From Dokdonia sp. (lineage in GTDB: Bacteria; Bacteroidota; Bacteroidia; Flavobacteriales; Flavobacteriaceae): DNA of 64,000 nucleotides. The stretch is from the NCBI GenBank assembly GCA_040118945.1, contig JBEDTH010000010.1, positions 10,731 through 74,730 on the forward strand. The letters are read 5' to 3'. Made by a program: the position numbers and the translations under genes. This document shows positions 1 through 64,000 of this stretch, piece after piece. Below the pieces are notes generated by a model, which saw only the letters and a list, made by a program, of their open reading frames with translations, was not told where the DNA came from and did no database searches. Every line of letters begins with the position of its first letter. Position 1 is the stretch's first letter.

Positions 1-927
1 ATTCACGGCCCAGGCTGTCCAGTATGTGTAACTCCTTTGAATATTATTGATAAAGCCATTCATTTAGCGCTAAACGAGAATGTTATTTTATGTTCTTTTG
101 GTGATATGCTTCGTGTACCTGGCTCTGGTAAAAATCTTTTAGAAGCAAAAGCAGAAGGTGCAGATGTACGCATTCTGTACTCACCTCTAGAAGCAGTTAA
201 AATTGCAGAGGATAATCCAGATAAAGAAGTCGTGTTTTTTGCAGTAGGTTTTGAAACCACAGCACCTGCAAATGCGTTATCTGTTATTCACGCGCACAGG
301 AAAGAGCTTAAAAATTATTCCATATTAGCATCTCACGTTTTGGTGCCACCTGCCATAAAAGCGGTTATCGATGATGAAGAAAGTAAGATAGATGGTTTTC
401 TCGCAGCAGGTCACGTGTGTACTATAATGGGTAATGCAGAATACCATCCATTATCTGCGAAATATAAAGTACCTATCGTAGTAACAGGTTTTGAGCCACT
501 CGATGTTTTACAAGGCATATTAATGGTATTACGCCAATTAGAAGAAAGTAAATCGCAAGTTGAAAATCAATATGCACGTATCGTAAAGGAAGAAGGTAAT
601 CCTGATGCTCAAAAAATGATTCACACCGTATTTGAAATAAAAAATCAAATATGGAGAGGTATTGGTGAAATTCCAGATAGTGGGTATCAAGTGCGACCCG
701 AATATGAAGCTTTTGATGCTAACCGTAAATTCAGCATCCGGATTGAAGAAGCACCTGAAAACCCAGATTGTATTTCTGGTCAAATTATGAAAGGCTTAAA
801 GAAACCTTTTGAGTGTTCGCAATTTGGTAAAAAATGTAAACCTACGAATCCATTAGGAGCACCTATGGTAAGTAGTGAAGGTGCTTGTGCTGCCTACTAT
901 CATTTCTCAGGACTGGTAGAAGCATAG
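1..927 (+). CDS. hypD: [NiFe]-hydrogenase maturation protein HypD, 5' end cut by window edge
   Basis: Frame 1 is open from base 1 and begins IHGPGCPVCV (HypD GPGCPVC motif). The rest (ORF 37..927) is colinear with HypD and ends in a Cys-containing tail. hypE follows 23 nt downstream. Confidence 0.9.
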   Translation: MHGPGCPVCVTPLNIIDKAIHLALNENVILCSFGDMLRVPGSGKNLLEAKAEGADVRILYSPLEAVKIAEDNPDKEVVFFAVGFETTAPANALSVIHAHRKELKNYSILASHVLVPPAIKAVIDDEESKIDGFLAAGHVCTIMGNAEYHPLSAKYKVPIVVTGFEPLDVLQGILMVLRQLEESKSQVENQYARIVKEEGNPDAQKMIHTVFEIKNQIWRGIGEIPDSGYQVRPEYEAFDANRKFSIRIEEAPENPDCISGQIMKGLKKPFECSQFGKKCKPTNPLGAPMVSSEGACAAYYHFSGLVEA

Positions 928-949
928 CCCTTAAAATCCAATTTATTTA

Positions 950-2008
950 ATGACAGATAAAAAAATACGAATGCAATTGCAATGCCCAATGCCTAAATTG
1001 GACTTTGATGTAATTACCTTAGGTCACGGTAGTGGTGGCGTGCTTACCAATAAATTATTAGATAGTGGTGTTTTTGACTTATTAAGTAACCCAATCCTTG
1101 ATGAACGTCACGACGGAGCCATTTTTAAAATGGATGGAAAGATGGCCTTCTCAACCGATAGTTTTTTAGTGTCACCCATCTTCTTTCCTGGCGGCAACAT
1201 AGGCGAATTAGCAGTAAATGGAACGGTGAATGACCTAGCTATGTGCGGTGCTATTCCTAAATATATATCCCTAAGTTTTATTATAGAAGAGGGATTAAAA
1301 ATGGCTGAATTTTGGGATATTCTTGTGTCAATAAAATTAGCCTGTGAGGAAGCAGGGGTTCACGTGGTAACAGGAGATACTAAAGTTGTAGAAAAAGGAA
1401 AGGGTGATAAAATTTTTATCAATACCTCTGGTGTCGGGAGTATACATTATAAAGCTAATATTGCGCCAAGAAATATAAAAGTAGGCGACTCAATTATCGT
1501 TAGTGGTAATATCGCTTCACACGGTATGGCCATAATGTCTGTACGCGAAGGATTAGAGTTTGATTCTGAAATTTTAAGTGATTCCACAAATCTTAATCAT
1601 ACGATTTTGTCCCTTATAGAAAGTTATGGCGAAAACATTCACCTGCTCACCGACCCAACTCGTGGTGGTATAGCTACCGTATTAAAAGAAACAGCTCAAT
1701 CTATAAACTTAGGGATAGAGATTGCGCATAGCAAATTACCCATAGACGCTCAAGTAGCTAGCGCGTGTGAATTGTTGGGTTTAGACCCTATTTATGTCGC
1801 AAATGAGGGACTTTTTATAGCTTTTGTAGATGCGTCTATCGCAAATGATTTTCTAGAAGCACTACATAAAGATAAAAATGGCGGAAATGCAAAAATTATT
1901 GGAACTGTTACCGAAGAGCATCCCAAACAAGTGATTATGGAAAGTGCCATAGGTGGTAAACGTGTGGTAAGTATGTTGCCTGGGGAACAATTACCAAGAA
2001 TCTGTTAG
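950..2008 (+). CDS. hypE: [NiFe]-hydrogenase maturation protein HypE
   Basis: PurM/AIR-synthase-like motifs (GHGSGG, DPTRGG) and the diagnostic C-terminal PRIC ending; directly follows hypD. Confidence 0.9.
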   Translation: MTDKKIRMQLQCPMPKLDFDVITLGHGSGGVLTNKLLDSGVFDLLSNPILDERHDGAIFKMDGKMAFSTDSFLVSPIFFPGGNIGELAVNGTVNDLAMCGAIPKYISLSFIIEEGLKMAEFWDILVSIKLACEEAGVHVVTGDTKVVEKGKGDKIFINTSGVGSIHYKANIAPRNIKVGDSIIVSGNIASHGMAIMSVREGLEFDSEILSDSTNLNHTILSLIESYGENIHLLTDPTRGGIATVLKETAQSINLGIEIAHSKLPIDAQVASACELLGLDPIYVANEGLFIAFVDASIANDFLEALHKDKNGGNAKIIGTVTEEHPKQVIMESAIGGKRVVSMLPGEQLPRIC

Positions 2009-2011
2009 CCT

Positions 2012-3112
2012 ATGGATTTTAGCACACTAGGTGACCGCGTTACCAATGCACGATTGTTTAGAGGTTCTGAAGCGAAACCATTTTTGGCTCCAAGGGGTGT
2101 TTTTGTCGCAAAGAATAAACTCTTTGTATCGGATACGGGGCAAAACCGAGTTTTTATTTGGAACAAGATACCTACTTCAGAATTTCAGGAACCCGATGTT
2201 GTTTTAGGACAACTAGAAGTGGCAGATAGTGGTCGCAATTCTGGAGGAGATGTTACGGCAAATACATTACAGTATCCTTCAGGTATTTGGAGCGATGGCG
2301 AACAATTAATCGTTGCTGATGCTTGGAATCATCGCGTACTTATATGGCATACCCTTCCTACATCTAATGGACAGCCTGCAGATGTTGTTTTGGGACAACC
2401 TCATTTTAGAACTAATCTACCCAATGTAAAAGGTATCGGAAATGACCCTACATCTCAAACACTAAATTGGCCTTATGGCTTGTTTTCTGACGGACAAAGC
2501 CTCTGGGTTGCAGATACGGGAAATAGGCGCATTCTTTTCTATAAGACTATTCCGAAAGAAAATTATACTCCTGCTGATGAAGTAATAGGGAAACCTGCAT
2601 TCACGACCCGAGATTATAATAACGATGACCCTATCTGGCCCTATTCAATTAAACTAAATAGCAAAGGTCAAATGGCAGTTGCAGATACGCAGTTTTACCG
2701 CGTGCTTATTTGGAATTCTAAAGAAGATGCACTTTCAAAACCAGCTGATATTATTATTGGGCAAGATAATTTTGATGCGTGTGGGCAAAATCAATTTAGA
2801 CTTGCTCCAGAAGCAAATACGTTAAATTGGACATACGATGCCTGTTTTTACAAGGATGGTATCCTCATTAATGATACAGGTAATAGCCGAATTCTATATT
2901 TTGATACGATACCAGAGGAAAATAACGCTTTCGCGAAAGCGGTTATAGGCAGAGAAAATTTCACAACCAGTAGCGAGTTTAAAGGTAATATGCACGGTAC
3001 GCAAAGTGCAATTTACTGGCCATTCTCAATAACCACAGAAGGAAACACCCTATTTATGGCAGATACAGGTAATCACCGCTTGGTTATTTGCGACTTAAAA
3101 GGTGAGATATAA
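2012..3112 (+). CDS. NHL-repeat beta-propeller protein
   Basis: Internal repeats with NRVFIW / NHRVLIW / NRRILFY / YRVLIW / NSRILYF / NHRLVI blade signatures; starts 4 nt after hypE. Confidence 0.65.
   Translation: MDFSTLGDRVTNARLFRGSEAKPFLAPRGVFVAKNKLFVSDTGQNRVFIWNKIPTSEFQEPDVVLGQLEVADSGRNSGGDVTANTLQYPSGIWSDGEQLIVADAWNHRVLIWHTLPTSNGQPADVVLGQPHFRTNLPNVKGIGNDPTSQTLNWPYGLFSDGQSLWVADTGNRRILFYKTIPKENYTPADEVIGKPAFTTRDYNNDDPIWPYSIKLNSKGQMAVADTQFYRVLIWNSKEDALSKPADIIIGQDNFDACGQNQFRLAPEANTLNWTYDACFYKDGILINDTGNSRILYFDTIPEENNAFAKAVIGRENFTTSSEFKGNMHGTQSAIYWPFSITTEGNTLFMADTGNHRLVICDLKGEI
2927..2940. repeat. Iterated palindrome GCTTTCGCGAAAGC (perfect 14-mer)
   Basis: Inside the NHL gene, read as AFAKA; extends to the 16-bp palindrome CGCTTTCGCGAAAGCG. 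Confidence 0.95.
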
Positions 3113-3781
3113 CCAGTATATCCCAATAACTACGGCAAATAAACCACCCGCAAATCGAATACCTTTGAAAAATATCGGGTCATTTGCTTTTTTAGAGTAG
3201 GAAGCAATGCTTCCAAGTATAAGCGCGTAAACTGTCATAGCTAGTACTGTTCCAATCGCAAAACCAATAATATATTGAATGCCTTCTAATTTAGTATCAA
3301 ATGCTAATACCGGAAGTAATAAGATAAAATGCGCTACTCCAGCAAGTCCGTGAAGAAAACCAATACCTAAAGAGGATAATGTGTTTTGTTTAATTTTCTT
3401 TTTATGGGTATGCGATTCGGCTGATGATGTATACGTGTGAATGTGAGTTTCTCCATCGCTATGCGTATGCGGATGATGATGTTTTTTCTTTTCTTTAAAA
3501 ATGCGATAAAAAGCCCATAGTCCAACCACAATCAAAACTATAGCTACTAATTGTTCACTATATGCAGAAATTGCATCTACCGGAATTACTTCTTTAAAAA
3601 GTAGGAATAGAATTCCAATTAAAAGCATTCCTAATAAATGCCCAATCCCCCATACTAATCCTATTTTCCATCCTTTACGCTGAGAAGAAATAGCTAAAGG
3701 TGTTACTGCGGCTAAATGGTCTGGTCCAGAAATAACGTGAAGTATAGAGGCAAGTATAGCAGAGAATAAAGTTGTAATCAA
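3095..3781 (-). CDS. His-rich-loop metal (likely Ni/Co) transporter-like membrane protein (HupE/UreJ or NicO-like)
   Basis: About six hydrophobic segments, an N-terminal HVISGPDHLAAV motif and a central loop HHHPHTHSDGETHIHTYTSSAESHTH; adjacent to hyp genes. Confidence 0.5.
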   Translation of the reverse strand: MITTLFSAILASILHVISGPDHLAAVTPLAISSQRKGWKIGLVWGIGHLLGMLLIGILFLLFKEVIPVDAISAYSEQLVAIVLIVVGLWAFYRIFKEKKKHHHPHTHSDGETHIHTYTSSAESHTHKKKIKQNTLSSLGIGFLHGLAGVAHFILLLPVLAFDTKLEGIQYIIGFAIGTVLAMTVYALILGSIASYSKKANDPIFFKGIRFAGGLFAVVIGIYWLYLTF

Positions 3782-4709
3782 AATTTCAAATCGGATATTT
3801 TTTAATATTTGGTAAGTTAAAAATTTATTTTAAATATTTTACTCTTCGAGAAGATGTCTCTGGTTTTGGTTTATTTTTAATAGTGTATCCTCTCAGCACA
3901 TTTCCCTAAACTTCGCGAAAAGCTACATTTCAGGAAAAGAGCTTCATTCACAATAATCTTGGACACAATTTCAAAGTAGCTATCATTACTTTCAGTCGCT
4001 ATTAAGCCGAACAAACGAACTACATCTGAATAGAACCCTATCAACTTTGAAATAGAGTCCGCTAATTAATTTCACTTACACCTTTCACTTCACAAAGTTG
4101 TAAAATTCTGCCCGAAACGAACTGCATAACCGTTCGTGCACTCACTTTTATAAGTTCTTATTCCCTCAAAATTTTAGTGTCAGTTACTGAAAAGGTAACA
4201 GCGATGGCGCTATGGGAAGTAAGTAGATATTAAATCATCATCGGCTACTTTCATCTCAATCTTACCTAATAAATAGATAGCAAAACGTATCAAATCCCTG
4301 CTTTTTGAGCTAAAAGAAAAGGAAAACGCTCAAGATATAATAAGTATGCAGATAAATGCCATTGTGGCAACTAATTGACACCAATCTAAACCATATATAA
4401 TTGGCTTAACTATTGACCTAATATGCTCATAATCATTATTAAGTAATATCAATGGTCTCCAGTATTTATTACGAATACTTTAAAAAGTTGATTAGATTTT
4501 TCTTAAAAAATGCAAGGTGTAGTTTAACACCTCTTAGGCTTTTTAGCTTTAGATAGAAAGTACTGCAAACCCGAAATGAAATGAAGGGATTGTATAGCAA
4601 GAGGGTAACACGCTGGCGCGATGTTACGATATTAAGTTTTTTCAAAACACCAGTAAAATCAATGCTTGACAGCGATTGATTGTTTTTTGTTTTAAAAATT
4701 GAAGTGTTG

Positions 4710-4724
4710 TTTTTCACGGAAAAA
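4710..4724 (+). promoter_or_regulatory. Copy 1 of 15-bp direct repeat TTTTTCACGGAAAAA (candidate operator/oriT element)
   Basis: Exact repeat of 4752..4766; each copy is an imperfect hairpin (TTTTTC/GAAAAA arms). Confidence 0.35.
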
Positions 4725-4751
4725 CGCCCACAACCCAATAAAAACAATAAA

Positions 4752-4766
4752 TTTTTCACGGAAAAA
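4752..4766 (+). promoter_or_regulatory. Copy 2 of 15-bp direct repeat TTTTTCACGGAAAAA, abutting the ATG at 4766
   Basis: Exact repeat lying 42 bp downstream of copy 1; its last base is the A of the start codon. Confidence 0.35.
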
Positions 4767-5182
4767 TGGATGAAGGATATGAAAAAGAGCGATTTAAGAG
4801 CCTAAGCATCAAAGCTTCAGTAGCAGCTAAGTTTAATAAATTTTGTAAAGAAATGGCACTTTCAAAATCGATGACCTTATTGGTTATGATTGAGTTTTTT
4901 GAAGAAAACTGTATTTCGCCAACAGAGTCTATGGGGCCAAATATGGAAACCTTAGAAAAGCGAATTTCATTACTCATCAAGAAACGAATGAATGGAATGA
5001 TTGCTATAATGAAAGACATCGAAAAGAACCAAACCAAACCGACAGTAGCAATGCTACAATCACTTTTTGAACAGACTGAACCAAAAAAGAAAGTACGAAT
5101 GGTGGAGAAAAATGACCCTTATCTGCATAAAGACGTTCGTTTTCGCGAAAAGAAATATTTGGATAACAATGATGATGCATAA
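4766..5182 (+). CDS. BfmA/BtgA-like mobilization DNA-binding protein
   Basis: 138 aa. The pattern SIKASVAAKFNKFCKE...LLVMIEFFEENCISP...IKKRMNGMIAIMKDIEKNQTKP resembles small Bacteroidetes Mob accessory proteins as I remember them; not verified by search. Confidence 0.5.
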   Translation: MDEGYEKERFKSLSIKASVAAKFNKFCKEMALSKSMTLLVMIEFFEENCISPTESMGPNMETLEKRISLLIKKRMNGMIAIMKDIEKNQTKPTVAMLQSLFEQTEPKKKVRMVEKNDPYLHKDVRFREKKYLDNNDDA

Positions 5183-5841
5183 TGAAAAGTGTAAACTACA
5201 TTATTCACCTCAATACCGTATTGGAAATATTCAATAACGATAAACGTATTAAACAAGGACATATCACATTATACCTTGCCTTCTTCTATTTATGGAACAA
5301 AAAGTTTTTTAAAGAGACCATGACCATAAATCGGGAGCTCATAATGGAGCACGCAAAGATTAAATCTAAAACGACGTATCATAATCATTTGCGAGATTTA
5401 GATACCTGGGGATATCTTACTTACTATCCATCATATCATCCATCAAGAGGTTCTAAGATTAAGATGACCAGAGCTTGTCCCAAAAGTGGTACAACCTCTA
5501 GTACACTGAAGGTCCAAAATTTGGACAACTGCGTTCCAAAACCTAGCCAAAATTTGGTATCTTCTTATAAACATAAAACAAAAGAAAACTTAAATAAACA
5601 GCCTGTCTTATTTTTTAACGAAAGTGAAGTCATTTTGTTTTTTGAGCAAAATAGTTGGCCAGAGATAGAAGCACTAAAATTTCACGCTTTTATTAAATCG
5701 AAAAAATGGAAAACAGACAATTGGCAAACTATAGCGAGGATTTTTGCTAAAAACGATTTTGAATTAAAAGAACCTAAAATGAGGAGTCCAATTTCTGGCT
5801 ATGTAGAAAAACTTAGAAATGATGGGGATAGGGACTATTGA
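5182..5841 (+). CDS. Hypothetical protein of the mobile element
   Basis: 219-aa ORF whose start overlaps the preceding stop (TAATG); no recognised motif. Confidence 0.5.
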   Translation: MKSVNYIIHLNTVLEIFNNDKRIKQGHITLYLAFFYLWNKKFFKETMTINRELIMEHAKIKSKTTYHNHLRDLDTWGYLTYYPSYHPSRGSKIKMTRACPKSGTTSSTLKVQNLDNCVPKPSQNLVSSYKHKTKENLNKQPVLFFNESEVILFFEQNSWPEIEALKFHAFIKSKKWKTDNWQTIARIFAKNDFELKEPKMRSPISGYVEKLRNDGDRDY

Positions 5842-5858
5842 ATGCTCTTTTGAAAAGC

Positions 5859-7100
5859 CTATTTTATTTGTCTTACTGCTTGGGTTGAAGCCTGCATTTT
5901 AGCCTTGAGTATCTTCATATCTTCGCTCACTTTTCTATCCAAAATTTTGGCGTAATGTTGCGTAGTTCTTAAAGATTTGTGGCCAAGCATTTTGCTTACA
6001 GATTCAATAGGAACACCATTTGATAGTGTTACTGTAGTTGCAAACGTATGTCTCGCCAAGTGAAAAGTTAGGTTCTTTGTTATTTTGCAAAGTATCGCTA
6101 TTTCCTTAATGTAGGCATTCATTTTTTGATTACTTAATACCGGAAGTAGTCTACCTTTATTCGAAACATCAGGATGGTCGTCATACTTCTTCAAAATATC
6201 AATAGCTGTGGGTAATAATGGAATACTGCTTCGCGTATCGGTTTTAGAACGTTTTATTTTAATCCACTTATCACCATCTATACCAATTACGATATCGTTG
6301 CGCGAAAGCTTCTTTACATCGGCATATGCAAGTCCGGTAAAACAAGAAAAGAGAAAGATATCTTTGACTTGGTCCAAACGTTCTGTATGTAATTCCTTTT
6401 CCACCATCTTTTGAATTTCTTCTTCGGTAAGAAATTCTCTCTCAACTATTTTAAGTTTAGCTTTCCAATTTGCAAATGGGTCTTTCTGAATCCAATCGTT
6501 AGCAAAAGCGATACGTATGATTTTTTTGAAATTTGTGACATACTTAATAGCTGTGTTATGCGCGCACTTTCGTTCTGTTTTTAAGTAGTATTCTAAGCCC
6601 GATATAAATTTATGGTCTACATCTTTTACTGGAATATCCTCAAGGTTATATTCTAAATTTATATAATCTGAAACGTGTTTCTTTGCTGTTTTGTAGCGCT
6701 CTATGGTTCCAGGAGCAAATTCTTTCCCTACTAAACGTTCAATCTTATCATTATGATTCTGGAAAATTTCAAGTAGCATCTTATGATGTATTCCTTTGCC
6801 TAAATAAACATTCTTAATAATTTCAGCCGTGACCAGCTCTTGATTCTCAGATAACGTTTCCTGAATCTTGTAGATTTTAACTTTAATAGTGTCCATATAC
6901 TTATTAAGCTCACGAACATCAGTTGTCGTTCCGCGAACCTTTCCAGCCTCAGAGTTCCATCTACTCAATAACACCTTTCGTTTTATGCTCAACTCGCTAC
7001 GCTTACCATTTACCGTTATTCTTAAGTAAATAGGAGCATTACCGTTTTTGTCAATGTCATTACCTCTTGGGTAAAATAGGATTGAAAATGTAGTTTTCAT
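5859..7100 (-). CDS. Tyrosine site-specific integrase (Bacteroidetes phage-integrase family with N-terminal arm-binding domain)
   Basis: C-terminal catalytic signatures HLARHTFAT and GHKSLRTTQHYAK; located next to the 3' end of a tRNA. Confidence 0.9.
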   Translation of the reverse strand: MKTTFSILFYPRGNDIDKNGNAPIYLRITVNGKRSELSIKRKVLLSRWNSEAGKVRGTTTDVRELNKYMDTIKVKIYKIQETLSENQELVTAEIIKNVYLGKGIHHKMLLEIFQNHNDKIERLVGKEFAPGTIERYKTAKKHVSDYINLEYNLEDIPVKDVDHKFISGLEYYLKTERKCAHNTAIKYVTNFKKIIRIAFANDWIQKDPFANWKAKLKIVEREFLTEEEIQKMVEKELHTERLDQVKDIFLFSCFTGLAYADVKKLSRNDIVIGIDGDKWIKIKRSKTDTRSSIPLLPTAIDILKKYDDHPDVSNKGRLLPVLSNQKMNAYIKEIAILCKITKNLTFHLARHTFATTVTLSNGVPIESVSKMLGHKSLRTTQHYAKILDRKVSEDMKILKAKMQASTQAVRQIK

Positions 7101-7101
7101 C

Positions 7102-7236
7102 GGTGCGTGGTTTTTATCGCACTATAAGGTACAAAAAATACAAATGCAAATTACACGTAAACCCCTATACAACAATAGTTAACGACTTATTAGGTGCGTA
7201 TTTTAGTATAAATATTTACGCACCGAATCACGCACC
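7102..7236. repeat. Nested inverted copies of GGTGCGT(G/A) (candidate integrase arm-type sites)
   Basis: GGTGCGTG at 7102..7109 pairs with CACGCACC at 7229..7236. GGTGCGTA at 7193..7200 pairs with TACGCACC at 7217..7224. Confidence 0.3.
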
Positions 7237-7280
7237 TTTTATTTGATATTATATGATTTTAGATGATATTATGAAAAATT

Positions 7281-7315
7281 AAAAAAGCCCATAAACATAG
7301 TGTTTACGGGCTTTT
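7281..7315 (-). terminator. Intrinsic terminator downstream of tRNA-Ser
   Basis: Hairpin GCCCATAAAC/GTTTACGGGC (one mismatch) at 7287..7311, flanked by an A-run and a T-run. Confidence 0.6.
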
Positions 7316-7338
7316 AGCAGAATTTGGTAATTCCTAAG

Positions 7339-7423
7339 CGGAGAAAGAGGGATTCGAACCCCCGGAGGTGTGACCCTCAACAGTTTTCAAGACTGCCGCA
7401 TTCGACCACTCTGCCATTTCTCC
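7339..7423 (-). tRNA. tRNA-Ser (anticodon UGA)
   Basis: The reverse complement folds as a cloverleaf: acceptor GGAGAAA/TTTCTCC, anticodon loop CTTGAAA, long variable arm, T-loop GGTTCGAATCC. CCA is not encoded. Confidence 0.9.
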
Positions 7424-7517
7424 AGTGTCGCTTGCGATAAGATCTATCTGATCTTAACAACCCACTTAAAGCGGGCCTGGGTGCCAAAGAGATGCACTAG
7501 CATCTCGTAGGCGGGTG

Positions 7518-7525
7518 CAAATATA
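7518..7525 (-). promoter_or_regulatory. Bacteroidetes -7 box TATATTTG upstream of tRNA-Ser
   Basis: The minus strand reads TATATTTG, an exact match to the TAnnTTTG consensus, about 95 nt upstream of the mature tRNA 5' end. Confidence 0.35.
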
Positions 7526-7695
7526 CATCGCTTTTTCGTTTTCAAAAATCTTTGATCGACTTTTTTTAAAGAAATTTTAGGTCTGTATAGAGGCTTATTA
7601 CACATTCTTACCGATTGGATTAAAAAAAGTGCCACAGCAACGGTGAGGTATTGGTATTCTTTTATACTTTTAAACGTTGAACAACAGCCTATCAC

Positions 7696-8109
7696 ATGAA
7701 ATTGCCGTATACTATTTGCTATGTTAGCAAATCAAAACCCGACTTGAGCGAAAGCGAAATTAAAGACATTTTTACCCATGCCAGTACCGTCAATAATAAA
7801 TGTGATGTACGTGGTATACTGCTTCACTCGCTCGGAAACTTCTTTCAAGTGCTCGAAGGAGACGAAAAGTACTTGCTCGATCTCTTTGAGAATAAAATAA
7901 AAAAAGACCCACGTCACGAGAATATCTATGAGGTCTACCACAAGAAAACCGCCAAGCCAGTGTTTACAAATTACAGCTCTCAATTTAATATTGTAGAAGA
8001 CAGTGAGCAACTCGAAGCTATTCAAGTGTACTTAGAAGAAAACAAAATATCATCTACCACCTCAGATAAGCTGTCGCGATTGTTGCGACCCTTTATGCTA
8101 ATTGATTAA
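7696..8109 (+). CDS. BLUF-domain blue-light photoreceptor (short, stand-alone)
   Basis: YTICYVSKS...VRGILLHSLGNFFQVLEGDEKYLLDLFENKIKKDPRHENI matches the BLUF core (Y...GxLLy..g.FfQ.LEG...D.RH). Confidence 0.85.
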   Translation: MKLPYTICYVSKSKPDLSESEIKDIFTHASTVNNKCDVRGILLHSLGNFFQVLEGDEKYLLDLFENKIKKDPRHENIYEVYHKKTAKPVFTNYSSQFNIVEDSEQLEAIQVYLEENKISSTTSDKLSRLLRPFMLID

Positions 8110-8145
8110 TCGGATTAATCACTATTAATACCAAATACCTTACAA

Positions 8146-8176
8146 CAAAAAACCTCGCCATGGCGAGGTTTTTTGT
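8146..8176. terminator. Bidirectional intrinsic terminator between convergent BLUF and ychF
   Basis: CCTCGCCA/TGGCGAGG stem at 8153..8168, flanked by an A-run and a T-run. Confidence 0.7.
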
Positions 8177-8196
8177 TTTGTATATTGTTCTTGCTT

Positions 8197-9291
8197 TTAA
8201 ACATTAAACAAGAAGTGCATCACATCGCCGTCCTTGACGATATACGTCTTCCCCTCTATTCCTAATTTGCCAGCTTCTCTAACTTTGGCTTCGCTACCAT
8301 AAGTGACAAAATCTTCATATTTGATCACTTCGGCTCTAATAAATCCTTTTTCAAAATCGGTATGAATCACACCGGCTGCTTGAGGTGCGGTTGCGCCTAT
8401 ATTTACCGTCCAGGCACGTACTTCCTTCTCTCCCGCGGTAAAATAAGTTTGCTGGTTTAATAAAGAGTATGCGCCTCGTATGAGTTTGGCACTTCCAGGC
8501 TCATCCAAACCTATGTCGGCCAAAAATAGCTGTCGCTCTTCATAATCGTCGAGCTCTGTAATATCAGCCTCTGTACCTACAGCCAGTACAATTACCTCAG
8601 CGTTTTCATCTTTTACGGCCTGTTTGACCTTGTCTACATAGTCGTTTCCAGACACCGCCGCATTCTCATCTACGTTACAAACATACATCACGGGTTTGTC
8701 TGTGATAAATTGCAATGGCTTGACATATTCGTCACGGGTATCCTCGTCTATATCGATAGCACGTACAGAAAGACCGCTTTCTAGCCCTTCTTTTATTTTG
8801 AGTAAAACAGCTTCTTCTGCTTGAGCTTCTTTGTTCCCAGTACGGGCAGCACGCTTTACTTTGTCTAGTTTCTTTTCGGCAGTTTCTAGATCCTTAAGTT
8901 GTAGCTCCATATCGATAGTCTCCTTATCTCTTATAGGATCTACAGACCCATCGACGTGTACTACATTATCATTATCAAAACAACGCAATACGTGTAAGAT
9001 GGCATCGGTTTCCCTAATATTTCCCAAAAACTGATTACCTAAGCCTTCACCTTTACTCGCGCCTTTTACCAATCCGGCAATATCTACAATCTCTACGGTA
9101 GCAGGGATGACACGTTCTGGCTTGACGAGTTCTTCGAGCTTGTTTAATCTTGGATCTGGAACATTTACCACACCAATATTAGGCTCTATCGTACAAAATG
9201 GATAGTTGGCACTTTGTGCCTTGGCGTTAGATAAACAATTAAATAAGGTCGATTTACCCACATTTGGCAATCCTACAATTCCTGCTTTCAT
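8197..9291 (-). CDS. ychF: Redox-regulated / ribosome-binding ATPase YchF
   Basis: MKAGIVGLPNVGKSTLFN P-loop and a TGS-like C-terminus. The start is placed at the internal Met (9291), which gives the usual ~364 aa; the ORF itself extends to 9345. Confidence 0.9.
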   Translation of the reverse strand: MKAGIVGLPNVGKSTLFNCLSNAKAQSANYPFCTIEPNIGVVNVPDPRLNKLEELVKPERVIPATVEIVDIAGLVKGASKGEGLGNQFLGNIRETDAILHVLRCFDNDNVVHVDGSVDPIRDKETIDMELQLKDLETAEKKLDKVKRAARTGNKEAQAEEAVLLKIKEGLESGLSVRAIDIDEDTRDEYVKPLQFITDKPVMYVCNVDENAAVSGNDYVDKVKQAVKDENAEVIVLAVGTEADITELDDYEERQLFLADIGLDEPGSAKLIRGAYSLLNQQTYFTAGEKEVRAWTVNIGATAPQAAGVIHTDFEKGFIRAEVIKYEDFVTYGSEAKVREAGKLGIEGKTYIVKDGDVMHFLFNV

Positions 9292-9458
9292 AGCGTATAA
9301 GAGATTTATAGTGCTGGTCAAGACCAACCCATAATGATCATTCAAATTTTTGTGTAAAAAACACTGCTTTTTTCAGGGGGCAAAGATAATAGGAATAACC
9401 GAATGTACGCCATCTCCCCTAGCAAAAGATATTACACCAACAACGGCCTACTCTTTTA

Positions 9459-10262
9459 TCATTCTAGCATCTCATAGAGGGCCTGCTGGTAGGTGGGATA
9501 ATCACTCAAATTATTATGCCCCCCCTCGGGTATAGTGATCAATTCTTTCTGATCCGAATTAATATGCTCATATAAACGTTTACCATGAGAATAATCTACC
9601 ACACCATCGGCTGTGCCGTGCACAATGGTTATGGGCGCTGTGACCTCATTAATAAAGGAGTAGGTCGGGAAAGGGTACTTGACCAAAGCGTCTACTGGTA
9701 AAAAGGGGAATCTAGATTTGGCCTCATTGGCTATGCTATAAAATGGTGTCTCTAAGATTAAACGTTCACCCTCATTTTTACTGGCCACATAAGTGGCAAA
9801 AGTGGTACCTAAACTACGGCCGTATAATGTCAAAGGGAGCTCTGGATATTGCGCTTTCGCGAAAGCGTACCACTGCAAGGCATCTTGGTATAAGCTTTCT
9901 TGAGACAGGGCACCGCTACTCTTACCAAACTGGCGATAATCCATCACAATAACCGCATAATTCATCGCGACTAAGGGTTGTACAAGCTCTCCCCAACGTG
10001 CCAAATTACCCGCATTACCATGGAAATAAAGAATGACCCCTTTAGGTTGTGGCTGGGTAAAATGTATACCGTGTAATCTAGCTTGCTGGGCTTCTAGCGT
10101 TACCTCTTCAAAGGGGCTCTCAAAGTCAAAACTATAGCTTGTGGGTAAAGGTGAAGGGTGAAAAATTAGATTTTCTTGAAAAAAATAAAGCCCACCACAT
10201 AATATGGCGTAAATATTGGCGAGAACAAAAAGAAGGAGGAGTGGTTTTTTAAGGCGTCGCAT
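9459..10262 (-). CDS. Alpha/beta-fold hydrolase with N-terminal membrane anchor
   Basis: Nucleophile elbow GRSLG, HG oxyanion motif (YFHGNAGN), and C-terminal D...GGH triad residues. Confidence 0.7.
   Translation of the reverse strand: MRRLKKPLLLLFVLANIYAILCGGLYFFQENLIFHPSPLPTSYSFDFESPFEEVTLEAQQARLHGIHFTQPQPKGVILYFHGNAGNLARWGELVQPLVAMNYAVIVMDYRQFGKSSGALSQESLYQDALQWYAFAKAQYPELPLTLYGRSLGTTFATYVASKNEGERLILETPFYSIANEAKSRFPFLPVDALVKYPFPTYSFINEVTAPITIVHGTADGVVDYSHGKRLYEHINSDQKELITIPEGGHNNLSDYPTYQQALYEMLE
9853..9866. repeat. Iterated palindrome GCTTTCGCGAAAGC (perfect 14-mer)
   Basis: Inside the minus-strand hydrolase gene, read as AFAKA; 16-bp version CGC...GCG. Confidence 0.95.
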
Positions 10263-10263
10263 T

Positions 10264-11124
10264 TTAGCGTTTGGTATTGTGAATCACGTGATAACTGCTG
10301 CCCTCAAGGGTAGATTGCTGTGGCTGAGAATCTAAAATTTCGGTAAGCATATGATGATAGCTTTCAAAATTATTCAAATTTTTATGCCCACCACCTATCA
10401 CGGTGTATAATTTTGTTTGCTTGGGTTTGATTTTTGACAATTTCACACTGGTTTTATATGGGATTAATTTGTCATCGGTACCGTGAATGATATGTATTGG
10501 GCATTGAACATATTTGAGCCATTTATAGGTGGGCAAAGGATATTTAATTAGCCAGCTCAAGGGCATAAAGGGCGCGTAACGAGCGGCAACTTTTGTCAAA
10601 CTATAATAAGGAGCGTCGAGAATAAGCATACGTGGGTTATTGACCGAGGCAAGCTTGGTAGCAAGTCCAGAACCCAAACTGCGTCCGTATAAAATGATAT
10701 ACTTTTCTGACACTTGCTCGCGCAGTTTATTATAGACTACCTGGATGTCTCGTTTTAAAGCTTTTTGGGTACGGCGCCCTGTACTCTTCCCAAACCCTCT
10801 GTAATCGAGCATGACCACATCGTAGCCATTACGCGTAAAATCGACAGCAAATTTACCCCAGCCTTTTATACTTTTTGAATTGCCTTTGAGGTATAATACC
10901 ACTCCCTTAGGACTCTTTATCTTAAAATGCAAGCCGTTAAGTGTGGCACCGTCGCGCGTTTCTATAGTATACTCTTCTATCTCTTGATTTTCGTAAAAGA
11001 ACTCGAAATCGGGAGGTAGTTTTTCGGCTTTAAACAAGAAATAGTCCTGCAAATAATAAAGCAACACACTTATCACCACATAAATGGCAATCATAATGAG
11101 TCCTATAGTAATGAGTTGAGACAT
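10264..11124 (-). CDS. Alpha/beta-fold hydrolase, tandem paralog of the preceding gene
   Basis: Same architecture: N-terminal TM, YLKGNS, GRSLG, GGH. Separated from its paralog by 1 nt. Confidence 0.7.
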   Translation of the reverse strand: MSQLITIGLIMIAIYVVISVLLYYLQDYFLFKAEKLPPDFEFFYENQEIEEYTIETRDGATLNGLHFKIKSPKGVVLYLKGNSKSIKGWGKFAVDFTRNGYDVVMLDYRGFGKSTGRRTQKALKRDIQVVYNKLREQVSEKYIILYGRSLGSGLATKLASVNNPRMLILDAPYYSLTKVAARYAPFMPLSWLIKYPLPTYKWLKYVQCPIHIIHGTDDKLIPYKTSVKLSKIKPKQTKLYTVIGGGHKNLNNFESYHHMLTEILDSQPQQSTLEGSSYHVIHNTKR

Positions 11125-11267
11125 TGTTTAAAGATAGCTAAAAAACCCAAGTTTGACTTTGCAAATCATAGAAGCCATGCCGTGGCTGGGGGTTGATTTT
11201 ACTAAGTATTTAACAGTATTTTAAGATAGGAAACCCCTTCCAGTCGTATCTTTAACATCTACAAACA

Positions 11268-14153
11268 ATGTACATGATGAAACAATCAAAAAACAATTTA
11301 AAACTACTCGTCGCTCTCTTTGCGACTGCTCTTCTATTTGTAGGCTGCGGCCAGGATGGAAAAGACACTGCCGAAGCTGAAGATAGCGCCTCGCTTTCGG
11401 TAGATTACGAAAAGTACGAACTTGAAAATGGCCTTGATGTCATTTTACACAACGACCCAAGTGATCCTATTGTATCGCTTGCCATCCAATATGGTGTTGG
11501 GTCTAATCGTGAAAAAACCGGTCGTACTGGTTTTGCTCACTTATTTGAGCATATGCTTTTTCAAGAATCTGAAAATGTACCCCAAGATCAATTCTTTAAG
11601 ACAGTACAAGATGCTGGAGGTACACTAAATGGAGGTACTTGGAAAGATGGTACCATCTATTATGAAACTGTCCCTAACAACGCTTTAGAAACCATCTTAT
11701 GGTTAGAGAGTGATCGTATGGGCTTTTTGATTAATACCGTGACAGAATCTGCCTTTATGAACCAACAAGAAGTGGTTCAAAACGAAAAGCGTCAGCGTGT
11801 CGACAACAACCCTTACGGGCACACAAGCTGGGTATTGGACAAAAACATTTATCCAGAAGGACATCCCTATAACTGGCAGGTTATTGGAGAATTGGTCGAT
11901 CTACAAAATGCTACCGTAGACGATGTTAAGGAATTCTACGATCGTTTTTATGGGCCTAATAATGCTACCTTAGTATTGGCTGGAGATTTTGATACCGAAG
12001 AGGCTAAACAAATGATCGAAAAATACTTTGGAGAAATCAAAAGACGTCAGGAGGTGGCACCTTTAGAGCCACAACCTGTGACTATTGCCGAAACCAAAAG
12101 ATTATATCACGAAGATAATTTTGCGCAAGCACCACAATTACACATGGTATGGCCTACGCTAGAACAATACACCGATGATGCTTATGCTTTAGACTTCCTA
12201 GCCGAGATTTTGGCTAGTGGAAAAAAAGCACCTATGTATAACGTATTAGTCGAAGACAAGAAATTGACTTCTCGTGTGACGGCTTATAATAACTCTCAAG
12301 AAATTGCAGGAGAGTTTCACATTATTGTAACGGCAAACTCTGGCGTAGATCTCGATAATGTAGAAGCGGCTATTGAAGAAGGATTTACAAAATTTGAAAC
12401 AGAAGGTGTCACAGACCGTGATATCGAACGTATCAAAGCTGGTTTAGAAACAAGTTTTTACAACGGTATTAGCAGTGTTCAAGGAAAAGCCTTCCAGCTG
12501 GCTAGCTATAATGTATTTGCCGGATCGCCAGATTTTATCGAGCAGGACATCGAAAATATCAAAGGTGTGACCAAAGAAGATGTGATGCGTGTGTATAACA
12601 CTTACATCAAAGGAAAGCCTTTTGTGATGACAAGCTTTGTACCTAAAGGAAAATTAGACCTCATTGCCGAAAATTCTGAAAAAGCCCCTGTGGTTGAAGA
12701 AGAAATCAAAGAGAACGTCACTGTAGAAGTGACAGACGAAGCTACGGAGGTGGTAAAAACTCCATCGTTGATCGATCGTACAAAAGCGCCAGAAACAGGA
12801 CCATCTCCAGCGCTTAATGTGCCAGATCAATGGACGACGACTTTAGATAATGGCATGGAAGTGTATGGTATAGAACAAAACGAAATTCCTACAGTTAACT
12901 TTAGTTTGGTTATTGACGGAGGTCACTTACTTGACGATATGAATAAAAATGGTGTGGCCAACCTGATGTCTGACATTATGATGGAAGGAACCGCAAACAA
13001 AACACCAGCCGAGTTAGAAGAAGAAATAGAACTTCTTGGAGCGAGCATTAATATGTTTACTACCAGAGAATCTATAGTTGTACGTGGAAACACCCTAGTA
13101 CGTAACTTTGACAAAACCATGGATCTTGTAGAAGAAATTCTATTACAACCGCGTTGGGACGCCGCCGAATTTGAACGTATCAAAACGGCCACTATCAACC
13201 AGATCCAGCGCTCTGCTGCCAACCCTAATGCTGTAGCCAGTCGCGTTTACAACCGTGTGTTGTATGGAGACGATCACATCTTTGCTTACCCGACTAGTGG
13301 TACGGTAGAGTCTGTACAAGCCATTACTATGGATGACTTGAAGAACTACTACAACAATTATATCTCTCCTTCTGTGAGTAGATTTCATATTGTAGGTCAA
13401 ATCGATCAGTCAAAAACATTGGCGGTACTCGAAGACTTGAACAAAAACTGGGCGGCCAAGGAAGTAACGATTCCTGAATATCCAGTAGCCGATAATCGTG
13501 ACAAATCTTCACTTTTATTTGTTGATATTCCTAACGCCAAGCAGTCTGTTATTAGAATTGGTAATATTGGCCTTGCCAGAACCGATGATGATTTTTATGC
13601 TGCCGAGGTAATGAATTACAGTTTAGGAGGTGCCTTTAACGGGGTTGTTAATATGATACTTCGTGAAGAGAAAGGATATACCTATGGGGCACGTACCGGA
13701 TTTAACGGTTCAAAAATCCCAGGTACTTTTACCGCTTCTTCTAGTGTTCGTACCAATACTACTGGAGAGTCTGTAGAGATCTTTAGAGATGAGATTAAGA
13801 AGTATCAAGAAGGTATTTCTGAGGACGATCTCGCTTTTACAAAAAATGCTTTAATCAAATCTAATGCTCGTCGTTTTGAAACGCAATTTGCCTTATTAGG
13901 TATGTTACAAGAGCGCAGTGCTTACGATCTTCCAGAAGATTATATCGCAGGTGAAGAAACGACCATTCGCAATATGACCCTTGAGCGTCATAAAGAATTG
14001 GCAAACAAATACCTTAACGAAGAGACCATGGCGTATCTCGTAGTAGGTGATGGCGCTTCTCAATATGCTCAGTTTGAGAATATGGGCTTTGACGAGGTAA
14101 AAATGCTAGATAAAGAAGGAAACGAAGTGAATCTACAAGATGTAGAACAATAA
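11268..14153 (+). CDS. M16 (pitrilysin/insulinase) family zinc peptidase, double-length lipoprotein
   Basis: HLFEHMLF (inverted HxxEH zinc motif), signal peptide with lipobox LFVGC, and two M16 halves. Confidence 0.85.
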   Translation: MYMMKQSKNNLKLLVALFATALLFVGCGQDGKDTAEAEDSASLSVDYEKYELENGLDVILHNDPSDPIVSLAIQYGVGSNREKTGRTGFAHLFEHMLFQESENVPQDQFFKTVQDAGGTLNGGTWKDGTIYYETVPNNALETILWLESDRMGFLINTVTESAFMNQQEVVQNEKRQRVDNNPYGHTSWVLDKNIYPEGHPYNWQVIGELVDLQNATVDDVKEFYDRFYGPNNATLVLAGDFDTEEAKQMIEKYFGEIKRRQEVAPLEPQPVTIAETKRLYHEDNFAQAPQLHMVWPTLEQYTDDAYALDFLAEILASGKKAPMYNVLVEDKKLTSRVTAYNNSQEIAGEFHIIVTANSGVDLDNVEAAIEEGFTKFETEGVTDRDIERIKAGLETSFYNGISSVQGKAFQLASYNVFAGSPDFIEQDIENIKGVTKEDVMRVYNTYIKGKPFVMTSFVPKGKLDLIAENSEKAPVVEEEIKENVTVEVTDEATEVVKTPSLIDRTKAPETGPSPALNVPDQWTTTLDNGMEVYGIEQNEIPTVNFSLVIDGGHLLDDMNKNGVANLMSDIMMEGTANKTPAELEEEIELLGASINMFTTRESIVVRGNTLVRNFDKTMDLVEEILLQPRWDAAEFERIKTATINQIQRSAANPNAVASRVYNRVLYGDDHIFAYPTSGTVESVQAITMDDLKNYYNNYISPSVSRFHIVGQIDQSKTLAVLEDLNKNWAAKEVTIPEYPVADNRDKSSLLFVDIPNAKQSVIRIGNIGLARTDDDFYAAEVMNYSLGGAFNGVVNMILREEKGYTYGARTGFNGSKIPGTFTASSSVRTNTTGESVEIFRDEIKKYQEGISEDDLAFTKNALIKSNARRFETQFALLGMLQERSAYDLPEDYIAGEETTIRNMTLERHKELANKYLNEETMAYLVVGDGASQYAQFENMGFDEVKMLDKEGNEVNLQDVEQ

Positions 14154-14177
14154 CATCACTTTTATACTTTAGAAAAA

Positions 14178-14204
14178 GGGATATCGAAGGATGTCCCTTT
14201 TTTT
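14178..14204 (+). terminator. Intrinsic terminator after the M16 peptidase gene
   Basis: GGGATATC...GGATGTCCC hairpin followed by T7. Confidence 0.6.
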
Positions 14205-14252
14205 ATTTAATACCTTTACCAGATCAAAACCTTTCTCAGGCATAATATCCTC

Positions 14253-15725
14253 TTGGCAGTATCTCTTAGTGTCTTGCTGCTCTTTGCCATCTATGTATAT
14301 GTAGATACTACTGGTTTTTATACCCACATCGAGACGGCTGCCTTATGGGTGCGCGAGTGGTTTGGCACCTTTTACCTTTGGTTAGGTTTGGGCTGTGTGT
14401 TTTTTATATTGGCTATTTCGCTTTCCCCTTTCGGGAAACGTAAATTGGGACCACCCAATGCGGTGTCAGAGTTTAGCAGAGGCGCTTGGATCGCCATGCT
14501 ATACAGTGCCGGTATGGGAGCGGGTATTTTATTGAGAGCCGTGCAAGAACCTGTTTTTATGCAACAGCACCCTCCTATTTCTACTGGAAATCCCGTAGAA
14601 GTTGTGGCCTTAGAATACACCTTTTATCAATGGGGGTTTACCGCTTGGGCATTTTATGGGCTCTTTGCCTTGATTTTGGGATACTACCTATATAACAGCC
14701 AGACGCCTGTGCGCATGAGCGCAACCCTAGGGCAAAATAAGAGTCCCTCGCTATGGACCAAACTAAGTAAAGGAAGTATCGATAGTCTTACCATTGTCAC
14801 AACGGTCTTTGGACTTATAGGAGCCATTGCTTTGGGTACCACCCAAATTAACGGCGGGCTCAATCACCTTTTTGAAACCGATTTTGGGCTGGGCACCACC
14901 ATTGCCCTAACCCTAACTATTTCACTCTTGGCTTTTGTCTCGGTGTGGAGTGGCATGCACAAAGGAATCAAAATTATTTCTACCTGGAATATTTATGTTA
15001 CCCTAGCCATATTGTTATATATTTTCGCGCAAAGCGATGTCTTGTCGGTGTTGAGCAATTTTGTGCAAAGCCTCTATCACTACTTGCTCGATTTTGTACC
15101 CTTGAGTATCGCGACTGCGCCTTATGATCCTGGCAAAGCTTTTTTAACAGATTGGACCTATTACTATTGGGCCTTTTGGCTAGCTTGGGCGCCGTTTACT
15201 GGGGTGTTTATCGCCCGTATTTCAAAAGGAAGAAGTCTAAGAGAATTGCTTATTGGAGTTTTGCTGATCCCTTCTTTGGGTACCTTTTTTTGGTTTTCGG
15301 TTTTTGGAACTTCAGCTTTTGATGTCATTAAAGATTGGGGGAGTTATAATAGTGAATTTGGCAATGTTTTCTCTTCCATTTTTGTCTTTTTTGAACAGTA
15401 CCCAGGTGCAGGAATACTCAATGTGATCACCCTGCTGCTGCTTATTAGTTTTTTAGTCACCTCTGTAGATTCGGCTGTATTTGTACTGAGCATGTTTACC
15501 GATAAGGGCAAGGTAGATCCCAGCAAAAAACATCGCTTAATTTGGTCATTGTGTTTGGCGATATTTTCGGTGGCTATAATCCTTCTAGGCAATGCCCGCG
15601 CCGATGTAGATGTATTGGTGGCCCTCCAAAAATTACTCATTATCACCTCTCTTCCTTTTGCGCTATTTATTATCCTAATGGTACTTTTGTTTTTGAGACA
15701 TCTTTCGCGAAAGCCAAAACAGTAA
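14253..15725 (+). CDS. BCCT-family (betaine/carnitine/choline) transporter
   Basis: Signature WTYYYWAFWLAWAPFTGVFIARISKGRSLRE and about 12 TM segments. TTG start as given by the ORF track. Confidence 0.85.
   Translation: MAVSLSVLLLFAIYVYVDTTGFYTHIETAALWVREWFGTFYLWLGLGCVFFILAISLSPFGKRKLGPPNAVSEFSRGAWIAMLYSAGMGAGILLRAVQEPVFMQQHPPISTGNPVEVVALEYTFYQWGFTAWAFYGLFALILGYYLYNSQTPVRMSATLGQNKSPSLWTKLSKGSIDSLTIVTTVFGLIGAIALGTTQINGGLNHLFETDFGLGTTIALTLTISLLAFVSVWSGMHKGIKIISTWNIYVTLAILLYIFAQSDVLSVLSNFVQSLYHYLLDFVPLSIATAPYDPGKAFLTDWTYYYWAFWLAWAPFTGVFIARISKGRSLRELLIGVLLIPSLGTFFWFSVFGTSAFDVIKDWGSYNSEFGNVFSSIFVFFEQYPGAGILNVITLLLLISFLVTSVDSAVFVLSMFTDKGKVDPSKKHRLIWSLCLAIFSVAIILLGNARADVDVLVALQKLLIITSLPFALFIILMVLLFLRHLSRKPKQ
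15702..15713. repeat. Iterated palindrome core CTTTCGCGAAAG (perfect 12-mer)
   Basis: Inside the BCCT gene in a different frame, read as LSRK. Confidence 0.95.
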
Positions 15726-15732
15726 CCACGGT

Positions 15733-16125
15733 ATGGAAAAAACAGATCTTAGCCATAGAGATGATATTGCCCGTCTAGTCACCGCCTTTTATGACAGGAT
15801 TAGGGCTGATGTCTATTTGGGTCCCATTTTTAATAAACACATCCAAGATTGGGAGGCTCACTTGTGTCACCTTACCGATTTTTGGGAACACAGTCTATTT
15901 CTAAAAGGCCACTATACGGGTAATCCTTTAAAAGCTCATGAAAGCGTTGACGCAGCCCACGGGTATCAAATTAATGAACAACACTTTGGCATTTGGCTCA
16001 ATCACTGGTCACAAACCATCGATAGCCTCTATCAAGGGCCACAGGCGGAGATTTTAAAGTTACGTGCCAGAAAAATGGCCACTCATATCCACATCCATAT
16101 TTTTAAGCAACGTCCTCAAGGGTAA
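15733..16125 (+). CDS. Truncated hemoglobin (group III-like globin)
   Basis: 130 aa; the pattern FYDRIRADVYLGPIF...W..HL..LTDFWEHSLF...YTGNPLKAH is typical of truncated globins. Confidence 0.65.
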   Translation: MEKTDLSHRDDIARLVTAFYDRIRADVYLGPIFNKHIQDWEAHLCHLTDFWEHSLFLKGHYTGNPLKAHESVDAAHGYQINEQHFGIWLNHWSQTIDSLYQGPQAEILKLRARKMATHIHIHIFKQRPQG

Positions 16126-16248
16126 CAAACTAGCCCAACCTCCCACCATAAATCCTGTAAAGACCATAGCAGTTGCGCCTTTCTCAATACCAATTGAAAG
16201 TAGTACCACCTACCGATACTTGTCAAAAAATGGTATCTTTCGCCGCTC

Positions 16249-17115
16249 ATGAATGTAGCAAACAGTCCTCATTTTCGGCCTTTTAAAGTGATAGGTATAG
16301 GCGCTACCTTTTCGCCAAATCTCACAGCCAATCTCTCTGAAGCCGCCCGATTATCTCTTTTTTTTGATGCCAAATTAGTGGTGATTCACGTAGGAGAAGC
16401 ATCTACAGACAAACGCCAGCAATTTGAAGCTATTTTATCTCCATTTGTAGCACAGGGACTCTGTTTTGAATGCATTTTTATGCCCGGTAAGCCGGTAGCC
16501 GTCATCTTACACACTACCGAAGCCTTAAAAATAGATTTACTAATTATAGGGGCGCTGCAGCGCGAAAATGTGCTCAATTATTATTTAGGCTCTATTGCTA
16601 GAAAAGTAAGTCGCAGCGTCAAATGTCATATCCTTTTATTGATTAAACCTTCGATCAAACGCGTGGCTTGTAATCACATAGTGGTTAATGGTCTGGAAAA
16701 CCCAAAGACTGAACAATCGATACATATCGCCTGTTATGTCGGAGCACAATTAGGCGCAAGTAAAATGACCATAGTCGAAGAGATCAGGCATCAAGAAATT
16801 CACGTCAATGTAAAGGATGACACCTCATTGCGCAGAGCTACTATTGTACGCGAAAAACTAAGACGCCGAGAAGATAGCCGGGTTCAAAATATAGTAAACG
16901 CTATTCCTAAAACGATGAAATCCCAAATGAGTATCAATACTCAATCTATATTTGGAAAAAGAGGGTATTCTATAGGACACTATGCCGAAATGGCGCGTGC
17001 CGATCTTTTGGTGATGAATGCCCACTCCAAAACACGATTTTGGGATAGGCTATTCCCTCATGATATAGAACACATACTCACCGAGCTGCCTACAGACGTA
17101 CTAATTTTACAATGA
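16249..17115 (+). CDS. Tandem-domain universal stress protein (UspA family)
   Basis: Two Usp-like halves (VVIHVGE..., LLIIGA...; ADLLVMNAHS...). Its stop overlaps an ATG (ATGA) at 17112. Confidence 0.7.
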   Translation: MNVANSPHFRPFKVIGIGATFSPNLTANLSEAARLSLFFDAKLVVIHVGEASTDKRQQFEAILSPFVAQGLCFECIFMPGKPVAVILHTTEALKIDLLIIGALQRENVLNYYLGSIARKVSRSVKCHILLLIKPSIKRVACNHIVVNGLENPKTEQSIHIACYVGAQLGASKMTIVEEIRHQEIHVNVKDDTSLRRATIVREKLRRREDSRVQNIVNAIPKTMKSQMSINTQSIFGKRGYSIGHYAEMARADLLVMNAHSKTRFWDRLFPHDIEHILTELPTDVLILQ

Positions 17116-17182
17116 GCACTAAAAAAATCATACCAAGGCTTTTTTTAAGGAGCTTCCGCGCAATGTCTTTTCGGGCTTTGTA

Positions 17183-19333
17183 GTGAGTCTGATTGCCTTA
17201 CCCTTAGGTCTGGGACTTGCCATGGCAAGTGAAGCACCACCTATAGCTGGTATTATTACCGCTGTGGTAGGTGGGATATTGGTCTCAATCTTTGGCGGAA
17301 GCCATGTCACCATTACAGGGCCGGGTAACGGTTTGGTTGGTGTCCTATTGGTCGCTATAGCCGCTCTAGGTCTCCAAGGCGCTTATGCTGCGGTTATTTG
17401 TTCTGGAATATTATTGCTGCTTCTCGGATTTCTACGCATGGGAAAACTAGCCGATTTTTTTCCTTCATCGGCTATTCAAGGGATGCTTGCAGCTATTGGT
17501 CTTATCATTTTGGGGAAGCAATTTCATATTATGCTAGGCAATAAAATCGTACGTGATAGTAGCGTGGCCTATCTGCTAGAAATTCCTGAAAGTGTCATTG
17601 GGGTATTTTCTTATCAGGACAAAGGCCTTATCTATGCCGCTTTATTTGGAGTAGTAAGTCTAGCTATAATGATATTTTACAGTAAGATTAGAAACAAATA
17701 CCTTCAGCTCATCCCCGCTCCCATGTGGATCGTCTTACTGGCTATTGGTTTTAGTTATTATTATGAGCTTATACTACAACAGCCCAATCCTATAGCTAGT
17801 GGGTATATGATCACTGGCATACCCGCCATCGGTACCATTATTGACGAGATACCCATACCACAATTTACAGCGATAGACAGTTGGGGCTTTTGGTCTAGTG
17901 TTATTGCGTTGACGCTTATCGCCAGTATAGAATCCCTTTTAAGTATCAAAGCGGTAGATATGTTAGATCCGCAAAAAAGACGTTCCAACATCAACAAGGA
18001 TCTCAAAGCGCTTGGGGTGGCTACTATTGGTAGTGGCTTATTAGGGGGGGTAAACGTGGTTACTGTGATTGCGAGAAGTTCGGTCAATGTAAATAATGGA
18101 GCGACCAACAGAAGTTCTAATTTTATTCACGCGACGTTTCTCATCATTTTTATTGCCTTGTTTAGCACCCAACTCACAAGAATACCATTACCCGCATTAA
18201 TGGCCATATTGGTTTATACAGGCTACCGTCTCGCCTCTCCTACGGTAGTGCGCAAGATGTTTGTTATTGGTAAAGAACAGGTCTTTATTTTTATGGCTAC
18301 TTTGCTCTCTACTCTCTTTATCGATTTGATCTCGGGTATTCTCATTGGGGTATTGACCACCTTTGTGATCCACATGTTGCTCAATCGCAGTGCAGGCCTG
18401 TTTTTTAGAAACATCTTTAAGCCCAATGTATTGATGTATATGGAAAACAATGAAAGTGGGTTGGACAACTATTATGTAAGTGTCAAACACTTCTGTTCCT
18501 TTCTCAATTTTTTTAAGCTCAAAAAACAATTAGACCAAATACCAGAAGACAAAGATGTGGTTGTCGATTTTTCCAAATGTGGGTTTGTAGATCATACCGT
18601 AATGGGTAATCTCAACAATTATCAAGAACTCTTTATGAAAAAGGGAGGACATTTTGAAGTGGTTGGTCTTGACATGCATGGCACCGATTCTAAACACCCC
18701 TTTGCCTTGCGTCGTATTTTAGCAATTCCTACGGTTATTTCCAAAAGTCTTACCCGTCGTCAAATGGCGCTAGAAGAACTGGCCAAAGAGTATCAACTTC
18801 AATACCATAGAGAAAAACACAAGCAGTTTCAAGCTATCGCTCAATTTCACTATTTTGAAACCAAGCATATCGATTATGTTTATCACGAATTTTACGATCC
18901 AATAAACGATTTAAAACTATTTGATATCGTGTATTCTGAGGGTGCTTTAATGGCCAAAGAAAATGTAAGATCTACCATGGTTACTATAGATTTGGCGCGA
19001 GAAATCCCTTCATTTACTATTGATAAAGAAGGGTTTTTGGAGAAGTTTTACGCTATTGCTGGTTTGGAAGACATTAATTTCGAAAATCACAACGATTTCT
19101 CAAATCGGTTTTATCTTATTGGCGAAGACGAGCAGGCCATACGAGCATTTTTTACAGATGAACTTATCCACTTTTTAGAAAGTAACTCCTATTATCATAT
19201 CGAGTCAAAAGGAGATCAACTCTTGATCTTTTATAAAGAACGTCTTGCTTCCATCAAAGAACTCAAAGCACTACTGGATTACGCCAAACGCCTTCAACAC
19301 ATTATTCTTCGTACAATTATACGACAGCACTAA
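17183..19333 (+). CDS. SulP-family anion transporter with STAS domain and ~200-aa C-terminal extension (5' end problematic)
   Basis: SLIALPLGLGLAMASEAPPIAGIITAVVGG is the SulP N-terminal signature, and a STAS-like region is present (VVVDFSKCGFVDHTVMGNL). Conserved-looking sequence continues upstream of the GTG in the same frame without a start codon. Confidence 0.8.
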   Translation: MSLIALPLGLGLAMASEAPPIAGIITAVVGGILVSIFGGSHVTITGPGNGLVGVLLVAIAALGLQGAYAAVICSGILLLLLGFLRMGKLADFFPSSAIQGMLAAIGLIILGKQFHIMLGNKIVRDSSVAYLLEIPESVIGVFSYQDKGLIYAALFGVVSLAIMIFYSKIRNKYLQLIPAPMWIVLLAIGFSYYYELILQQPNPIASGYMITGIPAIGTIIDEIPIPQFTAIDSWGFWSSVIALTLIASIESLLSIKAVDMLDPQKRRSNINKDLKALGVATIGSGLLGGVNVVTVIARSSVNVNNGATNRSSNFIHATFLIIFIALFSTQLTRIPLPALMAILVYTGYRLASPTVVRKMFVIGKEQVFIFMATLLSTLFIDLISGILIGVLTTFVIHMLLNRSAGLFFRNIFKPNVLMYMENNESGLDNYYVSVKHFCSFLNFFKLKKQLDQIPEDKDVVVDFSKCGFVDHTVMGNLNNYQELFMKKGGHFEVVGLDMHGTDSKHPFALRRILAIPTVISKSLTRRQMALEELAKEYQLQYHREKHKQFQAIAQFHYFETKHIDYVYHEFYDPINDLKLFDIVYSEGALMAKENVRSTMVTIDLAREIPSFTIDKEGFLEKFYAIAGLEDINFENHNDFSNRFYLIGEDEQAIRAFFTDELIHFLESNSYYHIESKGDQLLIFYKERLASIKELKALLDYAKRLQHIILRTIIRQH

Positions 19334-19370
19334 CAGTATAGCCATACAAAACAATGCGCTTTAAAAACAT

Positions 19371-19398
19371 AAAAAAAGCATTCCGAAGAATGCTTTTG
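19371..19398. terminator. Bidirectional intrinsic terminator between SulP and ferredoxin genes
   Basis: AGCATTC-CGAA-GAATGCT hairpin flanked by A7 and T4. Confidence 0.65.
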
Positions 19399-19419
19399 TA
19401 TGATATCGTAATGCTTTGC

Positions 19420-19782
<363 letters not shown>

Positions 19783-19833
19783 TCAATAACTTTGCACAAA
19801 AATAACGCCTAGTGATGTATTAGGCAAACTCAT

Positions 19834-20958
19834 ATGGATTTACAACAAAGAATTAACGCTTTTGTTCAACTAGGACGCTTTTTGAGTCAGTTTACTAGAG
19901 AAGACATTGTACAAAAAGATGATGTTGCACATAACGACCTCTTTTTTGACGGTATGCTTCACCAAATAAAAATTGCTGGCGAAAACAATGGCTGGTTTAC
20001 CAAAGAAAATGTGCTTTTCGCTTTAGAAGGTTGGGCTCAAACACTCACCCAAAAGGGGCTTGAGCTGTGGTTGGCTCCTTATGAGCAAGATTTGGCTTTA
20101 GCCCAAAAAAACAATACCACAACTACGGCAAATACAGCAACAAGCTCAAAAACGGTGGCTGTCATCATGGCGGGAAACATCCCCTTGGTGGGATTTCATG
20201 ACTTTCTATCGGTCTTAATGAGTGGACATCGCTTTGTGGGTAAACTATCCAGCAATGACAAACACCTACTGCCCTTTCTGGCGATGTATCTTGAAAAGGT
20301 AGCTCCATCGTTTAAAGGTCGAATCACCTTTACCGATGATAAATTACTACACTATGATGCTGTTATTGCTACAGGAAGTGACAATACAGCGCGCTATTTT
20401 GAATATTATTTTGGCGATAAGCCAAATATTATCAGAAAAAACAGAAACTCGGTGGCTGTCCTTACTGGGGATGAAACCGAGACAGAACTCGAGGCCCTCA
20501 CTGAAGATATTTTCAGGTACTATGGATTAGGGTGTCGCAATGTCTCCAAGCTATTTGTACCTAAAGGCTATAATTTTGATGCGTTTTTTAATGCCGTATA
20601 CGCCTGGAGGGCTATCATTCATCAAAATAAATACGCCAATAATTACGATTATAACAAGGCGGTTTATCTCATGAGTTTATTCGAGCTCAAAGAAAACGGC
20701 TTTTTAATGCTCAAAGAAGAGACGAGTTACGGCTCTCCTATTGCAACCTTGTTTTATGAATATTACGATGAGCTAACTCAACTCTCACAAAGGCTGGATA
20801 AGGATCAACAATACATTCAATGTGTGGTAACCAATGAGGAGACAGCCACTTCGCTTTCGCGAAAACCGTCATTTGTAGCCTATGGGCAAACACAGAAACC
20901 AGCATTGAATGATTATGCCGATGGTGTGGATACAATTGCGTTTTTGTTAAGAATTTAG
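19834..20958 (+). CDS. LuxC-like acyl-CoA reductase
   Basis: GLGCRNVSKLFVP motif, plus the gene order ferredoxin / acyl-CoA reductase / serC / serA, which I recall as conserved in Flavobacteriaceae. Confidence 0.55.
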   Translation: MDLQQRINAFVQLGRFLSQFTREDIVQKDDVAHNDLFFDGMLHQIKIAGENNGWFTKENVLFALEGWAQTLTQKGLELWLAPYEQDLALAQKNNTTTTANTATSSKTVAVIMAGNIPLVGFHDFLSVLMSGHRFVGKLSSNDKHLLPFLAMYLEKVAPSFKGRITFTDDKLLHYDAVIATGSDNTARYFEYYFGDKPNIIRKNRNSVAVLTGDETETELEALTEDIFRYYGLGCRNVSKLFVPKGYNFDAFFNAVYAWRAIIHQNKYANNYDYNKAVYLMSLFELKENGFLMLKEETSYGSPIATLFYEYYDELTQLSQRLDKDQQYIQCVVTNEETATSLSRKPSFVAYGQTQKPALNDYADGVDTIAFLLRI

Positions 20959-21033
20959 CCGATAAATTATTGAATTATTAACGCGATTCTGTCTTGTTTT
21001 GGGCATCTTTGCACTGCATAAAAAAGACGTAGC

Positions 21034-22098
21034 ATGAAGAGACATAATTTTAGCGCAGGACCTTGTATTTTACCACAAGAAGTCTTTCAAGAAGCATCAG
21101 AAGCGATTCTAAATTTTAACAACTCAGGACTTTCGATATTAGAGATATCGCATCGCAGCAAAGATTTTGTAGATGTGATGGACGAAGCTCGTAATCTCGC
21201 TTTAGAGTTATTAGGCCTAGAGGGAAAAGGATATAAAGCGCTCTTTCTTCAAGGAGGCGCCAGTACGCAATTTTTGATGACTGCCTATAACCTCTTACAA
21301 AAAAAAGCAGGATATCTCAACACAGGTACCTGGAGTGATAAAGCCATTAAAGAGGCCAAACTCTTTGGAGAAGTGGTAGAAATAGCTTCGAGTAAAGATG
21401 CCAACTACAACTACATCCCAAAAGGCTATGAAATACCAAAAGATCTCGACTATTTGCACGTAACGAGCAACAACACCATCTTTGGAACGCAAATGAAAGA
21501 CTTTCCCGAAGTAGATTGCCCACTAATTTGTGATATGAGTAGTGACATCTTTTCGAGGCAAATAGACTTTTCTCAGTTTGATTTGATTTATGCAGGCGCT
21601 CAAAAAAATATGGGCCCAGCCGGTACAACCTTAGTCGTGGTACAGGAAGATATTTTGGGAAAAGTATCTCGTGCTATTCCTTCTATGATGGACTATAAAA
21701 CACATATCAGTAAAAGCAGTATGTTTAATACCCCCGCGGTATACGCGGTGTATGTATCTATGCTCACCATGCGCTGGTTGAAAAACCTTGGTGGTATAGC
21801 CGCCATCGAAGAAATGAACGATCGCAAAGCTACCCTACTCTATTCTGAGATCGAGTTAAATCCATTATTTAAAGGATTTGCCGCCAAGGAAGATCGATCT
21901 ACCATGAACGCCACCTTTAGTCTTACCGATGAAGATCTCAAAGAAACTTTTGACGCTATGTGGCAAGAGGCAGGTATCAATGGTCTTAATGGTCATCGCA
22001 GTGTTGGAGGTTATCGTGCTTCTATGTACAACGCGCTTAGCCTTGAAAGTGTAGGTACGCTGGTAGATGTCATGAGCGAACTCGAAAGAAAGGCATAA
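21034..22098 (+). CDS. serC: 3-phosphoserine aminotransferase
   Basis: N-terminal NFSAGPCILPQEV, and the PLP lysine region YAGAQKNMGPAG. Confidence 0.9.
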   Translation: MKRHNFSAGPCILPQEVFQEASEAILNFNNSGLSILEISHRSKDFVDVMDEARNLALELLGLEGKGYKALFLQGGASTQFLMTAYNLLQKKAGYLNTGTWSDKAIKEAKLFGEVVEIASSKDANYNYIPKGYEIPKDLDYLHVTSNNTIFGTQMKDFPEVDCPLICDMSSDIFSRQIDFSQFDLIYAGAQKNMGPAGTTLVVVQEDILGKVSRAIPSMMDYKTHISKSSMFNTPAVYAVYVSMLTMRWLKNLGGIAAIEEMNDRKATLLYSEIELNPLFKGFAAKEDRSTMNATFSLTDEDLKETFDAMWQEAGINGLNGHRSVGGYRASMYNALSLESVGTLVDVMSELERKA

Positions 22099-22137
22099 AC
22101 AATTCTCTGATCTTCAATAAAAAACGTATAAACAAAG

Positions 22138-23091
22138 ATGAAAGTATTAGCAAACGACGGCATCTCACCATCTGGAGTATCGGCATTAGAAGCAGCAGGC
22201 TTTGAAGTAAGTACTACTAATGTAGCCCAAGAACAATTGATCAATCACATTAATCAAGAACAAATCGCGGTTATTTTGGTGCGTAGCGCAACCACCGTCA
22301 GAAAGGAAGTCATAGATGCCTGTCCTAGTCTTAAAATTATTGGGCGTGGCGGTGTTGGTATGGATAATATCGACGTGGCCTATGCCCGAGAAAAAGGACT
22401 ACATGTGATCAATACCCCTGCGGCATCCAGTGCCTCGGTTGCCGAATTAGTTTTTGCGCATCTTTTTAACGGGGTTCGTTTTTTATATGACGCCAACCGC
22501 AACATGCCTTTAGACGGTGATACCAAATTTAAACAACTCAAAAAAGCCTATGCTCAAGGCAGCGAATTGCGCGGTAAAACCTTAGGAATTATTGGTTTTG
22601 GCCGTATTGGCCGCGAAGTAGCCAAGATAGCCCTAGGTTGCGGAATGAAGGTAGTAGCCACAGATAAATTTGTAGGTGAAGCTACGATCAAGGTCGATTT
22701 TTACAATGGGCAGTTTATCAATGTAGATATTCAAACACAACCCATGGAAGCTGTTTTAAAACAAGCAGACTTTATCACCTTGCACGTGCCGGCCCAAGCT
22801 GATTACGTCATAGGAAAAAAAGAAATTGATATGATGAAAGATGGTGCTGGTATCATCAATGCGGCCAGAGGAGGTGTTGTTGACGAAGTGGCACTTGTCG
22901 AGGCACTTGATAGCAAAAAGTTATCTTTTGCGGGTCTGGACACTTTTGAAAATGAACCTACCCCGGCAATTAAAGTCTTGATGAACCCAAAAATTTCTTT
23001 AACCCCACACATAGGTGCAGCTACTGGAGAAGCTCAGGATCGCATCGGTACCGAACTGGCAGCACAGATCGTGAGCCTCTTAAAAAACTAA
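22138..23091 (+). CDS. serA: D-3-phosphoglycerate dehydrogenase / D-2-hydroxyacid dehydrogenase
   Basis: NAD-binding GIIGFGRIGREVA and catalytic HIGAAT; follows serC. Confidence 0.8.
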   Translation: MKVLANDGISPSGVSALEAAGFEVSTTNVAQEQLINHINQEQIAVILVRSATTVRKEVIDACPSLKIIGRGGVGMDNIDVAYAREKGLHVINTPAASSASVAELVFAHLFNGVRFLYDANRNMPLDGDTKFKQLKKAYAQGSELRGKTLGIIGFGRIGREVAKIALGCGMKVVATDKFVGEATIKVDFYNGQFINVDIQTQPMEAVLKQADFITLHVPAQADYVIGKKEIDMMKDGAGIINAARGGVVDEVALVEALDSKKLSFAGLDTFENEPTPAIKVLMNPKISLTPHIGAATGEAQDRIGTELAAQIVSLLKN

Positions 23092-23151
23092 AGAGGTAGT
23101 TTTGGTCTATACATGACCAAAAAATGGCCGATTATCGACAAAAAATGACCA

Positions 23152-23176
23152 ACCGTCCTTTTCAAGGGCGGTTTTT
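23152..23176 (+). terminator. Intrinsic terminator after serA
   Basis: ACCGTCC...GGGCGGT hairpin followed by T5. Confidence 0.55.
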
Positions 23177-23241
23177 CTATTTGTAGTTATCGCCGCCGTA
23201 TTATTTCGTAAATTAGATGAACTAATCACAAAATAGAAAAG

Positions 23242-23871
23242 ATGTCTGCATTACTAGAATTACTAAATAGCCCGATGGGCAAAACCATTATAAATGGCGT
23301 GAGTCAAAGTACGGGAAAATCAGAAGATCAAACAGGACAAGTATTGAGTATGGCACTACCTGTATTAATGGGAGCCATGAAAAAAAACGTGCAAACACAA
23401 GAGGGAGCAAACGGCTTGATGAATGCGATTTCCAACAAGCATGACGGGAGTATACTCGATAATCTAGGCGGCTTGTTTCAAGGAGGTGTTGACGAGCATG
23501 TAGTGCAAGATGGAGCTGGCATATTAGGACATTTGTTAGGAGACAAACAACCAGCTGTTGAAAACACCCTTAGTGCCAAATCAGGTATGGATGCTGGATC
23601 TATTAGTCAAATACTAAAAGTGGCTGCACCTATTTTAATGGGCGTGATCGGAAAGCAAACCAAACAGAGTAATGTCAATGACTCTACGGGCATGAATGCG
23701 CTATTGGGAAGTATGCTTGGAGGTCAACCACAAGAAAATCAGAGTTTGATAGAATCACTCTTAGACGCCGATGGAGATGGCAGTATTATGGATGATGTGG
23801 CTGGTATGGTCTTAGGCGGAAAGAAAAAAGGCGGTATTGGCGGTTTACTTGGCGGATTGTTTGGTAAGTAA
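23242..23871 (+). CDS. DUF937-like protein (Gly/Met-rich, unknown function)
   Basis: Repeated LLG/ILMG segments, DGSILDNLGGLF, DADGDGSIMDD; resembles DUF937 as I remember it. Confidence 0.5.
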   Translation: MSALLELLNSPMGKTIINGVSQSTGKSEDQTGQVLSMALPVLMGAMKKNVQTQEGANGLMNAISNKHDGSILDNLGGLFQGGVDEHVVQDGAGILGHLLGDKQPAVENTLSAKSGMDAGSISQILKVAAPILMGVIGKQTKQSNVNDSTGMNALLGSMLGGQPQENQSLIESLLDADGDGSIMDDVAGMVLGGKKKGGIGGLLGGLFGK

Positions 23872-23896
23872 TTAGACCCTATTACCTTTGCGAAAA

Positions 23897-23931
23897 ACAC
23901 CTCTTGTCTCAACGTCTAGAGGTGTTTCTTT
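23897..23931 (+). terminator. Intrinsic terminator after the DUF937-like gene
   Basis: ACACCTCT...AGAGGTGT 8-bp stem followed by a T-rich tract. Confidence 0.5.
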
Positions 23932-23980
23932 ACTCTATTTATTTTGGAGCGATTTTTGCACTATTTAAGGAAAAAACACG

Positions 23981-24385
23981 ATGAAGCATTGGATATACTT
24001 TTTGTTGGCCTTAGGATTGGTGGTGGGCTGTGCCTCCCAGAAAAATCCTAAAAATCTACAGACGCCCGCTTCAGATTCTGATACCGTTCGCATTGCCAAT
24101 GACAGCTTGGAATACGAAATTTTAATCATAGAACCTGGATTTAATACCTGGCTGGCTACACAACGCCCAAGAGGCTATTACGAGCAAGTTTGGCTCGAGA
24201 ACCGAAATATTTTTATGGTTACCGAATACAACAACCGCGTCCTGAATAACACCCAGTACGATCCAAACCTCTACATTTTACAAATTGATTATGAGCGCGG
24301 TGTAGATTATGGATATGAAGTCAATTATCTGCTGTATAATTGGTTTCAATTTTTCCAGCAACAGTACAATCAAAAGCTGCGATAA
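23981..24385 (+). CDS. Small lipoprotein of unknown function
   Basis: Signal peptide with lipobox LVVGCAS; 134 aa. Confidence 0.55.
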   Translation: MKHWIYFLLALGLVVGCASQKNPKNLQTPASDSDTVRIANDSLEYEILIIEPGFNTWLATQRPRGYYEQVWLENRNIFMVTEYNNRVLNNTQYDPNLYILQIDYERGVDYGYEVNYLLYNWFQFFQQQYNQKLR

Positions 24386-24403
24386 TTGTATTTTTGCTAG
24401 CCT

Positions 24404-24937
24404 ATGAAGGCATTTAAAAAGCGCTGGGAAATCACTAAAGACTGGCAACTCATTCACCCAATTTTGGGGCTGATTGCCTCTTTTTTTTGTGGCTATCTCA
24501 TTGCAAAAGGCCTTGTGAAAGCGTTTTCCATGTTGAGTCAAAGCTACGCTATGCTTTGGATTATTACCCTCACGCTTCTACTAAGCTATCTCATTATCAA
24601 AATAAGTCTGTGGCTATTTACTAAGCTATACGATAGATGGAAGGTCAAGGCCCGATGGGAATTAATAGCATTGTTTCTAGTATTTGCCATAACGGGTAGT
24701 ACGGCAGGCAAACTGTCTGATCCTTTAATGCAATTACTTGGCTTGGATCGAGAAACAACCAGTGGTTGGATATACTGGCCTGTTAGAATTATCATAATTT
24801 TTCCTATTTACCAGATTTTGTTAGTTATTTTTGGATGGCTTTTTGGTCAATTCGCTTTTTTTAAGGAATTTGCTATCAAAATGGCTTCCCGAATGGGATT
24901 TGGCTTTTTATTTAAGACAAGTGACTCAAACAACTAA
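24404..24937 (+). CDS. Integral membrane protein of unknown function
   Basis: Four hydrophobic segments; 18 nt after the preceding gene. Confidence 0.5.
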   Translation: MKAFKKRWEITKDWQLIHPILGLIASFFCGYLIAKGLVKAFSMLSQSYAMLWIITLTLLLSYLIIKISLWLFTKLYDRWKVKARWELIALFLVFAITGSTAGKLSDPLMQLLGLDRETTSGWIYWPVRIIIIFPIYQILLVIFGWLFGQFAFFKEFAIKMASRMGFGFLFKTSDSNN

Positions 24938-25268
24938 TCTACATACAGCCCTTACATGGCGCGCTACAGCATTACTGCTAGCTATGCTGCTGCTGCTACC
25001 TAGTGGATTAGCCTTTGCACACAATTTTGAAAATCACGATCATATCGATAGGTGTGAACTATCAGCCGATGTTCATATGCACGAGAATGACATCGATTGT
25101 GACCTTGATCATATTGTACTTCATAAAGTAGGTGTTTTTGCTTTCGCGAAAGCTACCTTAGATATACAACCCTGTGCACAAACAGCCATTACGCTATTCA
25201 CCTCATTGTATTTCGGCACAGCTTTAGACTATAGCGCTTCAAGAGGCCCGCCTCAGATTAGTAATTGA
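24921..25268 (+). CDS. Small secreted His/Asp/Cys-rich protein (start uncertain: GTG 24921 or ATG 24984)
   Basis: Signal-like LLLAMLLLLPSGLAFA followed by HNFENHDHIDRCELSADVHMHENDIDCDLDH; immediately upstream of a TonB-dependent receptor. Confidence 0.45.
   Translation: MTQTTNLHTALTWRATALLLAMLLLLPSGLAFAHNFENHDHIDRCELSADVHMHENDIDCDLDHIVLHKVGVFAFAKATLDIQPCAQTAITLFTSLYFGTALDYSASRGPPQISN
25140..25153. repeat. Iterated palindrome GCTTTCGCGAAAGC (perfect 14-mer)
   Basis: Inside the His-rich small ORF, read as AFAKA. Confidence 0.95.
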
Positions 25269-25301
25269 TACCCATCGCTTACTAATCAATTTTACGACTA
25301 C

Positions 25302-27698
25302 ATGAAAACTTTATTATGGCTTGGCAGTTTTTTGCTGAGTACATTTGCCATAGCACAAGATTGTGACTATACCCTAAGTGGTTATATCATCGATCTTCAC
25401 GACCAATCTGCGCTCAATGATGCCACTATCATTGTCGTGGGTTTGGAGAAGGCAATTACACCCGATTCCCAAGGGAGATATGAGATCACTGGGCTATGCG
25501 CAAATACCTATACCTTACAAGTATCACATCCTGCCTGTGAAACTCAATTGATTCGAGTTCCAGTCAATCAGGACACTGAGCGCACCATTTATATGGAACA
25601 TCATCTCGAATCCTTGGGTAATGTAGTTGTAGAAGCTCATGCACATCAGGCCAAAACTCAAACAGCAAGTCAAACAGTAGTTTCTCATGATATTTTGGAG
25701 GCCAATAGCGCTGGCTCGTTGGCAGACGCACTCAGAGAACTCAGTGGGGTGACCAGTCTCAACACGGGTAATACTGTGGCCAAACCTGTAATAGGAGGCT
25801 TGCACAGTAGTCGGGTTACCTTAATAACAGACGGAACGCGTTTGCAGGATCAAGAATGGGGCGTAGAACATGCTCCCAATATTGATATTAATGCAGCGGG
25901 GGAGGTAACCGTTATTAAAGGCGCAAGTGGTCTGCAATATGGCGGCGATGCTATAGGAGGTACCATTGTCATAGAGCCTGAACAAATTCCTGTCAAAGAC
26001 ACGGTTTTTGGACGTACGTTAATCACCGGAGCGACCAATGGTCGTGGTGGTTCTTTAAGTAGTAGTATTACCAAATCCTATAACAGTGGCTGGTACGGCG
26101 GGGTACAGGTATCTCTAAAACGGTTTGGCGATTTTGAAAGTCCAGACTATATATTGAGTAATACCGCCTTGGCAGAGCAAAATATAACGGCTAGAGTGGG
26201 TATAAATCGGTATAGTTTTGGGCTGGAGGCCAGTTATTCTAGATTTCATAAAGAAGCAGGAATACTTCGTTCTTCTCATTTGGGAGGTGCCGAAGATTTG
26301 GTAGTGGCCATCAATAGCCAGCAACCTTTTATTGTAGCTCCTTTTACTTATGATCTAAATCCTCCAAAACAAGATGTCACCCATCAATTGGCCAAATTGA
26401 GTGGTTATTATCGTTTTGAGAATTTGGGTAAATTATCTGCCCAACTCGATTATCAACGCAATAACCGTTTAGAGTTTGACGTGAGAAGAGATAGTGATGA
26501 CACTAGACCTTCAATTGATCTGCAGTTGGAAACCTATAGTTTAAATACCGAATTTGAATTTGAAGCAGACAATAGCATCAACGCCAAAGTAGGTGTTCAA
26601 GCGCGGTATCAAGATCATTTTCCAGATCCTAGTACAGGTGTACGCAGGCTGATACCAGATTATACCGCCCAAGCCTTAGGGGTATTTGCCATAGGATCCA
26701 AAACCTGGGAAGACTGGACCCTTGAAGGCGGGATCAGATATGATTACAATCGGATTGTAGCCGAGAAATTCTACCAGACTTCCCTTTGGGAAGAGCGCGG
26801 TTACGATCAAGAATTCGAAGATTTGATCATTGCCGATTTTGGTAATCAACTCTTGGTCAAACCCGATTTGCAATACCATAACTTTTCGGCAACGGCAGGA
26901 GTGGCCAAAAGTTGGGAAAATGGGCATAGGCTTTCCTTTAATTACGCACTAGCTTCCAGATCACCTAACGTCTCCGAATTGTTTAGTGATGGCTTACACC
27001 AAAGCGCAGCAAGAGTAGAAATAGGAGATTTGCGTTTTGAACAGGAACAGGCAAACAAATTGTCTTTAGAATGGCAGCTCACCAAAGATAAATGGAGTTT
27101 TATCGTAGCGCCTTATGCCAGTTTTATCGACAATTTTATCCTTATCGAACCCACGGGGATTCGACAGACTATCAGAGGTAATTTTCAGGTTTGGGAATAC
27201 CGTCAAACAATGGCGCGACTGCTGGGTGTTGATCTAGACGCTCAATTTGAATTTGATACGCATTGGTCGATGCGCAATCAATTCTCATTGGTAAAGGGTA
27301 AAGACATCGATAGGGATAATGCACTGATCAATATGCCCTCGGCCAATACGAGAAATGCCATTACCTATCAGCTGCCTAAGTGGCACCAGTTATCAGTAAC
27401 GCTAGAGAGCAATTATGTCTTTAGACAAAATGAATTTCCAGACAATAACTTTGAAGTATTTCTACCACAAACAGAAACCACTGCACTGGTCGATGTAAGT
27501 ACGCCTCCTGATGCCTATCACCTGCTCAATTTTAGAAGCTCGATGGTTTTCGCTTTGAGCGAAAAAAATCTATTGACCATTGGCCTTATGGTCAATAATA
27601 TATGGAATACCCGCTATAGAGAATACTTAAACAGACAACGCTATTTTGCCGATGACCTAGGCAGAAACATACTATTACAATTAAAAGTCAATTATTAA
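25302..27698 (+). CDS. TonB-dependent outer-membrane receptor with carboxypeptidase-regulatory-like N-domain
   Basis: Signal peptide, CarbopepD-like N-terminus (YTLSGYIIDL...), plug region (GVTSLNTGNTVAKPVIGGL), and a C-terminal beta-barrel ending LQLKVNY. Confidence 0.9.
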   Translation: MKTLLWLGSFLLSTFAIAQDCDYTLSGYIIDLHDQSALNDATIIVVGLEKAITPDSQGRYEITGLCANTYTLQVSHPACETQLIRVPVNQDTERTIYMEHHLESLGNVVVEAHAHQAKTQTASQTVVSHDILEANSAGSLADALRELSGVTSLNTGNTVAKPVIGGLHSSRVTLITDGTRLQDQEWGVEHAPNIDINAAGEVTVIKGASGLQYGGDAIGGTIVIEPEQIPVKDTVFGRTLITGATNGRGGSLSSSITKSYNSGWYGGVQVSLKRFGDFESPDYILSNTALAEQNITARVGINRYSFGLEASYSRFHKEAGILRSSHLGGAEDLVVAINSQQPFIVAPFTYDLNPPKQDVTHQLAKLSGYYRFENLGKLSAQLDYQRNNRLEFDVRRDSDDTRPSIDLQLETYSLNTEFEFEADNSINAKVGVQARYQDHFPDPSTGVRRLIPDYTAQALGVFAIGSKTWEDWTLEGGIRYDYNRIVAEKFYQTSLWEERGYDQEFEDLIIADFGNQLLVKPDLQYHNFSATAGVAKSWENGHRLSFNYALASRSPNVSELFSDGLHQSAARVEIGDLRFEQEQANKLSLEWQLTKDKWSFIVAPYASFIDNFILIEPTGIRQTIRGNFQVWEYRQTMARLLGVDLDAQFEFDTHWSMRNQFSLVKGKDIDRDNALINMPSANTRNAITYQLPKWHQLSVTLESNYVFRQNEFPDNNFEVFLPQTETTALVDVSTPPDAYHLLNFRSSMVFALSEKNLLTIGLMVNNIWNTRYREYLNRQRYFADDLGRNILLQLKVNY

Positions 27699-27729
27699 AA
27701 CCAATTTTTTAAATCCAATACATTCAATT

Positions 27730-28290
27730 ATGAAAACACTATTTAAATTTATCTACATTTTATCGTTCGCGCTAGTAGTAACAAGTTGTGACAGCGACGA
27801 CGACGGCACTCCAGAAATAGTCAATGAAGAAGAAGTGATCACTACGGTAATCGTTAATTTGGACCCTGGGCCTACTGGTTCGGTGATTACACTTCGTTCT
27901 TTTGACAGTGACGGAGACGGGCCTACAGACCCTGTGGTTACAGTATCGGGTGAGCTTTCGGCAAACACCATTTATGAAGGAGAGATTCAATTCTTAAACG
28001 AAACCGAATCTCCTGCCGAAGATATCACCGAGGAGGTACGTGAAGAAGACGACGAGCATCAAGTATTTTATACGATTGCTAGTGGTTTGAATGCTAGTGT
28101 CACCTATGAAGATTTTGATGGAGACAACAACCCATTAGGAACATTAGTAACTGTAACGACCACCGATGCGAGTACTGGTTTGTTAACTGTGACGCTTCGT
28201 CATGAGCCAAAGAAACCAAACGATAACACTTTGTTAGACGCTGGAGGAGAAACTGATGTACAAGTAAGCTTCCCAGTTGTCATTAACTAG
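27730..28290 (+). CDS. Acidic lipoprotein of unknown function (receptor-associated)
   Basis: Lipobox VVTSCDSDDDG; 186 aa; lies 31 nt after the receptor gene. Confidence 0.55.
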   Translation: MKTLFKFIYILSFALVVTSCDSDDDGTPEIVNEEEVITTVIVNLDPGPTGSVITLRSFDSDGDGPTDPVVTVSGELSANTIYEGEIQFLNETESPAEDITEEVREEDDEHQVFYTIASGLNASVTYEDFDGDNNPLGTLVTVTTTDASTGLLTVTLRHEPKKPNDNTLLDAGGETDVQVSFPVVIN

Positions 28291-29827
28291 ATGCTTGTTG
28301 CTTTGTCTCTTCGGGCTTAGCAAATAGATCCATAACGGCTCGCCCTAGGAATTCAATCACATCTCCTGCGGCGAGCCCTTCTATACTGTATTGGTTCACT
28401 GCAATATCGGCAGCTAGCCCGTGAAAATATACCCCTAAAATAGCAGCCTGCATAGGGTGATAGTGCTGAGCGATCAAACCAGTAATGACACCAGTAAGTA
28501 CATCACCTGTCCCGGCCGTGGCCAGACCTGGGTTACCTGTTGTATTGATGTATAAATTAAAATCGTATACCGTAATGGTGTGCGCGCCTTTAATCACGAT
28601 TATTAGATCGTGGTCTTTGGCCAATTTGGCTGTTTTTTCAAGCATGTCAAAATCACTCTCCCACTTCCCTATCAAGCGTTCTAATTCTCCCAAATGAGGT
28701 GTCAAAATTGATTTGGCCGGTATTTGGCTCATCATTTGTGGCCGTTTGGCGATAATATTAATCGCATCGGCATCAATAACCATAGGGGCTTTCTGTGTCT
28801 TTAAAAATGCTTGCATAGCCGAGACGGTTTTTTCGTCTGTACCCATGCCAGGCCCTATAGCAATAGCGGTCGCCGCTGTCTGAAAATCGATTTCTTCAAA
28901 AACTTTTCCATTAAAATTGTCGGTCTCTACCATCACTTCGGGTAAAGCCGTTTGCAAAATAGGCACCCCAATTTGAGGGACATAAGCGGTCACTTTACCG
29001 CTTCCGGCACGCATGGCAGCTTTGGCCGCCAAGCTTACAGCCCCTATTTTCCCAAAACTTCCTCCAATGATCAAACTGTGACCAAACATTCCCTTGTGCG
29101 AAAACTTGGATCGGCCTCTATACATCATCATGATCTCATTTTTGGTGATCAACTCTGTATCGGTGGGTGTAGCTGCCATATGCTCTGGATCTAAGCCTAT
29201 ATCAATCACATCCCACATATTGATATAGGCCCCTGTTTGCGGTAAGAAAAAGGCCAATTTTGGAGATTGAAAACTAAGAACAAAAGTCGATCGAATGACA
29301 ACATCTGTTTCTTTGAGTCCCTGATCCATATACATCCCAGAAGGTATATCTACAGAAAGGATATAAGCTTTGGACTCATTAATTGCATTAAATATGGCCT
29401 TGACCCAATCATCGGGACAACGATTAAGACCTATCCCAAAAATCGCATCTACGACTATGTCTTTAGGACTTAGCTCGGGTATAGGGCTATCTTCTTTGAG
29501 CAATTCTGGCCAGTTTTTGGTCTTGTCTTTTAACGCGTCGTAAGCCTTTAAAAAATCAGGAGACCGCTTTTCGCTACAATTGACAATATAGGTGATCACA
29601 TTATAGCCATTCTCTATCAAATATCTGGCAATCACCAAACCATCACCTCCATTATTGCCTATACCACAAAACACTTTGATAGGTACTTGCCCACCCTTTA
29701 AACGTTCGTGCATCCATTGGTAAACATAGCCACCGGCGCGTTCCATTAAATTATAAGAGGGTATTCCTTCTTTTTCTATCGTTGCTTTGTCTGCCTCGTA
29801 AATCTGCTTAGCGCTAAAAATTTTCAT
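28283..29827 (-). CDS. nnr: Bifunctional NAD(P)H-hydrate repair enzyme (epimerase + ADP-dependent dehydratase)
   Basis: YjeF_N motifs (CGIGNNGGDG) plus carbohydrate-kinase-type C-domain motifs (GPGMG, GTGDVLTG). Confidence 0.85.
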   Translation of the reverse strand: MKIFSAKQIYEADKATIEKEGIPSYNLMERAGGYVYQWMHERLKGGQVPIKVFCGIGNNGGDGLVIARYLIENGYNVITYIVNCSEKRSPDFLKAYDALKDKTKNWPELLKEDSPIPELSPKDIVVDAIFGIGLNRCPDDWVKAIFNAINESKAYILSVDIPSGMYMDQGLKETDVVIRSTFVLSFQSPKLAFFLPQTGAYINMWDVIDIGLDPEHMAATPTDTELITKNEIMMMYRGRSKFSHKGMFGHSLIIGGSFGKIGAVSLAAKAAMRAGSGKVTAYVPQIGVPILQTALPEVMVETDNFNGKVFEEIDFQTAATAIAIGPGMGTDEKTVSAMQAFLKTQKAPMVIDADAINIIAKRPQMMSQIPAKSILTPHLGELERLIGKWESDFDMLEKTAKLAKDHDLIIVIKGAHTITVYDFNLYINTTGNPGLATAGTGDVLTGVITGLIAQHYHPMQAAILGVYFHGLAADIAVNQYSIEGLAAGDVIEFLGRAVMDLFAKPEETKQQASS

Positions 29828-29852
29828 AAATAATGGAGTTGTTTACATTTTC

Positions 29853-29864
29853 CTTTCGCGAAAG
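29853..29864. repeat. Iterated palindrome core CTTTCGCGAAAG (perfect 12-mer)
   Basis: Intergenic, 26 nt upstream of the nnr start, in the nnr/thrA divergent region. Confidence 0.95.
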
Positions 29865-30164
29865 CGCAAATCATTAACACTTTCAAAATCTAAGGTCGCA
29901 AGAGAAGACGCAATTTGTCATTTCTGTAAAAATACACCGCTCCCCTTGCCTACTTCGGTAAATGTACTACTTTTAAAGTATCACAAACAAGACGATGCAA
30001 GAACAAAAACGCCCTTTAGCGGTCTATGTTGCAGCCCTAAAGAAGGGTCGTACCCCTATGGGGTGTGTACACTGATTGCCTTGTTATCCCTCTCCTTTAT
30101 ATAGGAATCCCCTCTTTTTTAAGTATTCATGAATCCGAAAATTCGGGTTGAATAAGTTGATATT

Positions 30165-32606
30165 ATGCGTGTATTAAAATTTGGCGGTACATCTGTCGGG
30201 AGTATAGAAAATATTGAGAAAGTCATAGCCATTGTGCAAGAGCGCGCCATGAAAGATCGCGTAGTTGTTGTGGTTTCGGCAATTGGTGGTATAACCGATT
30301 TATTGATAAAGGCGGGCACTCTTGCCGCCGATAAAAATGACATGTACATCTCTCTTTTTGAGGTGATTAAAGAGAAACACTTATCCTTTACCAAGGCTTT
30401 GACCGGTGAAGACGCTTTGGTATTGGCCGATATTACTGCGCTTATGATGGATTTACAGGCCCTGTTACAAGGTATCTTTCTCATCAACGAATTGTCTCCA
30501 AAAACCTTGGATAAATTGACTGCTTTTGGAGAAATCAGTGCTTCAAAAATGATCACCGCAGCCTTTAACCATGCCCAAGTTCCTGCCATTTTAAAGGATA
30601 GTCGCCAGCTTATCACTACCGATGATACCCACACAAGAGCCGCCGTAGACTTTAATCTAACCAATACTGCGATACAGCATTATTTTAGTAATAACACAGC
30701 CCAAATACATATAGTACCAGGTTTTATTGCGCAAACCGCTCAAGGCGAAATCGCAACCCTGGGCCGGGGCGGTTCGGACTTTACAGCAGCAATTATTGCT
30801 GCAGCTACTGAGGCCGAATGTCTGGAGATATGGACCGATGTGAGCGGTATGTTTTCGGCACATCCCAGTATTGTAAAACAGGCACAGCCTTTACAACATA
30901 TCTCTTATGATGAGGCGATGGAATTGTCACATTTTGGTGCCAAAGTGCTCTACCCGCCTACGATAGTACCCGTCATGCAAAAAGGCATCCCGGTTTATAT
31001 TAAAAATACCTTGGCCCCAGAAGATCCCGGAACCCGTATAGGAAATAACAGCAACGGGGTAAACGCTCCTATAAAAGGGATTAGTCATATACCTCATATT
31101 GCTCTTCTTACTTTAGAAGGTGGCGGTATTATTGGTACCACTGGCACTTCCAAACGTTTATTTGAAGCACTCTCCCACCAAGAGATCAATATCATTTTAA
31201 TTACTCAGGCTTCTAGTGAGCACAGCATATGTCTTGGTATTTTGGAGACCGAAGCCGCCAAGGCTAAAGAGGCCGTAGATCAGGAGTTTGCCTATGAAAA
31301 CAGTTTGGGTAAAATTGCACCCCTTGTTGTAGAAAAAGAGCTGGCCATTATTGCGCTCGTAGGCGAAAAAATGAAAAGCCATCAAGGAATTTCGGGAAGA
31401 ATGTTTCGAACGCTGGGAAGGAATAATGTCAATATTAGAGCCATTGCGCAAGGAGCCAGCGAAAAAAACATCAGTGCCGTTATCGCACAAAAAGACGTAC
31501 ACAAGGCCTTAAACAGCTTACACGAACGCTTTTTTGAAGACCAACGCAAACAACTCAATGTCTATATTATGGGGGTAGGCAACGTAGGTAGTAAATTATT
31601 GGCCCAAATTGCACAACAACAATCCTTTCTCGATGAGCAATTTCATTTAAACCTCAGGGTACTTGGCATCTCCAACAGTCGCACCATGCTTATCAATGAA
31701 AATGGTATCGACCTTGAACATTGGGAAGCGCAATTGGCTAAGGGCCCCAAGGCCAGTTTGGAGGAGTTTAAAGCCCAGCTTATCAATGGCAACAAACGCA
31801 ATAGTATTTTTGTAGATGTTACGGCCAGTGAAAAGGTTGCCCAATCCTACGCCGATTATCTCAGAAACAGTATTGCTGTGATTGCCTGTAATAAAATTGC
31901 CTGTGCCGATCGCTATGAGGAGTATGATCAATTAAAAAACCTCAGCCGCACCTATAATGCTCCTTTTTTATTTGAAACCAATGTGGGTGCAGGTCTCCCA
32001 ATTATTGATACCTTGAGTAACCTTATGGCTTCTGGTGATCGCATTACCAAGATAGAAGCCGTTTTATCTGGCAGTCTCAACTTTATATTTAATCGCTTTC
32101 AACCTGGTGATTCTTTTCATGATGTTGTACAACAAGCCAAAGAAGAAGGCTATACCGAACCCGATCCTAGAATCGATCTGAGCGGGGTTGATGTAGCCAG
32201 AAAAATATTGATCCTCGCCCGAGAGAGTGGTTTGGCCTTAGAACTCGAAGATGTAGAAAACCATTCTTTTCTCACCGAGACAAATAGAGCAAGCAACAGC
32301 GTGGCCCACTTTTTTGAAACCCTTAAACAAAATGCCGCTCACTTTGAAGCACTGGTGGCTAAGGCCACCCAAAATGGCAAACGTTTAAAGTATGTTGCTC
32401 AGCTCAAAGATGGCCAGGCTAGTGTGGGCTTGCAAGAAGTAGGCCCGGAAAGTGATTTTTATCAACTCGAAGGAAAAGATAATATCGTACTTTTCTATAC
32501 AGAGCGCTATCCCGAAAACCCCTTGATCATAAAAGGTGCTGGAGCTGGAGGCGAAGTAACGGCAAGTGGTTTGTTTGCCGATATCATCAGATTACGTCAA
32601 AAATAA
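30165..32606 (+). CDS. thrA: Bifunctional aspartokinase / homoserine dehydrogenase
   Basis: MRVLKFGGTSVGS kinase start, ACT region, and a homoserine dehydrogenase half (GVGNVGS...). Confidence 0.95.
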   Translation: MRVLKFGGTSVGSIENIEKVIAIVQERAMKDRVVVVVSAIGGITDLLIKAGTLAADKNDMYISLFEVIKEKHLSFTKALTGEDALVLADITALMMDLQALLQGIFLINELSPKTLDKLTAFGEISASKMITAAFNHAQVPAILKDSRQLITTDDTHTRAAVDFNLTNTAIQHYFSNNTAQIHIVPGFIAQTAQGEIATLGRGGSDFTAAIIAAATEAECLEIWTDVSGMFSAHPSIVKQAQPLQHISYDEAMELSHFGAKVLYPPTIVPVMQKGIPVYIKNTLAPEDPGTRIGNNSNGVNAPIKGISHIPHIALLTLEGGGIIGTTGTSKRLFEALSHQEINIILITQASSEHSICLGILETEAAKAKEAVDQEFAYENSLGKIAPLVVEKELAIIALVGEKMKSHQGISGRMFRTLGRNNVNIRAIAQGASEKNISAVIAQKDVHKALNSLHERFFEDQRKQLNVYIMGVGNVGSKLLAQIAQQQSFLDEQFHLNLRVLGISNSRTMLINENGIDLEHWEAQLAKGPKASLEEFKAQLINGNKRNSIFVDVTASEKVAQSYADYLRNSIAVIACNKIACADRYEEYDQLKNLSRTYNAPFLFETNVGAGLPIIDTLSNLMASGDRITKIEAVLSGSLNFIFNRFQPGDSFHDVVQQAKEEGYTEPDPRIDLSGVDVARKILILARESGLALELEDVENHSFLTETNRASNSVAHFFETLKQNAAHFEALVAKATQNGKRLKYVAQLKDGQASVGLQEVGPESDFYQLEGKDNIVLFYTERYPENPLIIKGAGAGGEVTASGLFADIIRLRQK

Positions 32607-32627
32607 AACGACCTAAATACATCGCGT

Positions 32628-33551
32628 TTGAAAAAAGAAGTACGCATATTTTGTCCTGCTACCGTGGCCAATGTCAATTGTGGTTTTGACGCCCTAGGCT
32701 TTGCCTTAGACGGAGTGGGAGACGAAATGGTTTTTCAGAAAACTACTCAAAAAGGGATTTCGATCACAGCAATAACTGGAGCCGATCTACCAAGTGATCC
32801 CAAAAAGAATGTGGCTGGTGTTGCGGGACAATCCCTACTAGATGCCGTAAATGCCGATTTTGGGGTAGCTATCGAAATTCACAAAAAAATAAGACCAGGG
32901 AGTGGTATTGGCAGTAGTAGTGCTAGTGCAGCGGGAGCAGTCTATGGGATAAATCAACTTTTAGAACATCCTGTATCTCCCTTAGCGCTTACCCGCCATG
33001 CGATGAAAGGAGAAGCCCTCGCCAGCGGTAACGAGCACGCCGATAATGTAGCGCCCTGCCTCTATGGTGGGATTACCTTGGTAAGTGGCTATACACCTTT
33101 ACAAATTGTTGCCCTGCCATCACTAGATTCGGTTTTTGTGGGTATTATTCATCCGCATATAGTTATTCATACCAAACAGGCCCGAGCCTTACTCCCTACT
33201 CAGGTCCCTCTAAAAGATGCCATAACTCAGGCACAAAAGCTGGCAGGATTTGTGGCCTCCCTCTACGAATGGGATAAGGCACTGTTTAGTCAGAGCCTTA
33301 AAGATGTACTCATCACCCCACATCGCAAGACATTAATCCCTCATTATGATCAGATCGAGTCTTGCGCTATCCATCACAATTGTATTGCCTTTGGTATTTC
33401 GGGAAGTGGTCCTAGTTTATTTGCCCTAGCTTTCGCGAAAGCGGATATAGACCAATTTCTAGAAAGTAGTACCAAGATTTTTAAAAAACACCAGCTACAG
33501 GTGGATACCTATTCGAGCAGTATAAGCGGGCAAGGGTGTCACATCATTTAA
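32628..33551 (+). CDS. thrB: Homoserine kinase
   Basis: GHMP kinase motif PGSGIGSSSASAAG; lies between thrA and thrC. TTG start. Confidence 0.9.
   Translation: MKKEVRIFCPATVANVNCGFDALGFALDGVGDEMVFQKTTQKGISITAITGADLPSDPKKNVAGVAGQSLLDAVNADFGVAIEIHKKIRPGSGIGSSSASAAGAVYGINQLLEHPVSPLALTRHAMKGEALASGNEHADNVAPCLYGGITLVSGYTPLQIVALPSLDSVFVGIIHPHIVIHTKQARALLPTQVPLKDAITQAQKLAGFVASLYEWDKALFSQSLKDVLITPHRKTLIPHYDQIESCAIHHNCIAFGISGSGPSLFALAFAKADIDQFLESSTKIFKKHQLQVDTYSSSISGQGCHII
33429..33442. repeat. Iterated palindrome GCTTTCGCGAAAGC (perfect 14-mer)
   Basis: Inside thrB, read as AFAKA. Confidence 0.95.
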
Positions 33552-33572
33552 TATGAAGTCAAGACAAACCAT

Positions 33573-34871
33573 ATGAAGTATTACAGTCTCAATCATAAAG
33601 CACCTAAGGTTAACTTTGATCAAGCCGTCATTAAAGGTATTGCCCCAGACAAAGGGCTTTATTTTCCAGAAAGGATACCCCAGCTTCCAGAGACATTTTG
33701 GCAAGAACTCGATCAAAAAGAGGATATTGATATTGCGGTGACGCTAATGACGCCCTTTGTTGGCAAGGCCTTAGGTCAAACGCAACTAAAAGACATTTTA
33801 AGTGATGTATTGTCCTTTCCTTTTCCTATCATTCCTATAGACAAACAAATGGGTAGTCTAGAATTATTTCATGGTCCTACCCTAGCCTTTAAGGATGTAG
33901 GTGCGCGTTTTATGGCGCGTTGTCTCAGCTATTTTCTAAAAGAACAGCAAACTACTCAAGAGGTTACAGTGTTGGTAGCCACTAGTGGCGATACAGGAGG
34001 TGCTGTAGCTAGAGGCTTCTATAAAGTGCCTGGTATTAACGTTGTGATCTTATACCCTTCTGGGAAAGTAAGTGCCTTACAAGAACAACAACTCACCACC
34101 TTAGGTGAGAATATAACGGCTTTAGAAGTAGATGGCTCCTTTGATGATTGTCAGGCCATGGTTAAACAAGCATTTTTGGACCAAGACATTACCACCCATA
34201 GACAGTTAACCTCTGCCAATAGTATTAATGTGGCGCGATGGCTACCCCAAATGCTCTATTATGTATTTGCTTATAAACACATGTACCGCAAGCATCCTTC
34301 TTTAGTTTTTTCGGTGCCTAGTGGAAATTTTGGCAATATTTGTGCAGGCATGGTCGCTCATCTCATGGGTATGCCTGTGTATCAATTTATAGCCGCGGTA
34401 AACAGCAACACAACCATCCCTCAATTTATGCGAACCGGCGTTTATGCGCCTAAAAAGACAGTTGCCACCATTAGTAATGCTATGGATGTTAGCGACCCAA
34501 GTAATTTTGTGAGGGTGTTAGAACTTTTTGAAAATGACCGAGGACTACTCTCCAAAAAATTAACCTCCTACTCCTATTGTGATCGGGCTACTCGGGCTGC
34601 GATTTATGAACTATATAAAGACAATGACTATATCGCCGATCCCCACGGGGCTATCGGGTATTTGGGGCTCAAAGAATTTTTAAAAACCGCACCTAATGCC
34701 TTTGGTTTATTTTTAGAAACTGCACATCCGGTCAAATTTAGACCTGCGGTAACTCCAATTGTAGGGCCCTTATCTGATCTTCCTACCCAGGTAGCGCAAT
34801 TAGAATTGGCACCTAAAAAAGCGATCCCCGTCCAAGAGTATTCGGATTTGAAAGCCTATTTACTATCTTGA
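33573..34871 (+). CDS. thrC: Threonine synthase
   Basis: PLP-lysine region HGPTLAFKDVG, and its position after thrB. Confidence 0.9.
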   Translation: MKYYSLNHKAPKVNFDQAVIKGIAPDKGLYFPERIPQLPETFWQELDQKEDIDIAVTLMTPFVGKALGQTQLKDILSDVLSFPFPIIPIDKQMGSLELFHGPTLAFKDVGARFMARCLSYFLKEQQTTQEVTVLVATSGDTGGAVARGFYKVPGINVVILYPSGKVSALQEQQLTTLGENITALEVDGSFDDCQAMVKQAFLDQDITTHRQLTSANSINVARWLPQMLYYVFAYKHMYRKHPSLVFSVPSGNFGNICAGMVAHLMGMPVYQFIAAVNSNTTIPQFMRTGVYAPKKTVATISNAMDVSDPSNFVRVLELFENDRGLLSKKLTSYSYCDRATRAAIYELYKDNDYIADPHGAIGYLGLKEFLKTAPNAFGLFLETAHPVKFRPAVTPIVGPLSDLPTQVAQLELAPKKAIPVQEYSDLKAYLLS

Positions 34872-34883
34872 TCAAAAAAAAGC

Positions 34884-35753
34884 ATGGCCAATAACAAACT
34901 GCTCGTAAACGAAAGACAAAGAGATCTAGGCAATTTTATAGTGGGGCGACTACTGCCTTTTAAAGAAAAACGACAGGTAGGCCCCTTTACTTTTATCGAT
35001 CATATGGGGCCAGCTACTATAGGTCCAGAGGGCTATGTAGATGTAGACCAACATCCGCACATTGGTTTGTCTACGCTTACCTACCTCTTTGATGGAGCCA
35101 TTATGCATAGAGACAGTATAGGGAGTGTTCAAGAAATAAAAGCAGGAGATGTTGGTTTTATGACCTCTGGCAAAGGAATTACCCATACCGAGCGCACCCC
35201 AGAAGAGATGCGTCAAGGCAAAAGTCATCGCTTACACGGCTATCAAATTTGGGTGGCTTTACCCAAAGCACAAGAAGACATGCCTCCACGCTTTGACTTT
35301 TATCCGGCTGCCGAGGTACCAAGTTGGGAAAACGCCGATTGTCATTTTAGATTGGTGGCTGGTTCAGCTTTTGGGAAAACCGCGCCTCTCAAAGGATACT
35401 CGCCTTTATTTATGGTCGATATAAAAGCAAAAGCAAAAACGCGTTTGGATCTCAAAGATCAGTTAGAAGGAGAAGTTGCCTTTGTAGTGGTAAATGGCAG
35501 CATAGCTATTGATGGGCAGTTAGTAGGTCAAGGACAAATGTGTATTAGCAAAACCGATGCCGCCTGTCATATCAATTTTGAAAATGATACTCATATTTTG
35601 CTTTTTGGAGGAAAACCGTTGGCCCATGAGCCCTTGCTGTCTTGGAATTTTGTTTCTAGCGATCGTCAAAAACTTAAACAAGCCAAACAAGATTGGCAAG
35701 ATCATAAATTTCCTAAGGTCCCTGGAGATGATACCTATATCCCTTTTCCCTGA
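34884..35753 (+). CDS. Pirin-family cupin protein
   Basis: HPHIGLSTLTYLFDG...HRDS motif of the pirin N-terminal cupin. Confidence 0.85.
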   Translation: MANNKLLVNERQRDLGNFIVGRLLPFKEKRQVGPFTFIDHMGPATIGPEGYVDVDQHPHIGLSTLTYLFDGAIMHRDSIGSVQEIKAGDVGFMTSGKGITHTERTPEEMRQGKSHRLHGYQIWVALPKAQEDMPPRFDFYPAAEVPSWENADCHFRLVAGSAFGKTAPLKGYSPLFMVDIKAKAKTRLDLKDQLEGEVAFVVVNGSIAIDGQLVGQGQMCISKTDAACHINFENDTHILLFGGKPLAHEPLLSWNFVSSDRQKLKQAKQDWQDHKFPKVPGDDTYIPFP

Positions 35754-35810
35754 AAAACAGACTCCAAACACAGAACTATTTAAACGTTATTCAAGTAGGC
35801 TATTTGTCAT

Positions 35811-37277
35811 ATGAAAAATCATTCCTTAGTGTTCTCTCTCGCCGCCATTATCGTTTTTTTAGTGGGATGTAAAGGTGAGGGTGAGAAGACAGATATCGAT
35901 ACCCTCTTAGGTCCAAGCATTTCTCATGCCAAAACCGATGCATTCATAGATCAGCAAATGCGATTGTTAGACATGCCCGCTTTGTCTATTGCCGTGATTA
36001 ACGATGGTAAGCTGGTATATCACCGCGTCAAAGGGATGGCAAACAAAGCCCAGCAACTCCCCGCCAATAGTCAGGCCATATTTGAAGCGGCTTCCATTTC
36101 AAAATCGGTATTTGGCCATTTTGTGATGACATTTGTAGAAGAGGGCTTGCTCGATTTGGATACACCGCTGTATCAGTATCTTCCCTATCCAGATATAGCT
36201 CAAGATGAGCGTTACAAAAAAATAACAGCACGTATGGTGCTTTCGCATCGCTCAGGCTTCCCTAACTGGCGTGATGATTATCCCGATAAACAACTATTTA
36301 TTCAATTTGAACCAGGATCACAATATCATTATTCTGGAGAAGGGTATCAATATCTGGCCAAAGTCCTCAAGCATTTATTAAACACCGATTGGGCAGGATT
36401 AGAAAAAGAATTTCAACAACGAGTAGCTCAACCTTTTGGAATGAAACACTCAAAGTTTATTCCGGACCCTTATATCAAAGCACATAAAGTACAAGGCTAT
36501 GACAAACACGGACAATGGGTAGACAAATACGCCGACCCTTGGTGGGCAAGTAGAGATACCGTCTTTGTCGCCCCAACAACGCTACATACCGAAGCGGTTG
36601 ATTTTTCTAAATGGATGATAGCGATAATGCAAGAACAAGGCTTGACCGAAGAATCTTATGCACAATTGTTTGCACCACAATCTTTAGTAAGAGATGGCTT
36701 TTTAAGCGAAGATTACACACTAGGGTTTAGCCGCCTGTCTATACTTGGATTGAGCGAATTGTATACCCACAGTGGTAACAATACAGGGTTTTCTTCCTAT
36801 TTTGCTTTAGATCGAGACAGGAAATGGGGGTTTGTATTTTTCACCAATTCAAAAGCAGGCGATCAATTTGCTTTAAATCTGACCTATGATCTATTGCTCG
36901 CAGGAACAACAAATAAACAGCTTACAATTATCTTTTCTCTGACGGTTGCCTTACTGCTTTGGTTGTTTACCCTACCTCTTTTATTTAAAAAAACAGCGCC
37001 TTTACGTACTTTAAGAAGGCGTATTTTTCTTATCGGTCTCGCTGCCACTCTAGGCATAGTATTACAGTTGTTTTTGATGTTATGGGTAAAAAATACAACG
37101 CTACCAAAACTATATTATGTTCTTTTTCTAATATTGCTATTGGTTGTCTGTATCAGAACATTGTTTCTATGGCCATTGCCATCTGATGAATCAATTGCTA
37201 CCAAAATAGAAAGCGTTGTACTCAAGATCCTTCTTGTTAGTTTATGCCTTTCTAGTATTGCACTGGCGCTTATCTAG
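35811..37277 (+). CDS. Beta-lactamase-family serine hydrolase with C-terminal multi-TM tail
   Basis: Lipobox LVGC, SxxK active site (ASISKS), and about four C-terminal TM segments. Confidence 0.75.
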   Translation: MKNHSLVFSLAAIIVFLVGCKGEGEKTDIDTLLGPSISHAKTDAFIDQQMRLLDMPALSIAVINDGKLVYHRVKGMANKAQQLPANSQAIFEAASISKSVFGHFVMTFVEEGLLDLDTPLYQYLPYPDIAQDERYKKITARMVLSHRSGFPNWRDDYPDKQLFIQFEPGSQYHYSGEGYQYLAKVLKHLLNTDWAGLEKEFQQRVAQPFGMKHSKFIPDPYIKAHKVQGYDKHGQWVDKYADPWWASRDTVFVAPTTLHTEAVDFSKWMIAIMQEQGLTEESYAQLFAPQSLVRDGFLSEDYTLGFSRLSILGLSELYTHSGNNTGFSSYFALDRDRKWGFVFFTNSKAGDQFALNLTYDLLLAGTTNKQLTIIFSLTVALLLWLFTLPLLFKKTAPLRTLRRRIFLIGLAATLGIVLQLFLMLWVKNTTLPKLYYVLFLILLLVVCIRTLFLWPLPSDESIATKIESVVLKILLVSLCLSSIALALI

Positions 37278-37448
37278 ACGTGGTACACACTAGAGCACTT
37301 TAAATCTTGACAAAGCTTAAAAACCTAGCGGGTGCCAACTCATACTTTATTTTGAGTCCATAGGATGGTGTTTTACCTTAAAACTCCCTCTAAAAAATGA
37401 CCGTCTTTTCATACATTTGTGCCCCTAACAAAAATAGTTGATCGTACT

Positions 37449-38531
37449 ATGAAAAATACTGCACTTACTGCGCTGCATGAATCGCTTAACGCCAAAATGG
37501 TCCCTTTTGCGGGCTATAATATGCCTGTGTCCTATGAAGGAGTTACTATAGAACACCAAACGGTACGCGGAGGCGTAGGTGTATTTGATGTCTCTCATAT
37601 GGGAGAATTTTTGGTAGAAGGAGAAGGCGCTTTGCCCTTATTGCAAAAGATATGTTCTAATGACATTTCAAAAATTAAGGTAGGTGGTGCCCAATACAAT
37701 TGTCTGCCTAATGAGGCCGGTGGTATTGTAGACGATCTCATAGTCTATCGCATTAAAGAACAGCAGTATCTGGCCGTTGTCAATGCTTCCAATATCGATA
37801 AAGATTGGGAGTGGTTTTCTACACACAACAGTTTTGGAGCAACGCTTAAAAATATATCGGATGACTTTTCGCTCCTTGCGGTACAAGGTCCAAAAGCAGT
37901 AGCTGCTTTGCAATCACTTACTGAGGTAGATTTATCTGCCATAGGCTTTTATACCTTTGAAGTAGGTCCATTTGCAGGTGCCGATCATGTTATCATAAGT
38001 GCAACGGGGTATACCGGAAGTGGTGGTTTTGAGATCTATTGTCACAATAAAGATGCAGAAATGATATGGCACAAAATTTTTGAGGCTGGTAAGGACTACG
38101 GTATCAAGCCTATCGGGCTGGCCGCTCGAGATACTTTGCGTTTGGAAATGGGCTATTGTTTGTACGGCAATGATATCGATGATACCACTTCACCTTTGGA
38201 AGCTGGTTTAGGATGGATCACAAAGTTTACCAAAGACTTTATCAATAGTGAAGCGCTCAAGGCGCAAAAAGAAGCTGGAGTTACTAAAAAACTCATAGGC
38301 TTTGAGCTTAATGAACGTGGGATTCCGCGTCAGGGTTATGATATTTTAAATGAAGAGGGTGCGCTTATTGGCAAGGTCACTTCTGGTACTATGGGACCAT
38401 CGGTAGAAAAGGGAATCGGTATGGGTTATGTAGACAGCGCTTTCGCGAAAGCGGATACAAAAATTAACATACAGATACGCAAGAAAGCGGTGCCGGCAAC
38501 CGTTGTAAAGACACCATTTTACAAGGGATAA
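37449..38531 (+). CDS. gcvT: Glycine cleavage system aminomethyltransferase (T protein)
   Basis: TALH...[15 protein letters not shown]...[18 protein letters not shown]. The start is placed at Met11 of ORF 37419..38531. Confidence 0.9.
38439..38452. repeat. Iterated palindrome GCTTTCGCGAAAGC (perfect 14-mer)
   Basis: Inside gcvT, read as AFAKA; 16-bp version CGC...GCG. Confidence 0.95.
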
Positions 38532-38583
38532 TTGTATAGATACAGACACCCCTCATTTATAGCTGTAGCAGTACCTTAAATTT

Positions 38584-39429
38584 CTGAAGACTATCGCGTT
38601 CAAAAAATCCAAAGATCGAATTCTCATATTAGGCGCCAGCGGCTTTTTAGGTGGTGCCATCTACAGAGAATTGTATCGGTATTATGATACTTATGGGACT
38701 TATCACAGTGGTAAAATCTACAGTGATAACAAGCATTATTTTAAATTTGATCTAGAGCAAGATGACGTCTTTGAACTGCTTAAAAAAATTAGACCTTCGG
38801 TGGTTGTATCGGCATTAAGAGGGCCGTTTTCGGCCCAGGTCGAAGCGCACCAAACACTGGTTGAATATGCGGAACAAAGCAAGTGTCGCATTGTTTTTCT
38901 CTCTAGCGCCAATGTTTTTGACGCCTTTGCCCACTACCCTAGTTATGAGCACGACAAAACGCTATCAGAGAGTATTTATGGCAAGTTAAAAATTAGGTGC
39001 GAAACCCTACTTATGCGACACCTACCCGAAAAACAATATGCAATAGTACGCTTGCCCATGGTTTTTGGGGTTGGTTCTCCTCGTATGAAAGAAATAAAAA
39101 ACGCCATACTTCTCAATGAGGCTATAGAAGTATTTCCGCATTTGATTATCAATACCACCACCGATACCAAATGTTGCCAGCAGTTGCATTATATCATCAA
39201 TAGAAACCGCTATGGCATCTTTCACTTAGGCAGCAAAGACTTGGTACATCACAAAGAATTTGTTGGCGATTTGATACAAGTGATGGATCTCGATCACAAA
39301 CCGCTTTATAAAAATGTCTTCACGAGCAATTTTGATCGCTATCTCGCTGTATTACCTAGAGATAATAGTCTTCCAAAGCACCTTTCTATTACCAACGAAG
39401 AAGTGATTATGGGAAGTCAGCAAATGTAA
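38584..39429 (+). CDS. RmlD-like NAD(P)-dependent sugar-nucleotide reductase/epimerase (start codon unresolved)
   Basis: The Rossmann motif ILILGASGFLGGAIYREL is encoded at 38620..38673, in frame but upstream of the first canonical start (TTG 38671). The frame is open from 38569. Confidence 0.6.
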   Translation: MKTIAFKKSKDRILILGASGFLGGAIYRELYRYYDTYGTYHSGKIYSDNKHYFKFDLEQDDVFELLKKIRPSVVVSALRGPFSAQVEAHQTLVEYAEQSKCRIVFLSSANVFDAFAHYPSYEHDKTLSESIYGKLKIRCETLLMRHLPEKQYAIVRLPMVFGVGSPRMKEIKNAILLNEAIEVFPHLIINTTTDTKCCQQLHYIINRNRYGIFHLGSKDLVHHKEFVGDLIQVMDLDHKPLYKNVFTSNFDRYLAVLPRDNSLPKHLSITNEEVIMGSQQM

Positions 39430-39456
39430 AATTCAGGTTAATATGGGTGGGTTTTT

Positions 39457-39470
39457 GCTTTCGCGAAAGC
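39457..39470. repeat. Iterated palindrome GCTTTCGCGAAAGC (perfect 14-mer)
   Basis: Intergenic between the RmlD-like gene and the PCD gene; 16-bp version TGC...GCA. Confidence 0.95.
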
Positions 39471-39512
39471 ATAATTACGTACCTTTAAGAAACATCCATA
39501 AAAACAATCGTT

Positions 39513-39794
39513 ATGAAACTTACAGATGCACAAATCAATGATCGGCTAGAAGAATTTCCAGATTGGGAATATGCCGAAAATGCCATTCATACCGTCATAG
39601 AGTTTGAAAATTTTAGAGAAGTTTTCTCGACCATGACACGTATTGCTTTTGAATGTGAACGTTTAAACCACCACCCTAATTGGAGTAATTCGTTTAATGA
39701 ATTGTCTATTTCGCTTTCTTCACACGATGCCAATGGAGTGACCGAAAAAGATTTTGATCTGGCAGCTGCCATAGAAGACATTCTCAACGCATAG
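39513..39794 (+). CDS. Pterin-4a-carbinolamine dehydratase
   Basis: 93 aa with the E..NHHP.W motif (CERLNHHPNW) typical of PCD/DCoH. Confidence 0.85.
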   Translation: MKLTDAQINDRLEEFPDWEYAENAIHTVIEFENFREVFSTMTRIAFECERLNHHPNWSNSFNELSISLSSHDANGVTEKDFDLAAAIEDILNA

Positions 39795-39925
39795 ACTTTT
39801 TATTTACGTTAGCTTTTTGCTATTTTTACCGTCATCTCAACATAGAGATGCAACGGCTAAGACCGCTATGTTTTAGCACAATGAATAATAGAGTATTACA
39901 GCAAATTTTTTAGGATTACCGTTAT

Positions 39926-40648
39926 ATGGGAAGAGCATTTGAATTTAGAAAGGCACGAAAAATGAAACGTTGGAGTGCGATGTCAAAGGCGTTTACACGT
40001 ATTGGAAAAGACATCGTGATGGCCGTAAAAGAAGGTGGGCCTGATCCTGACAGTAATTCGCGTTTGCGTGCTGTGATTCAGAACGCCAAGTCTGTCAATA
40101 TGCCTAAAGATAATATCGAACGCGCCATCAAACGCGCCTCCGACAAAAATCAAGGCGATTACAAAGAAGTTATTTTTGAAGGTTATGCCCCTCATGGTAT
40201 TGCCGTACTAGTAGAAACGGCTACCGATAACAATACCAGAACGGTCGCTAATGTGCGTTCTTATTTTAACAAATGTGACGGCAATCTAGGTACCTCAGGA
40301 TCTGTTATATTTATGTTTGATCACACTTGTAATTTTACGGTAAACGGCGAAGGTCAAGATGTGGAAGAATTAGAGCTAGAATTTATCGACTACGGCGTCA
40401 ACGAAGTTTTCCAAGACGATGAGGGCATCCATATGTATGCCCCGTTTGAGAGTTTCGGTGCTATTCAAAGTGCCCTAGAAGAGCGCGATATCGAAATTCT
40501 TTCTTCAGGATTTGATCGTATTTCTCAGGTGACCAAAAAACTCACCCCAGAACAGGAAGAAGAAGTGAACAAACTCTTAGAAAAGCTCGAAGAAGACGAT
40601 GATGTCCAGAATGTCTTTCACACTATGGAATCATCAGACGAAGAATAA
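39926..40648 (+). CDS. YebC/PmpR-family transcriptional regulator
   Basis: MGRAFEFRKARKMKRW...KEGGPDPDSNSRLR...AK..NMPKDNIERAIK is the family's hallmark N-terminus. Confidence 0.9.
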   Translation: MGRAFEFRKARKMKRWSAMSKAFTRIGKDIVMAVKEGGPDPDSNSRLRAVIQNAKSVNMPKDNIERAIKRASDKNQGDYKEVIFEGYAPHGIAVLVETATDNNTRTVANVRSYFNKCDGNLGTSGSVIFMFDHTCNFTVNGEGQDVEELELEFIDYGVNEVFQDDEGIHMYAPFESFGAIQSALEERDIEILSSGFDRISQVTKKLTPEQEEEVNKLLEKLEEDDDVQNVFHTMESSDEE

Positions 40649-40666
40649 AAACGAATACGTTAATAG

Positions 40667-40697
40667 AAAAAACCAGCGGCAACAGCTGGTTTTTTTT
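40667..40697. terminator. Bidirectional intrinsic terminator between yebC-like gene and cmk
   Basis: ACCAGC...GCTGGT hairpin flanked by A5 and T7. Confidence 0.6.
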
Positions 40698-40718
40698 ATG
40701 CGTTATTTCTAAAATATT

Positions 40719-41441
40719 TCAACCCTTTTCGCCCCATCGTTCCCAACGGCCAGCAATCCGATCTTTGGCCAATTGCAGTATGGTGTGAAATTGATCATCA
40801 ATATTGGTCTCTGTATTGTCTATTTCTATCGCATCGTCGGCTTTAACTAAAGGCGAATCTTCTCTTGTAGTATCTATACGATCGCGTTCGATTACATTGG
40901 CCAACACTTCTTCGTAGGACACATCATCACCGCGCTCGCTCAGTTCTAAATATCGACGTTTTGCTCTTTCTTGGGCCGAAGCGGTCATAAAGATTTTTAA
41001 TTCGGCATCGGGAAATACCACGGTGCCAATATCTCTACCATCCATTACTATTCCTTTGGCCTGCCCCATTTTTTGTTGTTGCTCGACTAATTTTGCACGC
41101 ACCTCAGAGACAGTGGCTACTGGGCTTACAAAATTGGACACCTCCAAGGTTCTAATTTGAGAGGCTACATTTTGACCGTTGAGACACACTCCGGCTTTTC
41201 CTGTTTTGGGATGTTGCTCAAAGGAAATTTCAATGCCTGACAAGGCTTTAATCAATCCTTCTTTATCAAAAAAGCCATCGGCGATATACCCCTTGTGCAT
41301 GGCATAAAGCGTCACAGCGCGATACATGGCTCCCGTGTCTACATAAATATAGGAAAGCCAATCTGCTAATTGTTTGGCGACCGTGCTCTTTCCTGTTGAG
41401 GAATAGCCGTCTATAGCAATGATGATTTTTTTTAGGTACAA
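40719..41441 (-). CDS. cmk: (d)CMP kinase
   Basis: IAIDGYSSTGKSTVAK P-loop and DGRDIGTVVFPDA motif. Confidence 0.9.
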   Translation of the reverse strand: MYLKKIIIAIDGYSSTGKSTVAKQLADWLSYIYVDTGAMYRAVTLYAMHKGYIADGFFDKEGLIKALSGIEISFEQHPKTGKAGVCLNGQNVASQIRTLEVSNFVSPVATVSEVRAKLVEQQQKMGQAKGIVMDGRDIGTVVFPDAELKIFMTASAQERAKRRYLELSERGDDVSYEEVLANVIERDRIDTTREDSPLVKADDAIEIDNTETNIDDQFHTILQLAKDRIAGRWERWGEKG

Positions 41442-41530
41442 GAGTAAGACTTTTGGTAAAAATAAGAATTCTGATCAGCCTTTAATAACCTGAATAAGGA
41501 TTTATACCCCAGCGCAGTGTAAAAAACACA

Positions 41531-42547
41531 TTACTGCAAATCGATACCTATACCAAAAAAACTGGTGGAGGCAGCGCTATTATAACGGGCATAGGCATAA
41601 TTAAAACGCATCTTATTGATCTTGATACCAAAACCTGCGCTAAGCCCGGCAAAACTACGCTGATTGAGTATTCTAAGCTCTTCACTACGTCTAAAATTGT
41701 ATCCCAATCTAAGATTAAAACCACTTTCGGGAAATAGTTCGAGCCCCACAATGGTATGACGTATGATATTATCAAAAATATTCACCTCGTTGTTGGTAAC
41801 ATTTCCTTCGAGATCAGAAGAGGCCTGAGCTGGGTTTTCAAAAGCAATGTTCCAGAGCTGTAGGTTTTCTAAAGTCAAATGCCAACGTATGGGAACATTG
41901 GGTATAATTTGTGAAATACCCGCATCAATTTCTAGCGGAAGTTTTTCTATAGTATCGACATAAGGAGTAAACTGGGTTCCGATGTTACGGATTACTAAAG
42001 CGGCATTGAGATCCCACTTTTCATAATTATAAATAGCCCCAATATCTAAAGCTCCCCCTAACGAGGAGTATTGTTCTAATTTGGAAGATATCAATTTGGC
42101 ATTGACTCCTAAGTGAAAGTCACTTCTACCCAATTGTATGGCATAACCCACTGATAAAGCGGCTTCGCCCCCACCAAATTCTCGAGTCTGATTTCCATCT
42201 TCATCTCTACCGTCAAAAGTACCGTAATTAATATACGTCACCCCGGCATGTAGCACTTGGGTGCGTCTGTCGTATAAATAAGCATAAGAGGCCGTACCGT
42301 AGTTGATATCTGCCAGATAATTGACGTAATTGACAGACAATTGATTGTCCATACGGTAATTGATTGTTGCCGGATTAAACAATGCCGAGTCTGGATCGTA
42401 ATCGTAATTGGTGAGCACCTTGCCACCCATAGCGGCCTGTCTAGGAGAAGACATCAGATTGAGAAACTGATAGGTACCGCGACCCCCCAATTGCGCAAAG
42501 GACAGGGTAGATGTAAATATCAAAAAAAGACAACTCAGTTTACGCAT
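41531..42547 (-). CDS. porQ: PorQ-like type IX secretion outer-membrane beta-barrel protein
   Basis: Signal peptide, then GTYQFLNLMSSPRQAAMGG, with beta-barrel-like alternating sequence to the C-terminus. The assignment is from memory of PorQ N-termini and cmk/lon synteny. Confidence 0.5.
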   Translation of the reverse strand: MRKLSCLFLIFTSTLSFAQLGGRGTYQFLNLMSSPRQAAMGGKVLTNYDYDPDSALFNPATINYRMDNQLSVNYVNYLADINYGTASYAYLYDRRTQVLHAGVTYINYGTFDGRDEDGNQTREFGGGEAALSVGYAIQLGRSDFHLGVNAKLISSKLEQYSSLGGALDIGAIYNYEKWDLNAALVIRNIGTQFTPYVDTIEKLPLEIDAGISQIIPNVPIRWHLTLENLQLWNIAFENPAQASSDLEGNVTNNEVNIFDNIIRHTIVGLELFPESGFNLRLGYNFRRSEELRILNQRSFAGLSAGFGIKINKMRFNYAYARYNSAASTSFFGIGIDLQ

Positions 42548-42614
42548 GAAGCTTTTGCAGGACTTGTATCAAAAACGTTTACAAGTATAATATATTTTGA
42601 TGATGGCTTAAAAT

Positions 42615-42645
42615 AAAAAGGACGGGAGCGTATCCCGTCCTTTTT
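42615..42645. terminator. Intrinsic terminator downstream of lon
   Basis: GGACGGGA-GCGTA-TCCCGTCC hairpin flanked by A5 and T5. Confidence 0.65.
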
Positions 42646-42662
42646 ATTGATCTCACACTTAC

Positions 42663-45113
42663 TTAGAGTGTTTTGGCATTTTTGACTTTTTGCTTGGTCA
42701 GTGCCAATTCGAGTACTTCACTCATATCGGTAACATAGTGAAAAGTGAGACCTTTTAAATACTCGGCTTTAATCTCGTCTATATCCCTGCGGTTTTGCTC
42801 ACATAGCAATATCTCTTTGATATGCGCTCTTTTGGCAGCGAGAATTTTTTCTTTAATCCCGCCTACAGGCAATACTTTTCCTCTCAGGGTAATCTCACCT
42901 GTCATAGCTATGCTCTTTTTGACCTTGCGTTGTGTAAACAACGAGACCAAAGAAGTGAGCATCGTAATACCAGCACTAGGACCATCCTTGGGAGTGGCTC
43001 CCTCGGGTACGTGTATATGCACATTATACTTCTCAAAAACATTTGTATCCAATCCTAAGGTATCTGCATTGGCCTTGATATACTCCATAGCAATGGTGGC
43101 GCTTTCTTTCATAACCTTCCCTAGATTACCAGTAATACTCAAAGTGCCTTTTCCTTTTGACAAGGCAGATTCTATAAAAAGAATATCTCCTCCTACTCGT
43201 GTCCAGGCCAAACCAGTTACCACCCCAGCCACATCATTATTTTCATATTTATTGCGCTGCATACGAGGCGCCCCTAAAACTTCTATGATATCATCGTTGC
43301 TCACTTTGATATCATAAGACTCTTCCATGGCGATGTTTTTGGCTCCATGACGTACCATTTTGGCTATTTGTTTTTCTAGACCACGTACACCAGATTCACG
43401 CGTATACCCTTCTACAATTTTTTCTAATTGTGGTTTGGCAATTTTTAGTTGGGCTGTTGTCATCCCGTGCTCCTTGAGTTGTTTGGGCAATAAATGTCGC
43501 TTGGCGATCTCCACTTTTTCTTCTATGGTATATCCAGTTACATTTATAATCTCCATACGATCAAGCAAGGCTGGCTGAATGGTATTGAGACTATTTGAGG
43601 TAGCGATAAACATGACTTTAGACAAGTCAAAGCCCATCTCTAGGAAGTTATCGTGAAAGTCGCTGTTTTGTTCAGGATCTAAAACTTCCAATAGTGCAGA
43701 CGAGGGATCACCTTGTGTTCCTGAACTAAGTTTATCAATCTCATCGAGTACAAAGACAGGATTACTGGTGCCCGCTTTTCTCAAGTTTTGCAAGATACGA
43801 CCAGGCATAGCACCGATATAGGTCTTACGGTGCCCACGTATTTCGGCTTCATCTCTTAAACCGCCCAAGCTCATTCTAATATATTCGCGTCCCAAGGCCT
43901 CGGCAACCGATTTACCCAGAGAGGTTTTACCCACACCCGGAGGGCCGTACAAACATAGAATAGGCGATTTCATGTCGTTTCTTAACTTCAAAACCGCTAA
44001 ATACTCAATAATTCTTCGCTTGACATCATCAAGCCCATAATGATCGCGATCCAATATTTTTTTGGCGCGTTTTAAATCAAATTTATCGGTGCTAAATTCA
44101 TTCCAGGGCAGATCCAAAAACAAGTCAAGGTAGTTGCGTTGTATGCTGTATTCGGCCACTTGGGGGTTCATACGCTGCATTTTGGCAAGCTCCTTTTTAA
44201 AGTGTTTTTCTACTTTTTCATCCCACTTTTTATCCCGAGCACGTGTTCGCATTTCTTCTAGTTCATCTTCAGAAGAAACCCCACCCAATTCTTCTTGAAT
44301 GGTTTTCATTTGTTGATGCAAGAAGTATTCGCGTTGCTGCTGGCTCATGTCGTTTTGAACCTTACTCTGGATATCATTTTTGAGCTCCAGCTTTTGACGC
44401 TCCATATCCATAAATTTCAAGGTTTCTAAAGCGCGTTGCTGCAATTCAGAAATCTCCAACAAACGTTGCTTCTCGGCAACGGTCAAATTCATATTAGCGC
44501 TTACAAAATTGACTAGAAAAGAATCGCTTTCTATATTTTTTATCGCAAAAGAAGCTTCAGAAGGAATATTAGGAGAATCCTGAATAATCTGTAGAGCCAA
44601 TTCTTTGATGGAGTCGATTACCGCCTTAAATTCGGTGTGTACCCCTTCTGGTCTGGATTCGGCAAAGCTTTCTATGGTGGCTTTCATATAGGGCTGATCG
44701 GCAATGACCTCCTTAACCTGAAAGCGCTTTTTTCCTTGTATAATCACCGTCACGTTGCCATCGGGCATTTTTAGAACGCGTAAAATTCGGGCCACTACCC
44801 CTACCCTGTGAATATCATCGGCGGTAGGATTCTCTACTTCTTCATCTTTTTGAGCGACTACGCCAATTACTTTCCCCCCTTTATTCGCCTCATTGATCAA
44901 AGCGATGGAGGTATCCCGCCCCGCCGAAATCGGTATAACTACACCGGGAAACAGTACGGTGTTGCGCAGGGGTAAAATGGGTAAACTTTCGGGTAATTCT
45001 TCTCTGTTAATTGCGTCCTCGTCTTCAGGAGTCATTAGCGGAATCAATTCTGCATCTCCATCTAATTCTTGCAATGACAATCTGTCAAGAGTTGTAAATT
45101 TTGCTTTTGCCAT
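42663..45113 (-). CDS. lon: ATP-dependent Lon protease (endopeptidase La)
   Basis: LON N-domain, Walker [10 protein letters not shown], and protease-domain active site PKDGPSAG. Confidence 0.95.
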
Positions 45114-45468
45114 AATCTATATATGTCACAATGTCGCATTTTAAAAAGACGCAGTGTGACTTGTTTTATTTGGATCTATTCGTTTTCAGCAGTATATCGC
45201 CTTCTGATAAAGAGCGCTGCTACTATTACTATATATAGTCAATTCTTGTGCCAATTACTTTCACTAAAGGTTTTGCCTTTAACGCTTTCGCGAAAACAAG
45301 ACCCGACCCAGCTGCTACCACAATCACTTGTAACTCGATTTACAATACAGGTATGACACTACCAAAAAGTGAGCTATCTTTAGAAAAATTAGTCCTTTCT
45401 GAGAAAATTTTCACGAAAGTGTAACAGTTCAAAAAAAAGTACATCTTTAGTATAGAATCAACCAATTC

Positions 45469-46047
45469 GTGTCGCTGACCAACCATCATATCGATCAACT
45501 TTTACCGCTTTGTCAACAAGGAGAACAAGGCGCCCAGATGGAAGTGTACAACCGCTATTACAAAGCGATGTACAATACTTCGCTCAGGATCGTAAAGGAC
45601 ACGGCTGCTGCCGAAGATGTGATGCAGGATTCTTTTTTGAGTGCCTTTACAAAATTGGAGAGTTTTAAAGGAGAATCGAGTTTTGGGAGCTGGCTTAAAC
45701 GCATAGTGGTGAACAATAGTTTGAATTGTTATCAGAAAGAAAAAAAACGAGAAGAAACTCCCTTGGACGACCATCTCTACCGTATTGAAGATGAGCCCAC
45801 GGGACTAGCCACCGAAGATTTGAACAGTTTAAAAGCTGCAGAAGTAATTCATGCCATGTCACAATTAAAAGACAATTACAGACAATCCTTATCACTTCAC
45901 TTGATAGAGGGTTATGATTATGAAGAGATGAGTGAAATAATGAATATGAGTTATGCAAACTGCAGAACAATGGTGTCAAGAGCCAAAAATAGTTTGCGAA
46001 AAATATTAAACCATGATGAAGAAGGACGAATTAGATCATTTATTTGA
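45469..46047 (+). CDS. ECF-type RNA polymerase sigma-70 factor
   Basis: Region 2 (AEDVMQDSFLSAF, WLKRIVVN) and region 4 (SYANCRTMVSRAKNSLRK). GTG start. Confidence 0.85.
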   Translation: MSLTNHHIDQLLPLCQQGEQGAQMEVYNRYYKAMYNTSLRIVKDTAAAEDVMQDSFLSAFTKLESFKGESSFGSWLKRIVVNNSLNCYQKEKKREETPLDDHLYRIEDEPTGLATEDLNSLKAAEVIHAMSQLKDNYRQSLSLHLIEGYDYEEMSEIMNMSYANCRTMVSRAKNSLRKILNHDEEGRIRSFI

Positions 46048-46573
46048 TCGCCTAGGCGGCGAGTTTGATACTGCTGCGCCTAGCGACGATCACAAGGCCA
46101 AATTTTTAGAAAAGCTGCAACAAAACCCTGCGGCTCCATCTAGGCCAACGACCAAAGTAGTGAGACTTAAATGGTGGAAACCACTAATGGCTGCTGCCAG
46201 TATCTTATTGGTCGCAGGACTATTTTATACCAGTAATATGCAGGCAGAAACCAAACAACTAGCCGATATTTCTCCTGAGATGAGCGAGGCCCAGGCCTTT
46301 TTTACGCGCACTATAGAAAAAGAGTTGTTTGAAATCAAGAAGTTAAATACCCCTGCCACAGAAAAGCTTGTAGATGATGCCATGTCACGAATGGAAGATT
46401 TGGAAGATCAGTACAAAGAGTTGCAAAACGATTTGACCGAAAGTGGCGAAGACAAAAGAGTCATCTATGCCATGATTGATAATTTTCAAAATAGAATCGA
46501 TTTATTACAACAGGTGTTAGAACATATGGAAGCCATTAAAGTACTAAACACCTTACAACCAGAAACCCTTTAA
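46013..46573 (+). CDS. Putative single-pass anti-sigma factor
   Basis: Overlaps the sigma gene end; one TM (LMAAASILLVAGLFY); position typical of a cognate anti-sigma. Confidence 0.5.
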   Translation: MMKKDELDHLFDRLGGEFDTAAPSDDHKAKFLEKLQQNPAAPSRPTTKVVRLKWWKPLMAAASILLVAGLFYTSNMQAETKQLADISPEMSEAQAFFTRTIEKELFEIKKLNTPATEKLVDDAMSRMEDLEDQYKELQNDLTESGEDKRVIYAMIDNFQNRIDLLQQVLEHMEAIKVLNTLQPETL

Positions 46574-46594
46574 GGAGTGATTAAATAAACAACT

Positions 46595-47677
46595 ATGAAA
46601 ACAAGATTTACAATTTTTATGTTTGCCTTACTAGCACTTCCCGTGCTGGCAGGACCCCATACGGGCCCTAATGGTCGCTATACCAAAGAAAAAAAGATAA
46701 AAAAGGAATTTAGCGTTAATCCTGATGCAACCCTAACCATCAAAAACAGTTATGGAAATATTGATATGGTAAGTTGGGATGAGAATCGCATTGTTATCGA
46801 AGTACACGTTACAACCAACGGGAACAACGAAGAAAAAGTACAAAAGCGATTGGATGAAATTGATGTTGATTTTGACGCGATGGCCTCTTATGTAACTGCC
46901 AAAACCGAATTTAGCAATAGAAGCAGATCTTGGTGGAACAGCTGGCAAAACAGCAATGTCAATATGGAGATTAATTATACCGTAAAGGTGCCTATTAGCA
47001 ATAGTATTGACATCAATAACGATTACGGATCTGTGGCGATCAATAAGATTGAAGGGGTTGCCAAAATCAATTGCGATTATGGAAAGTTAATCCTTGGCGA
47101 TCTTATGGCAGATAATAATTACCTCAACTTTGATTACACCAAGAACTCGACGATTGGCTACATGAAAAGCGGTCGTATCAATGCTGATTACTCTTCATTT
47201 CTTTTGGAAAAGGGCGGTGATATCGAACTCAATGCAGACTATTCGAAATCAGAATTTGGGGCCATAGAAAATCTGAATTATACCTGTGACTATGGTTCGA
47301 TTCGTACCGAGGTGACTAAAGATATCATGGGGCGTGGCGACTACTTAACAGCCAAGTTAGGCAAAGTACATGGCGATGTAAATATCAATGCAGACTATGG
47401 TTCTATACGCATAGACGAGTTGAGTGAGCGTGCTGGCGATGTAGATATCCAAAGTGATTATACGGGAATTAAAGTTGGATATAATAACAACTATGAATTC
47501 ACCTTTACTATTAAACTAGAATATGCAGGTCTTTCAGGACGCGAGGATTTGACCATCAATAAAGAACGCATCCAAAACTCAGACAAATACTACGAGGGCT
47601 ATTACGGAAATTCGAGATCGTCGAATACGGTAAATATCAATTCTGAATACGGAGGAGTAACACTGTCGCGCTACTAA
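46595..47677 (+). CDS. DUF4097-like beta-strand repeat protein (putative adhesin)
   Basis: Signal peptide and repeated NADYGS / DYGSIR / SDYTGIK strands. Confidence 0.5.
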   Translation: MKTRFTIFMFALLALPVLAGPHTGPNGRYTKEKKIKKEFSVNPDATLTIKNSYGNIDMVSWDENRIVIEVHVTTNGNNEEKVQKRLDEIDVDFDAMASYVTAKTEFSNRSRSWWNSWQNSNVNMEINYTVKVPISNSIDINNDYGSVAINKIEGVAKINCDYGKLILGDLMADNNYLNFDYTKNSTIGYMKSGRINADYSSFLLEKGGDIELNADYSKSEFGAIENLNYTCDYGSIRTEVTKDIMGRGDYLTAKLGKVHGDVNINADYGSIRIDELSERAGDVDIQSDYTGIKVGYNNNYEFTFTIKLEYAGLSGREDLTINKERIQNSDKYYEGYYGNSRSSNTVNINSEYGGVTLSRY

Positions 47678-47737
47678 ATAATAGCAACATCAAGATAATC
47701 GTCAAAATCAATCAATAACAACAAAACAAGTAAAATC

Positions 47738-48466
47738 ATGAAAAAAGTAATCACAGTAAGTTTAATTCTCATAGCGTGTTTGCAAATGCAAGCGCAATGG
47801 TGGGGAGGAAAAGGGATCAAAGGAAATGGCAATATGACCACCATTACAAGAGATGTAGGCACATATGACCAGGTTAATGTAGGTGGTTTCTTTGACGTTG
47901 AGCTCGTAGCCGGAAATGAAGGCACTCTTACCATCGAAGGGGAAAGCAATCTTTTAGAATACCTCATTACAGAAGTAAAAGGAGATGCCCTAAAGATCAA
48001 AGTAGAAAAAGGTAAAAACCTTAAGCCTAGTAATCGCATGATGATCAAAATCACCGTGCCGTTTAGAGATTTAAATGAAGTGACCTTAGCAGGATCTGGA
48101 GATGTGGAAAGTAAAGCTGTAATAAAAGCCAATACGTTCAATACATCGGTTGCTGGTTCTGGAGATTTGATTTTAGAGGTAGACGCCAATATGGTAGATG
48201 CTAGTGTCGCTGGTTCTGGAGATCTAACCCTTAAGGGAAGTACCAGAGATTTTGAAGCAAGCGTGGCGGGATCTGGAGATATTCATGCTGGACGCCTCAA
48301 TGCCGAAAATGTAGATGCCCGTGTAGCGGGATCTGGAGATATTGCCGTTAATTGTACCAAAAGTCTAAAGGCGCGTGTGAGCGGATCTGGAGATATCGAA
48401 TACAGTGGGAATCCTGCCAAACAAGACACTAAAGTATCTGGTTCTGGAGATATATCTCGAAATTAA
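47738..48466 (+). CDS. GIN-domain (DUF2807-like) beta-helix repeat protein
   Basis: Signal peptide and seven (V/L)(A/S)GSGD(I/L/V) repeats. Confidence 0.6.
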   Translation: MKKVITVSLILIACLQMQAQWWGGKGIKGNGNMTTITRDVGTYDQVNVGGFFDVELVAGNEGTLTIEGESNLLEYLITEVKGDALKIKVEKGKNLKPSNRMMIKITVPFRDLNEVTLAGSGDVESKAVIKANTFNTSVAGSGDLILEVDANMVDASVAGSGDLTLKGSTRDFEASVAGSGDIHAGRLNAENVDARVAGSGDIAVNCTKSLKARVSGSGDIEYSGNPAKQDTKVSGSGDISRN

Positions 48467-48506
48467 AAAGCAGCTTTGCTCCTCATAACGCAGGACAAGC
48501 CTAACC

Positions 48507-48541
48507 AAAAAATGCCTTCTCGCTTGAGAAGGCATTTTTTA
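48507..48541. terminator. Bidirectional intrinsic terminator between convergent genes
   Basis: ATGCCTTCTC-GCTT-GAGAAGGCAT 10-bp stem flanked by A5 and T6. Confidence 0.75.
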
Positions 48542-48561
48542 TGATATAAACTAATATGTCC

Positions 48562-49629
48562 TTAGTAAGAAATATTAAATACGCCTTCTGTTATGACAAC
48601 CACAACACCTTCGGCGGTAATCATTTCGCCAGAGAACGTTCCTTCCAAACTACCACTTACATTGGTAGTTACTTCATCTACAAATGGATTATCTCCTGCT
48701 GTTTGAGGATTATGTCCTATACTTTCTATTACCAAAAATTCATCTTGAAGTCTATTGGGTCCTTGTTGTCCTAACACCACTCTAAAAAAGAAGGTGTCAT
48801 CGGTATCGATATCTGTGGCCAATACATTTAAGGTTGATCCAGAAACAGACACCGTACTGGTATTGAAATTTTTATACTCGCCATTGACATTCATTTGAAC
48901 CGGTCCTGGTTGCTCTGGTGGTGTACATTCGCCAAGACCAACAATTATGGAGAATAAACTTCCGTCTTCGTCTCCACAGGCGTCAATTTGCGCCTCTAAG
49001 GCTAACTTATAGGCATTACACGCCTGAACGTATGAAGCCTCATCGGTAACATCTACAGCGTCAAAATTGGCTTGGGCGTCAGCGGTTGCCGCTGTGGCAT
49101 TTTCGCAATTGTTGTCACAAGGCAAACCATCAATTACTGCTTGAATTATACCCGCAGAATCACCGCAAACTTCGATTTCATTTTCTAATGCAGTCAAATA
49201 ATTAAAACAAGCCGTCTGTTGACCTTCGGGATCTGAATTCTCAAAGATATTTTGTTGCAGATCACTTGCGGCCTGAGCTTGTATACAGGCATTAAAAGAA
49301 CAATCCCCTAGGGTATTTAAAATATTTTGATAGACATTATTAGGATCACCACAGTTGGAGATTATAAAATCTAAAGCCGTCGCATAAGCAACACAAGCGG
49401 CGTTGTAAGTTTCTTCGGTGGCCCCAGCCAGACCTGCTTGTCCTGTTGCCAAAGCATTGAGCGCTGCGGTACATTCTTCAGAATCTATGGTGCCATCATC
49501 ATCGGTAGTCGAATCTGAACCATCTGGAGTGGTAAAAAATTCACCCGTTAAAGGCTCGTTTTCACAAGATGTGAACACGGCAGCGGTAAACAAGGCAAAA
49601 AAGAAATATAAGTAGGAAATTTTTTTCAT
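48562..49629 (-). CDS. Lipoprotein with three Cys-rich internal repeats
   Basis: Lipobox FTSCENE after the internal Met (49629). It has three copies of an AC..Y..AL...I..CGD.........L..C unit. Confidence 0.6.
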   Translation of the reverse strand: MKKISYLYFFFALFTAAVFTSCENEPLTGEFFTTPDGSDSTTDDDGTIDSEECTAALNALATGQAGLAGATEETYNAACVAYATALDFIISNCGDPNNVYQNILNTLGDCSFNACIQAQAASDLQQNIFENSDPEGQQTACFNYLTALENEIEVCGDSAGIIQAVIDGLPCDNNCENATAATADAQANFDAVDVTDEASYVQACNAYKLALEAQIDACGDEDGSLFSIIVGLGECTPPEQPGPVQMNVNGEYKNFNTSTVSVSGSTLNVLATDIDTDDTFFFRVVLGQQGPNRLQDEFLVIESIGHNPQTAGDNPFVDEVTTNVSGSLEGTFSGEMITAEGVVVVITEGVFNISY

Positions 49630-49742
49630 CGCGATTGGGATTATTTCGACTTTAAACGCAAACATAAGTAAAATATTCTATTCGATAGGCGTTATTTTAA
49701 CGCCCTCTCCCTTGATAGACTGTAGGTAAAGCGCCCGATAAC

Positions 49743-50177
49743 CTATTTGTTTAGGTTTTTTTCAATCATAGTGTTTTGTTCTTCCATCAGGCGTTCAATA
49801 TTGGATAAGAGCTCGATGTTTTTTGGTGTCACGACTTCCTTGTCTTTTGGATCTTCGGCTCTAGTTTTGAACCTATTGATAAATTTGATCACCACAAAAA
49901 TCGTGAGGGCGATGATCAAAAAATCTATCAATACTTCGATCATTTCACCATAGCCTATGGCAACTTCTTCTACATTTTCTGCTGCTTCTCTAAGGATGTA
50001 TTTGCGTTCTGCCAAGTTTACATCGTCGGTAAGCAGGGAAAGCGGTGGCATCACTACCTTTTTTACCAAGGTACTCACCACATTGTTAAAGGCCGTACCA
50101 ATGATAATACCCACTGCCATATCTATCATATTTCCCTTTACGGCAAACTCCTTGAATTCTTGAAAAAATCCTTTCAT
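49743..50177 (-). CDS. mscL: Large-conductance mechanosensitive channel
   Basis: FKEFAVKGNMIDMAVGIIIGTAFNNVVSTLVKKVVMPP is the MscL TM1 signature. Confidence 0.9.
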   Translation of the reverse strand: MKGFFQEFKEFAVKGNMIDMAVGIIIGTAFNNVVSTLVKKVVMPPLSLLTDDVNLAERKYILREAAENVEEVAIGYGEMIEVLIDFLIIALTIFVVIKFINRFKTRAEDPKDKEVVTPKNIELLSNIERLMEEQNTMIEKNLNK

Positions 50178-50213
50178 ATTAATTGAGGTTTATTAGGGAT
50201 TTACACCATCCCA

Positions 50214-50876
50214 CTACGAAAGCAAGTTGTGCTCCATAGCAAATAAAATTGCACTTATTCTATTGTTGACACCTAGTTTTTTATACAATTCAGTTCTTCG
50301 GTTGTCTATGGTGCTGGGGCTTAAATTCATGCGTAACGCAATTTCTTTTGAATTTAAATCGGTGCCACAGATATACCTAAGAAATTCTAATTCCGAATCT
50401 TTAAAATACAAGTCTTCTTCTTCTTCTAAAGTGTCGCTGTACGTCATCTCTTTTAATCGCTTAAACGTTTGCTTATCGACACGCTCGCTGTACACATACC
50501 GGCCTTGGGCAGCAGTGGCAATAGCCTTTTCTAGCTTTTGTGGCGCCACATCTTTGAGAAGATATCCTTTGCAGCCATAACGTATCATTTGAGAAATGGT
50601 TTGGTCATCATCTTCCATAGTAATGGCCAACACATTTATTTGAGGCAAATGCTCACTTAACCATTGCATGGTGCCAATGCCATCAAGTCCTGGCATTCTT
50701 ACGTCCAATAAAACGACATCTGGCAAGCTGTTTTGCTTTTTTATGTATTCAATAAAATCTAAGCCATTCTGGGCCACATAGGTGACATAGGTATTTTCAA
50801 ATGATGCGATAAGAGTTTTTAATGCTTTCGCGAAAAGCGTATGATCATCTACCAATATGATGTTGCGGGGGGTCAT
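50214..50876 (-). CDS. LuxR/NarL-family response regulator
   Basis: Receiver domain (ILVDDH, LLDVRMPGLDG) plus a C-terminal LuxR HTH (LSPSTIDNRRTELYKKLGV). Confidence 0.9.
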   Translation of the reverse strand: MTPRNIILVDDHTLFAKALKTLIASFENTYVTYVAQNGLDFIEYIKKQNSLPDVVLLDVRMPGLDGIGTMQWLSEHLPQINVLAITMEDDDQTISQMIRYGCKGYLLKDVAPQKLEKAIATAAQGRYVYSERVDKQTFKRLKEMTYSDTLEEEEDLYFKDSELEFLRYICGTDLNSKEIALRMNLSPSTIDNRRTELYKKLGVNNRISAILFAMEHNLLS

Positions 50877-51663
50877 GGTTGAGAGGATATTTTAAATGGA
50901 TGGTTGTTCCTTGTTCTAATTTGCTGTCAAAGGTAAGCTGGGCATGTATTAAATGGGCACGGTTTTTCATGTTTATCATTCCAGAACCCTTGGCCTTTTG
51001 ATCTGGATTAAAACCAATGCCATCGTCTTTGATATAAATGTTGATCTCTTCGGGTTGATATGCTATTTGAATATCGAGCTCAGAAGCCTGAGCGTGTTTT
51101 ACAACATTGCTACAACACTCCTGAATGATTCTAAAAATGATGATTTTTTCGGTATTGGCTACAGGAAACACTTTACCCTTGGTCGAAAAATTAACCTTGA
51201 CGATACCAGCCTTGTGCAATCGTTTTACCTCTTCCTCTACCGCCTCAAACAATCGCCACTGCGCCATGACCTCCCCATTAATCACTTTAGAAAGCGAACG
51301 TATCTCGGTCAGACTTTGACCTACGGTTTCTCGAGCATCTTGAAATACTTCCTTATGTTGTGGGTCCAATTGATTGAGCCCCATATTAATTTGCATTTTG
51401 GCCACAGATAAAAGCTGACCCACATTATCATGCAATTCCATCCCAATATTCTTAAGGGTTTGTTCCTTAATTTCATGTGCCGATTGGGCAAGGGCTTTTT
51501 GAAATTCCTGTTCGCGTTTTAATTGTGTGAGCAACAGGGTATTCTTTCGCTTTTGAAAGGTGTAGAAAAAAATGACAAAAATACTTACAAGAAAAAGTAT
51601 GACGACTATAAAATAGACGCCTAAGAGAACTTGATGTTTAGAGATTTGTTGAACCAGTAACAT
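50845..51663 (-). CDS. NarX/DegS-type histidine kinase (HisKA_3 + HATPase) with a single TM and no sensor domain
   Basis: H-box ELHDNVGQLL; ATPase N/G boxes (NVVKHA, DDGIGF, GSGMINM); overlaps the RR gene by 32 nt. Confidence 0.85.
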   Translation of the reverse strand: MLLVQQISKHQVLLGVYFIVVILFLVSIFVIFFYTFQKRKNTLLLTQLKREQEFQKALAQSAHEIKEQTLKNIGMELHDNVGQLLSVAKMQINMGLNQLDPQHKEVFQDARETVGQSLTEIRSLSKVINGEVMAQWRLFEAVEEEVKRLHKAGIVKVNFSTKGKVFPVANTEKIIIFRIIQECCSNVVKHAQASELDIQIAYQPEEINIYIKDDGIGFNPDQKAKGSGMINMKNRAHLIHAQLTFDSKLEQGTTIHLKYPLNHDPPQHHIGR

Positions 51664-52358
51664 GTGAGCATTCCAAATATAAACATTCCGTAAAGGAATA
51701 TGTTTAGAAAGGTTAAGATATTGTCGTAATAAACGCCAAGAACAACTTCTTCAAATAGAAGCAAGTCGTACACCAGAAACAAAGGAGTAGCACATAAATA
51801 GTACACCAAACAGGCGATAGACACTATAAACGGAAATGACCTTTTGACCTTTAATATGCTATCTGTAGATAAAATTTCGTAGTAGTAATACGTTATTATT
51901 GCGGTAAGTAACAATACACCTATACCATCTGTAAATTTTGAAAAACTTTTAAAGAAGATGTCGGTTACAAGCAAATTGACCACAGTCGCTATCGCAAAAA
52001 TGCCAATGAATACCCCAAAGCGCTGTTTGGCTTTTTGATTGATGAGTTGCATTCTAAAATAGAATGCTAACATGATATAAGACACCACCGAATATATATT
52101 TAAAAGCCAGTCGGAATACAAAAATCCAGGATAATCACAAAAGAATTGAAAATCGTCTAAATCTTGCAAGTAGATAAAGGCAGAATATTGTCCTACCACT
52201 TCTGTAAAAACTACTACAAACAAAAACAACATAAACAGAAAAAAGTCTCGTCCCAGTACAGAACGATACTTTTTCCATGTTATAAAGGCAATGACAGCGG
52301 CAATAACATCTATTAAGATTGCTTGTGAAAAACCATCAAAATAATGTAGCCATTTCAT
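51621..52358 (-). CDS. Multi-pass (about 7 TM) membrane protein, possible detached sensor module of the kinase
   Basis: Hydrophobic segments throughout; overlaps the kinase ORF by 43 nt in another frame; abuts the upstream small ORF. Confidence 0.6.
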   Translation of the reverse strand: MKWLHYFDGFSQAILIDVIAAVIAFITWKKYRSVLGRDFFLFMLFLFVVVFTEVVGQYSAFIYLQDLDDFQFFCDYPGFLYSDWLLNIYSVVSYIMLAFYFRMQLINQKAKQRFGVFIGIFAIATVVNLLVTDIFFKSFSKFTDGIGVLLLTAIITYYYYEILSTDSILKVKRSFPFIVSIACLVYYLCATPLFLVYDLLLFEEVVLGVYYDNILTFLNIFLYGMFIFGMLTCYWFNKSLNIKFS

Positions 52359-52763
52359 CTATTGACCAGGATTGTATGCTCTTGGCGGTATACGACCAGT
52401 TTGTCTATTGGCTGGTTGAATACTATAATTATTATCTGCCCCTGGGTCTCCACTCATGGTAGGAGCCATCACTAGCGTTGCTTTGGGCTGGCTACCTTGG
52501 TTGTAGGCAGCAAAATAAATTCGAACTCCAGGATCGGATATTCCTTGGGCCGAAGACTCGGCAACCACATAGTCGAGATACGCCTGAAGATCTGCAACAC
52601 TCATATTAAATTCACAGGTATCATCATAGCCCTCGGCGGTTTTGATGTACTGCGCTCTGGTATTGGTCCATTGATCACATAAAGTTTTGCCCTCTTGAGG
52701 GGTAATACAACTGCTTGGTGGATTTGGCATAATAAAATATGTTATTGAGTTAATAAGTTTCAA
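52359..52763 (-). CDS. Small hypothetical protein, first gene of the two-component operon (alternative start 52730)
   Basis: ORF ends exactly where the 7-TM ORF starts. No signal peptide or known motif. The promoter-like box at 52768..52779 favours the Met at 52730. Confidence 0.5.
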   Translation of the reverse strand: MKLINSITYFIMPNPPSSCITPQEGKTLCDQWTNTRAQYIKTAEGYDDTCEFNMSVADLQAYLDYVVAESSAQGISDPGVRIYFAAYNQGSQPKATLVMAPTMSGDPGADNNYSIQPANRQTGRIPPRAYNPGQ

Positions 52764-52806
52764 AATATGAAATTATACTTGTATAACACCCCTCCTGATA
52801 AAAAAA

Positions 52807-52820
52807 GGGGTATTTACCCC
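52807..52820 (-). promoter_or_regulatory. Box A: GGGGTAAATACCCC (minus-strand reading), upstream of the two-component operon
   Basis: Palindromic apart from its 2 central bases; nested in the outer inverted repeat CTGATA...TATCAG (52795..52828). On the minus strand, AGTATAATTTCA lies 27 nt downstream (plus coordinates 52768..52779). Confidence 0.4.
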
Positions 52821-52847
52821 ATTATCAGTGATGTTGGTTTGAAATTA

Positions 52848-52861
52848 GGGGTATATACCCC
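52848..52861 (+). promoter_or_regulatory. Box B: GGGGTATATACCCC upstream of ORF 52907..53209
   Basis: Perfect 14-bp palindrome, followed after exactly 21 nt by AGTAATTTAGCA (52883..52894) and then the ATG at 52907. Confidence 0.4.
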
Positions 52862-52906
52862 TTTTATAGTGATCATATCTCAAGTAATTTAGCAAAAAAA
52901 GAGCCT

Positions 52907-53209
52907 ATGCCTTCCAGAAGAAATCCAGAGAGACTAGATAGCGCAAGACCCAAAGTCATGCCTTCGACACTTGCGTATAGTAAAAATGCTATCGAAAAGA
53001 TTTACGCCAAATGCAGACAAGAAGGTCTGGCCGCTTGGCATGATGGTTTGGAGTATGCCGAGTTTATCAATGCTTTATGGAACACCATGCTCAATAGTCC
53101 AGTATGTGGTGAAGAAGCTGCCAAAATCGAAGAAACCTTAGGCAGAGGTGATACCATACAGATACTTAGTGATATTTTTATTGAAGATCGCAATTCTGAA
53201 TCACGATAA
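52907..53209 (+). CDS. Hypothetical 100-aa protein, divergent from the two-component operon
   Basis: Balanced amino-acid composition; preceded by box B plus a promoter-like box. Its 3' end overlaps pxpC by 9 nt. Confidence 0.45.
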   Translation: MPSRRNPERLDSARPKVMPSTLAYSKNAIEKIYAKCRQEGLAAWHDGLEYAEFINALWNTMLNSPVCGEEAAKIEETLGRGDTIQILSDIFIEDRNSESR

Positions 53210-54061
53210 TAACTCCCAATACACTTTACTGCCAGCCTGCAGTTGCCCCATTAAATTCATACTTTCGGGTGTCAATTGCAAAACCCTAGGATAGCCTCCT
53301 GTGGTCTGACAATCATATAACAAGGCGATCAAACTACCATCTGGAGTACATTGTATCGTACCAGGAATGACTGGGGCTGTATGCATTTCTGGCATTTGAT
53401 GCAGCAGTTTCTGCTCAAATTGTAAAGCCATCCTGTTCCAATGATTAGACACTATGGTAGGCCGCAACAGCGCTTGTCTTTGATCTGAAGACAACCACTC
53501 ATATTCTGGACCTTTATAAACCTTAAGACAAATGGCTTCTGGCCTGTCTGCACTTATATTTGATACTATACTTCTTAATTTGGCTCCCTTTATGGCGCCA
53601 TATTGCGACCTACCTATGGGCAAAAAATCTTTCTTTTCGAGTTTTTCGACGGTCAATGGAGCATACATACTTCTGCTTCCTAGCACCTTTTCTGTCATAA
53701 TGCCACCTGCAACAGCGAGATAAACTCTGCTGTCTTTGTTTACAGCGCCAATATGTAAACGATCTCCCGCTTTCGCGAAAGCTACCGCTGAATGCCTTAC
53801 TGTTTTTCCAGCACAATCGGCAGTAACACCCCCTCCAGTTATTACAAAATGAGTATCCTTTTCAAATGCTACTACAGGCCCTTTAAGCGTGCATTCGATA
53901 ACAGCAGCATCTGGGCGGTTATTTAATAGCCCATTGGCCATAGCCATAGCGCTTCTATCCATCACACCGCTTTGAGGTATACCTAAGTGGGCATATCCAA
54001 AACGACCAGCGTCCTGTACACTAGTCCAAAATCCTGGCTGTATAACGATCAGACCATTCAC
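53201..54061 (-). CDS. pxpC: 5-oxoprolinase subunit C (KipA / allophanate hydrolase subunit 2 family)
   Basis: Family-typical GxQDxGR start (TSVQDAGRFGYAHLGIPQSG) and GGYP motif; last gene of the pxpA-B-C order. Confidence 0.85.
   Translation of the reverse strand: MNGLIVIQPGFWTSVQDAGRFGYAHLGIPQSGVMDRSAMAMANGLLNNRPDAAVIECTLKGPVVAFEKDTHFVITGGGVTADCAGKTVRHSAVAFAKAGDRLHIGAVNKDSRVYLAVAGGIMTEKVLGSRSMYAPLTVEKLEKKDFLPIGRSQYGAIKGAKLRSIVSNISADRPEAICLKVYKGPEYEWLSSDQRQALLRPTIVSNHWNRMALQFEQKLLHQMPEMHTAPVIPGTIQCTPDGSLIALLYDCQTTGGYPRVLQLTPESMNLMGQLQAGSKVYWELLS
53769..53782. repeat. Iterated palindrome GCTTTCGCGAAAGC (perfect 14-mer)
   Basis: Inside minus-strand pxpC, read as AFAKA. Confidence 0.95.
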
Positions 54062-54768
54062 GATTGGGTGGTTTTTAAGTCATAGGCAGCCGTAGCCACT
54101 TTTTGGGCAATTGTGTCGTATTCGCTAGGAGAAACTGGATAAAATTGAATTTGATCTCCTGGGCTAAAAGGTGACGGATTGTCTGCCTTGGGGTCAAATA
54201 ATCGTATAGGCGTATTCCCAATAATGTGCCACCCTCCAGGGCTTTCTTGGGGGTATATTCCGGTTTGACTTCCCCCTATGGCTACAGCACCTTTGGGTAT
54301 ATTAAAGGCTGGTTTTTTCTTTCTTGGAAAATGTAAACGAGGATCTAGACCTGTTAAATATGGGAATCCAGGTAAAAATCCTAAAAAGGCAATGGTATAT
54401 CTTGGTGCGCAATGCCAGTCTATAATAGTTCGTGGCGCTACTTGTTTTGCTTTCGCGAAAGCATTCAAATCCAAACCAAATTCGAGATCATAACAAACTG
54501 GGATATGATGTATCAACGCTTTATTGGCTAACGGTACTATCTCTTGATCTAGTAGCTGTTTGAGCTGGTCGAGTACCGCTGGCGAAGGGGCTACTTTTAC
54601 AAGAATTTGATAATAGGTATGAACGATCTCCACCTTAAAATGCGACACTAGCCGATTTTTTATGGCAAGCAAGTAGGGTAAAAATTGCGAATGCTCTCGT
54701 GCTGCCCACCTTATAAGGATGGCTTGATTACCTAAAGGAAAAATGTCATAGTTGTCGTATGGTGTCAT
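54058..54768 (-). CDS. pxpB: 5-oxoprolinase subunit B (KipI / allophanate hydrolase subunit 1 family)
   Basis: FLGFLPGFPYL and GGSQTGIYP motifs; 4-nt overlaps with both neighbours. Confidence 0.85.
   Translation of the reverse strand: MTPYDNYDIFPLGNQAILIRWAAREHSQFLPYLLAIKNRLVSHFKVEIVHTYYQILVKVAPSPAVLDQLKQLLDQEIVPLANKALIHHIPVCYDLEFGLDLNAFAKAKQVAPRTIIDWHCAPRYTIAFLGFLPGFPYLTGLDPRLHFPRKKKPAFNIPKGAVAIGGSQTGIYPQESPGGWHIIGNTPIRLFDPKADNPSPFSPGDQIQFYPVSPSEYDTIAQKVATAAYDLKTTQS
54449..54462. repeat. Iterated palindrome GCTTTCGCGAAAGC (perfect 14-mer)
   Basis: Inside minus-strand pxpB, read as AFAKA; 16-bp version TGC...GCA. Confidence 0.95.
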
Positions 54769-55499
54769 ACAATAGCGATTTTATGCGCTCGACATTGCTC
54801 ATAAACATATTGAAGAATGGCAACAGCATTAGGGTGATCTCCGTGAAAACAGAGCGTCTCCAATTGAAAAGGAAGCGTTTTACCTTCAATGGTTCTGAGC
54901 TCATTTTTGCTAAGCATGGGCCATACATGATCCCAAACTTCTTGAGGACTCATCAACACAGCCTCGGGCAAAGACCGAGCTACCAGACTATAATCACTTT
55001 GATAATTACGATCTGCAAAGCCCTCTTGTTTGATACCCAGTTTCTCTTTGGCCCGCTGCGCTACCACCGATTGATAGGGTACATACAAGCTACACTCTGG
55101 TGCAATCTCTAATATGCAATCGATGATACAATCGGCAATGCGGGCATCTACGGCCGCTTGATTGTACAGCGCTCCGTGGGGTTTGATATGAGAGAGCGTA
55201 CCTCCTTGCGTTTTGACGCTCTGTTTGACCAGCAGTATTTGTTCTTTGATGGTGACGCTAAGATCCTTTATACGCATTGGTTGTACCACTCGACCAAAGT
55301 TTATGGGGTCAGGATAGGAAGGATGGGCTCCTATCTTAACCTGATGCGCCAGAGCCAGACGCACGGTAGCGGCTATAATACTTTCAGAACCCGCATGAGC
55401 TCCACAAGCAATATTGCAGGAACTCAAAAAAGGCATGAGATGGGTATCATTTCCGATACCCTCGCCTACATCACTATTAAAATCTATTTCTTGCATCAC
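54765..55499 (-). CDS. pxpA: 5-oxoprolinase subunit A (LamB/YcsF family)
   Basis: DFNSDVGEG...SSCNIACGAHAGS and KPHGALYN motifs. Confidence 0.9.
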   Translation of the reverse strand: MMQEIDFNSDVGEGIGNDTHLMPFLSSCNIACGAHAGSESIIAATVRLALAHQVKIGAHPSYPDPINFGRVVQPMRIKDLSVTIKEQILLVKQSVKTQGGTLSHIKPHGALYNQAAVDARIADCIIDCILEIAPECSLYVPYQSVVAQRAKEKLGIKQEGFADRNYQSDYSLVARSLPEAVLMSPQEVWDHVWPMLSKNELRTIEGKTLPFQLETLCFHGDHPNAVAILQYVYEQCRAHKIAIV

Positions 55500-56719
55500 A
55501 GTATTCCCAAGACTTTAAATATAAGCCGAAGTCCTAAAATTAGTACAATACACCAAATACAGATCCCTAGAATATTTTGCACCTTAGTATTGACATAGCT
55601 GCCCAAGACCTGCTTCTTGTTGGCCAGCCAAATTAAATAGCTAGCAATTACAGGAAGTAGGACCCCGTTTGCTACTTGAGCAAATTGGATGATTTCTATA
55701 GGTTTATAGCCAGAAGAGGAGAAAATAATTCCTATACCTAGAATACTCATCCAGACCGCTCTAAATTTGATCCCTTTTAAATTGGGTTTCCAGCCCAAAC
55801 ATCCCTGCACCACGTAAGCAGCGGCTAGTGGGGCGGTAATGGCAGATGTCAATCCTGCCGCTCCTAGCCCAACCCCTACAAAATAACGCGCGTAATCTCC
55901 AAATAGGGGTTCTAAACTTAGGGCCAAATCGGAGGCATTAGATATTTGAGTCCCTTGTAATGCAGCCGCGCATATCATAATAGCCATAGATACGATACCC
56001 CCCAATATTACGGCCACTACAGTGTCTCTTTTGGCAGCGGCTAGATGTGCTTTGCCTTTCCACCGCTCGTTAACCAATGAAGCGTGTAAAAACAGATTAT
56101 AAGGTACCACAGTTGTACCTACAATAGCAACCACCATTAACAGGCCGTTTTCTGGAATTTGCGGCCACAAACTCCCCTTAAAGATGGCCCATATATCTGG
56201 ACGGGTCAAAGCTGCGGTAATCAAAAAAGCAATACTCATTACCAGTACCATAGCCACCAATACGCGTTCTAAAAATTTATAATTCCCTACATATAACAAC
56301 ACCGCAGCAAGCCCACCCAAAATCAAACTCCAACCATTGATGTTATAATTGCCCCATCCAATAGTTGCATCAAACCCCAAAGATTCAAGGCCTAAAACCC
56401 CACCGCTGATATTGCCAGCTTCATAGGCTGCATTGCCAATAACAATAGCACTAAGCATCAACAGTATCGCAAAAATTCTGGCAGACTTTCGAGGTATTTG
56501 ACCTCTAATAACGGTTGCCAAATCTTGCCCAGAAATAAGCCCTATACGAGCAGCCATTTCTTGCAAAACAATTGTTGCCACTACCGACAATACCATGGCC
56601 CAAAGTAAGGTGTAGCCATGAGTGACCCCAGCTAGGGTACAAACCGTCACAGTACCAGGACCTATAAAAGCAGCAGCGATCAATACGCCAGGACCAGAAA
56701 TTTTAAAACGATTTTTCAT
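55496..56719 (-). CDS. NRAMP-family divalent metal transporter (YcsG-like)
   Basis: About 11 TM segments, GPGVLIAAAFIGPGTV N-terminal NRAMP motif; first gene of the pxp operon. Confidence 0.8.
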   Translation of the reverse strand: MKNRFKISGPGVLIAAAFIGPGTVTVCTLAGVTHGYTLLWAMVLSVVATIVLQEMAARIGLISGQDLATVIRGQIPRKSARIFAILLMLSAIVIGNAAYEAGNISGGVLGLESLGFDATIGWGNYNINGWSLILGGLAAVLLYVGNYKFLERVLVAMVLVMSIAFLITAALTRPDIWAIFKGSLWPQIPENGLLMVVAIVGTTVVPYNLFLHASLVNERWKGKAHLAAAKRDTVVAVILGGIVSMAIMICAAALQGTQISNASDLALSLEPLFGDYARYFVGVGLGAAGLTSAITAPLAAAYVVQGCLGWKPNLKGIKFRAVWMSILGIGIIFSSSGYKPIEIIQFAQVANGVLLPVIASYLIWLANKKQVLGSYVNTKVQNILGICIWCIVLILGLRLIFKVLGIL

Positions 56720-56879
56720 AGATGCATCGTCAATTTGGGCCTGTTAAAGTATAGTAGAGTCATTGGTAATTTTATAATAGTCTATCACATGGGTCAGCCT
56801 AAGGCTTACGCATTACACTTCCAATATTACAGATTTAATATGACTTAGATCTCACCACATACAAATCTTCAAAAGGCGG

Positions 56880-57863
56880 CTAGCTCGTAATGTCTAAGAA
56901 ATGATTTGAAACCCATTGCTGGTCTATACCTATACGCGACCAACCATCCTTTTCTTCATAGGCAAAAACTTCCTGATTTTGGAGCAGGGCACCTACGACA
57001 TGAAACTGAGTGGAAGGACCACTTCTCACATTGAGCACGTTTGCATTGACCGTTGCCCTATGAATTTTTTGAACAAAATTACCATAGACCCATTCTTCTT
57101 TAGAATTAGAAATTTTATACCACCTATCCTTTTGATCATAGATACGCAACACAGCACCTAGGGTACTATGGCCTATAGCATCAAAGCTACCCTTAGGCCC
57201 CTTTCTGATATTGAGCCTATTGGCCGTAACCCAGCCATAAAATTGTAAGGCTGCGGGTTGAACGCCATCCAGAACCCCCGTACTTCTTTGTCTTATTCTA
57301 GGGAGGAAATGACTTTGACAGCTCTCTACGGTATTCCCTCCAAAAAAATTAGTCCCAGGACAGGACTTGGTCGATCCGCTACCGTTGGTCCTCACCCCTG
57401 TACCGAGATCAAACCAATGATGGTATACTATACGATCTGTGGTTATTGGGATATTAAACTTTTGACATAGGGCCGCCGTCACCTCAAGTATAGCCTCCTC
57501 TTGCTCGGGATTCATTATGTCTTGGTGCTTGTCAAAAAAACCTACATTTTCTATACATACAGCATGACGATTATTACCTAAAATACAAGCTGGCGAACGT
57601 TCTAATGATCTTCCAGTAACAATTTGCCCATCAGGAAAAATACTAAAGTGCTGTCCAATGTCACTCCAGCCATTATTAGTGACATGGTGATGCTTCATAC
57701 TTTGTTGCAAAGCAAAATGATTGTGCCCATCAAAATGTCGATAGGCTGGTGAAAAGGTGTGATGTTGTTGAATAAACAGCACTGTGCGAGCGATATCCTG
57801 CTGGGATAGCCAAGTTTTAAATGCTGCAACCTGCATTAGGTGAAAGCCAAATCTTGTTTCCAT
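56880..57863 (-). CDS. N-acetylmuramoyl-L-alanine amidase (Amidase_2/PGRP) with two C-terminal SH3b domains
   Basis: WSDIGQHFSIFPDG, HAVCIENVG, KSCPG motifs; two repeats of the type A.RLN.R.GP...F..(I/V)G. Confidence 0.7.
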   Translation of the reverse strand: METRFGFHLMQVAAFKTWLSQQDIARTVLFIQQHHTFSPAYRHFDGHNHFALQQSMKHHHVTNNGWSDIGQHFSIFPDGQIVTGRSLERSPACILGNNRHAVCIENVGFFDKHQDIMNPEQEEAILEVTAALCQKFNIPITTDRIVYHHWFDLGTGVRTNGSGSTKSCPGTNFFGGNTVESCQSHFLPRIRQRSTGVLDGVQPAALQFYGWVTANRLNIRKGPKGSFDAIGHSTLGAVLRIYDQKDRWYKISNSKEEWVYGNFVQKIHRATVNANVLNVRSGPSTQFHVVGALLQNQEVFAYEEKDGWSRIGIDQQWVSNHFLDITS

Positions 57864-57972
57864 ACCAAAGGTCTTTACGTATTAGGCCACGGAGGAACTT
57901 ACTTCTATATCGAGTAATTGGCACTTAAATATAACACAATATACTGATTATCAATACTTTTAAAGTTTAAAA

Positions 57973-59511
57973 TCAACCCAACCACCCCTCCCTATCCAGA
58001 CTTCTATACTGGATAGCCTCGCTAATGTGCTGGTCTTTTATTTGATCCTTACCATCAAGATCGGCTATGGTTCGGGCTACTTTTAAAATTCGGTCATAGG
58101 CCCTAGCAGACAAGTGCAAGCGTTCCATCGCCGCTTTTAAGAGCTGTAATGAGCTAGCGTCGAGACTGCAATATTTTCGGATTTGCTTTACATTCATTTG
58201 TGCATTGTAGTGGGTATTTTTGCTTTCGCGAAAGCGTTCACTTTGATAGGCTCTCGCTGCTGTTACCCGTTGCCGTATAGCCAAACTAGACTCTGACTTT
58301 GTCAACTCACTCAATTTATCAAAGGGAACAGGGGTCACCTCTATGTGTATGTCAATACGATCGAGTAAGGGCCCACTAATCTTGCCCAAATACCGTTGCA
58401 TTTCTTGAGGCGAACTACTCACAGCAGCCGTCGGGTCATTAAAGTAGCCTCCAGGGCTGGGATTCATACTAGCTACCAACATAAAGCTGCTGGGATAGGT
58501 TACTGTAAATCGCGCTCTGGATATGGTAACCTCTCGATCTTCTAAGGGTTGTCGCATCACCTCGAGCACCGACCTTTTAAATTCTGGCAATTCATCGAGA
58601 AATAAAACGCCATTGTGCGACAACGATATTTCTCCTGGTTGCGGGTAAGACCCACCACCTACTAAGGCTACATCTGATATGGTGTGATGTGGTGCTCTAA
58701 AAGGGCGTTGACTCATCAATCCCTCATGCGCTTTGAGACGCCCTACCACACTGTGAATTTTTGTAGTTTCTAAGGCTTCTCTTAATGACATAGGTGGCAA
58801 TATGCTAGGCAAGCGTTTGCTAAGCATCGTCTTGCCGCTTCCAGGAGGCCCTATAAGAATGATGTTATGACCGCCGGCAGCTGCTATTTCCATACATCTT
58901 TTGATAGATTCTTGTCCTTTGACATCGGCAAAGTCAAATTCGGGCTGTTGTAGCTCTTTGTAAAACTCCTGCTGTATATCTACCGTGGTTTCTGGCAAAG
59001 GAGTGCCCTTACTAAAAAAAGCGATAACCTCACTAATCGTAGACACCCCGTATACGGCTATGCCATCTACTATGGCCGCTTCTTTTGCATTTTGTATCGG
59101 TAAGATAAATCCTTTGAAATTTTCTTCTTTCGCTTTGATCGCTATGGGTAAGGCGCCTTTTATAGGCTGAAGACTACCGTCTAATGACAACTCTCCCATG
59201 ATAATGTATGACCCAATGTCAATACCTTCGATCTGGCCTGAAGCAATAAGGATACCTAACGCCAGTGGCAAGTCATAGGCCGATCCTTCTTTACGCATAT
59301 CGGCAGGTGACATATTGAGAATGATCTTTTTGCCTGGAATTTTAAATCCGTGATTTTGTAAAGCCGCTGCAATTCTGAAATTACTTTCTTTGATGGCACT
59401 ATCGGGTAAGCCTACCAGATGATAGCCTATTCCTTTATCTACATTAACCTCTACGGTAATTGTGGTGGCGTCTACTCCAATGACAGCGCTTCCAAAAACT
59501 TTGGTAATCAT
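57973..59511 (-). CDS. YifB/ComM-family Mg-chelatase-like AAA+ ATPase
   Basis: Lon-protease-like N-domain, Walker A GPPGSGKTM, Walker B VLFLDELPEF, and a C-terminal ChlI-like region. Confidence 0.9.
   Translation of the reverse strand: MITKVFGSAVIGVDATTITVEVNVDKGIGYHLVGLPDSAIKESNFRIAAALQNHGFKIPGKKIILNMSPADMRKEGSAYDLPLALGILIASGQIEGIDIGSYIIMGELSLDGSLQPIKGALPIAIKAKEENFKGFILPIQNAKEAAIVDGIAVYGVSTISEVIAFFSKGTPLPETTVDIQQEFYKELQQPEFDFADVKGQESIKRCMEIAAAGGHNIILIGPPGSGKTMLSKRLPSILPPMSLREALETTKIHSVVGRLKAHEGLMSQRPFRAPHHTISDVALVGGGSYPQPGEISLSHNGVLFLDELPEFKRSVLEVMRQPLEDREVTISRARFTVTYPSSFMLVASMNPSPGGYFNDPTAAVSSSPQEMQRYLGKISGPLLDRIDIHIEVTPVPFDKLSELTKSESSLAIRQRVTAARAYQSERFRESKNTHYNAQMNVKQIRKYCSLDASSLQLLKAAMERLHLSARAYDRILKVARTIADLDGKDQIKDQHISEAIQYRSLDREGWLG
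58222..58235. repeat. Iterated palindrome GCTTTCGCGAAAGC (perfect 14-mer)
   Basis: Inside the minus-strand yifB/comM-like gene in the third frame, read as RFRES. Confidence 0.95.
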
Positions 59512-59677
59512 GGTGTTGTTTTGAGAAGTAATGTAGAAAGAAAGCAGACAGCCTCATCCTACTAAATCCGAACATATATGAATCTTCGGAAACGGTTGTA
59601 AAACGAGACAGTTAACTGCATAACTCGGACAATGTCATCCAAATTGATTCAATTTGAGGAATTTATTACGTAAAAAA

Positions 59678-59691
59678 GGGGTAAATACCCC
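59678..59691 (+). promoter_or_regulatory. Box C: GGGGTAAATACCCC upstream of sRNA candidate 1
   Basis: The 14-mer is identical to box A as read in its transcription direction. It is followed after exactly 21 nt by AGTATATTTACA (59713..59724). Confidence 0.4.
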
Positions 59692-59729
59692 TTTTAAAAA
59701 TTTGAGATGACCAGTATATTTACAATGTA

Positions 59730-59869
59730 ATAAAACAACAATTGTTTAGGTTAGTTTACAAGGAAAACAAAAGCTTCGTTTGAATTCGTGAGTGTTAGAT
59801 AACGAAGTCAAATTTTCAAGAATTTAGGGGTGAAAGGCATCCCGCGTTATGCGGGGTGTTTTTCTTTTT
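59730..59869 (+). ncRNA. Candidate small RNA 1 (5' end estimated)
   Basis: Plus-strand promoter-like box AGTATATTTACAA at 59713, internal hairpin CTTCGTT...AACGAAG, terminator hairpin 59838..59858 plus a T-run. No ORF. Both flanking genes are on the minus strand. Confidence 0.4.
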
Positions 59870-59956
59870 TACACCCATATCTACCGTAATCATCCGATAG
59901 AAATTCTATATAATGCCTTAGTCTTTACAGAAATAACAAGTATATTTACAACGCCT

Positions 59957-60046
59957 TATTCAAGAGGCTTATGGGCAGCCTTAGGGTTGCTTTCATAAAT
60001 TTAGGGGTGAAAGGCATCCCGCATTATGCGGGATGTTTTTCTTTTT
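59957..60046 (+). ncRNA. Candidate small RNA 2, paralog of candidate 1 (5' end estimated)
   Basis: Identical AGTATATTTACAA box at 59939. Its 49-nt 3' module (59998..60046) is 47/49 identical to 59821..59869, including terminator hairpin 60015..60035 plus a T-run. Confidence 0.4.
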
Positions 60047-60060
60047 ATTCCCTTATCAAA

Positions 60061-61929
60061 CTACTCTTCCAATATACCTACCACTATTTCTGATTGGTGG
60101 TACACCTTGTGGGTTTGTTTTTTAAAATCGCTCTCCTTGGCCTTAAATATATTATCTACATAGGTTTGAGGATTTAAATCAATTAAAGGAAACCATGTGC
60201 TTTGAACTTGTATCATAAGTTTATGGCCTTTCTTTATGGTGTGTAAAACATCCTGAAGTTTGATAGTCACCGTTTCTATTTTACCCGGGGTAAATGGTTC
60301 TGGGTTCTCCATGCTATTTCTAAAGCGGCCACGCATCACCTCACTACGCACCATTTGCTGATAGCCAGCCATTGTGACTCCCTCTTCGGTTTCTTGAGTG
60401 TTTTTTGCAGTATCTGGGTACACATCGATCACTTTTACAATCCAATCTGCAGCAGTACCTGTGGTTTCCACAAATAATTTGGCCGTAATATCTCCCGCTA
60501 AAGTTAGGTCTTCGTCCATAACTGGGGTTTCATAAACCAACACATCTGGACGGGCTCCTGCAAAACGCTGATCGTCACTCATGTACTTACGCGGAGTAAA
60601 CACCATTTTTTTACCTTCGGCATAGGGTACAGGATTGGCTGGGTCACTTACAAAACTGCGTGCCTCTTCAGATTTTGTTGGCGTAAAATTTAATTGTCCA
60701 TCTCGATCAAGATAATAAGGTGTGCGGTTAACATTTTTGGGAGGCCAGCTTTCAAAGCTGCGCCACTCTTTTGTACCTGAATCAAAGACATGTGCTTCGG
60801 GAAGTCCCGTCTGCCCATCGGCAGGACCTTTGAGCCAATGGTTAAAGAATTTGGTCTCTATTTCCTTTTGGAAATAGTCTGAGATATCATCACCAAAATA
60901 CACATTACCTACAGCCTGACGTTTTTTGGTTCTTGCCCAATCCCCATGACTCCAAGGGCCAAAAACTACCGTATTATAGGTATCACTGCGCTTCTCAATA
61001 TTCTTATAGGTCTCCCAAGGACCGTAAAGATCTTCGGCATCGTACAAACCACCCACAGTCATTACAGCCGGCTTTATGTTTTCTAAATGCTGTATCAAAC
61101 CTCTAGATTGCCAGAATTCATCATAATTAGGGTGCTCCTTGAGCTGTGTCCAAAATTCATTAGAAGCGTCGTAGTATTGATCAAGATTAGACAAAGGACC
61201 TGTCTTGAGGAAAAAATCAAACTGATCGTCGCTATTTAACTCAGGAAAAGAGTACCAGGCTTCTTTTGTAGGCCCCTCTTTTTGGTATCCAAAAACCGCA
61301 GTTGCCCTCCAATAACTCAATAAATAAGCTCCGTTATGGTGAAAATCGTCAAAAAAGAAATCGCCAATACACGCCTGTGGTGAGGCTGCTTTCAATGCAG
61401 GATGCCCGCTTAATAGCGAATAGGTCGCATAAAATCCAGGATAAGAGATACCCCAAGTCCCTACATTGCCATTAAAGTTGTCTACATTATTGACCAGCCA
61501 TTCTATGGTGTCATAGGTGTCACTGGCCTCGTCAACCTCTCCCTCCTTTTTGTTTGGGATAAAGGCACGCATATTATCGTAAGAGCCCTCGCTCATCCAT
61601 CGGCCTCTCACATCCTGATAAACAATGATATTTCCTTCTTTCATCAAATAGGAATTAGGCCCTATTCTCGATCTAAATTTGTCTTCGCCATAAGGTCTAC
61701 AACTATATGGCGTTCGCATCATAAGAATAGGGTATGTGGTCGAGGTATCCTTAGGCGAATATATGGTTGTGTGTAATTTGATACCATCTCGCATTGGTAT
61801 GCTCACTTCCTGTTTGTTGTAATACTGCGCAACATCATAGTCTTGTTGCTGTGCCTTGACCCCAGTTGTGGCCGTGGGTAGAAAACTCCATCCAATGAGA
61901 AAGAGTACGATTAGGATTGTTTTTTTCAT
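60061..61929 (-). CDS. CocE/NonD-family (S15, Xaa-Pro dipeptidyl-peptidase-like) serine hydrolase
   Basis: Signal peptide after the internal Met (61929), nucleophile motif GISYPG, and a family-typical C-terminal beta-sandwich. Confidence 0.8.
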   Translation of the reverse strand: MKKTILIVLFLIGWSFLPTATTGVKAQQQDYDVAQYYNKQEVSIPMRDGIKLHTTIYSPKDTSTTYPILMMRTPYSCRPYGEDKFRSRIGPNSYLMKEGNIIVYQDVRGRWMSEGSYDNMRAFIPNKKEGEVDEASDTYDTIEWLVNNVDNFNGNVGTWGISYPGFYATYSLLSGHPALKAASPQACIGDFFFDDFHHNGAYLLSYWRATAVFGYQKEGPTKEAWYSFPELNSDDQFDFFLKTGPLSNLDQYYDASNEFWTQLKEHPNYDEFWQSRGLIQHLENIKPAVMTVGGLYDAEDLYGPWETYKNIEKRSDTYNTVVFGPWSHGDWARTKKRQAVGNVYFGDDISDYFQKEIETKFFNHWLKGPADGQTGLPEAHVFDSGTKEWRSFESWPPKNVNRTPYYLDRDGQLNFTPTKSEEARSFVSDPANPVPYAEGKKMVFTPRKYMSDDQRFAGARPDVLVYETPVMDEDLTLAGDITAKLFVETTGTAADWIVKVIDVYPDTAKNTQETEEGVTMAGYQQMVRSEVMRGRFRNSMENPEPFTPGKIETVTIKLQDVLHTIKKGHKLMIQVQSTWFPLIDLNPQTYVDNIFKAKESDFKKQTHKVYHQSEIVVGILEE

Positions 61930-61930
61930 A

Positions 61931-63952
61931 TTATTTTGATTTAAAACGTTCAATACCTTGTTTGAGCCAAGCTTCGTATTTGTCGATATCTGGCAAATAG
62001 CCTACAGGTTGATTGAGATTATTTTCGTCGTGATCGATCAGCACATAATAGGGCTGGGCATTTACTTTATAGCGTTCTATTTGAAAATCACTCCATTTAT
62101 TTCCGATGGTACGTATGAGTTTGCCAGTAGTCTCACTAATATATTGTTCTGATTCTGGTAATTCGTCTATTTTATCGGCATAAAGCGAAATCAAAACCAC
62201 CTGGTTTGATAATAAATTCAACACTTTTGGATCAGACCAAACCCGCTCTTCCATACGGCGGCAATTGATACAAGCCACCCCAGTAAAATCGAGTAAGACA
62301 GGTTTATTTTTTTCTTTGGCGTACGCCAAACCTGCCTCATAATCTGTAAAAGCCAGCAAATCTAATGGTCCTAACTCGGCTTGATCTGGAATAGACTGAG
62401 TCGATTTGATATAACCCCCACTTTTGGCAGCACCTACACCATAAGGTGACTCACTGTAATTCATAGGCGGAAGAAAACCGCTAATCATTTTTAAGGGTGC
62501 ACCCCAAAGTCCTGGTATGAGATAGACTACAAAACTCAAAGTCACTAGTCCCAGAAGTACTCGCCCTACCGAAAGGTGATTGAGATCACTATCGTGAGGA
62601 AGTTTTAATCTTCCAAAGAGATAAAGTACCAGACCTAGACCAATGGCAATGATGATCGCTAAAAAGATTTCACGCTCTAGAAGATGGGCCTGTAATACCA
62701 AATCTGCATTTGACAAAAATTTAAAAGCCAACGCCAGCTCTAAAAAGCCCAATACAACCTTCACCGAATTTAACCATCCGCCAGATTTGGGCAGAGAACT
62801 CATCCAAGCTGGAAACATAGCAAATAAAGCGAACGGAATCGCTATTGCGCTAGAAAAGCCAAGCATACCAATAACTGGGGCAAGCCCGCCTTTTGAGGAA
62901 GCTTGCACCAAAGTCGTGCCTACAATAGGTCCTGTACAGCTAAAAGACACGATGGCCAATGCTAAAGCCATAAAAAAGATACCTACCATCCCACCTCGAT
63001 CGGCCTGTCGATCTACTTTATTGGCCCAAGAATTGGGCAACTGGATTTCAAAAGCACCCAAAAAGGATATCGCAAAAATGATCAATACGACAAAAAAGAT
63101 CAGATTAAAGGTCACACTGGTAGATAAGGCATTTAAAGCATCGGCGCCAAAAATGGCCACCACACTAAGTCCTAAGACTACGTAGATAAATATGATACTC
63201 AGACCATAAACTATAGCATTTTTTATACCCGCTGTTCTGGTTTTGCTTTGCTTGGTAAAAAAACCAACCGTCATTGGTATCATCGGAAACACACATGGAG
63301 TAAGCAAGGCCAACAGCCCACCCCCAAAGGAAAGTATAAATAGGGTCCACAAGCCTTTGTTCTCTTGAGTATCATTAAAAGAATCATTGAGCTGTTTTGT
63401 CTGGGATATCGTTTCTGAGCTTTGACCATAAGCATCAAACTCTTTATAGGTTTCAAACACCAGAGCCACTTGTTTGGCGAGGTCGTGTACCACATAAAAA
63501 TCTTGCGGTATGCACACCTCATCGCAAACCTGATACGAGATGACCGATTTGATTACAGACTGCTCTGGGTTGGTCCAACGAATTTTTTGAGTAAGCCTTG
63601 GGGTGTAGCCATCGATAAAGGTCTCATATTCGCCAAAGATATCACTGTACTGCTTGGTCGTATCACCCTCTACAGCCGCACCTTCGAGCTCATAATACGT
63701 CCCCTTCTTTTTAAAATCAAACCGAAATGGCATTCCGGCAGCCGTATATTGGCTGTAGATGTGCCACCCCTGTTCTACCTCGGCATCAAAATGTAAAGCG
63801 TAGGTTGTTTCGCTCAATTGCTCGACAGCTCCAGACCAAGCTACGGGATCATAGGTTTTGGCTTCACCAGTAAACACCTGAGCTTGCAGGCTTTGACTTG
63901 TGAGACTACCAACGGTGATTACTATAAAGAAGACAAACTTATAAAGTCTCAT
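61931..63952 (-). CDS. dsbD: DsbD-family thiol:disulfide interchange protein
   Basis: N-terminal periplasmic domain, CcdA-like TM core (LTPCVFPMIP, FSCTGP), and a C-terminal thioredoxin fold with CINC. Confidence 0.85.
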   Translation of the reverse strand: MRLYKFVFFIVITVGSLTSQSLQAQVFTGEAKTYDPVAWSGAVEQLSETTYALHFDAEVEQGWHIYSQYTAAGMPFRFDFKKKGTYYELEGAAVEGDTTKQYSDIFGEYETFIDGYTPRLTQKIRWTNPEQSVIKSVISYQVCDEVCIPQDFYVVHDLAKQVALVFETYKEFDAYGQSSETISQTKQLNDSFNDTQENKGLWTLFILSFGGGLLALLTPCVFPMIPMTVGFFTKQSKTRTAGIKNAIVYGLSIIFIYVVLGLSVVAIFGADALNALSTSVTFNLIFFVVLIIFAISFLGAFEIQLPNSWANKVDRQADRGGMVGIFFMALALAIVSFSCTGPIVGTTLVQASSKGGLAPVIGMLGFSSAIAIPFALFAMFPAWMSSLPKSGGWLNSVKVVLGFLELALAFKFLSNADLVLQAHLLEREIFLAIIIAIGLGLVLYLFGRLKLPHDSDLNHLSVGRVLLGLVTLSFVVYLIPGLWGAPLKMISGFLPPMNYSESPYGVGAAKSGGYIKSTQSIPDQAELGPLDLLAFTDYEAGLAYAKEKNKPVLLDFTGVACINCRRMEERVWSDPKVLNLLSNQVVLISLYADKIDELPESEQYISETTGKLIRTIGNKWSDFQIERYKVNAQPYYVLIDHDENNLNQPVGYLPDIDKYEAWLKQGIERFKSK

Positions 63953-64000
63953 ATATGCGTGATTTTTAAATAGTGTTGGGTAGTAGCTACAACTCCAAAT

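What the first reader, a model, noticed from the sequence alone, without database searches (positions are those of the whole stretch)
2927..58235. Hyper-iterated 12-14 bp palindrome (G)CTTTCGCGAAAG(C) scattered through genes and intergenic DNA
CTTTCGCGAAAG occurs perfectly 11 times, starting at 2928, 9854, 15702, 25141, 29853, 33430, 38440, 39458, 53770, 54450 and 58223. Nine of these are the full 14-mer GCTTTCGCGAAAGC, and several extend to 16 bp. Near-copies lie at 3911 (CTTCGCGAAAAGC), 5140 (TTTTCGCGAAAA), 20851 and 45284 (GCTTTCGCGAAAAC) and 50824 (GCTTTCGCGAAAAGC). Half-sites lie at 6297 and 15017. For a uniform random 64-kb sequence a given 12-mer is expected about 64000/4^12 = 0.004 times, so this is an excess of thousands-fold. 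It is not a protein motif. Nine perfect copies are coding and use all three frames (AFAKA seven times, LSRK once, RFRES once) on both gene strands, in unrelated proteins (NHL, hydrolase, BCCT, ThrB, GcvT, PxpB, PxpC, ComM-like). Two more are intergenic. It is also not a transposon or MITE, because it has no flanking conserved sequence and the host reading frames stay intact. The behaviour parallels HIP1 (GCGATCGC) of cyanobacteria. I do not recognise this sequence as a named element. The core contains TCGCGA (the NruI-type site) and a central CGCG. That makes a link to a methyltransferase with mismatch-repair drive, a DNA-uptake or recombination signal, or a nucleoid protein site plausible but unproven. 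The bias toward the AFAKA phase suggests selection filters which insertions or conversions are tolerated. The three copies inside the integrase element are all degenerate.
Basis: seen in the sequence. Interest (0 to 1): 0.8.

Follow-up and report, generated by a model that had tools for sequence, protein, structure and literature searches.

The report
Hyper-iterated 14-bp palindrome of the Dokdonia clade
A 14-16 bp DNA palindrome (GCTTTCGCGAAAGC) is written about every 4-5 kb through the genes and spacers of one group of marine flavobacteria and some of their phages, and it is kept letter-perfect while the surrounding DNA diverges, so it is a genome-wide DNA signal like cyanobacterial HIP1 or DNA uptake sequences, and I found no published description of it.

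Summary
The window holds 11 exact CTTTCGCGAAAG and 9 exact GCTTTCGCGAAAGC, against 0.002-0.02 expected from shuffles and Markov orders 0-4.

It is not local. Every Dokdonia-clade locus carries it (about 250 per Mb). Leeuwenhoekiella, Ulvibacter, Flavobacterium and Gramella loci have about 3 per Mb.

- **DNA-level signal:** it is read in three frames. 59 of 61 AFAKA peptides use exactly the palindrome's codons. Its codons stay fixed across about 20 species whose synonymous sites are saturated.
- **Origin:** copies arise by point substitutions from proto-sites, without indels and with amino-acid changes, so it is not an insertion element.
- **Recognition unit:** only the full palindrome is enriched, not TCGCGA or half-sites. 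It carries about 27-30 bits where about 12 would suffice.
- **Distribution:** sites are about 4 times denser in intergenic DNA, whatever the spacer type.
- **Spacing:** sites are spaced more evenly than chance. In the window no gap exceeds 5.85 kb, and pairs closer than 1 kb are rare.
- **Phages:** phage contigs with portal and capsid genes carry it too.

My best reading is a clade-specific self-DNA signal recognised as duplex DNA by a symmetric protein. It most resembles DNA uptake sequences in behaviour and HIP1 in form. The function is unproven. The literature search found no description of it.

The parts
2927..2940 (.). Perfect 14-mer (16-mer CGCTTTCGCGAAAGCG at 2926-2941), in the NHL-repeat gene 2012-3112(+), read as AFAKA
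9853..9866 (.). Perfect 14-mer (extends to the 16-mer), in the alpha/beta-hydrolase gene 9459-10262(-), read as AFAKA
15701..15714 (.). Perfect 12-mer (TCTTTCGCGAAAGC), at the 3' end of the BCCT transporter gene 14253-15725(+), read as LSRK
20853..20866 (.). One-off copy GCTTTCGCGAAAAC, in ORF 19834-20958(+), read as LSRK.
25140..25153 (.). Perfect 14-mer in a small ORF ending at 25268(+), read as AFAKA. Conserved at the orthologous position in L057 and seven Dokdonia-clade loci (L006, L007, L008, L012, L016, L020 among them).
29852..29865 (.). Perfect 12-mer (CCTTTCGCGAAAGC), intergenic, in the divergent spacer between the YjeF-type gene (-) and thrA (+)
33429..33442 (.). Perfect 14-mer in thrB 32628-33551(+), read as AFAKA. 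The palindrome core is kept in 19 of 23 related loci that cover the site, while synonymous sites are saturated. Outgroups have an unrelated peptide at this position and no indel.
38439..38452 (.). Perfect 14-mer (16-mer) in gcvT 37419-38531(+), read as AFAKA. Present in L057, L012, L016 and L022, with the 12-mer in L017. Relatives have proto-sites such as AYAKT or DLAKV.
39457..39470 (.). Perfect 14-mer, intergenic, 28 nt downstream of ORF 38671-39429(+)
45284..45297 (.). One-off copy GCTTTCGCGAAAAC, intergenic, between lon (-) and ORF 45469(+)
50824..50838 (.). Near-copy GCTTTCGCGAAAAGC (one extra A), at the 5' end of the response-regulator gene 50214-50876(-)
53769..53782 (.). Perfect 14-mer in the CT_A_B (PxpC-type) gene 53201-54061(-), read as AFAKA
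54449..54462 (.). Perfect 14-mer in the CT_C_D (PxpB-type) gene 54058-54768(-), read as AFAKA
58222..58235 (.). Perfect 14-mer in the ComM/Mg-chelatase-like gene 57973-59511(-), read as RFRES
5140..5151 (.). Degenerate copy TTTTCGCGAAAA (it contains the 10-mer core) inside the integrase island. It counts as one of the 15 evenly spaced core sites.
3782..7423 (.). Low-GC island with a tyrosine integrase (5859-7100, -) next to tRNA-Ser (7338-7423, -). It carries only degenerate copies (3911, 5140, 6296).

Best explanation
**Shown.** GCTTTCGCGAAAGC is a DNA-level signal specific to the Dokdonia clade of Flavobacteriaceae, which includes the organism of this window. Its consensus extends, fading outward, to TTACGCTTTCGCGAAAGCGTAA. 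New copies arise by ordinary point substitutions that push pre-existing similar sequences to the perfect palindrome, changing amino acids where the protein tolerates it. Once perfect, a copy is kept letter for letter while neighbouring synonymous sites saturate. Abundance is limited by coding constraint: sites are about 4 times denser between genes, and AFAKA is the preferred frame. Sites are spaced more evenly than chance, roughly one per 2-6 kb.

**Inferred, step 1.** Only the whole palindrome is enriched, the exact letters are conserved rather than just pairing potential, and the 14-mer hairpin is weak. The signal is therefore read as duplex DNA by a symmetric, probably dimeric, sequence-specific protein.

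**Inferred, step 2 (my commitment).** It works like a DNA uptake sequence. A clade-specific protein of the DNA uptake or recombination route prefers fragments that carry the palindrome. Alleles that match better are then transmitted preferentially, by molecular drive with or without selection. This would produce a motif far sharper than recognition requires, even spacing on the scale of the DNA fragments handled, and poverty of the motif in newly acquired DNA.
For: **Excess and clade specificity**
- Excess of at least 1000-fold in the window.
- Clade loci have 250 12-mers per Mb against 3 per Mb in outgroups.
- 70 of 80 metagenome hits have the clade's low GC content.

**DNA level, not protein level**
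- The motif is read in three frames.
- 59 of 61 AFAKA peptides are encoded by the palindrome's codons.
- Motif Ala codons are fixed in 20 of 21 and 19 of 19 sequences. None of 67 other conserved Ala columns has a single codon.
- Orthologous pairs with 5-20% flank divergence keep the 14-mer perfect in 153 of 157 cases. With 20-30% divergence, 304 of 431 stay perfect, where about 1.5% would be expected.

**Origin**
- Graded series from proto-sites, with no indels: GFHEAV to RFRESV in thrA and LSQKL to LSRKL in thrC.

**Recognition unit**
- Isolated half-sites occur 6 times, about chance.
- TCGCGA outside the motif occurs 5 times against 6-9 expected.
- One-off variants inside the 14-mer number about 10 against about 200 perfect copies.
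- The motif holds 26.6-30 bits against 12 bits needed for its frequency.
- The hairpin of the 14-mer is only -2 kcal/mol. Flank complementarity is only weakly above the marginal expectation.

**Behaviour like uptake sequences**
- 37% of 117 sites in independent metagenome contigs are outside long ORFs. Density is about 4 times higher in intergenic DNA, with no preference for divergent, tandem or convergent spacers.
- Reading-frame bias is 45: 18: 11.
- Spacing of the 15 core sites in the window has CV 0.43 (P=0.0005) and a largest gap of 5848 bp (0 of 20,000 simulations). CV is below 1 in all 13 clade loci tested.
- The hazard of meeting the next site is 0.02-0.06 per kb below 1 kb and 0.12-0.29 per kb at 1-5 kb in the metagenome loci.
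- The island carries only degenerate copies.

**Literature**
- USS and DUS share even spacing, under-representation in coding DNA, frame bias, peptide enrichment, absence from new DNA and origin by point mutation under molecular drive (PMC2817400, PMC7811141).
- Riemerella columbina, a bacterium described in that paper as a member of the Flavobacteriaceae, is naturally competent and prefers its own DNA (PMC7965970).
Against: - No uptake, competence or binding experiment exists for this clade. The recognising protein is unidentified.
- Known uptake sequences are not palindromes (PMC2817400).
- The density of 0.17-0.25 per kb is 3-5 times lower than the roughly 1 per kb of USS.
- From my own knowledge, the known DUS receptor is a type IV pilin, and Flavobacteriia generally lack type IV pili. 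I did not test this.
- Phage contigs with portal, capsid and terminase genes carry the motif at near-host density with 4-5 kb spacing. That is more easily explained by a function inside the cell, unless these phages are long-resident temperate phages (some are Mu-like).
- A perfect 14-22 bp palindrome is also the classical form of an operator for a dimeric chromosome-binding protein.
- The spacing statistics rest on one 64-kb window plus 20-kb and shorter loci, many of them orthologous.
Confidence: 0.35

Rival explanations
1. HIP1-like, methylation-linked element. An orphan or R-M methyltransferase acts on the central TCGCGA or CGCG. A repair bias (VSP-like or mismatch-repair strand marking), or selection for methylated marks, then creates and maintains the sites.
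For: - The motif is a perfect palindrome with a type-II-like core, found in coding and non-coding DNA and conserved beyond codon usage, as for HIP1 (PMC4390886, PMC5861425).
- The only two one-off variants seen between phage contigs that are 99% identical are both C-to-T transitions at the same symmetric CpG cytosine, TTTC*GCG. That is the signature expected of 5-methylcytosine deamination, but there are only two events.
- Even spacing would suit a strand-discrimination mark, as Elhai proposed for HIP1 (PMC4390886).
Against: - Conservation covers 14-16 bp and 27-30 bits. From my own knowledge this is well beyond the 4-8 bp that methyltransferases read.
- TCGCGA outside the motif is neither enriched nor avoided, 5 observed against 6-9 expected. 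HIP1, by contrast, is essentially the union of its two methyltransferase sites.
- One-off variants are very rare, whereas they are common for HIP1 (PMC4390886).
- No methyltransferase was found among the 20 window ORFs scanned against Pfam or in the Pfam calls for thr-locus genes. The rest of the window and the rest of the genome were not examined.
Confidence: 0.2
2. Loading or anchoring sites for a clade-specific dimeric chromosome protein (a nucleoid-associated, Noc/SlmA/MatP-like or ParB/KorB-like clamp loader). The protein organises or marks the chromosome at roughly 4-5 kb intervals. Phages copy the sites.
For: - The motif is a 14-22 bp perfect palindrome whose information fades outward, and half-sites alone are not enriched. 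This is the typical form of an operator for an HTH dimer.
- Sites lie inside genes, as NBS, SBS and matS sites do (my own knowledge).
- The window has no gap above 5.85 kb, and sites repel each other at short range.
- Phage structural-gene regions carry the motif with similar spacing.
Against: - The information content is about 2.4 times what the site frequency requires. From my own knowledge, sets of binding sites under selection for binding alone usually match the two.
- Known systems of this type have tens of sites per genome and are conserved over wide taxa (my own knowledge). Here there are hundreds of sites and the motif is confined to one clade.
- The half-site spacing differs by 2 bp from parS and NBS (my own comparison).
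- No candidate protein was identified.
Confidence: 0.2
3. Chi-like protection or recombination signal. A palindromic site would attenuate a RecBCD/AddAB-type nuclease from either direction. It would mark DNA as self, and phages would acquire it to escape degradation.
For: - One site per 4-5 kb with a bounded largest gap. From my own knowledge this density is like Chi in E. coli.
- The motif is clade-specific.
- It is present at near-host density in phage contigs.
Against: From my own knowledge, known Chi sites are 5-8 nt, asymmetric, read on single-stranded DNA and skewed towards one strand. A strictly conserved 14-16 bp palindrome does not fit that recognition mode. I could not test the idea directly.
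Confidence: 0.08
4. Operator of a global transcription factor, or an RNA or ssDNA hairpin element (terminator, attenuator or REP-like).
For: - 37% of sites are intergenic, and some lie 20-40 nt from start codons.
- The extended 22-mer would fold at -7 to -8 kcal/mol.
Against: - 63-80% of sites are inside genes, on both strands and in all frames.
- Site density is the same in divergent, tandem and convergent spacers.
- The 38 genes downstream of intergenic sites have unrelated functions and include no recurrent regulator.
- The 14-mer hairpin is only -2 kcal/mol, and the stem letters are fixed rather than covarying.
- Rfam gives no match other than the tRNA.
- The apparent bias of window copies towards gene 3' ends is not seen in 58 independent complete ORFs.
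Confidence: 0.03
5. Miniature mobile element, insertion footprint or ordinary repeat family.
For: The copy number is high and the copies are sharply identical.
Against: - There is no conserved sequence beyond about 22 bp.
- At four orthologous coding sites, almost all of the 40-55 genomes that lack the site align without a gap. The few gapped rows are placed differently in each and belong to distant outgroups.
- Graded proto-sites differ by single substitutions.
- Sites stay at fixed orthologous positions across species.
Confidence: 0.02

Closest known systems
HIP1, the Highly Iterated Palindrome GCGATCGC of cyanobacteria, and its variants (PMC4390886, PMC5861425)
   Same: - Both are short perfect palindromes, hyper-abundant across a whole clade.
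- Both occur in coding and non-coding DNA and are conserved beyond codon usage.
- Both have palindromic extensions that differ between lineages, and a non-random, quasi-regular distribution.
- The function of both is still unproven.
   Different: - The sequence and the phylum differ.
- This motif is 14-16 bp rather than 8 bp.
- It is less dense (170-250 per Mb against 300-2700 per Mb) but far more over-represented (at least 1000-fold against 15-300-fold).
- One-off variants are rare here.
- The embedded restriction-type hexamer is not itself enriched.
- No link to a methyltransferase has been shown.
DNA uptake sequences: USS of Pasteurellaceae and DUS of Neisseriaceae (PMC2817400, PMC7811141)
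   Same: - Both are clade-specific 'dialects' present in hundreds to thousands of copies.
- Both are spaced more evenly than random.
- Both are under-represented in coding DNA relative to intergenic DNA.
- Both show strong reading-frame bias and enrich the encoded peptides.
- Both originate by point mutation and persist at orthologous positions.
- Both are poor in newly acquired DNA.
- Both carry about twice the information that their frequency requires.
   Different: - USS and DUS are asymmetric, though they are often found in inverted pairs. This motif is a strict palindrome.
- The density here is 3-5 times lower.
- No competence or uptake bias is known for Dokdonia.
- No receptor is known.
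Palindromic chromosomal sites bound by HTH dimers: parS/ParB, NBS/Noc, SBS/SlmA, matS/MatP and the KorB operator (from my own knowledge)
   Same: These are 12-16 bp perfect or near-perfect palindromes that lie inside genes and are read by dimeric proteins. The arms share a TTTC...GAAA element with parS and NBS.
   Different: - Those systems have one to about 100 sites per genome, often confined to one chromosome region, and are conserved across wide taxa.
- This motif is inferred to have several hundred sites per genome, lies about every 4-5 kb, and is confined to one clade.
- The distance from half-site to dyad is 1 bp shorter per arm than in parS or NBS.
REP/BIME, Correia, RPE and other small palindromic repeat elements (from my own knowledge)
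   Same: They are abundant and palindromic.
   Different: Those elements are 20-150 nt, imperfect, usually extragenic or inserted as units, and tied to transposases (RAYT). This motif is 14 bp, is created by substitution, and lies mostly inside genes.

Membership tests
HIP1 / cyanobacterial HIPs | Short perfect palindrome, hyper-abundant genome-wide in coding and non-coding DNA | tested here: met
   The window has 11 copies against 0.002-0.02 expected. Clade loci have 250 per Mb. Copies lie in coding and intergenic DNA.
HIP1 / cyanobacterial HIPs | Sequence GCGATCGC or a derivative, in cyanobacteria | tested here: not met
   The sequence is GCTTTCGCGAAAGC and the hosts are Flavobacteriaceae of the Dokdonia clade.
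HIP1 / cyanobacterial HIPs | Conservation at orthologous sites beyond what codon usage explains | tested here: met
HIP1 / cyanobacterial HIPs | Co-occurrence with methyltransferases that recognise internal sub-sites, so that the motif is the union of their sites | tested here: inconclusive
   No genome-wide search for methyltransferases was possible. The internal hexamer TCGCGA is not enriched outside the motif, 5 observed against 6-9 expected. That argues against a hexamer-level driver.
DNA uptake sequences (USS/DUS) | Competent cells preferentially take up DNA that carries the motif | not testable with these tools
   This needs an experiment. The only indirect support is that Riemerella columbina prefers its own DNA (PMC7965970).
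DNA uptake sequences (USS/DUS) | Spacing more even than random | tested here: met
   In the window CV is 0.43 (P=0.0005) and the largest gap is 5848 bp (P<5e-5). The hazard of meeting the next site rises with distance in independent metagenome loci.
DNA uptake sequences (USS/DUS) | Under-represented in coding relative to intergenic DNA, with reading-frame bias and enrichment of the encoded peptides | tested here: met
   Density is about 4 times higher in intergenic DNA. Frames are 45: 18: 11. AFAKA occurs 61 times in the clade against once in the outgroups.
DNA uptake sequences (USS/DUS) | Asymmetric motif present in both orientations | tested here: not met
   The motif is a strict palindrome.
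DNA uptake sequences (USS/DUS) | Scarce in recently acquired DNA | tested here: inconclusive
   The 3.6-kb integrase island has only degenerate copies, but only about one perfect copy would be expected there. Phage contigs selected for having one copy carry further copies at 84 per Mb, against 118 per Mb for host contigs ascertained the same way.
REP / MITE-type repeat elements | A unit with conserved flanks that is inserted, so that presence or absence shows as an indel; mainly extragenic | tested here: not met
   No conserved flanks. Orthologue alignments are ungapped in almost all genomes that lack the site. 63-80% of copies are inside genes.
parS / NBS / SBS / matS-type sites | 12-16 bp palindrome read by a dimer; only the full site matters | tested here: met
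   Half-sites are at chance frequency. The information profile is symmetric.
parS / NBS / SBS / matS-type sites | Tens of sites per genome, confined to a chromosome region, with information content matched to site frequency | tested here: not met
   Density is 170-250 per Mb, and no gap exceeds 6 kb across the 64-kb window. The motif holds 27-30 bits against 12 bits required.
Chi sites | 5-8 nt asymmetric motif skewed towards one strand | tested here: not met
   The motif is a 14-16 bp palindrome, so it cannot be strand-oriented.
Transcription-factor regulon operator | Sites concentrated upstream of a functionally coherent set of genes | tested here: not met
   Site density is equal in divergent, tandem and convergent spacers. 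The downstream genes are heterogeneous.

The most novel reading that the evidence does not exclude
The palindrome is the recognition site of an undescribed clade-specific system in Bacteroidota that handles DNA in segments of about 4-5 kb. It could be the first DNA uptake or self-recognition sequence outside Proteobacteria, palindromic and read by a dimeric receptor, which would imply routine natural transformation in abundant marine flavobacteria. Or it could be an evenly spaced loading or protection site for a chromosome-wide protein, which the clade's phages have copied.
Probability: 0.45. Interest if true: 0.85.

Novelty: new variant of a known kind. Interest (0 to 1): 0.72.

Why it matters
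Hyper-iterated genomic signals are known from very few lineages: HIP1 in cyanobacteria, and USS and DUS in two proteobacterial families. The function of HIP1 is still debated after 30 years.

A second, independent palindromic case has several advantages for study.

- Dokdonia is a cultivable marine genus with many sequenced species, and phages that carry the motif are available as contigs.
- The motif is sharply defined at 14-16 bp, so the protein that reads it should be easy to fish out with the 22-mer.
- It would allow a test of whether such motifs are driven by biased DNA uptake or recombination, or by chromosome organisation.
- If it is an uptake signal, it would point to natural transformation as a major route of gene flow in marine Flavobacteriaceae.

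Practically, the motif is a strong taxonomic and host-assignment marker. It flags Dokdonia-clade contigs and candidate phages in metagenomes. Adding it to constructs might improve genetic tools, as reported for HIP1 in Synechococcus (bioRxiv 10.1101/2024.09.10.611283).

Tried and rejected
1. **Bias towards gene 3' ends.** Eight of 12 coding core sites in the window lie in the last 30% of their gene. In 58 complete ORFs from independent metagenome contigs the relative positions are spread out, with no 3' bias. Rejected.
2. **Hairpin selection.** Flank positions 1-4 are complementary only slightly more often than their marginal frequencies predict (0.40 against 0.31 and similar), and there is no excess at positions 5-8. 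The 14-mer hairpin is -2 kcal/mol. There is no real covariation, and the letters themselves are fixed.
3. **Promoter, terminator or regulon role.** Site density does not depend on spacer type. Downstream genes are heterogeneous.
4. **Insertion origin.** Orthologue alignments at four sites show no consistent indel.
5. **Enrichment of the half-site or the hexamer.** Both are at chance level.
6. **Known RNA family.** Rfam finds only one tRNA in the window.
7. **Methyltransferase in the window.** None among the 20 window ORFs scanned against Pfam, or in the Pfam calls for thr-locus genes.
8. **Literature.** No paper contains the 14-mer or the 10-mer core in a relevant context. Searches for Dokdonia with palindromes, and for Dokdonia with competence, methylome or restriction-modification terms, returned nothing relevant. 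TCGCGA methylation in a marine survey was reported only for MGIIA archaea. The k-mers proposed as uptake sequences in Riemerella are only A-rich words.
9. **Sequencing or assembly artefact.** Excluded, because the motif sits in frame at conserved orthologous positions in isolate genomes and MAGs from many projects.
10. **Candidate recognising protein.** I could not identify one, and I had no access to whole genomes.

Full report
**1. The observation**

CTTTCGCGAAAG occurs 11 times at exactly the coordinates given. Dinucleotide-preserving shuffles expect 0.02 copies. GCTTTCGCGAAAGC occurs 9 times exactly and 14 times with up to 2 mismatches, against 0.2 expected. Markov models of order 0-4, trained with or without the motif masked, expect 0.002-0.011 copies of the 12-mer.

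Words derived from the motif are the most frequent 10- to 14-mers in the window. The distribution is bimodal: copies are perfect or nearly so, with almost nothing in between.

Two small corrections apply. The copy given as 20851 starts at 20853. The 'half-site' at 15017 is a near-copy with one inserted base.

**2. Where the window comes from and how far the motif reaches**

The window belongs to a marine Flavobacteriaceae MAG. An identical ThrB is encoded in GCA_040118635.1 and on a TARA contig. I fetched thrB neighbourhoods from 60 species genomes.

- Every Dokdonia locus, plus the closest MAG (L057, ThrB 85% identical) and L022, carries 3-8 copies per 20 kb.
- Leeuwenhoekiella, Ulvibacter, Cochleicola, Jejudonia, Flavobacterium and Gramella loci carry 0-1.
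- Pooled, clade loci have 250 12-mers per Mb and outgroups have 3 per Mb.

The consensus extends beyond the 14-mer, fading outward, to (TTA)CGCTTTCGCGAAAGCG(TAA).

**3. It is a DNA signal, not a protein or codon effect**

- In 74 coding sites from independent metagenome contigs the three frames are used 45 (AFAKA), 18 (RFRES) and 11 (LSRK) times.
- Of 61 AFAKA peptides in clade loci, 59 use exactly GCT TTC GCG AAA GCN. Outgroups have a single AFAKA in 237,000 aa of open frames.
- Synonymous sites are saturated in thrB and thrA across 21 genomes. Conserved-residue columns use 3.2 codons on average, and none of 67 conserved Ala columns has a single codon. The motif's Ala codons are GCT in 20 of 21 and GCG in 19 of 19.
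- Among orthologous pairs whose flanks differ by 5-20%, 153 of 157 keep a perfect 14-mer. With 20-30% flank divergence, 304 of 431 are still perfect, against about 1.5% expected. The rest mostly differ at 4-7 positions, which means the site is absent.

**4. How copies arise**

At four orthologous coding sites (thrB, gcvT, thrA, thrC), almost all of the 40-55 genomes that lack the site align without a gap. The few gapped rows are placed differently in each and belong to distant outgroups. So copies are not insertions.

Graded series are visible.

- In thrC, the outgroup CTTTCGCAGAAA (LSQK) and one-off forms (GCTTTCGCGCAAGC, GCTTTCGCGGAAGC) lead to the perfect LSRK copy.
- In thrA, GFHEAV passes through AFRASV and GFRESV to RFRESV, with amino-acid replacements.
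- In thrB, an unrelated loop sequence (SKGxxNA) was replaced by AFAKADI.

Sites are then held at fixed positions, with presence or absence differing between species. One pattern hints at compensatory turnover, though it is only an anecdote: L012, L016 and L017 lack the thrA-536 site but have a site at thrA-76.

**5. What is recognised**

- Isolated GCTTTCG half-sites occur 6 times, which is chance level.
- TCGCGA outside the motif occurs 5 times against 6-9 expected.
- Single-mismatch variants inside the 14-mer are about 20 times rarer than perfect copies. Most deviation is at the outermost 16-mer position. The metagenome part of that sample was selected for perfect 16-mers, so this ratio is only indicative.
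- The motif carries 26.6 bits over its 14 core positions and about 30 bits with flanks. Its frequency requires about 12 bits.
- The 14-mer hairpin is weak at -2 kcal/mol. Flanks show almost no covariation.

I infer recognition of duplex DNA by a symmetric protein. I also infer a process that rewards perfection beyond what discrimination needs. By my estimate from their lengths and copy numbers, USS, DUS and HIP1 carry a similar roughly twofold excess of information.

**6. Distribution**

In 154 sites from independent contigs, 97 lie in ORFs. Site density is about 0.6-0.75 per kb in intergenic DNA and 0.17 per kb in coding DNA. Tandem, divergent and convergent spacers are used in proportion to their total length. 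The 38 genes next to intergenic sites are functionally unrelated. There is no general bias in position within genes.

Spacing is regular.

- The 15 core sites (TTTCGCGAAA) of the window have CV 0.43 (P=0.0005). No gap exceeds 5848 bp, a result reached in 0 of 20,000 simulations.
- The 11 perfect 12-mers alone are not significantly regular (P=0.2). This suggests that near-perfect copies count as sites too.
- All 13 clade loci tested have CV below 1.
- In the metagenome loci, the hazard of meeting the next site is 0.02-0.06 per kb within 1 kb and 0.12-0.29 per kb at 1-5 kb.
- Selection against deletions between close repeats might explain the short-range repulsion. It would not explain the bounded largest gap.

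**7. Phages and the island**

Only 42 stretches of the viral-contig collection hold the 16-mer. The low-GC ones usually hold 2-3 core sites, 4-6 kb apart. They encode portal, major head, terminase, HNH, baseplate and Mu-like proteins. Ascertained the same way, they carry 84 further sites per Mb against 118 per Mb for host contigs.

Two one-off variants between near-identical phage contigs are both C-to-T changes at the same symmetric CpG.

The tRNA-Ser/integrase island of the window (3782-7423) has only degenerate copies. Two TTCGCGAA-containing near-copies in 3.6 kb are themselves improbable by chance. They may reflect amelioration in progress or a donor with a related motif.

**8. Interpretation**

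The shown facts define a clade-wide DNA-level signal of the HIP/USS/DUS class. In form it is closest to HIP1, being a palindrome. [quoted passage not shown] Self-preferring natural transformation has been reported in Riemerella columbina, which that paper places in the Flavobacteriaceae (PMC7965970).

I therefore commit, at about 0.35, to an uptake- or recombination-type self signal maintained by biased transmission.

- The main rivals are a methylation-linked HIP1-like mechanism (0.2) and a chromosome-organising dimeric protein (0.2). The first is weakened by the 14-16 bp extent and the unenriched hexamer. The second is weakened by the information excess, the copy number and the clade restriction.
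- A Chi-like role gets 0.08.
- Regulon, hairpin and mobile-element readings are essentially excluded.
- The phage copies are the strongest point against a pure uptake-drive model.

**9. Novelty**

No paper in the searchable library contains the sequence or describes an iterated palindrome in Dokdonia or Bacteroidetes. I rate it a new variant of a known kind: a new phylum, a new sequence, and a motif that is longer and sharper than HIP1 and, unlike USS and DUS, palindromic.

Noticed in passing
L042, L052, L045, L047, L040 and L055 (thr loci of Ulvibacter, Cochleicola, Jejudonia and related MAGs): A different odd-length palindrome, CTTCSGAAG (extended forms include TTCTTCSGAAGAA and GCTTCGGAAAG), occurs 5-10 times per 20 kb, about 13-17 times an order-3 Markov expectation. 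This is much weaker than the Dokdonia motif but recurs in six loci. Neighbouring lineages may have their own iterated palindromes with TTC...GAA arms. A codon or peptide effect such as SEE is not excluded.
   Followed up: partly
L039 (uncultured MAG, ThrB 54% identical), e.g. 8559, 10155, 12079: This outgroup has one perfect GCTTTCGCGAAAGC at the same thrC position as Dokdonia. It also has two copies of CCTTTCGGCGAAAGC (the same arms with one extra central base), one degenerate copy, and four copies of GCTTTCGCCAAA. This may be a variant dialect or decayed sites. Leeuwenhoekiella sp. A16 (L029) and L061 each have one perfect copy.
   Followed up: partly
window 3782-7423: A small low-GC island lies at tRNA-Ser (7338-7423, -). 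It holds a tyrosine integrase (5859-7100, -) and two ORFs without Pfam matches (4766-5182 and 5182-5841). A BLUF blue-light sensor gene (7696-8109) lies just beyond the tRNA.
   Followed up: partly
window 37-2008: HypD and a HypE-like (AIR synthase-related) hydrogenase maturation gene lie at the left edge of the window. This implies a [NiFe]-hydrogenase cluster, which I would not have expected in a marine flavobacterium of this group.
   Followed up: no
L053 14673-16554 (Bacteroidetes MAG, thr locus flank): A CRISPR-like array of about 23 units with an 80-bp period. The repeat of about 47-50 nt reads GTTGTGAGTTCCTTTCAAATTTTTGTAGATTTATCGAGTACAATTACAAC.
   Followed up: partly
L078, L080, L090, L092 and L094 (viral contigs): Near-identical phage contigs (99-99.7%) differ at the motif only by C-to-T or G-to-A changes at the same symmetric CpG (GCTTTTGCGAAAGC and GCTTTCGCAAAAGC). 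This may be a trace of cytosine methylation and deamination at TTTC*GCG. There are only two events and their direction is unknown.
   Followed up: partly
L055 (record titled 'uncultured Alteromonas sp.'): The thr locus of this MAG contig looks flavobacterial: ThrB is 49% identical to the window's, and the CTTCGGAA-type motif of the Ulvibacter group is present. The taxonomic label may be wrong or the bin may be chimeric.
   Followed up: no

Follow-up and report, generated by a model that had tools for sequence, protein, structure and literature searches.

A palindromic promoter box conserved in Flavobacteriaceae is probably an operator shared by a NarL-type two-component operon, a divergent small ORF and a tandem sRNA pair

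The window analysed here, a stretch of 64,000 nucleotides (64 kb) from a Dokdonia sp. genome, contains three copies of a palindromic box, one at each of three promoters: those of a two-component operon, a divergent 100-aa open reading frame (ORF) and the leading member of a tandem pair of small RNAs (sRNAs). We propose that the boxes are copies of an operator with the core AAGGGG-AWWWWT-CCCCTT, and that the binder is most likely the phosphorylated NarL-type regulator of the adjacent operon, which would control operon, ORF and sRNA; we regard this reading as probable, though by no means secure. Comparison of genomes demonstrates conservation of the box in sequence, spacing and genomic association, while we infer which protein binds it and whether the effect is activation or repression.

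Perfect GGGGTANNTACCCC boxes number three in the window against 0.06 expected from dinucleotide-preserving shuffles, a count of three was reached in 0 of 100 such shuffles, and tolerating one mismatch yields no further match. Chance is rejected as their origin on this basis, and the three palindromic 14-mers of the preliminary description stand at the coordinates it gave. Box 1 (GGGGTATTTACCCC, 52807-52820) is the copy nearest the operon promoter and, read in the operon direction, is GGGGTAAATACCCC followed by TTTTTTT. Box 2 (GGGGTATATACCCC, 52848-52861) and box 3 (GGGGTAAATACCCC, 59678-59691) each lie 23 nt 5' of a -7 box, belonging to the 100-aa ORF and to the first sRNA respectively, and each is centred at about -42 from the inferred start site. 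Boxes 1 and 2 are 41 bp apart in one intergenic region, and the 27 bp between them contain no promoter. The looser pattern GGGGN6CCCC with one mismatch is at chance level in the window (11 found vs 9.8 expected), and therefore only the three perfect copies count. The sequence GGGGTA-NN-TACCCC, put forward earlier as the shared box, describes the window copies correctly but fails as a family core: exact GGGGTANNTACCCC was rejected as the family motif on occurring with at most one mismatch in only 6 of 80 unbiased kinase loci, and the motif was therefore redefined as GGGG-N6-CCCC. The conserved core is then AAGGGG-AWWWWT-CCCCTT, with the inner TA..TA confined to this lineage. Its arms, AAGGGG and CCCCTT, are split by 6 bp; taken as 5-bp arms they are 11 bp apart centre to centre, a distance that would suit a helix-turn-helix dimer.

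Each box is followed in the direction of transcription by a 12-mer: AGTAATTTAGCA (52883-52894) 21 nt past box 2, AGTATATTTACA (59713-59724) 21 nt past box 3 and, on the minus strand, AGTATAATTTCA (52779-52768) 27 nt past box 1. Positions and gaps are as first described, but what had been called related 12-mers we now read as Bacteroidetes sigma-A -7 boxes of the TAnnTTTG type, because the window comes from a Dokdonia-like Flavobacteriaceae genome; the flavobacterial consensus TAnnTTTG is located at -12 to -5 (PMC9723704). The -7 box of the 100-aa ORF (TAATTTAG, 52885-52892, plus strand), within its 12-mer, would put the start site at about 52897, and that of the first sRNA (TATATTTA, 59715-59722, plus strand) reads TAnnTTTA in all orthologues. 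Both TAATTTAG and TATATTTA fit TAnnTTTG at 7 of 8 defined-plus-free positions, with 89-93% identity among lineages. Two candidates exist for the operon. The -7-like box TATAATTT (52770-52777, minus strand) lies within the 12-mer, 29 nt from box 1; its TACAAGTATAATTT is invariant in six close relatives and was also called as a sigma-70-like -10 element by a promoter scan. The alternative TATTTTGA (52760-52767, minus strand), conserved in the related loci L011-13, is separated from box 1 by exactly 39 nt, as is typical across the box family. All transcription start sites given here are inferred from the -7 boxes only. The -33 position, about 19 nt 5' of the -7 box and straight after the box, where Bacteroidetes sigma-A promoters typically have TTTG, reads TTTT, TTTC, TTTG or TACT, a poor -33 element such as would be expected of an activator-dependent promoter.

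The operon begins with p123 (52359-52730, minus strand), which encodes a 123-aa protein that matches no Pfam family and whose relatives in other genera have signal or lipoprotein-type N-termini. All relatives begin MPNPP, which makes the ATG at 52730, and not the TTG at 52763, almost certainly the start codon of the operon; the start at 52763 and the 143-bp divergent region assumed previously are thus replaced, the divergent region being 176 bp. Next come a polytopic membrane protein of 245 aa (51621-52358, minus strand), also without a Pfam match and with only 6 homologues in a word search, and a short histidine kinase (50845-51663, minus strand) with one transmembrane segment, HisKA_3 and HATPase_c, weakly similar to UhpB, MctS, NarQ and LiaS. 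The membrane protein is a probable sensing partner of the kinase. The last gene encodes a NarL/FixJ-type response regulator (50214-50876, minus strand) with a receiver domain (Asp58 being the presumed acceptor of the phosphate), a GerE helix-turn-helix and the recognition helix STIDNRRTELYKKLG; its closest solved relative is NarL (1a04, E = 1.8e-22), DevR (3c3w) being third-best. It is the sole DNA-binding protein encoded within the conserved locus and is our candidate binder. On the other side of the divergent region, the 100-aa ORF (52907-53209, plus strand) has no Pfam or NCBIfam match, and its protein identity in relatives is 96, 82, 80 and 40-53%. We also observed mscL downstream of the operon in the window.

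The first sRNA, copy a (59727-59870, plus strand; about 145 nt, with an inferred 5' end), has its terminator stem at 59832-59864, with a T-run behind it. The RNA is conserved among relatives from Dokdonia and Leeuwenhoekiella, in which the terminator stem shows compensatory substitutions. Copy b (59953-60047, plus strand; about 95 nt) has its own -7 box TATATTTA (59941-59948) and terminator (60009-60041), and no box lies upstream of it here or in any genome examined. Neither copy matches Rfam at gathering thresholds, with only sub-threshold noise at E <= 1. Orthologous sRNA loci were fetched via the 3' module of the sRNA, without reference to the box. Among these, 19 first-copy promoters have a perfect GGGG-N6-CCCC, 18 of them exactly 23 nt from TAnnTTTA, and 4 further ones have a one-mismatch or N7 box in the same place. 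The presence of the box at the sRNA promoter is therefore upheld in loci that were found independently of it.

Alignment of orthologous promoters reveals that box and -7 box are preserved while the sequence between them is not. In the ORF promoter, over 7 lineages, identity is 98% for the box, 89% for the -7 box (a perfect TAATTTTG in L118) and 38% for the 19-nt spacer; in the sRNA promoter, over 5 lineages, the values are 93%, 93% and 32%. Neither alignment contains an indel. Box 2 is unchanged in 6 of 7 lineages and differs in L137 solely at the central pair (AA for TA), giving a mean pairwise identity of 98%, and its 23-nt spacing to the -7 box is held in 7 of 7 ORF promoters. This comparison, which the preliminary description had suggested, finds the box conserved together with its exact spacing and corroborates the idea of a site set relative to the promoter, since the spacing is kept while the spacer diverges to 32-38%. 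The orthologue alignments show no conserved flanks beyond AA/TT around the boxes. The site orthologous to box 1 is variable, reading GGGGTGTTTACCCC in L133, GGGGGATTTACCCC in L134, GGTGTGTTTACCCC in L011-13, GGGATGTTTATCCC in L118 and GGGGTATTCCCC in L137; the L118 variant is a compensatory pair change, and the L011-13 change is uncompensated and breaks the stem. Box 1 corresponds to the box found 70-95 nt 5' of p123-like genes in other genera.

A blind box scan of 185,579 species genomes recovered the operon family of the window in Dokdonia, Aquimarina, Ulvibacterium and Kriegella, and overall the box family was found at the operon in dozens of genera. The regulator alone, used as a query, gave a single close relative; more were reached through the membrane protein and through an alignment of the kinase. 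In a kinase-anchored set of 80 kinase-homologue loci from many genera (731 kb), GGGG-N6-CCCC occurs 68 times vs once for the reversed control CCCC-N6-GGGG, and spacers of N5 and N7 occur 25 and 12 times. Within 520 nt 5' of a p123-like gene, which amounts to less than 5% of the sequence searched, lie 41 of the 68 copies, and most of the remainder are also between pxpC and the kinase gene. The copies are mostly 70-95 nt ahead of the start codon, and the modal spacing from box to -7 box is 39 nt; 66 could be classified by their neighbours, which are tandem genes for 51 copies, divergent genes for 15 and convergent genes for 0. The motif is absent after other genes within the 731 kb. Some boxes in other genomes are distant from two-component genes, lying 5' of an SPFH/GYF gene, a 157-aa gene or a Na+/H+ antiporter gene. 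In two species of Aquimarina the box precedes homologous 157-aa genes despite differing upstream genes, and in Gilvibacter it lies 58 nt ahead of a lone p123 paralogue; judging from these cases, the box goes with the downstream gene. In Ulvibacterium-type loci the box sits in a conserved block that has no Rfam or tRNA match; a conserved 37-aa membrane-peptide ORF was also observed in this block.

A related clade carries a variant of the site. Ten Aequorivita-like loci lack the GGGG box, and their regulators have a recognition helix of the form ..YR(Q/H/N).. in place of ..YR(E/D)..; what stands in its place, again at 39 nt, is AYAGG-N6-CCTRT, arranged as tandem pairs whose members are 22 bp apart.

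Such a palindrome could also act as RNA, and the boxes may be short intrinsic terminators or insulator hairpins whose T-tracts abut promoters by coincidence. They would block minus-strand transcripts running on from pxpABC (boxes 1 and 2) or the S15 peptidase gene (box 3), or else shield the promoters against transcription arriving from upstream. Each window box can fold into a G/C stem of 5-7 bp (-8 to -9 kcal/mol) with a T-run after it, boxes 1 and 2 were picked out as terminator-like by a scan, and T is commoner in the downstream flanks (5.1 of 8) than A in the upstream flanks (3.6 of 8). The box also lies 140-190 nt past pxpC on the same strand in many genera, about six Flavobacteriaceae boxes are 20-86 nt past a stop codon, and the pair change in L118 is of the compensatory kind expected of a stem. 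Moreover, Firmicutes and other groups use the identical 18-mer as an ordinary bidirectional terminator with an A-run and a T-run, and shape alone would therefore have misled. However, the box stem is invariant where true sRNA terminator stems in the same genomes co-vary freely, the uncompensated L011-13 change breaks it, and the one-mismatch variants, few in number, are not biased towards G.U wobble pairs. GGGG boxes fold at -8.4 to -10.4 kcal/mol, the AYAGG boxes of the Aequorivita-like clade at -3.7 to -6.6 and a real terminator at -15.9, and even these very weak hairpins of the variant are conserved at the same position. Six Dokdonia-type boxes at sRNA promoters are flanked by TACT, TACA or TACC without an A-run, so that a U-tract is missing on both strands. 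The location of the boxes points the same way: box 2 has no co-directional gene upstream, the distance from the upstream stop codon is typically 140-600 nt, the motif is not found after other genes at the kinase loci, and the 23 or 39 nt to the -7 box is kept exactly over diverged spacers. None of 22 classifiable Flavobacteriaceae matches lies between convergent genes, nor does any of the 66 kinase-set boxes, 15 of which are in divergent regions; the original judgement that terminator function is unlikely is thereby strengthened. The evidence thus favours a protein-binding operator, and we consider a terminator or insulator hairpin quite improbable.

It is far less probable still that we are dealing with a dispersed repeat of the REP or MITE kind, or with the recombinase site of an invertible promoter, a reading to which the palindrome and the two copies 41 bp apart in a single intergenic region might point. 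Only three copies are present in 64 kb, every one at a promoter, and flanks are not conserved beyond AA/TT; the 27 bp between boxes 1 and 2 are too short to invert and have no promoter within, and the orientation of the region is constant in all relatives. Copy number, geometry and constant orientation led us to discard both forms of this idea.

If the boxes are operators, the arrangement suggests a mechanism. The operator would lie just 5' of the -33 position at the sigma-A promoters of both the 100-aa ORF and the first tandem sRNA, and 29 or 39 nt 5' of the -7 box at the promoter of the operon (p123, membrane protein, histidine kinase and response regulator). We suggest that the phosphorylated regulator (50214-50876) binds the boxes, that, once bound, it may activate the sRNA and ORF promoters in a class-II-like manner, and that it may autoregulate its own operon. 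Box-to-promoter spacing is not uniform, with values of 23, 28-29 and 39 nt.

A genuine promoter-linked operator might instead be bound by another transcription factor, encoded elsewhere, with the operon merely one of its targets; we judge this unlikely. Identical boxes adjoin regulators with differing recognition helices (NRRT in the window, GYRD in Ulvibacterium and also GYRE), which would be easier to understand with a separate binder. In five Dokdonia species the regulator helix is unchanged, yet the site at the species' own operon is degenerate; these species keep the box at the sRNA promoter. The boxes far from two-component genes, at the SPFH/GYF, 157-aa and Na+/H+ antiporter genes, point in the same direction. 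Against a factor encoded elsewhere stands the packing of 41 of 68 boxes into the 520 nt 5' of the p123-like gene, with most others between pxpC and the kinase gene. Autoregulation is generally the rule in NarL-family systems, which also speaks for the local regulator. In the Aequorivita-like clade the arms shift along with the regulator helix, although this shift happened once, at the level of the clade, and elsewhere helices differ beside unchanged boxes.

Taken further, and here we see the chances as about evenly balanced, the box may be the operator of an undescribed four-gene Flavobacteriaceae module comprising a secreted p123-family protein, a polytopic membrane protein, a short HisKA_3 kinase and a NarL-type regulator. 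Its most conserved direct target in Dokdonia and Leeuwenhoekiella would be the tandem sRNAs, which Rfam does not include and whose activation would come from a class-II-like site next to -33. Literature searches returned no described flavobacterial LuxR/NarL operator, Bacteroidetes LiaS-like system or Dokdonia sRNAs. Flavobacteriia are major marine polysaccharide degraders in which operators, regulons and sRNA control are poorly charted, and their -33/-7 promoters differ from the E. coli model. If true, our proposal would tie a two-component system to sRNAs in a concrete circuit and define how an activator is placed on its promoter, in a phylum with promoters unlike those of the sigma-70 paradigm. 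It would also give a widespread, uncharacterised two-component family a defined candidate regulon, and allow the contact of an activator with Bacteroidetes RNA polymerase to be probed. The motif AAGGGG-N6-CCCCTT, its phasing at 23, 29 or 39 nt, the candidate regulator and the conserved sRNA pair are testable outputs, and AYAGG/CCTRT together with the helix change may represent a natural specificity variant.

The proposed circuit resembles several known systems in part. As with GacA/UvrY, whose chief direct targets are the sRNA genes RsmY/Z and CsrB/C, controlled via a palindrome upstream, a FixJ/NarL-family regulator, a palindromic upstream box and duplicated sRNA genes occur together. However, the sRNAs here have neither repeated GGA motifs nor an Rfam match, the box abuts -33 instead of lying far upstream, and the GacA box, which we take to be TGTAAGN6CTTACA, is unrelated to that of the window.

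The architecture of the locus recalls LiaFSR/VraTSR, the three-component envelope stress systems of Firmicutes, which likewise combine a short kinase with a minimal sensor (HisKA_3 here, with weak NCBIfam similarity to LiaS), a separate membrane protein gene just 5', a NarL-type regulator and an inverted repeat before an autoregulated operon. Small membrane or secreted proteins are first targets in those systems; here mscL lies downstream, and an SPFH gene has the box in other genera. Phylum and promoter type differ, and neither the membrane protein nor p123 matches any Pfam family, that of LiaF among them. The likeness is one of architecture only.

NarL/NarP of E. coli (TACYYMT, '7-2-7') are the nearest comparison for the regulator, which belongs to the same family with its receiver domain and GerE helix-turn-helix. 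Box 2 holds the heptamer TACCCCT and its complement AGGGGTA with 2 bp between them, which would make the half-site C/G-rich, and the sites are 5' of promoters in both. In contrast to NarL, the window heptamers are everted (AGGGGTA-NN-TACCCCT and not TACCCCT-NN-AGGGGTA), the family core lacks the TA, and the promoters concerned belong to the Bacteroidetes -33/-7 class. When the regulator is aligned to 1a04, ..STVKVHVKHML.. of NarL stands opposite ..STIDNRRTELY.., and the base-contacting residues of NarL, presumably K188, V189 and K192, align with D, N and T. With the arrangement everted and the contact residues differing, we rejected membership of the 7-2-7 class and regard the similarity as a resemblance only.

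The DosR/DevR box of Mycobacterium, whose core we take to be GGGACT-WW-AGTCCC, differs in arm sequence and biology, there being no hypoxia genes here, and the likeness is drawn from sequence alone. Nevertheless, it is likewise a palindrome with G-rich outer arms, an A/T-rich centre and GGG..CCC about 8 bp apart, both systems have NarL-family regulators, and the DevR helix ..KNYVS.. resembles ..D(N/G)YRE.., the common variant in the box family.

A search of the window, which belongs to a Flavobacteriaceae genome near Dokdonia, for GGGGTANNTACCCC returns only three palindromic 14-mers, even when up to one mismatch is allowed (0.06 expected from shuffles), and these boxes, at 52807–52820 (box 1), 52848–52861 (box 2) and 59678–59691 (box 3), are those of the preliminary description. 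The 12-mers assigned 3′ of them, at 27 nt for box 1 and 21 nt for boxes 2 and 3, were also correct on re-reading, and the feature is real. Boxes 1 and 2 lie ahead of a minus-strand operon encoding a 123-aa protein (p123), a 245-aa polytopic membrane protein (both without Pfam match), a short HisKA_3 kinase and a NarL-type regulator, with mscL downstream. The operon had been taken to start at TTG 52763, but p123 almost certainly begins at ATG 52730 (MPNPP...), as in every relative, so that the region separating it from the divergent, conserved 100-aa ORF (52907–53209, plus strand) measures 176 bp rather than 143 bp. The membrane-protein and kinase genes share 43 nt (51621–51663, minus strand) and the kinase and regulator genes 32 nt (50845–50876, minus strand), which suggests translational coupling, and the sensor of every relative appears to be split off as a polytopic protein of its own. 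The 3′ ends of the ORF and pxpC (53201–54061, minus strand) overlap convergently by 9 nt, so read-through from pxpABC would be antisense to the ORF. The ORF occurs chiefly in the Dokdonia-like lineage; the one match elsewhere, in the fetched locus L177, is weak (32%). Synteny of the operon with pxpABC (5-oxoprolinase) is seen in many sampled Flavobacteriaceae genera.

Box 3 precedes two tandem sRNA genes, copy a (59727–59870) and copy b (59953–60047), both on the plus strand 7 kb from the operon, flanked by comM and an S15 peptidase gene. The copies have in common a 3′ module, AATTTAGGGGTGAAAGGCATC, and strong terminators, while the 5′ motif TTGTTTAGGTTAGTTTAC is confined to copy a. The pair is kept between the same two genes in Dokdonia, Leeuwenhoekiella and related MAGs, and no Rfam family matched.

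In Bacteroidetes the sigma-A −7 box is TAnnTTTG, located at −12 to −5 (PMC9723704). Since the genome belongs to this group, the 12-mers are sigma-A −7 boxes, namely TAATTTAG, TATATTTA and TATAATTT. Boxes 2 and 3 both end 23 nt ahead of the TA of the −7 box, and this gap would place the 4 nt after each box at −33 and centre the box near −42 relative to the start sites that we infer. Box 1 is followed by two −7-like boxes, TATAATTT at 29 nt and TATTTTGA at 39 nt, the former being invariant among close relatives.

The proposed regulatory site is kept in orthologous promoters, as seen in an alignment of five syntenic loci reached via the membrane protein, to which more loci were added later. Box 2 is GGGGTATATACCCC in 6 of 7 lineages and GGGGTAAATACCCC in L137; across these ORF promoters its mean pairwise identity is 98% and that of the −7 box 89%, with the 19-nt spacer only 38% identical yet free of indels. 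The sRNA promoter behaves similarly (box 93%, −7 box 93%, spacer 32%). As a control, the sRNA terminators of the same genomes carry many compensatory substitutions; judged from these alignments, hairpins drift in these genomes, unlike the box. Conservation of box 1 is far lower than that of box 2, with an uncompensated break (L011–13), a compensatory pair change (L118) and a 2-nt shortening (L137).

Alignment of the kinase yielded 80 loci (731 kb) from Dokdonia, Gillisia, Salegentibacter, Christiangramia, Aquimarina, Aequorivita and other genera. The exact box occurs in only 6 of them; most have GGGG-N6-CCCC, present in 68 copies versus a single control CCCC-N6-GGGG, and spacer length peaks sharply at 6. 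Forty-one of the 68 lie at most 520 nt upstream of a p123-like gene; most others are still part of the two-component locus, in the interval that runs from pxpC to the kinase gene. Downstream of every box there is a co-directional gene, usually at 70–95 nt, and 15 boxes are in divergent regions. The next TAnnTTT[A/G/T] is most often 39 nt away (13/65), with minor modes at 28–29 and 23 nt, and the position matrix, A.AAGGGG-AWWWWT-CCCCTT.T, is a near-symmetric palindrome of ∼22 bp. In the pxpC-to-kinase interval of loci L141–L199, many genera combine two to three p123-like paralogues with several boxes at a locus, one of which lies ∼80 nt ahead of the kinase gene. In Ulvibacterium-type loci (L028:1678–1867; aligned L083 and L104) the box precedes a conserved ORF for a ∼37-aa membrane peptide (MEATLDEKLLQKIHYGLIIAVAIIGIILICASIFT.L), with substitutions at synonymous positions, upstream of a p123-like gene; the peptide is reminiscent of the small membrane proteins that envelope-stress systems target.

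The association with the sRNA promoter holds in some 28 genuine sRNA loci found by scanning genomes with the 3′ module, independently of the box. Nineteen first-copy promoters have a perfect GGGG-N6-CCCC, 18 of these exactly 23 nt from TAnnTTTA, and in another four a one-mismatch or N7 box takes the same place; among the sRNA loci examined, the second copy is never preceded by a box. The sequence, spacing and genomic association of the box are matters of observation in these sets. The box centre varies (TATTTA, CAAACA, CAATCG, CATTTC). As a general account of the box, a terminator or insulator role fails; for the window's own three copies, which do have T-runs, it is a less likely reading. In six sRNA loci the flanks are TACT, TACA or TACC, with no A-run and no U-tract on either strand, so those copies cannot be intrinsic terminators, and the conserved stem likewise speaks against this role.

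Genomic placement also argues against termination. A scan with AGGGGTANNTACCCCTTT, one genome per species, gave at least 119 matches. Among the non-Flavobacteriaceae matches listed, 32 are within coding sequence; the others are ordinary terminators of the A-run/T-run type, of which 9 sit between convergent genes. Neither a coding nor a convergent placement is seen among the 27 Flavobacteriaceae matches listed. Of these 27, 13 adjoin homologues of the operon or of a p123 paralogue and 4 are at the comM/S15 sRNA locus. Two listed Aquimarina matches precede homologous 157-aa genes with differing upstream genes, and two others an SPFH/GYF gene. Candidate regulon members in other genera, with a perfect box upstream, are an SPFH (Band_7_1) and GYF_2 protein of 377 aa (L052:4724, L093:4520), a conserved 157-aa protein without Pfam match (L020:6545, L031:1222) and a lone p123-family paralogue (L022:6472).

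The GGGG box is missing from ten loci of an Aequorivita-like clade, where tandem pairs of AYAGG-N6-CCTRT, spaced 22 bp apart, occupy the same position at 39 nt. Predicted fold energies are −3.7 to −6.6 kcal/mol for these boxes, −8.4 to −10.4 for GGGG boxes and −15.9 for a real terminator. In exactly these ten loci the regulator recognition helix reads ..YR[Q/H/N].. rather than ..YR[E/D]... That both arms changed, hairpin strength was not kept and the candidate binder changed too fits an operator rather than an RNA structure, albeit in a single evolutionary event.

The box is best read as a putative operator, bound by a helix-turn-helix dimer. At the promoters of the sRNA and the ORF it would abut a poor −33 element, a class-II-type activator geometry, and at the operon promoter the operator would lie further upstream, the centre of box 1 being near −48 or −58, with box 2 another 41 bp out. 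The binder's identity and the sign of its effect we likewise infer. The NarL-type regulator is the only DNA-binding protein of the conserved locus, and binding by a different regulator is unlikely. Among solved structures, the NarL-type regulator is closest to NarL, ChrA, DevR and VraR; at the contact positions its helix, STIDNRRTELY, departs from that of NarL, and it has arginines, which may be compatible with the G-rich arms. A NarL 7-2-7 site was rejected, as both the box arrangement and the regulator contact residues fail, as was a dispersed repeat or inverton. Two Dokdonia species have a degenerate site at their own operon and perfect boxes at the sRNA promoter.

A separate 14-bp palindrome, GCTTTCGCGAAAGC, occurs in the 64 kb in nine perfect (2927, 9853, 25140, 33429, 38439, 39457, 53769, 54449, 58222) and four one-mismatch copies (15701, 20853, 29852, 45284) versus 0.01 expected, several within coding regions (pxpC, pxpB, comM). 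The fetched loci, nearly all of the Dokdonia, Leeuwenhoekiella or an allied Flavobacteriaceae type where it occurs, hold 55 more copies, and the motif resembles a highly iterated palindrome specific to the lineage, much as HIP1 or uptake sequences are.

Taken together, the orthologous promoters and the kinase- and sRNA-anchored sets support the original proposal of an autoregulating NarL-type regulator with an sRNA in its regulon. Searches of the literature turned up no account of the motif, operon family or sRNAs. In its working, the putative system would resemble a NarL-family two-component system that regulates itself and has an sRNA as output, the latter recalling the control of Rsm sRNAs by GacA, and it also bears a likeness to LiaFSR systems.

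Follow-up and report, generated by a model that had tools for sequence, protein, structure and literature searches.

The window (the whole 64-kb stretch of DNA analysed here) contains a gap of 549 bp (59512-60060) between two minus-strand genes: yifB, which encodes an Mg-chelatase-like AAA ATPase (57973-59511), and a gene for a CocE/NonD S15-family hydrolase (60061-61929), referred to below as the peptidase gene. The strand of both flanking genes and the size of the gap are as the original prediction gave them, and its central proposal, that the gap holds two promoter-terminator units on the plus strand, proved right in nearly all anatomical details. The gene downstream of the units is convergent with them, in the window as well as in Dokdonia-type loci, and there is no same-strand gene to act as a cis target. 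An identical copy of the locus is present in two further assemblies. Comparison across relatives shows that each unit has its own predicted promoter of the sigma-A type (-7 box TAnnTTTA/G) and its own predicted Rho-independent terminator.

The sequence AGTATATTTACAA, with one mismatch allowed, occurs in the window at 59713 and 59939 and nowhere else (0.21 occurrences expected by chance), as had been claimed. The unit 1 promoter box (59713-59725, plus strand) includes the -7 element TATATTTA at 59715-59722 and is aligned among the unit 1 copies, with TAnnTTTA in 47 of 48 loci and TACTTTAG in the remaining one. The unit 2 promoter box (59939-59951, plus strand; -7 element TATATTTA at 59941-59948) is also conserved in relatives: 13 of 15 Dokdonia-type copies carry either TATATTTA or TATATTTG, the latter being canonical and the form found in Dokdonia unit 2, and a TAnATTTA box precedes unit 2 in all four Leeuwenhoekiella loci examined. 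The suspected resemblance to the Bacteroidetes -7 element was therefore well founded, the boxes being of the sigma-A type TAnnTTTA/G and fixed in position in relatives. Because the sigma-A -7 box TAnnTTTG of Flavobacterium psychrophilum occupies positions -12 to -5 (PMC9723704), transcription is predicted to start at G59727 in unit 1 and at G59953 in unit 2.

With the start taken from the box position and the 3' end from the T-tract, unit 1 is predicted to yield an sRNA of ~143 nt (59727-59870, plus strand), which folds with a minimum free energy of -38.2 kcal/mol (z = -4.26 relative to shuffled versions). Its 5' part holds UUGUUUAGGUUAGUUU (59743-59758) and a central hairpin (59774-59807) with GAGUGUU at the tip, both kept across the Dokdonia-type clade; this is the hairpin CTTCGTT...AACGAAG that the original prediction had assigned to unit 1. 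These are followed by the G-rich motif AAUUUAGGGGU (59821-59831), predicted to be single-stranded and, from its conservation, a candidate seed or binding site, and by the intrinsic terminator, a 15-bp stem (59832-59864) with a T-tract reaching to 59870 that was identified by terminator calling, folding and covariation. Dokdonia-type copies of unit 1 are 125-142 nt long (~140 nt in most loci) and conserve UUGUUUAGGUUAG along with the GAGUGUU hairpin tip. The Leeuwenhoekiella copies measure 116-121 nt and have (U)UUAGGGG(U) once more, exposed by an apical loop.

Unit 2 is shorter, with a predicted transcript of ~94 nt (59953-60046, plus strand) according to box position and folding, and it folds more strongly than its shuffled versions by a z-score of -6.38 (minimum free energy -42.9 kcal/mol). 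G59953 is the first base of hairpin H1 (59953-59968), which is followed by hairpin H2 (59969-59998) with the loop CUUAGGGU, a linker AUUUAGGGGU (59999-60008), the terminator (60009-60041) and a U-tail. The distance from box to terminator hairpin is 76 nt in this unit, shorter than the 100-150 nt originally given for both. When unit 2 was aligned with MAFFT, RNAalifold recovered the terminator alone, the 5' hairpins being misaligned, and the 5' structure was judged by per-sequence folding and shuffle z-scores. By this measure H1 and H2 are present in all 11 distinct Dokdonia-type 5' domains, whose median identity is 62%, with z-scores from -2.0 to -6.6 (mean -3.9); AUAAAUUUAGGGGU is left unpaired, and the hairpins are maintained via compensatory changes. 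The probability of being unpaired is 0.5-0.9 for the G-rich linker of the unit 2 copies. In Leeuwenhoekiella, unit 2 is reduced to a minimal RNA of 57 nt, predicted to consist of a short single-stranded leader and the terminator.

The description of the units as paralogues holds, in that they have a near-invariant 3' module in common and different 5' parts. The direct repeat in the window is longer than was claimed, extending over 56 nt at 93% identity (59814-59869 and 59991-60046). Within the 3' modules as originally delimited (59821-59869 and 59998-60046) there are indeed two differences, both located in the stem, and both keep pairing: unit 2 is Watson-Crick throughout, while unit 1 has a U·G and a G·U pair at these positions. 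Terminator calling also agreed that both hairpins, each with a T-tract downstream, are plus-strand terminators. What had to be revised is the extent of the stem, which comprises 15 bp and not 9 bp, since GAAAGGCA pairs with UGUUUUUC. As a result, the segment thought to be single-stranded before the hairpin is so for approximately AAUUUAGGGGU only, its remainder being predicted to lie in the stem, and half of the seed proposed at the outset (GAAAGG) is predicted to fall inside the terminator.

Conservation of the module was assessed in an alignment of 57 distinct sequences. UUUAGGGGU is unchanged in 51 of them and carries one to three changes in a minority of second copies, the variants including AUAGGGGGU and UUUAGGGAU. 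It is followed by the terminator base GAAAGGCA, paired with UGUUUUUC, and this base is invariant across copies. The 15-pair stem as a whole has standard pairs in 96.5% of alignment cells, compared with 54-64% if the partner columns are moved out of register by 1-3 positions. Covariation, which had been proposed as a check, was found in the upper part of the stem, where double compensatory changes at five pairs amount to 94 cells, compared with 35 ± 8 for shuffled alignments (none of 500 shuffles reached 94); the lower eight pairs show no two-sided variation among the 57 sequences. G·U pairs are found at four stem positions: two in the lower stem, with 55 and 53 of the 57 sequences, and two in the upper stem, with 29 and 20. 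Since conserved G·U pairs would become A·C mismatches on the other strand, the RNA is predicted to be made from the plus strand. A second copy of the motif is found in an apical loop, in Leeuwenhoekiella unit 1 and, less strictly, in unit 2 of the window, so that each locus displays the motif two or three times, partly in apical loops and partly in linkers. The 5' domains are clade-specific, and what all clades have in common is limited to promoter, G-rich motif and terminator.

The arrangement is retained well beyond the window. Both units were found in syntenic peptidase-yifB gaps, on the strand opposite to the flanking genes, at each of three levels of YifB identity: 95% (an uncultured Flavobacteriaceae metagenome-assembled genome), 85% (a second uncultured group) and 83-84% (Dokdonia). 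In these loci little or nothing has changed in the G-rich segment or the stem base, and the upper stem carries compensatory changes. A scan of 185,579 species, with one genome per species and the pattern TTTAGGGGTGAAARR-N19-23-TTTTTC, returned 61 loci, 36 of which are family members from 36 genomes of Dokdonia, Leeuwenhoekiella, Flavimarina and other Flavobacteriaceae. The other 25, which lack GAAAGGCA plus the hairpin, were rejected as chance matches or an unrelated Lachnospiraceae repeat. Marine metagenomes contributed 16 further loci. Of 48 distinct loci, 39 contain two copies, spaced 99-205 nt apart. The Dokdonia-type clade has the pair in the gap between peptidase gene and yifB; in Leeuwenhoekiella its distance to these genes is 1-5 kb. 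Cultured carriers include Leeuwenhoekiella blandensis MED217, several isolates of Dokdonia and Dokdonia sp. R86516.

With a covariance model of the module, 94 members (57-77 bits) stand apart from all remaining sequences, which score 31 bits or less. The 31-bit match is itself a true copy clipped by the edge of its locus, and everything else stays below 30 bits, including the five chance pattern loci that were scored (three flavobacterial and two from other Bacteroidota; 29 bits at most). Within the 64-kb window the model finds two copies and no third, and a 25-nt probe, used to look for the module elsewhere as the original prediction had advised, likewise matches these two copies only (0 expected). 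The search of Rfam 15, with Flavo-1, 6S-Flavo and the Bacteroides sRNAs included, gave no match for the units at gathering threshold in the gap, in keeping with the earlier impression that they belong to no known family; the sole gathering-level match in the window is a tRNA at 7339-7423. The best sub-threshold scores in the gap, JA04 with 29.8 bits (threshold 81) and PyrR with 24.6 bits (threshold 54), rest on the terminator, as do all other such matches there. Literature searches on sRNAs of Dokdonia and Flavobacteriia found no description of such RNAs. Judged by its conservation, this predicted sRNA family is real, and it is absent from Rfam and from the literature searched. Its known range, as drawn from the genomes scanned, is confined to marine flavobacteria of the Dokdonia/Leeuwenhoekiella type, namely Dokdonia, Leeuwenhoekiella, Flavimarina and relatives.

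The promoters of the two units differ in their upstream regions. Just upstream of the unit 1 promoter lies the palindrome AAAAGGGGTAAATACCCCTTTT (59674-59695), which folds as a hairpin on both strands and whose GGGG-N6-CCCC core is inferred to sit at approximately -49 to -36, centred near -42.5. A GGGG-N-CCCC palindrome precedes every unit 1, and in 46 of 48 distinct loci, across genera, the distance from its last C to the TA of the -7 box is exactly 23 nt, the spacer being variable in sequence and fixed in length. The unit 2 box has no upstream palindrome. The comparison shows unit 1 to have a predicted composite promoter with the palindrome, and unit 2 a predicted plain one. The palindrome looks like a candidate binding site for a regulator; it could also be a bidirectional terminator, but because its spacing is fixed it is better regarded as a putative promoter-coupled regulatory site than as a mere terminator.

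The best overall explanation for these observations is that the gap encodes two paralogous plus-strand sRNAs, predicted to act in trans through the G-rich motif, to which we assign a probability of about 0.6. Trans-acting sRNAs that display this motif are the most likely product of the locus, given the conserved and accessible seed that such RNAs would be expected to have: UUUAGGGGU is kept in 51 of 57 copies, the linker is predicted to be unpaired, and a second copy occupies an apical loop. Under this reading both units would be transcribed, unit 1 under a dedicated regulator acting at the palindrome and unit 2 via its plain promoter, and the two copies might allow differential regulation or serve dosage. 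The exposed G-rich motif would be the working surface and, by default, would pair with C/U-rich sites (CCCCUAAA) near the translation starts of mRNAs in the way that GibS and FopS do.

Any target of the sRNAs would be expected to be C-rich, because the UAGGGG motif is G-rich. Such a seed would be unusual, as translation start regions in Bacteroidota are A/U-rich. Sites complementary to the motif were not found beyond chance within the 64-kb window: those complementary to CCUUUCACCCCUAAA are simply the antisense of the sRNA genes themselves, and words resembling TAGGGGTGA are at chance level. In two related contigs (L004 and L059), a CCCCUAAAU(U) site giving a 9-10-nt match ends ~10 nt upstream of the start of an Hpt-like gene that neighbours a hybrid sensor kinase gene, which is close to chance. 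A segment of the yifB leader that resembles the motif was set aside, as it is not conserved in the relative at 95% identity. At least 17 nt are invariant, half of them in stem that does not covary; this exceeds the needs of a seed and hints at a protein or another sequence-specific partner.

A protein partner is the basis of the best-developed alternative, in which the sRNAs bind or titrate a protein or factor, either because UAGGGGUGAAAGGC mimics helix H35a of the 23S rRNA or because an RRM-type protein reads UAGGGG. The 14 nt of UAGGGGUGAAAGGC, present at 59825-59838 and again at 60002-60015 on the plus strand, are identical to a stretch of 23S rRNA (the end of the H34/H35-closing helix plus H35a), which was placed by the Rfam LSU model and is found in the 23S of Flavobacterium limnophilum, Chryseobacterium fluminis and Persicobacter, hence in both Flavobacteriia and Cytophagia, although the flanks differ. 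H35a is a nearly universal uGAAA(G)g Z-turn contacted by uL2 and YsxC (PMC6125677, PMC12560758), so the identity falls in a protein-binding segment, and only 14 of 50,000 shuffled cores reach a 14-nt match to the rRNA operon. The lower stem and motif are near-invariant over 57 copies while the upper stem covaries, and the display of the motif two or three times per locus is reminiscent of protein-sponge RNAs. However, the identity was spotted post hoc, and about three 14-mer matches to the rRNA operon are expected per 64-kb window. Moreover, GAAAGGCA is predicted to be paired with the U-tract in the terminator stem of the sRNA and not to form the H35a mini-hairpin, the closing C of which is replaced by A; the second motif copies retain UAGGGG(U/A)A only, without the H35a part; and no ribosomal or assembly gene is nearby. 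We consider this alternative doubtful, and treat a functional link behind the 14-nt identity as a lead only, with the odds clearly against it. The narrower version, that UAGGGGUGAAAGGC is a deliberate copy of H35a with which palindrome-regulated sRNAs titrate a 50S-assembly factor such as uL2 or an EngB/YsxC-type GTPase, appears less probable again. If H35a mimicry were true, a ribosome component would have its decoy in a free-standing sRNA and not in a cis-acting leader.

The remaining alternatives fare considerably worse. The motif AGGGGUGA might imitate a Shine-Dalgarno sequence and pair with the anti-Shine-Dalgarno of 16S rRNA, given that six pairs, including one G·U, are possible between GGGGUG and ACACCUCCUUUCU, the 3' end of the Bacteroidota 16S rRNA. 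Six pairs are nevertheless the most that can be formed, the anti-Shine-Dalgarno is sequestered in Bacteroidota ribosomes, and with the rRNA-operon locus of Flavobacterium, in which the 16S 3' end was not located, the best duplex reaches -14.5 kcal/mol and does not surpass those of shuffled seeds (mean -15.4 ± 1.6 kcal/mol); we regard such mimicry as very unlikely. Equally improbable is that the elements are mere transcription insulators between the peptidase gene and yifB, made up of terminators and spurious boxes that look like promoters, with no functional RNA. The locus does lie between two same-strand genes, the window shows no separate terminator for the peptidase gene, and the palindrome would make a good minus-strand terminator. 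The terminators of the units are nonetheless wrongly oriented for the flanking genes, their G·U pairs could not form in a minus-strand RNA, and the motif, H1/H2 and the -7 boxes are conserved in addition to the terminators. The Leeuwenhoekiella locus is 1-5 kb away from both genes, and because the peptidase gene has a separate bidirectional terminator in several relatives, the units do not serve it. Finally, one could have taken the module for a generic terminator or a dispersed repeat, or the units for genes of small proteins, possibilities which the original prediction had itself named as grounds for abandoning the sRNA reading and which, as far as sequence data allow, are already refuted and hardly worth entertaining. 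Each of the 36 genomes, two complete chromosomes among them, has a single locus, and the window has just the two copies, which is not the distribution of a generic dispersed terminator. An ATG frame of 40 aa does run through unit 2 (59971-60093) in the window and in a relative at 95% identity (L003), but its start codon is missing in L004 and in Dokdonia, changes of loop length (3-9 nt) break the frames, and Leeuwenhoekiella unit 2 has a mere 57 nt. The search for a conserved small ORF in the homologs found none, and the initial view that neither unit has a credible reading frame stands.

In layout, the two predicted sRNAs most closely resemble the tandem paralogous trans-acting sRNAs OmrA/OmrB of Enterobacteria, PrrF1/PrrF2 of Pseudomonas and AbcR1/AbcR2 of Rhizobiales, which are likewise adjacent same-strand genes, each with its own promoter and intrinsic terminator, and which combine near-identical segments, including the terminator region, with divergent remainders. 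In the known tandem pairs at least one copy has a regulator-dependent promoter, a feature that would be matched here by unit 1. There is no sequence similarity to any of these pairs, however; the host phylum of the units is not known to have Hfq, and their single-stranded motif is G-rich and situated on the 3' side, adjacent to the terminator. A different resemblance is to LhrC1-5 of Listeria and RsaE/RoxS of Firmicutes, in which a short motif is shown more than once, by an apical loop and again by the linker that leads to the terminator, and the LhrC genes are also in tandem. The LhrC and RsaE RNAs use a C-rich motif (UCCC) that pairs with ribosome-binding sites rich in G, whereas the motif described here is G-rich (UAGGGG); in the gap, the Rfam model of LhrC reached only 19 bits, for the strand opposite to the units.

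Within the phylum, the closest known sRNAs are GibS and FopS of Bacteroides thetaiotaomicron, which share a single-stranded seed and a terminator and repress translation (PMC11697453). As in the units described here, they are ~55-145 nt long, are preceded by sigma-A-type TAnnTTTG promoters (PMC11697453), and are multicopy paralogues in which a conserved single-stranded stretch is followed by a terminator; the 57-nt Leeuwenhoekiella unit 2, a single strand plus terminator, has exactly the layout of FopS. The FopS seed is 5'-terminal and A/U-rich, and the FopS family numbers 14 dispersed copies (PMC11697453). The present family differs from GibS/FopS in its two tandem copies, G-rich motif and invariant terminator base, and in having no Rfam match.

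The family is well defined: a diagnostic covariance model recognises its members, the ends of their transcripts can be predicted, and their motif is almost invariant. Its cultured carriers make it experimentally approachable. Marine Flavobacteriia are major degraders of algal organic matter, yet to our knowledge almost nothing is known about RNA-based regulation in them, and we know of no Hfq, ProQ or CsrA in this group. The fixed position of the palindrome and the 14-nt identity with 23S rRNA are leads that go beyond a routine new sRNA, and a co-occurring promoter element ties the sRNA family to a second gene.

This second gene, 6.8 kb from the sRNA units, is a conserved plus-strand gene of 101 aa with no assigned function (52907-53209). 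Two further palindromes of the GGGG-N-CCCC type are present in the window at 52806-52862, and ahead of the 101-aa gene the second of them, with GGGGTATATACCCC, is followed after 23 nt by TAATTTAG (52848-52892, plus strand), the same arrangement of palindrome and box as in unit 1. This arrangement precedes the 101-aa orthologues in five loci, down to 46% protein identity, with a spacer that varies, and it was absent from all 50 shuffled windows, which suggests that unit 1 and the 101-aa gene may be under shared regulation. The protein has no sequence match in Pfam, NCBIfam or PDB, and its AlphaFold model is a four-helix structure (pLDDT 76) with no significant Foldseek match; the idea that it could be a ribbon-helix-helix regulator is unsupported by family, sequence or fold searches. 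A GerE-type response regulator was considered as a candidate to bind the palindrome. In the clade of the window its operon is divergent from the 101-aa gene and neighbours this second palindrome-box arrangement; the proximity is limited to that clade and is not seen in L078, a contig of the Dokdonia type.

Two further copies of the AGGGGTAnnTACCCC palindrome lie in the window 41 bp apart (52806-52821 and 52847-52862). Both fall within a divergent region that has a 101-aa gene (52907-53209) on one side and, on the other, a GerE-type response regulator operon (50214-52733), which comprises genes for a 124-aa protein, a 245-aa membrane protein, a HisKA_3 kinase and the response regulator itself. 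The distance from the second copy to the -7 box is 23 nt, equal to the spacing at sRNA unit 1, and this arrangement of palindrome and -7 box before the 101-aa gene is kept in comparison loci L089-L092 and in the Dokdonia-type contig L078. In the gap upstream of unit 1, the comparison contigs L004 and L005 are set apart from L006, which encodes the same YifB protein, by a 52-bp duplication. Through it the GGGGTATTTACCCC palindrome is present twice in L004 and L005, against a single occurrence in L006.

The sRNA pair takes a variant form at the Dokdonia pacifica-type loci L032, L050, L052 and L067. The terminator of unit 1 is missing the U-tail after UUUUUC, the motif of unit 2 is replaced by the variant AUAGGGGGUGAAAGGCA, and unit 2 has no recognisable -7 box at these four loci. 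A single RNA of ~260 nt may span both modules here.

The complement of the sRNA motif, CCCCUAAAU(U), was located in two related contigs (L004:6811-6832 and L059:5093-5114), where ~10 nt separate its end from the start codon of an Hpt-like gene encoding 120 aa. This gene is positioned upstream of a hybrid sensor kinase, ~2.3 kb from yifB, and was not found within the window. The site is a candidate sRNA target, with a match length near chance level.

Apparent rearrangements were also observed around yifB and the sRNA pair. Dokdonia sp. Asnod2-E02 (L007:1173-3000; the same place as L047) carries an HNH endonuclease gene between the pair and yifB, together with duplicated yifB fragments of 65-89% identity to the YifB of the window, and the insert looks like a mobile insertion with target duplication. 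Separately, L004 and L005 have a YifB-homologous fragment of 87 aa (71-72% identity) at 6369-6629, downstream of the intact yifB by ~1.8 kb. The ORF called for it in L005 is 74 aa long and contains a Mg_chelatase_C domain, and the fragment has the appearance of a gene remnant.

An identical stretch of ~120 nt containing TTTAGGGGTGAAAAATGG occurs in several mouse-gut Lachnospiraceae genomes (loci L009, L011, L029, L036, L040, L044, L045 with two copies, L046 and L049), some of which have more than one copy. This stretch is probably a mobile element with no relation to the sRNA family.
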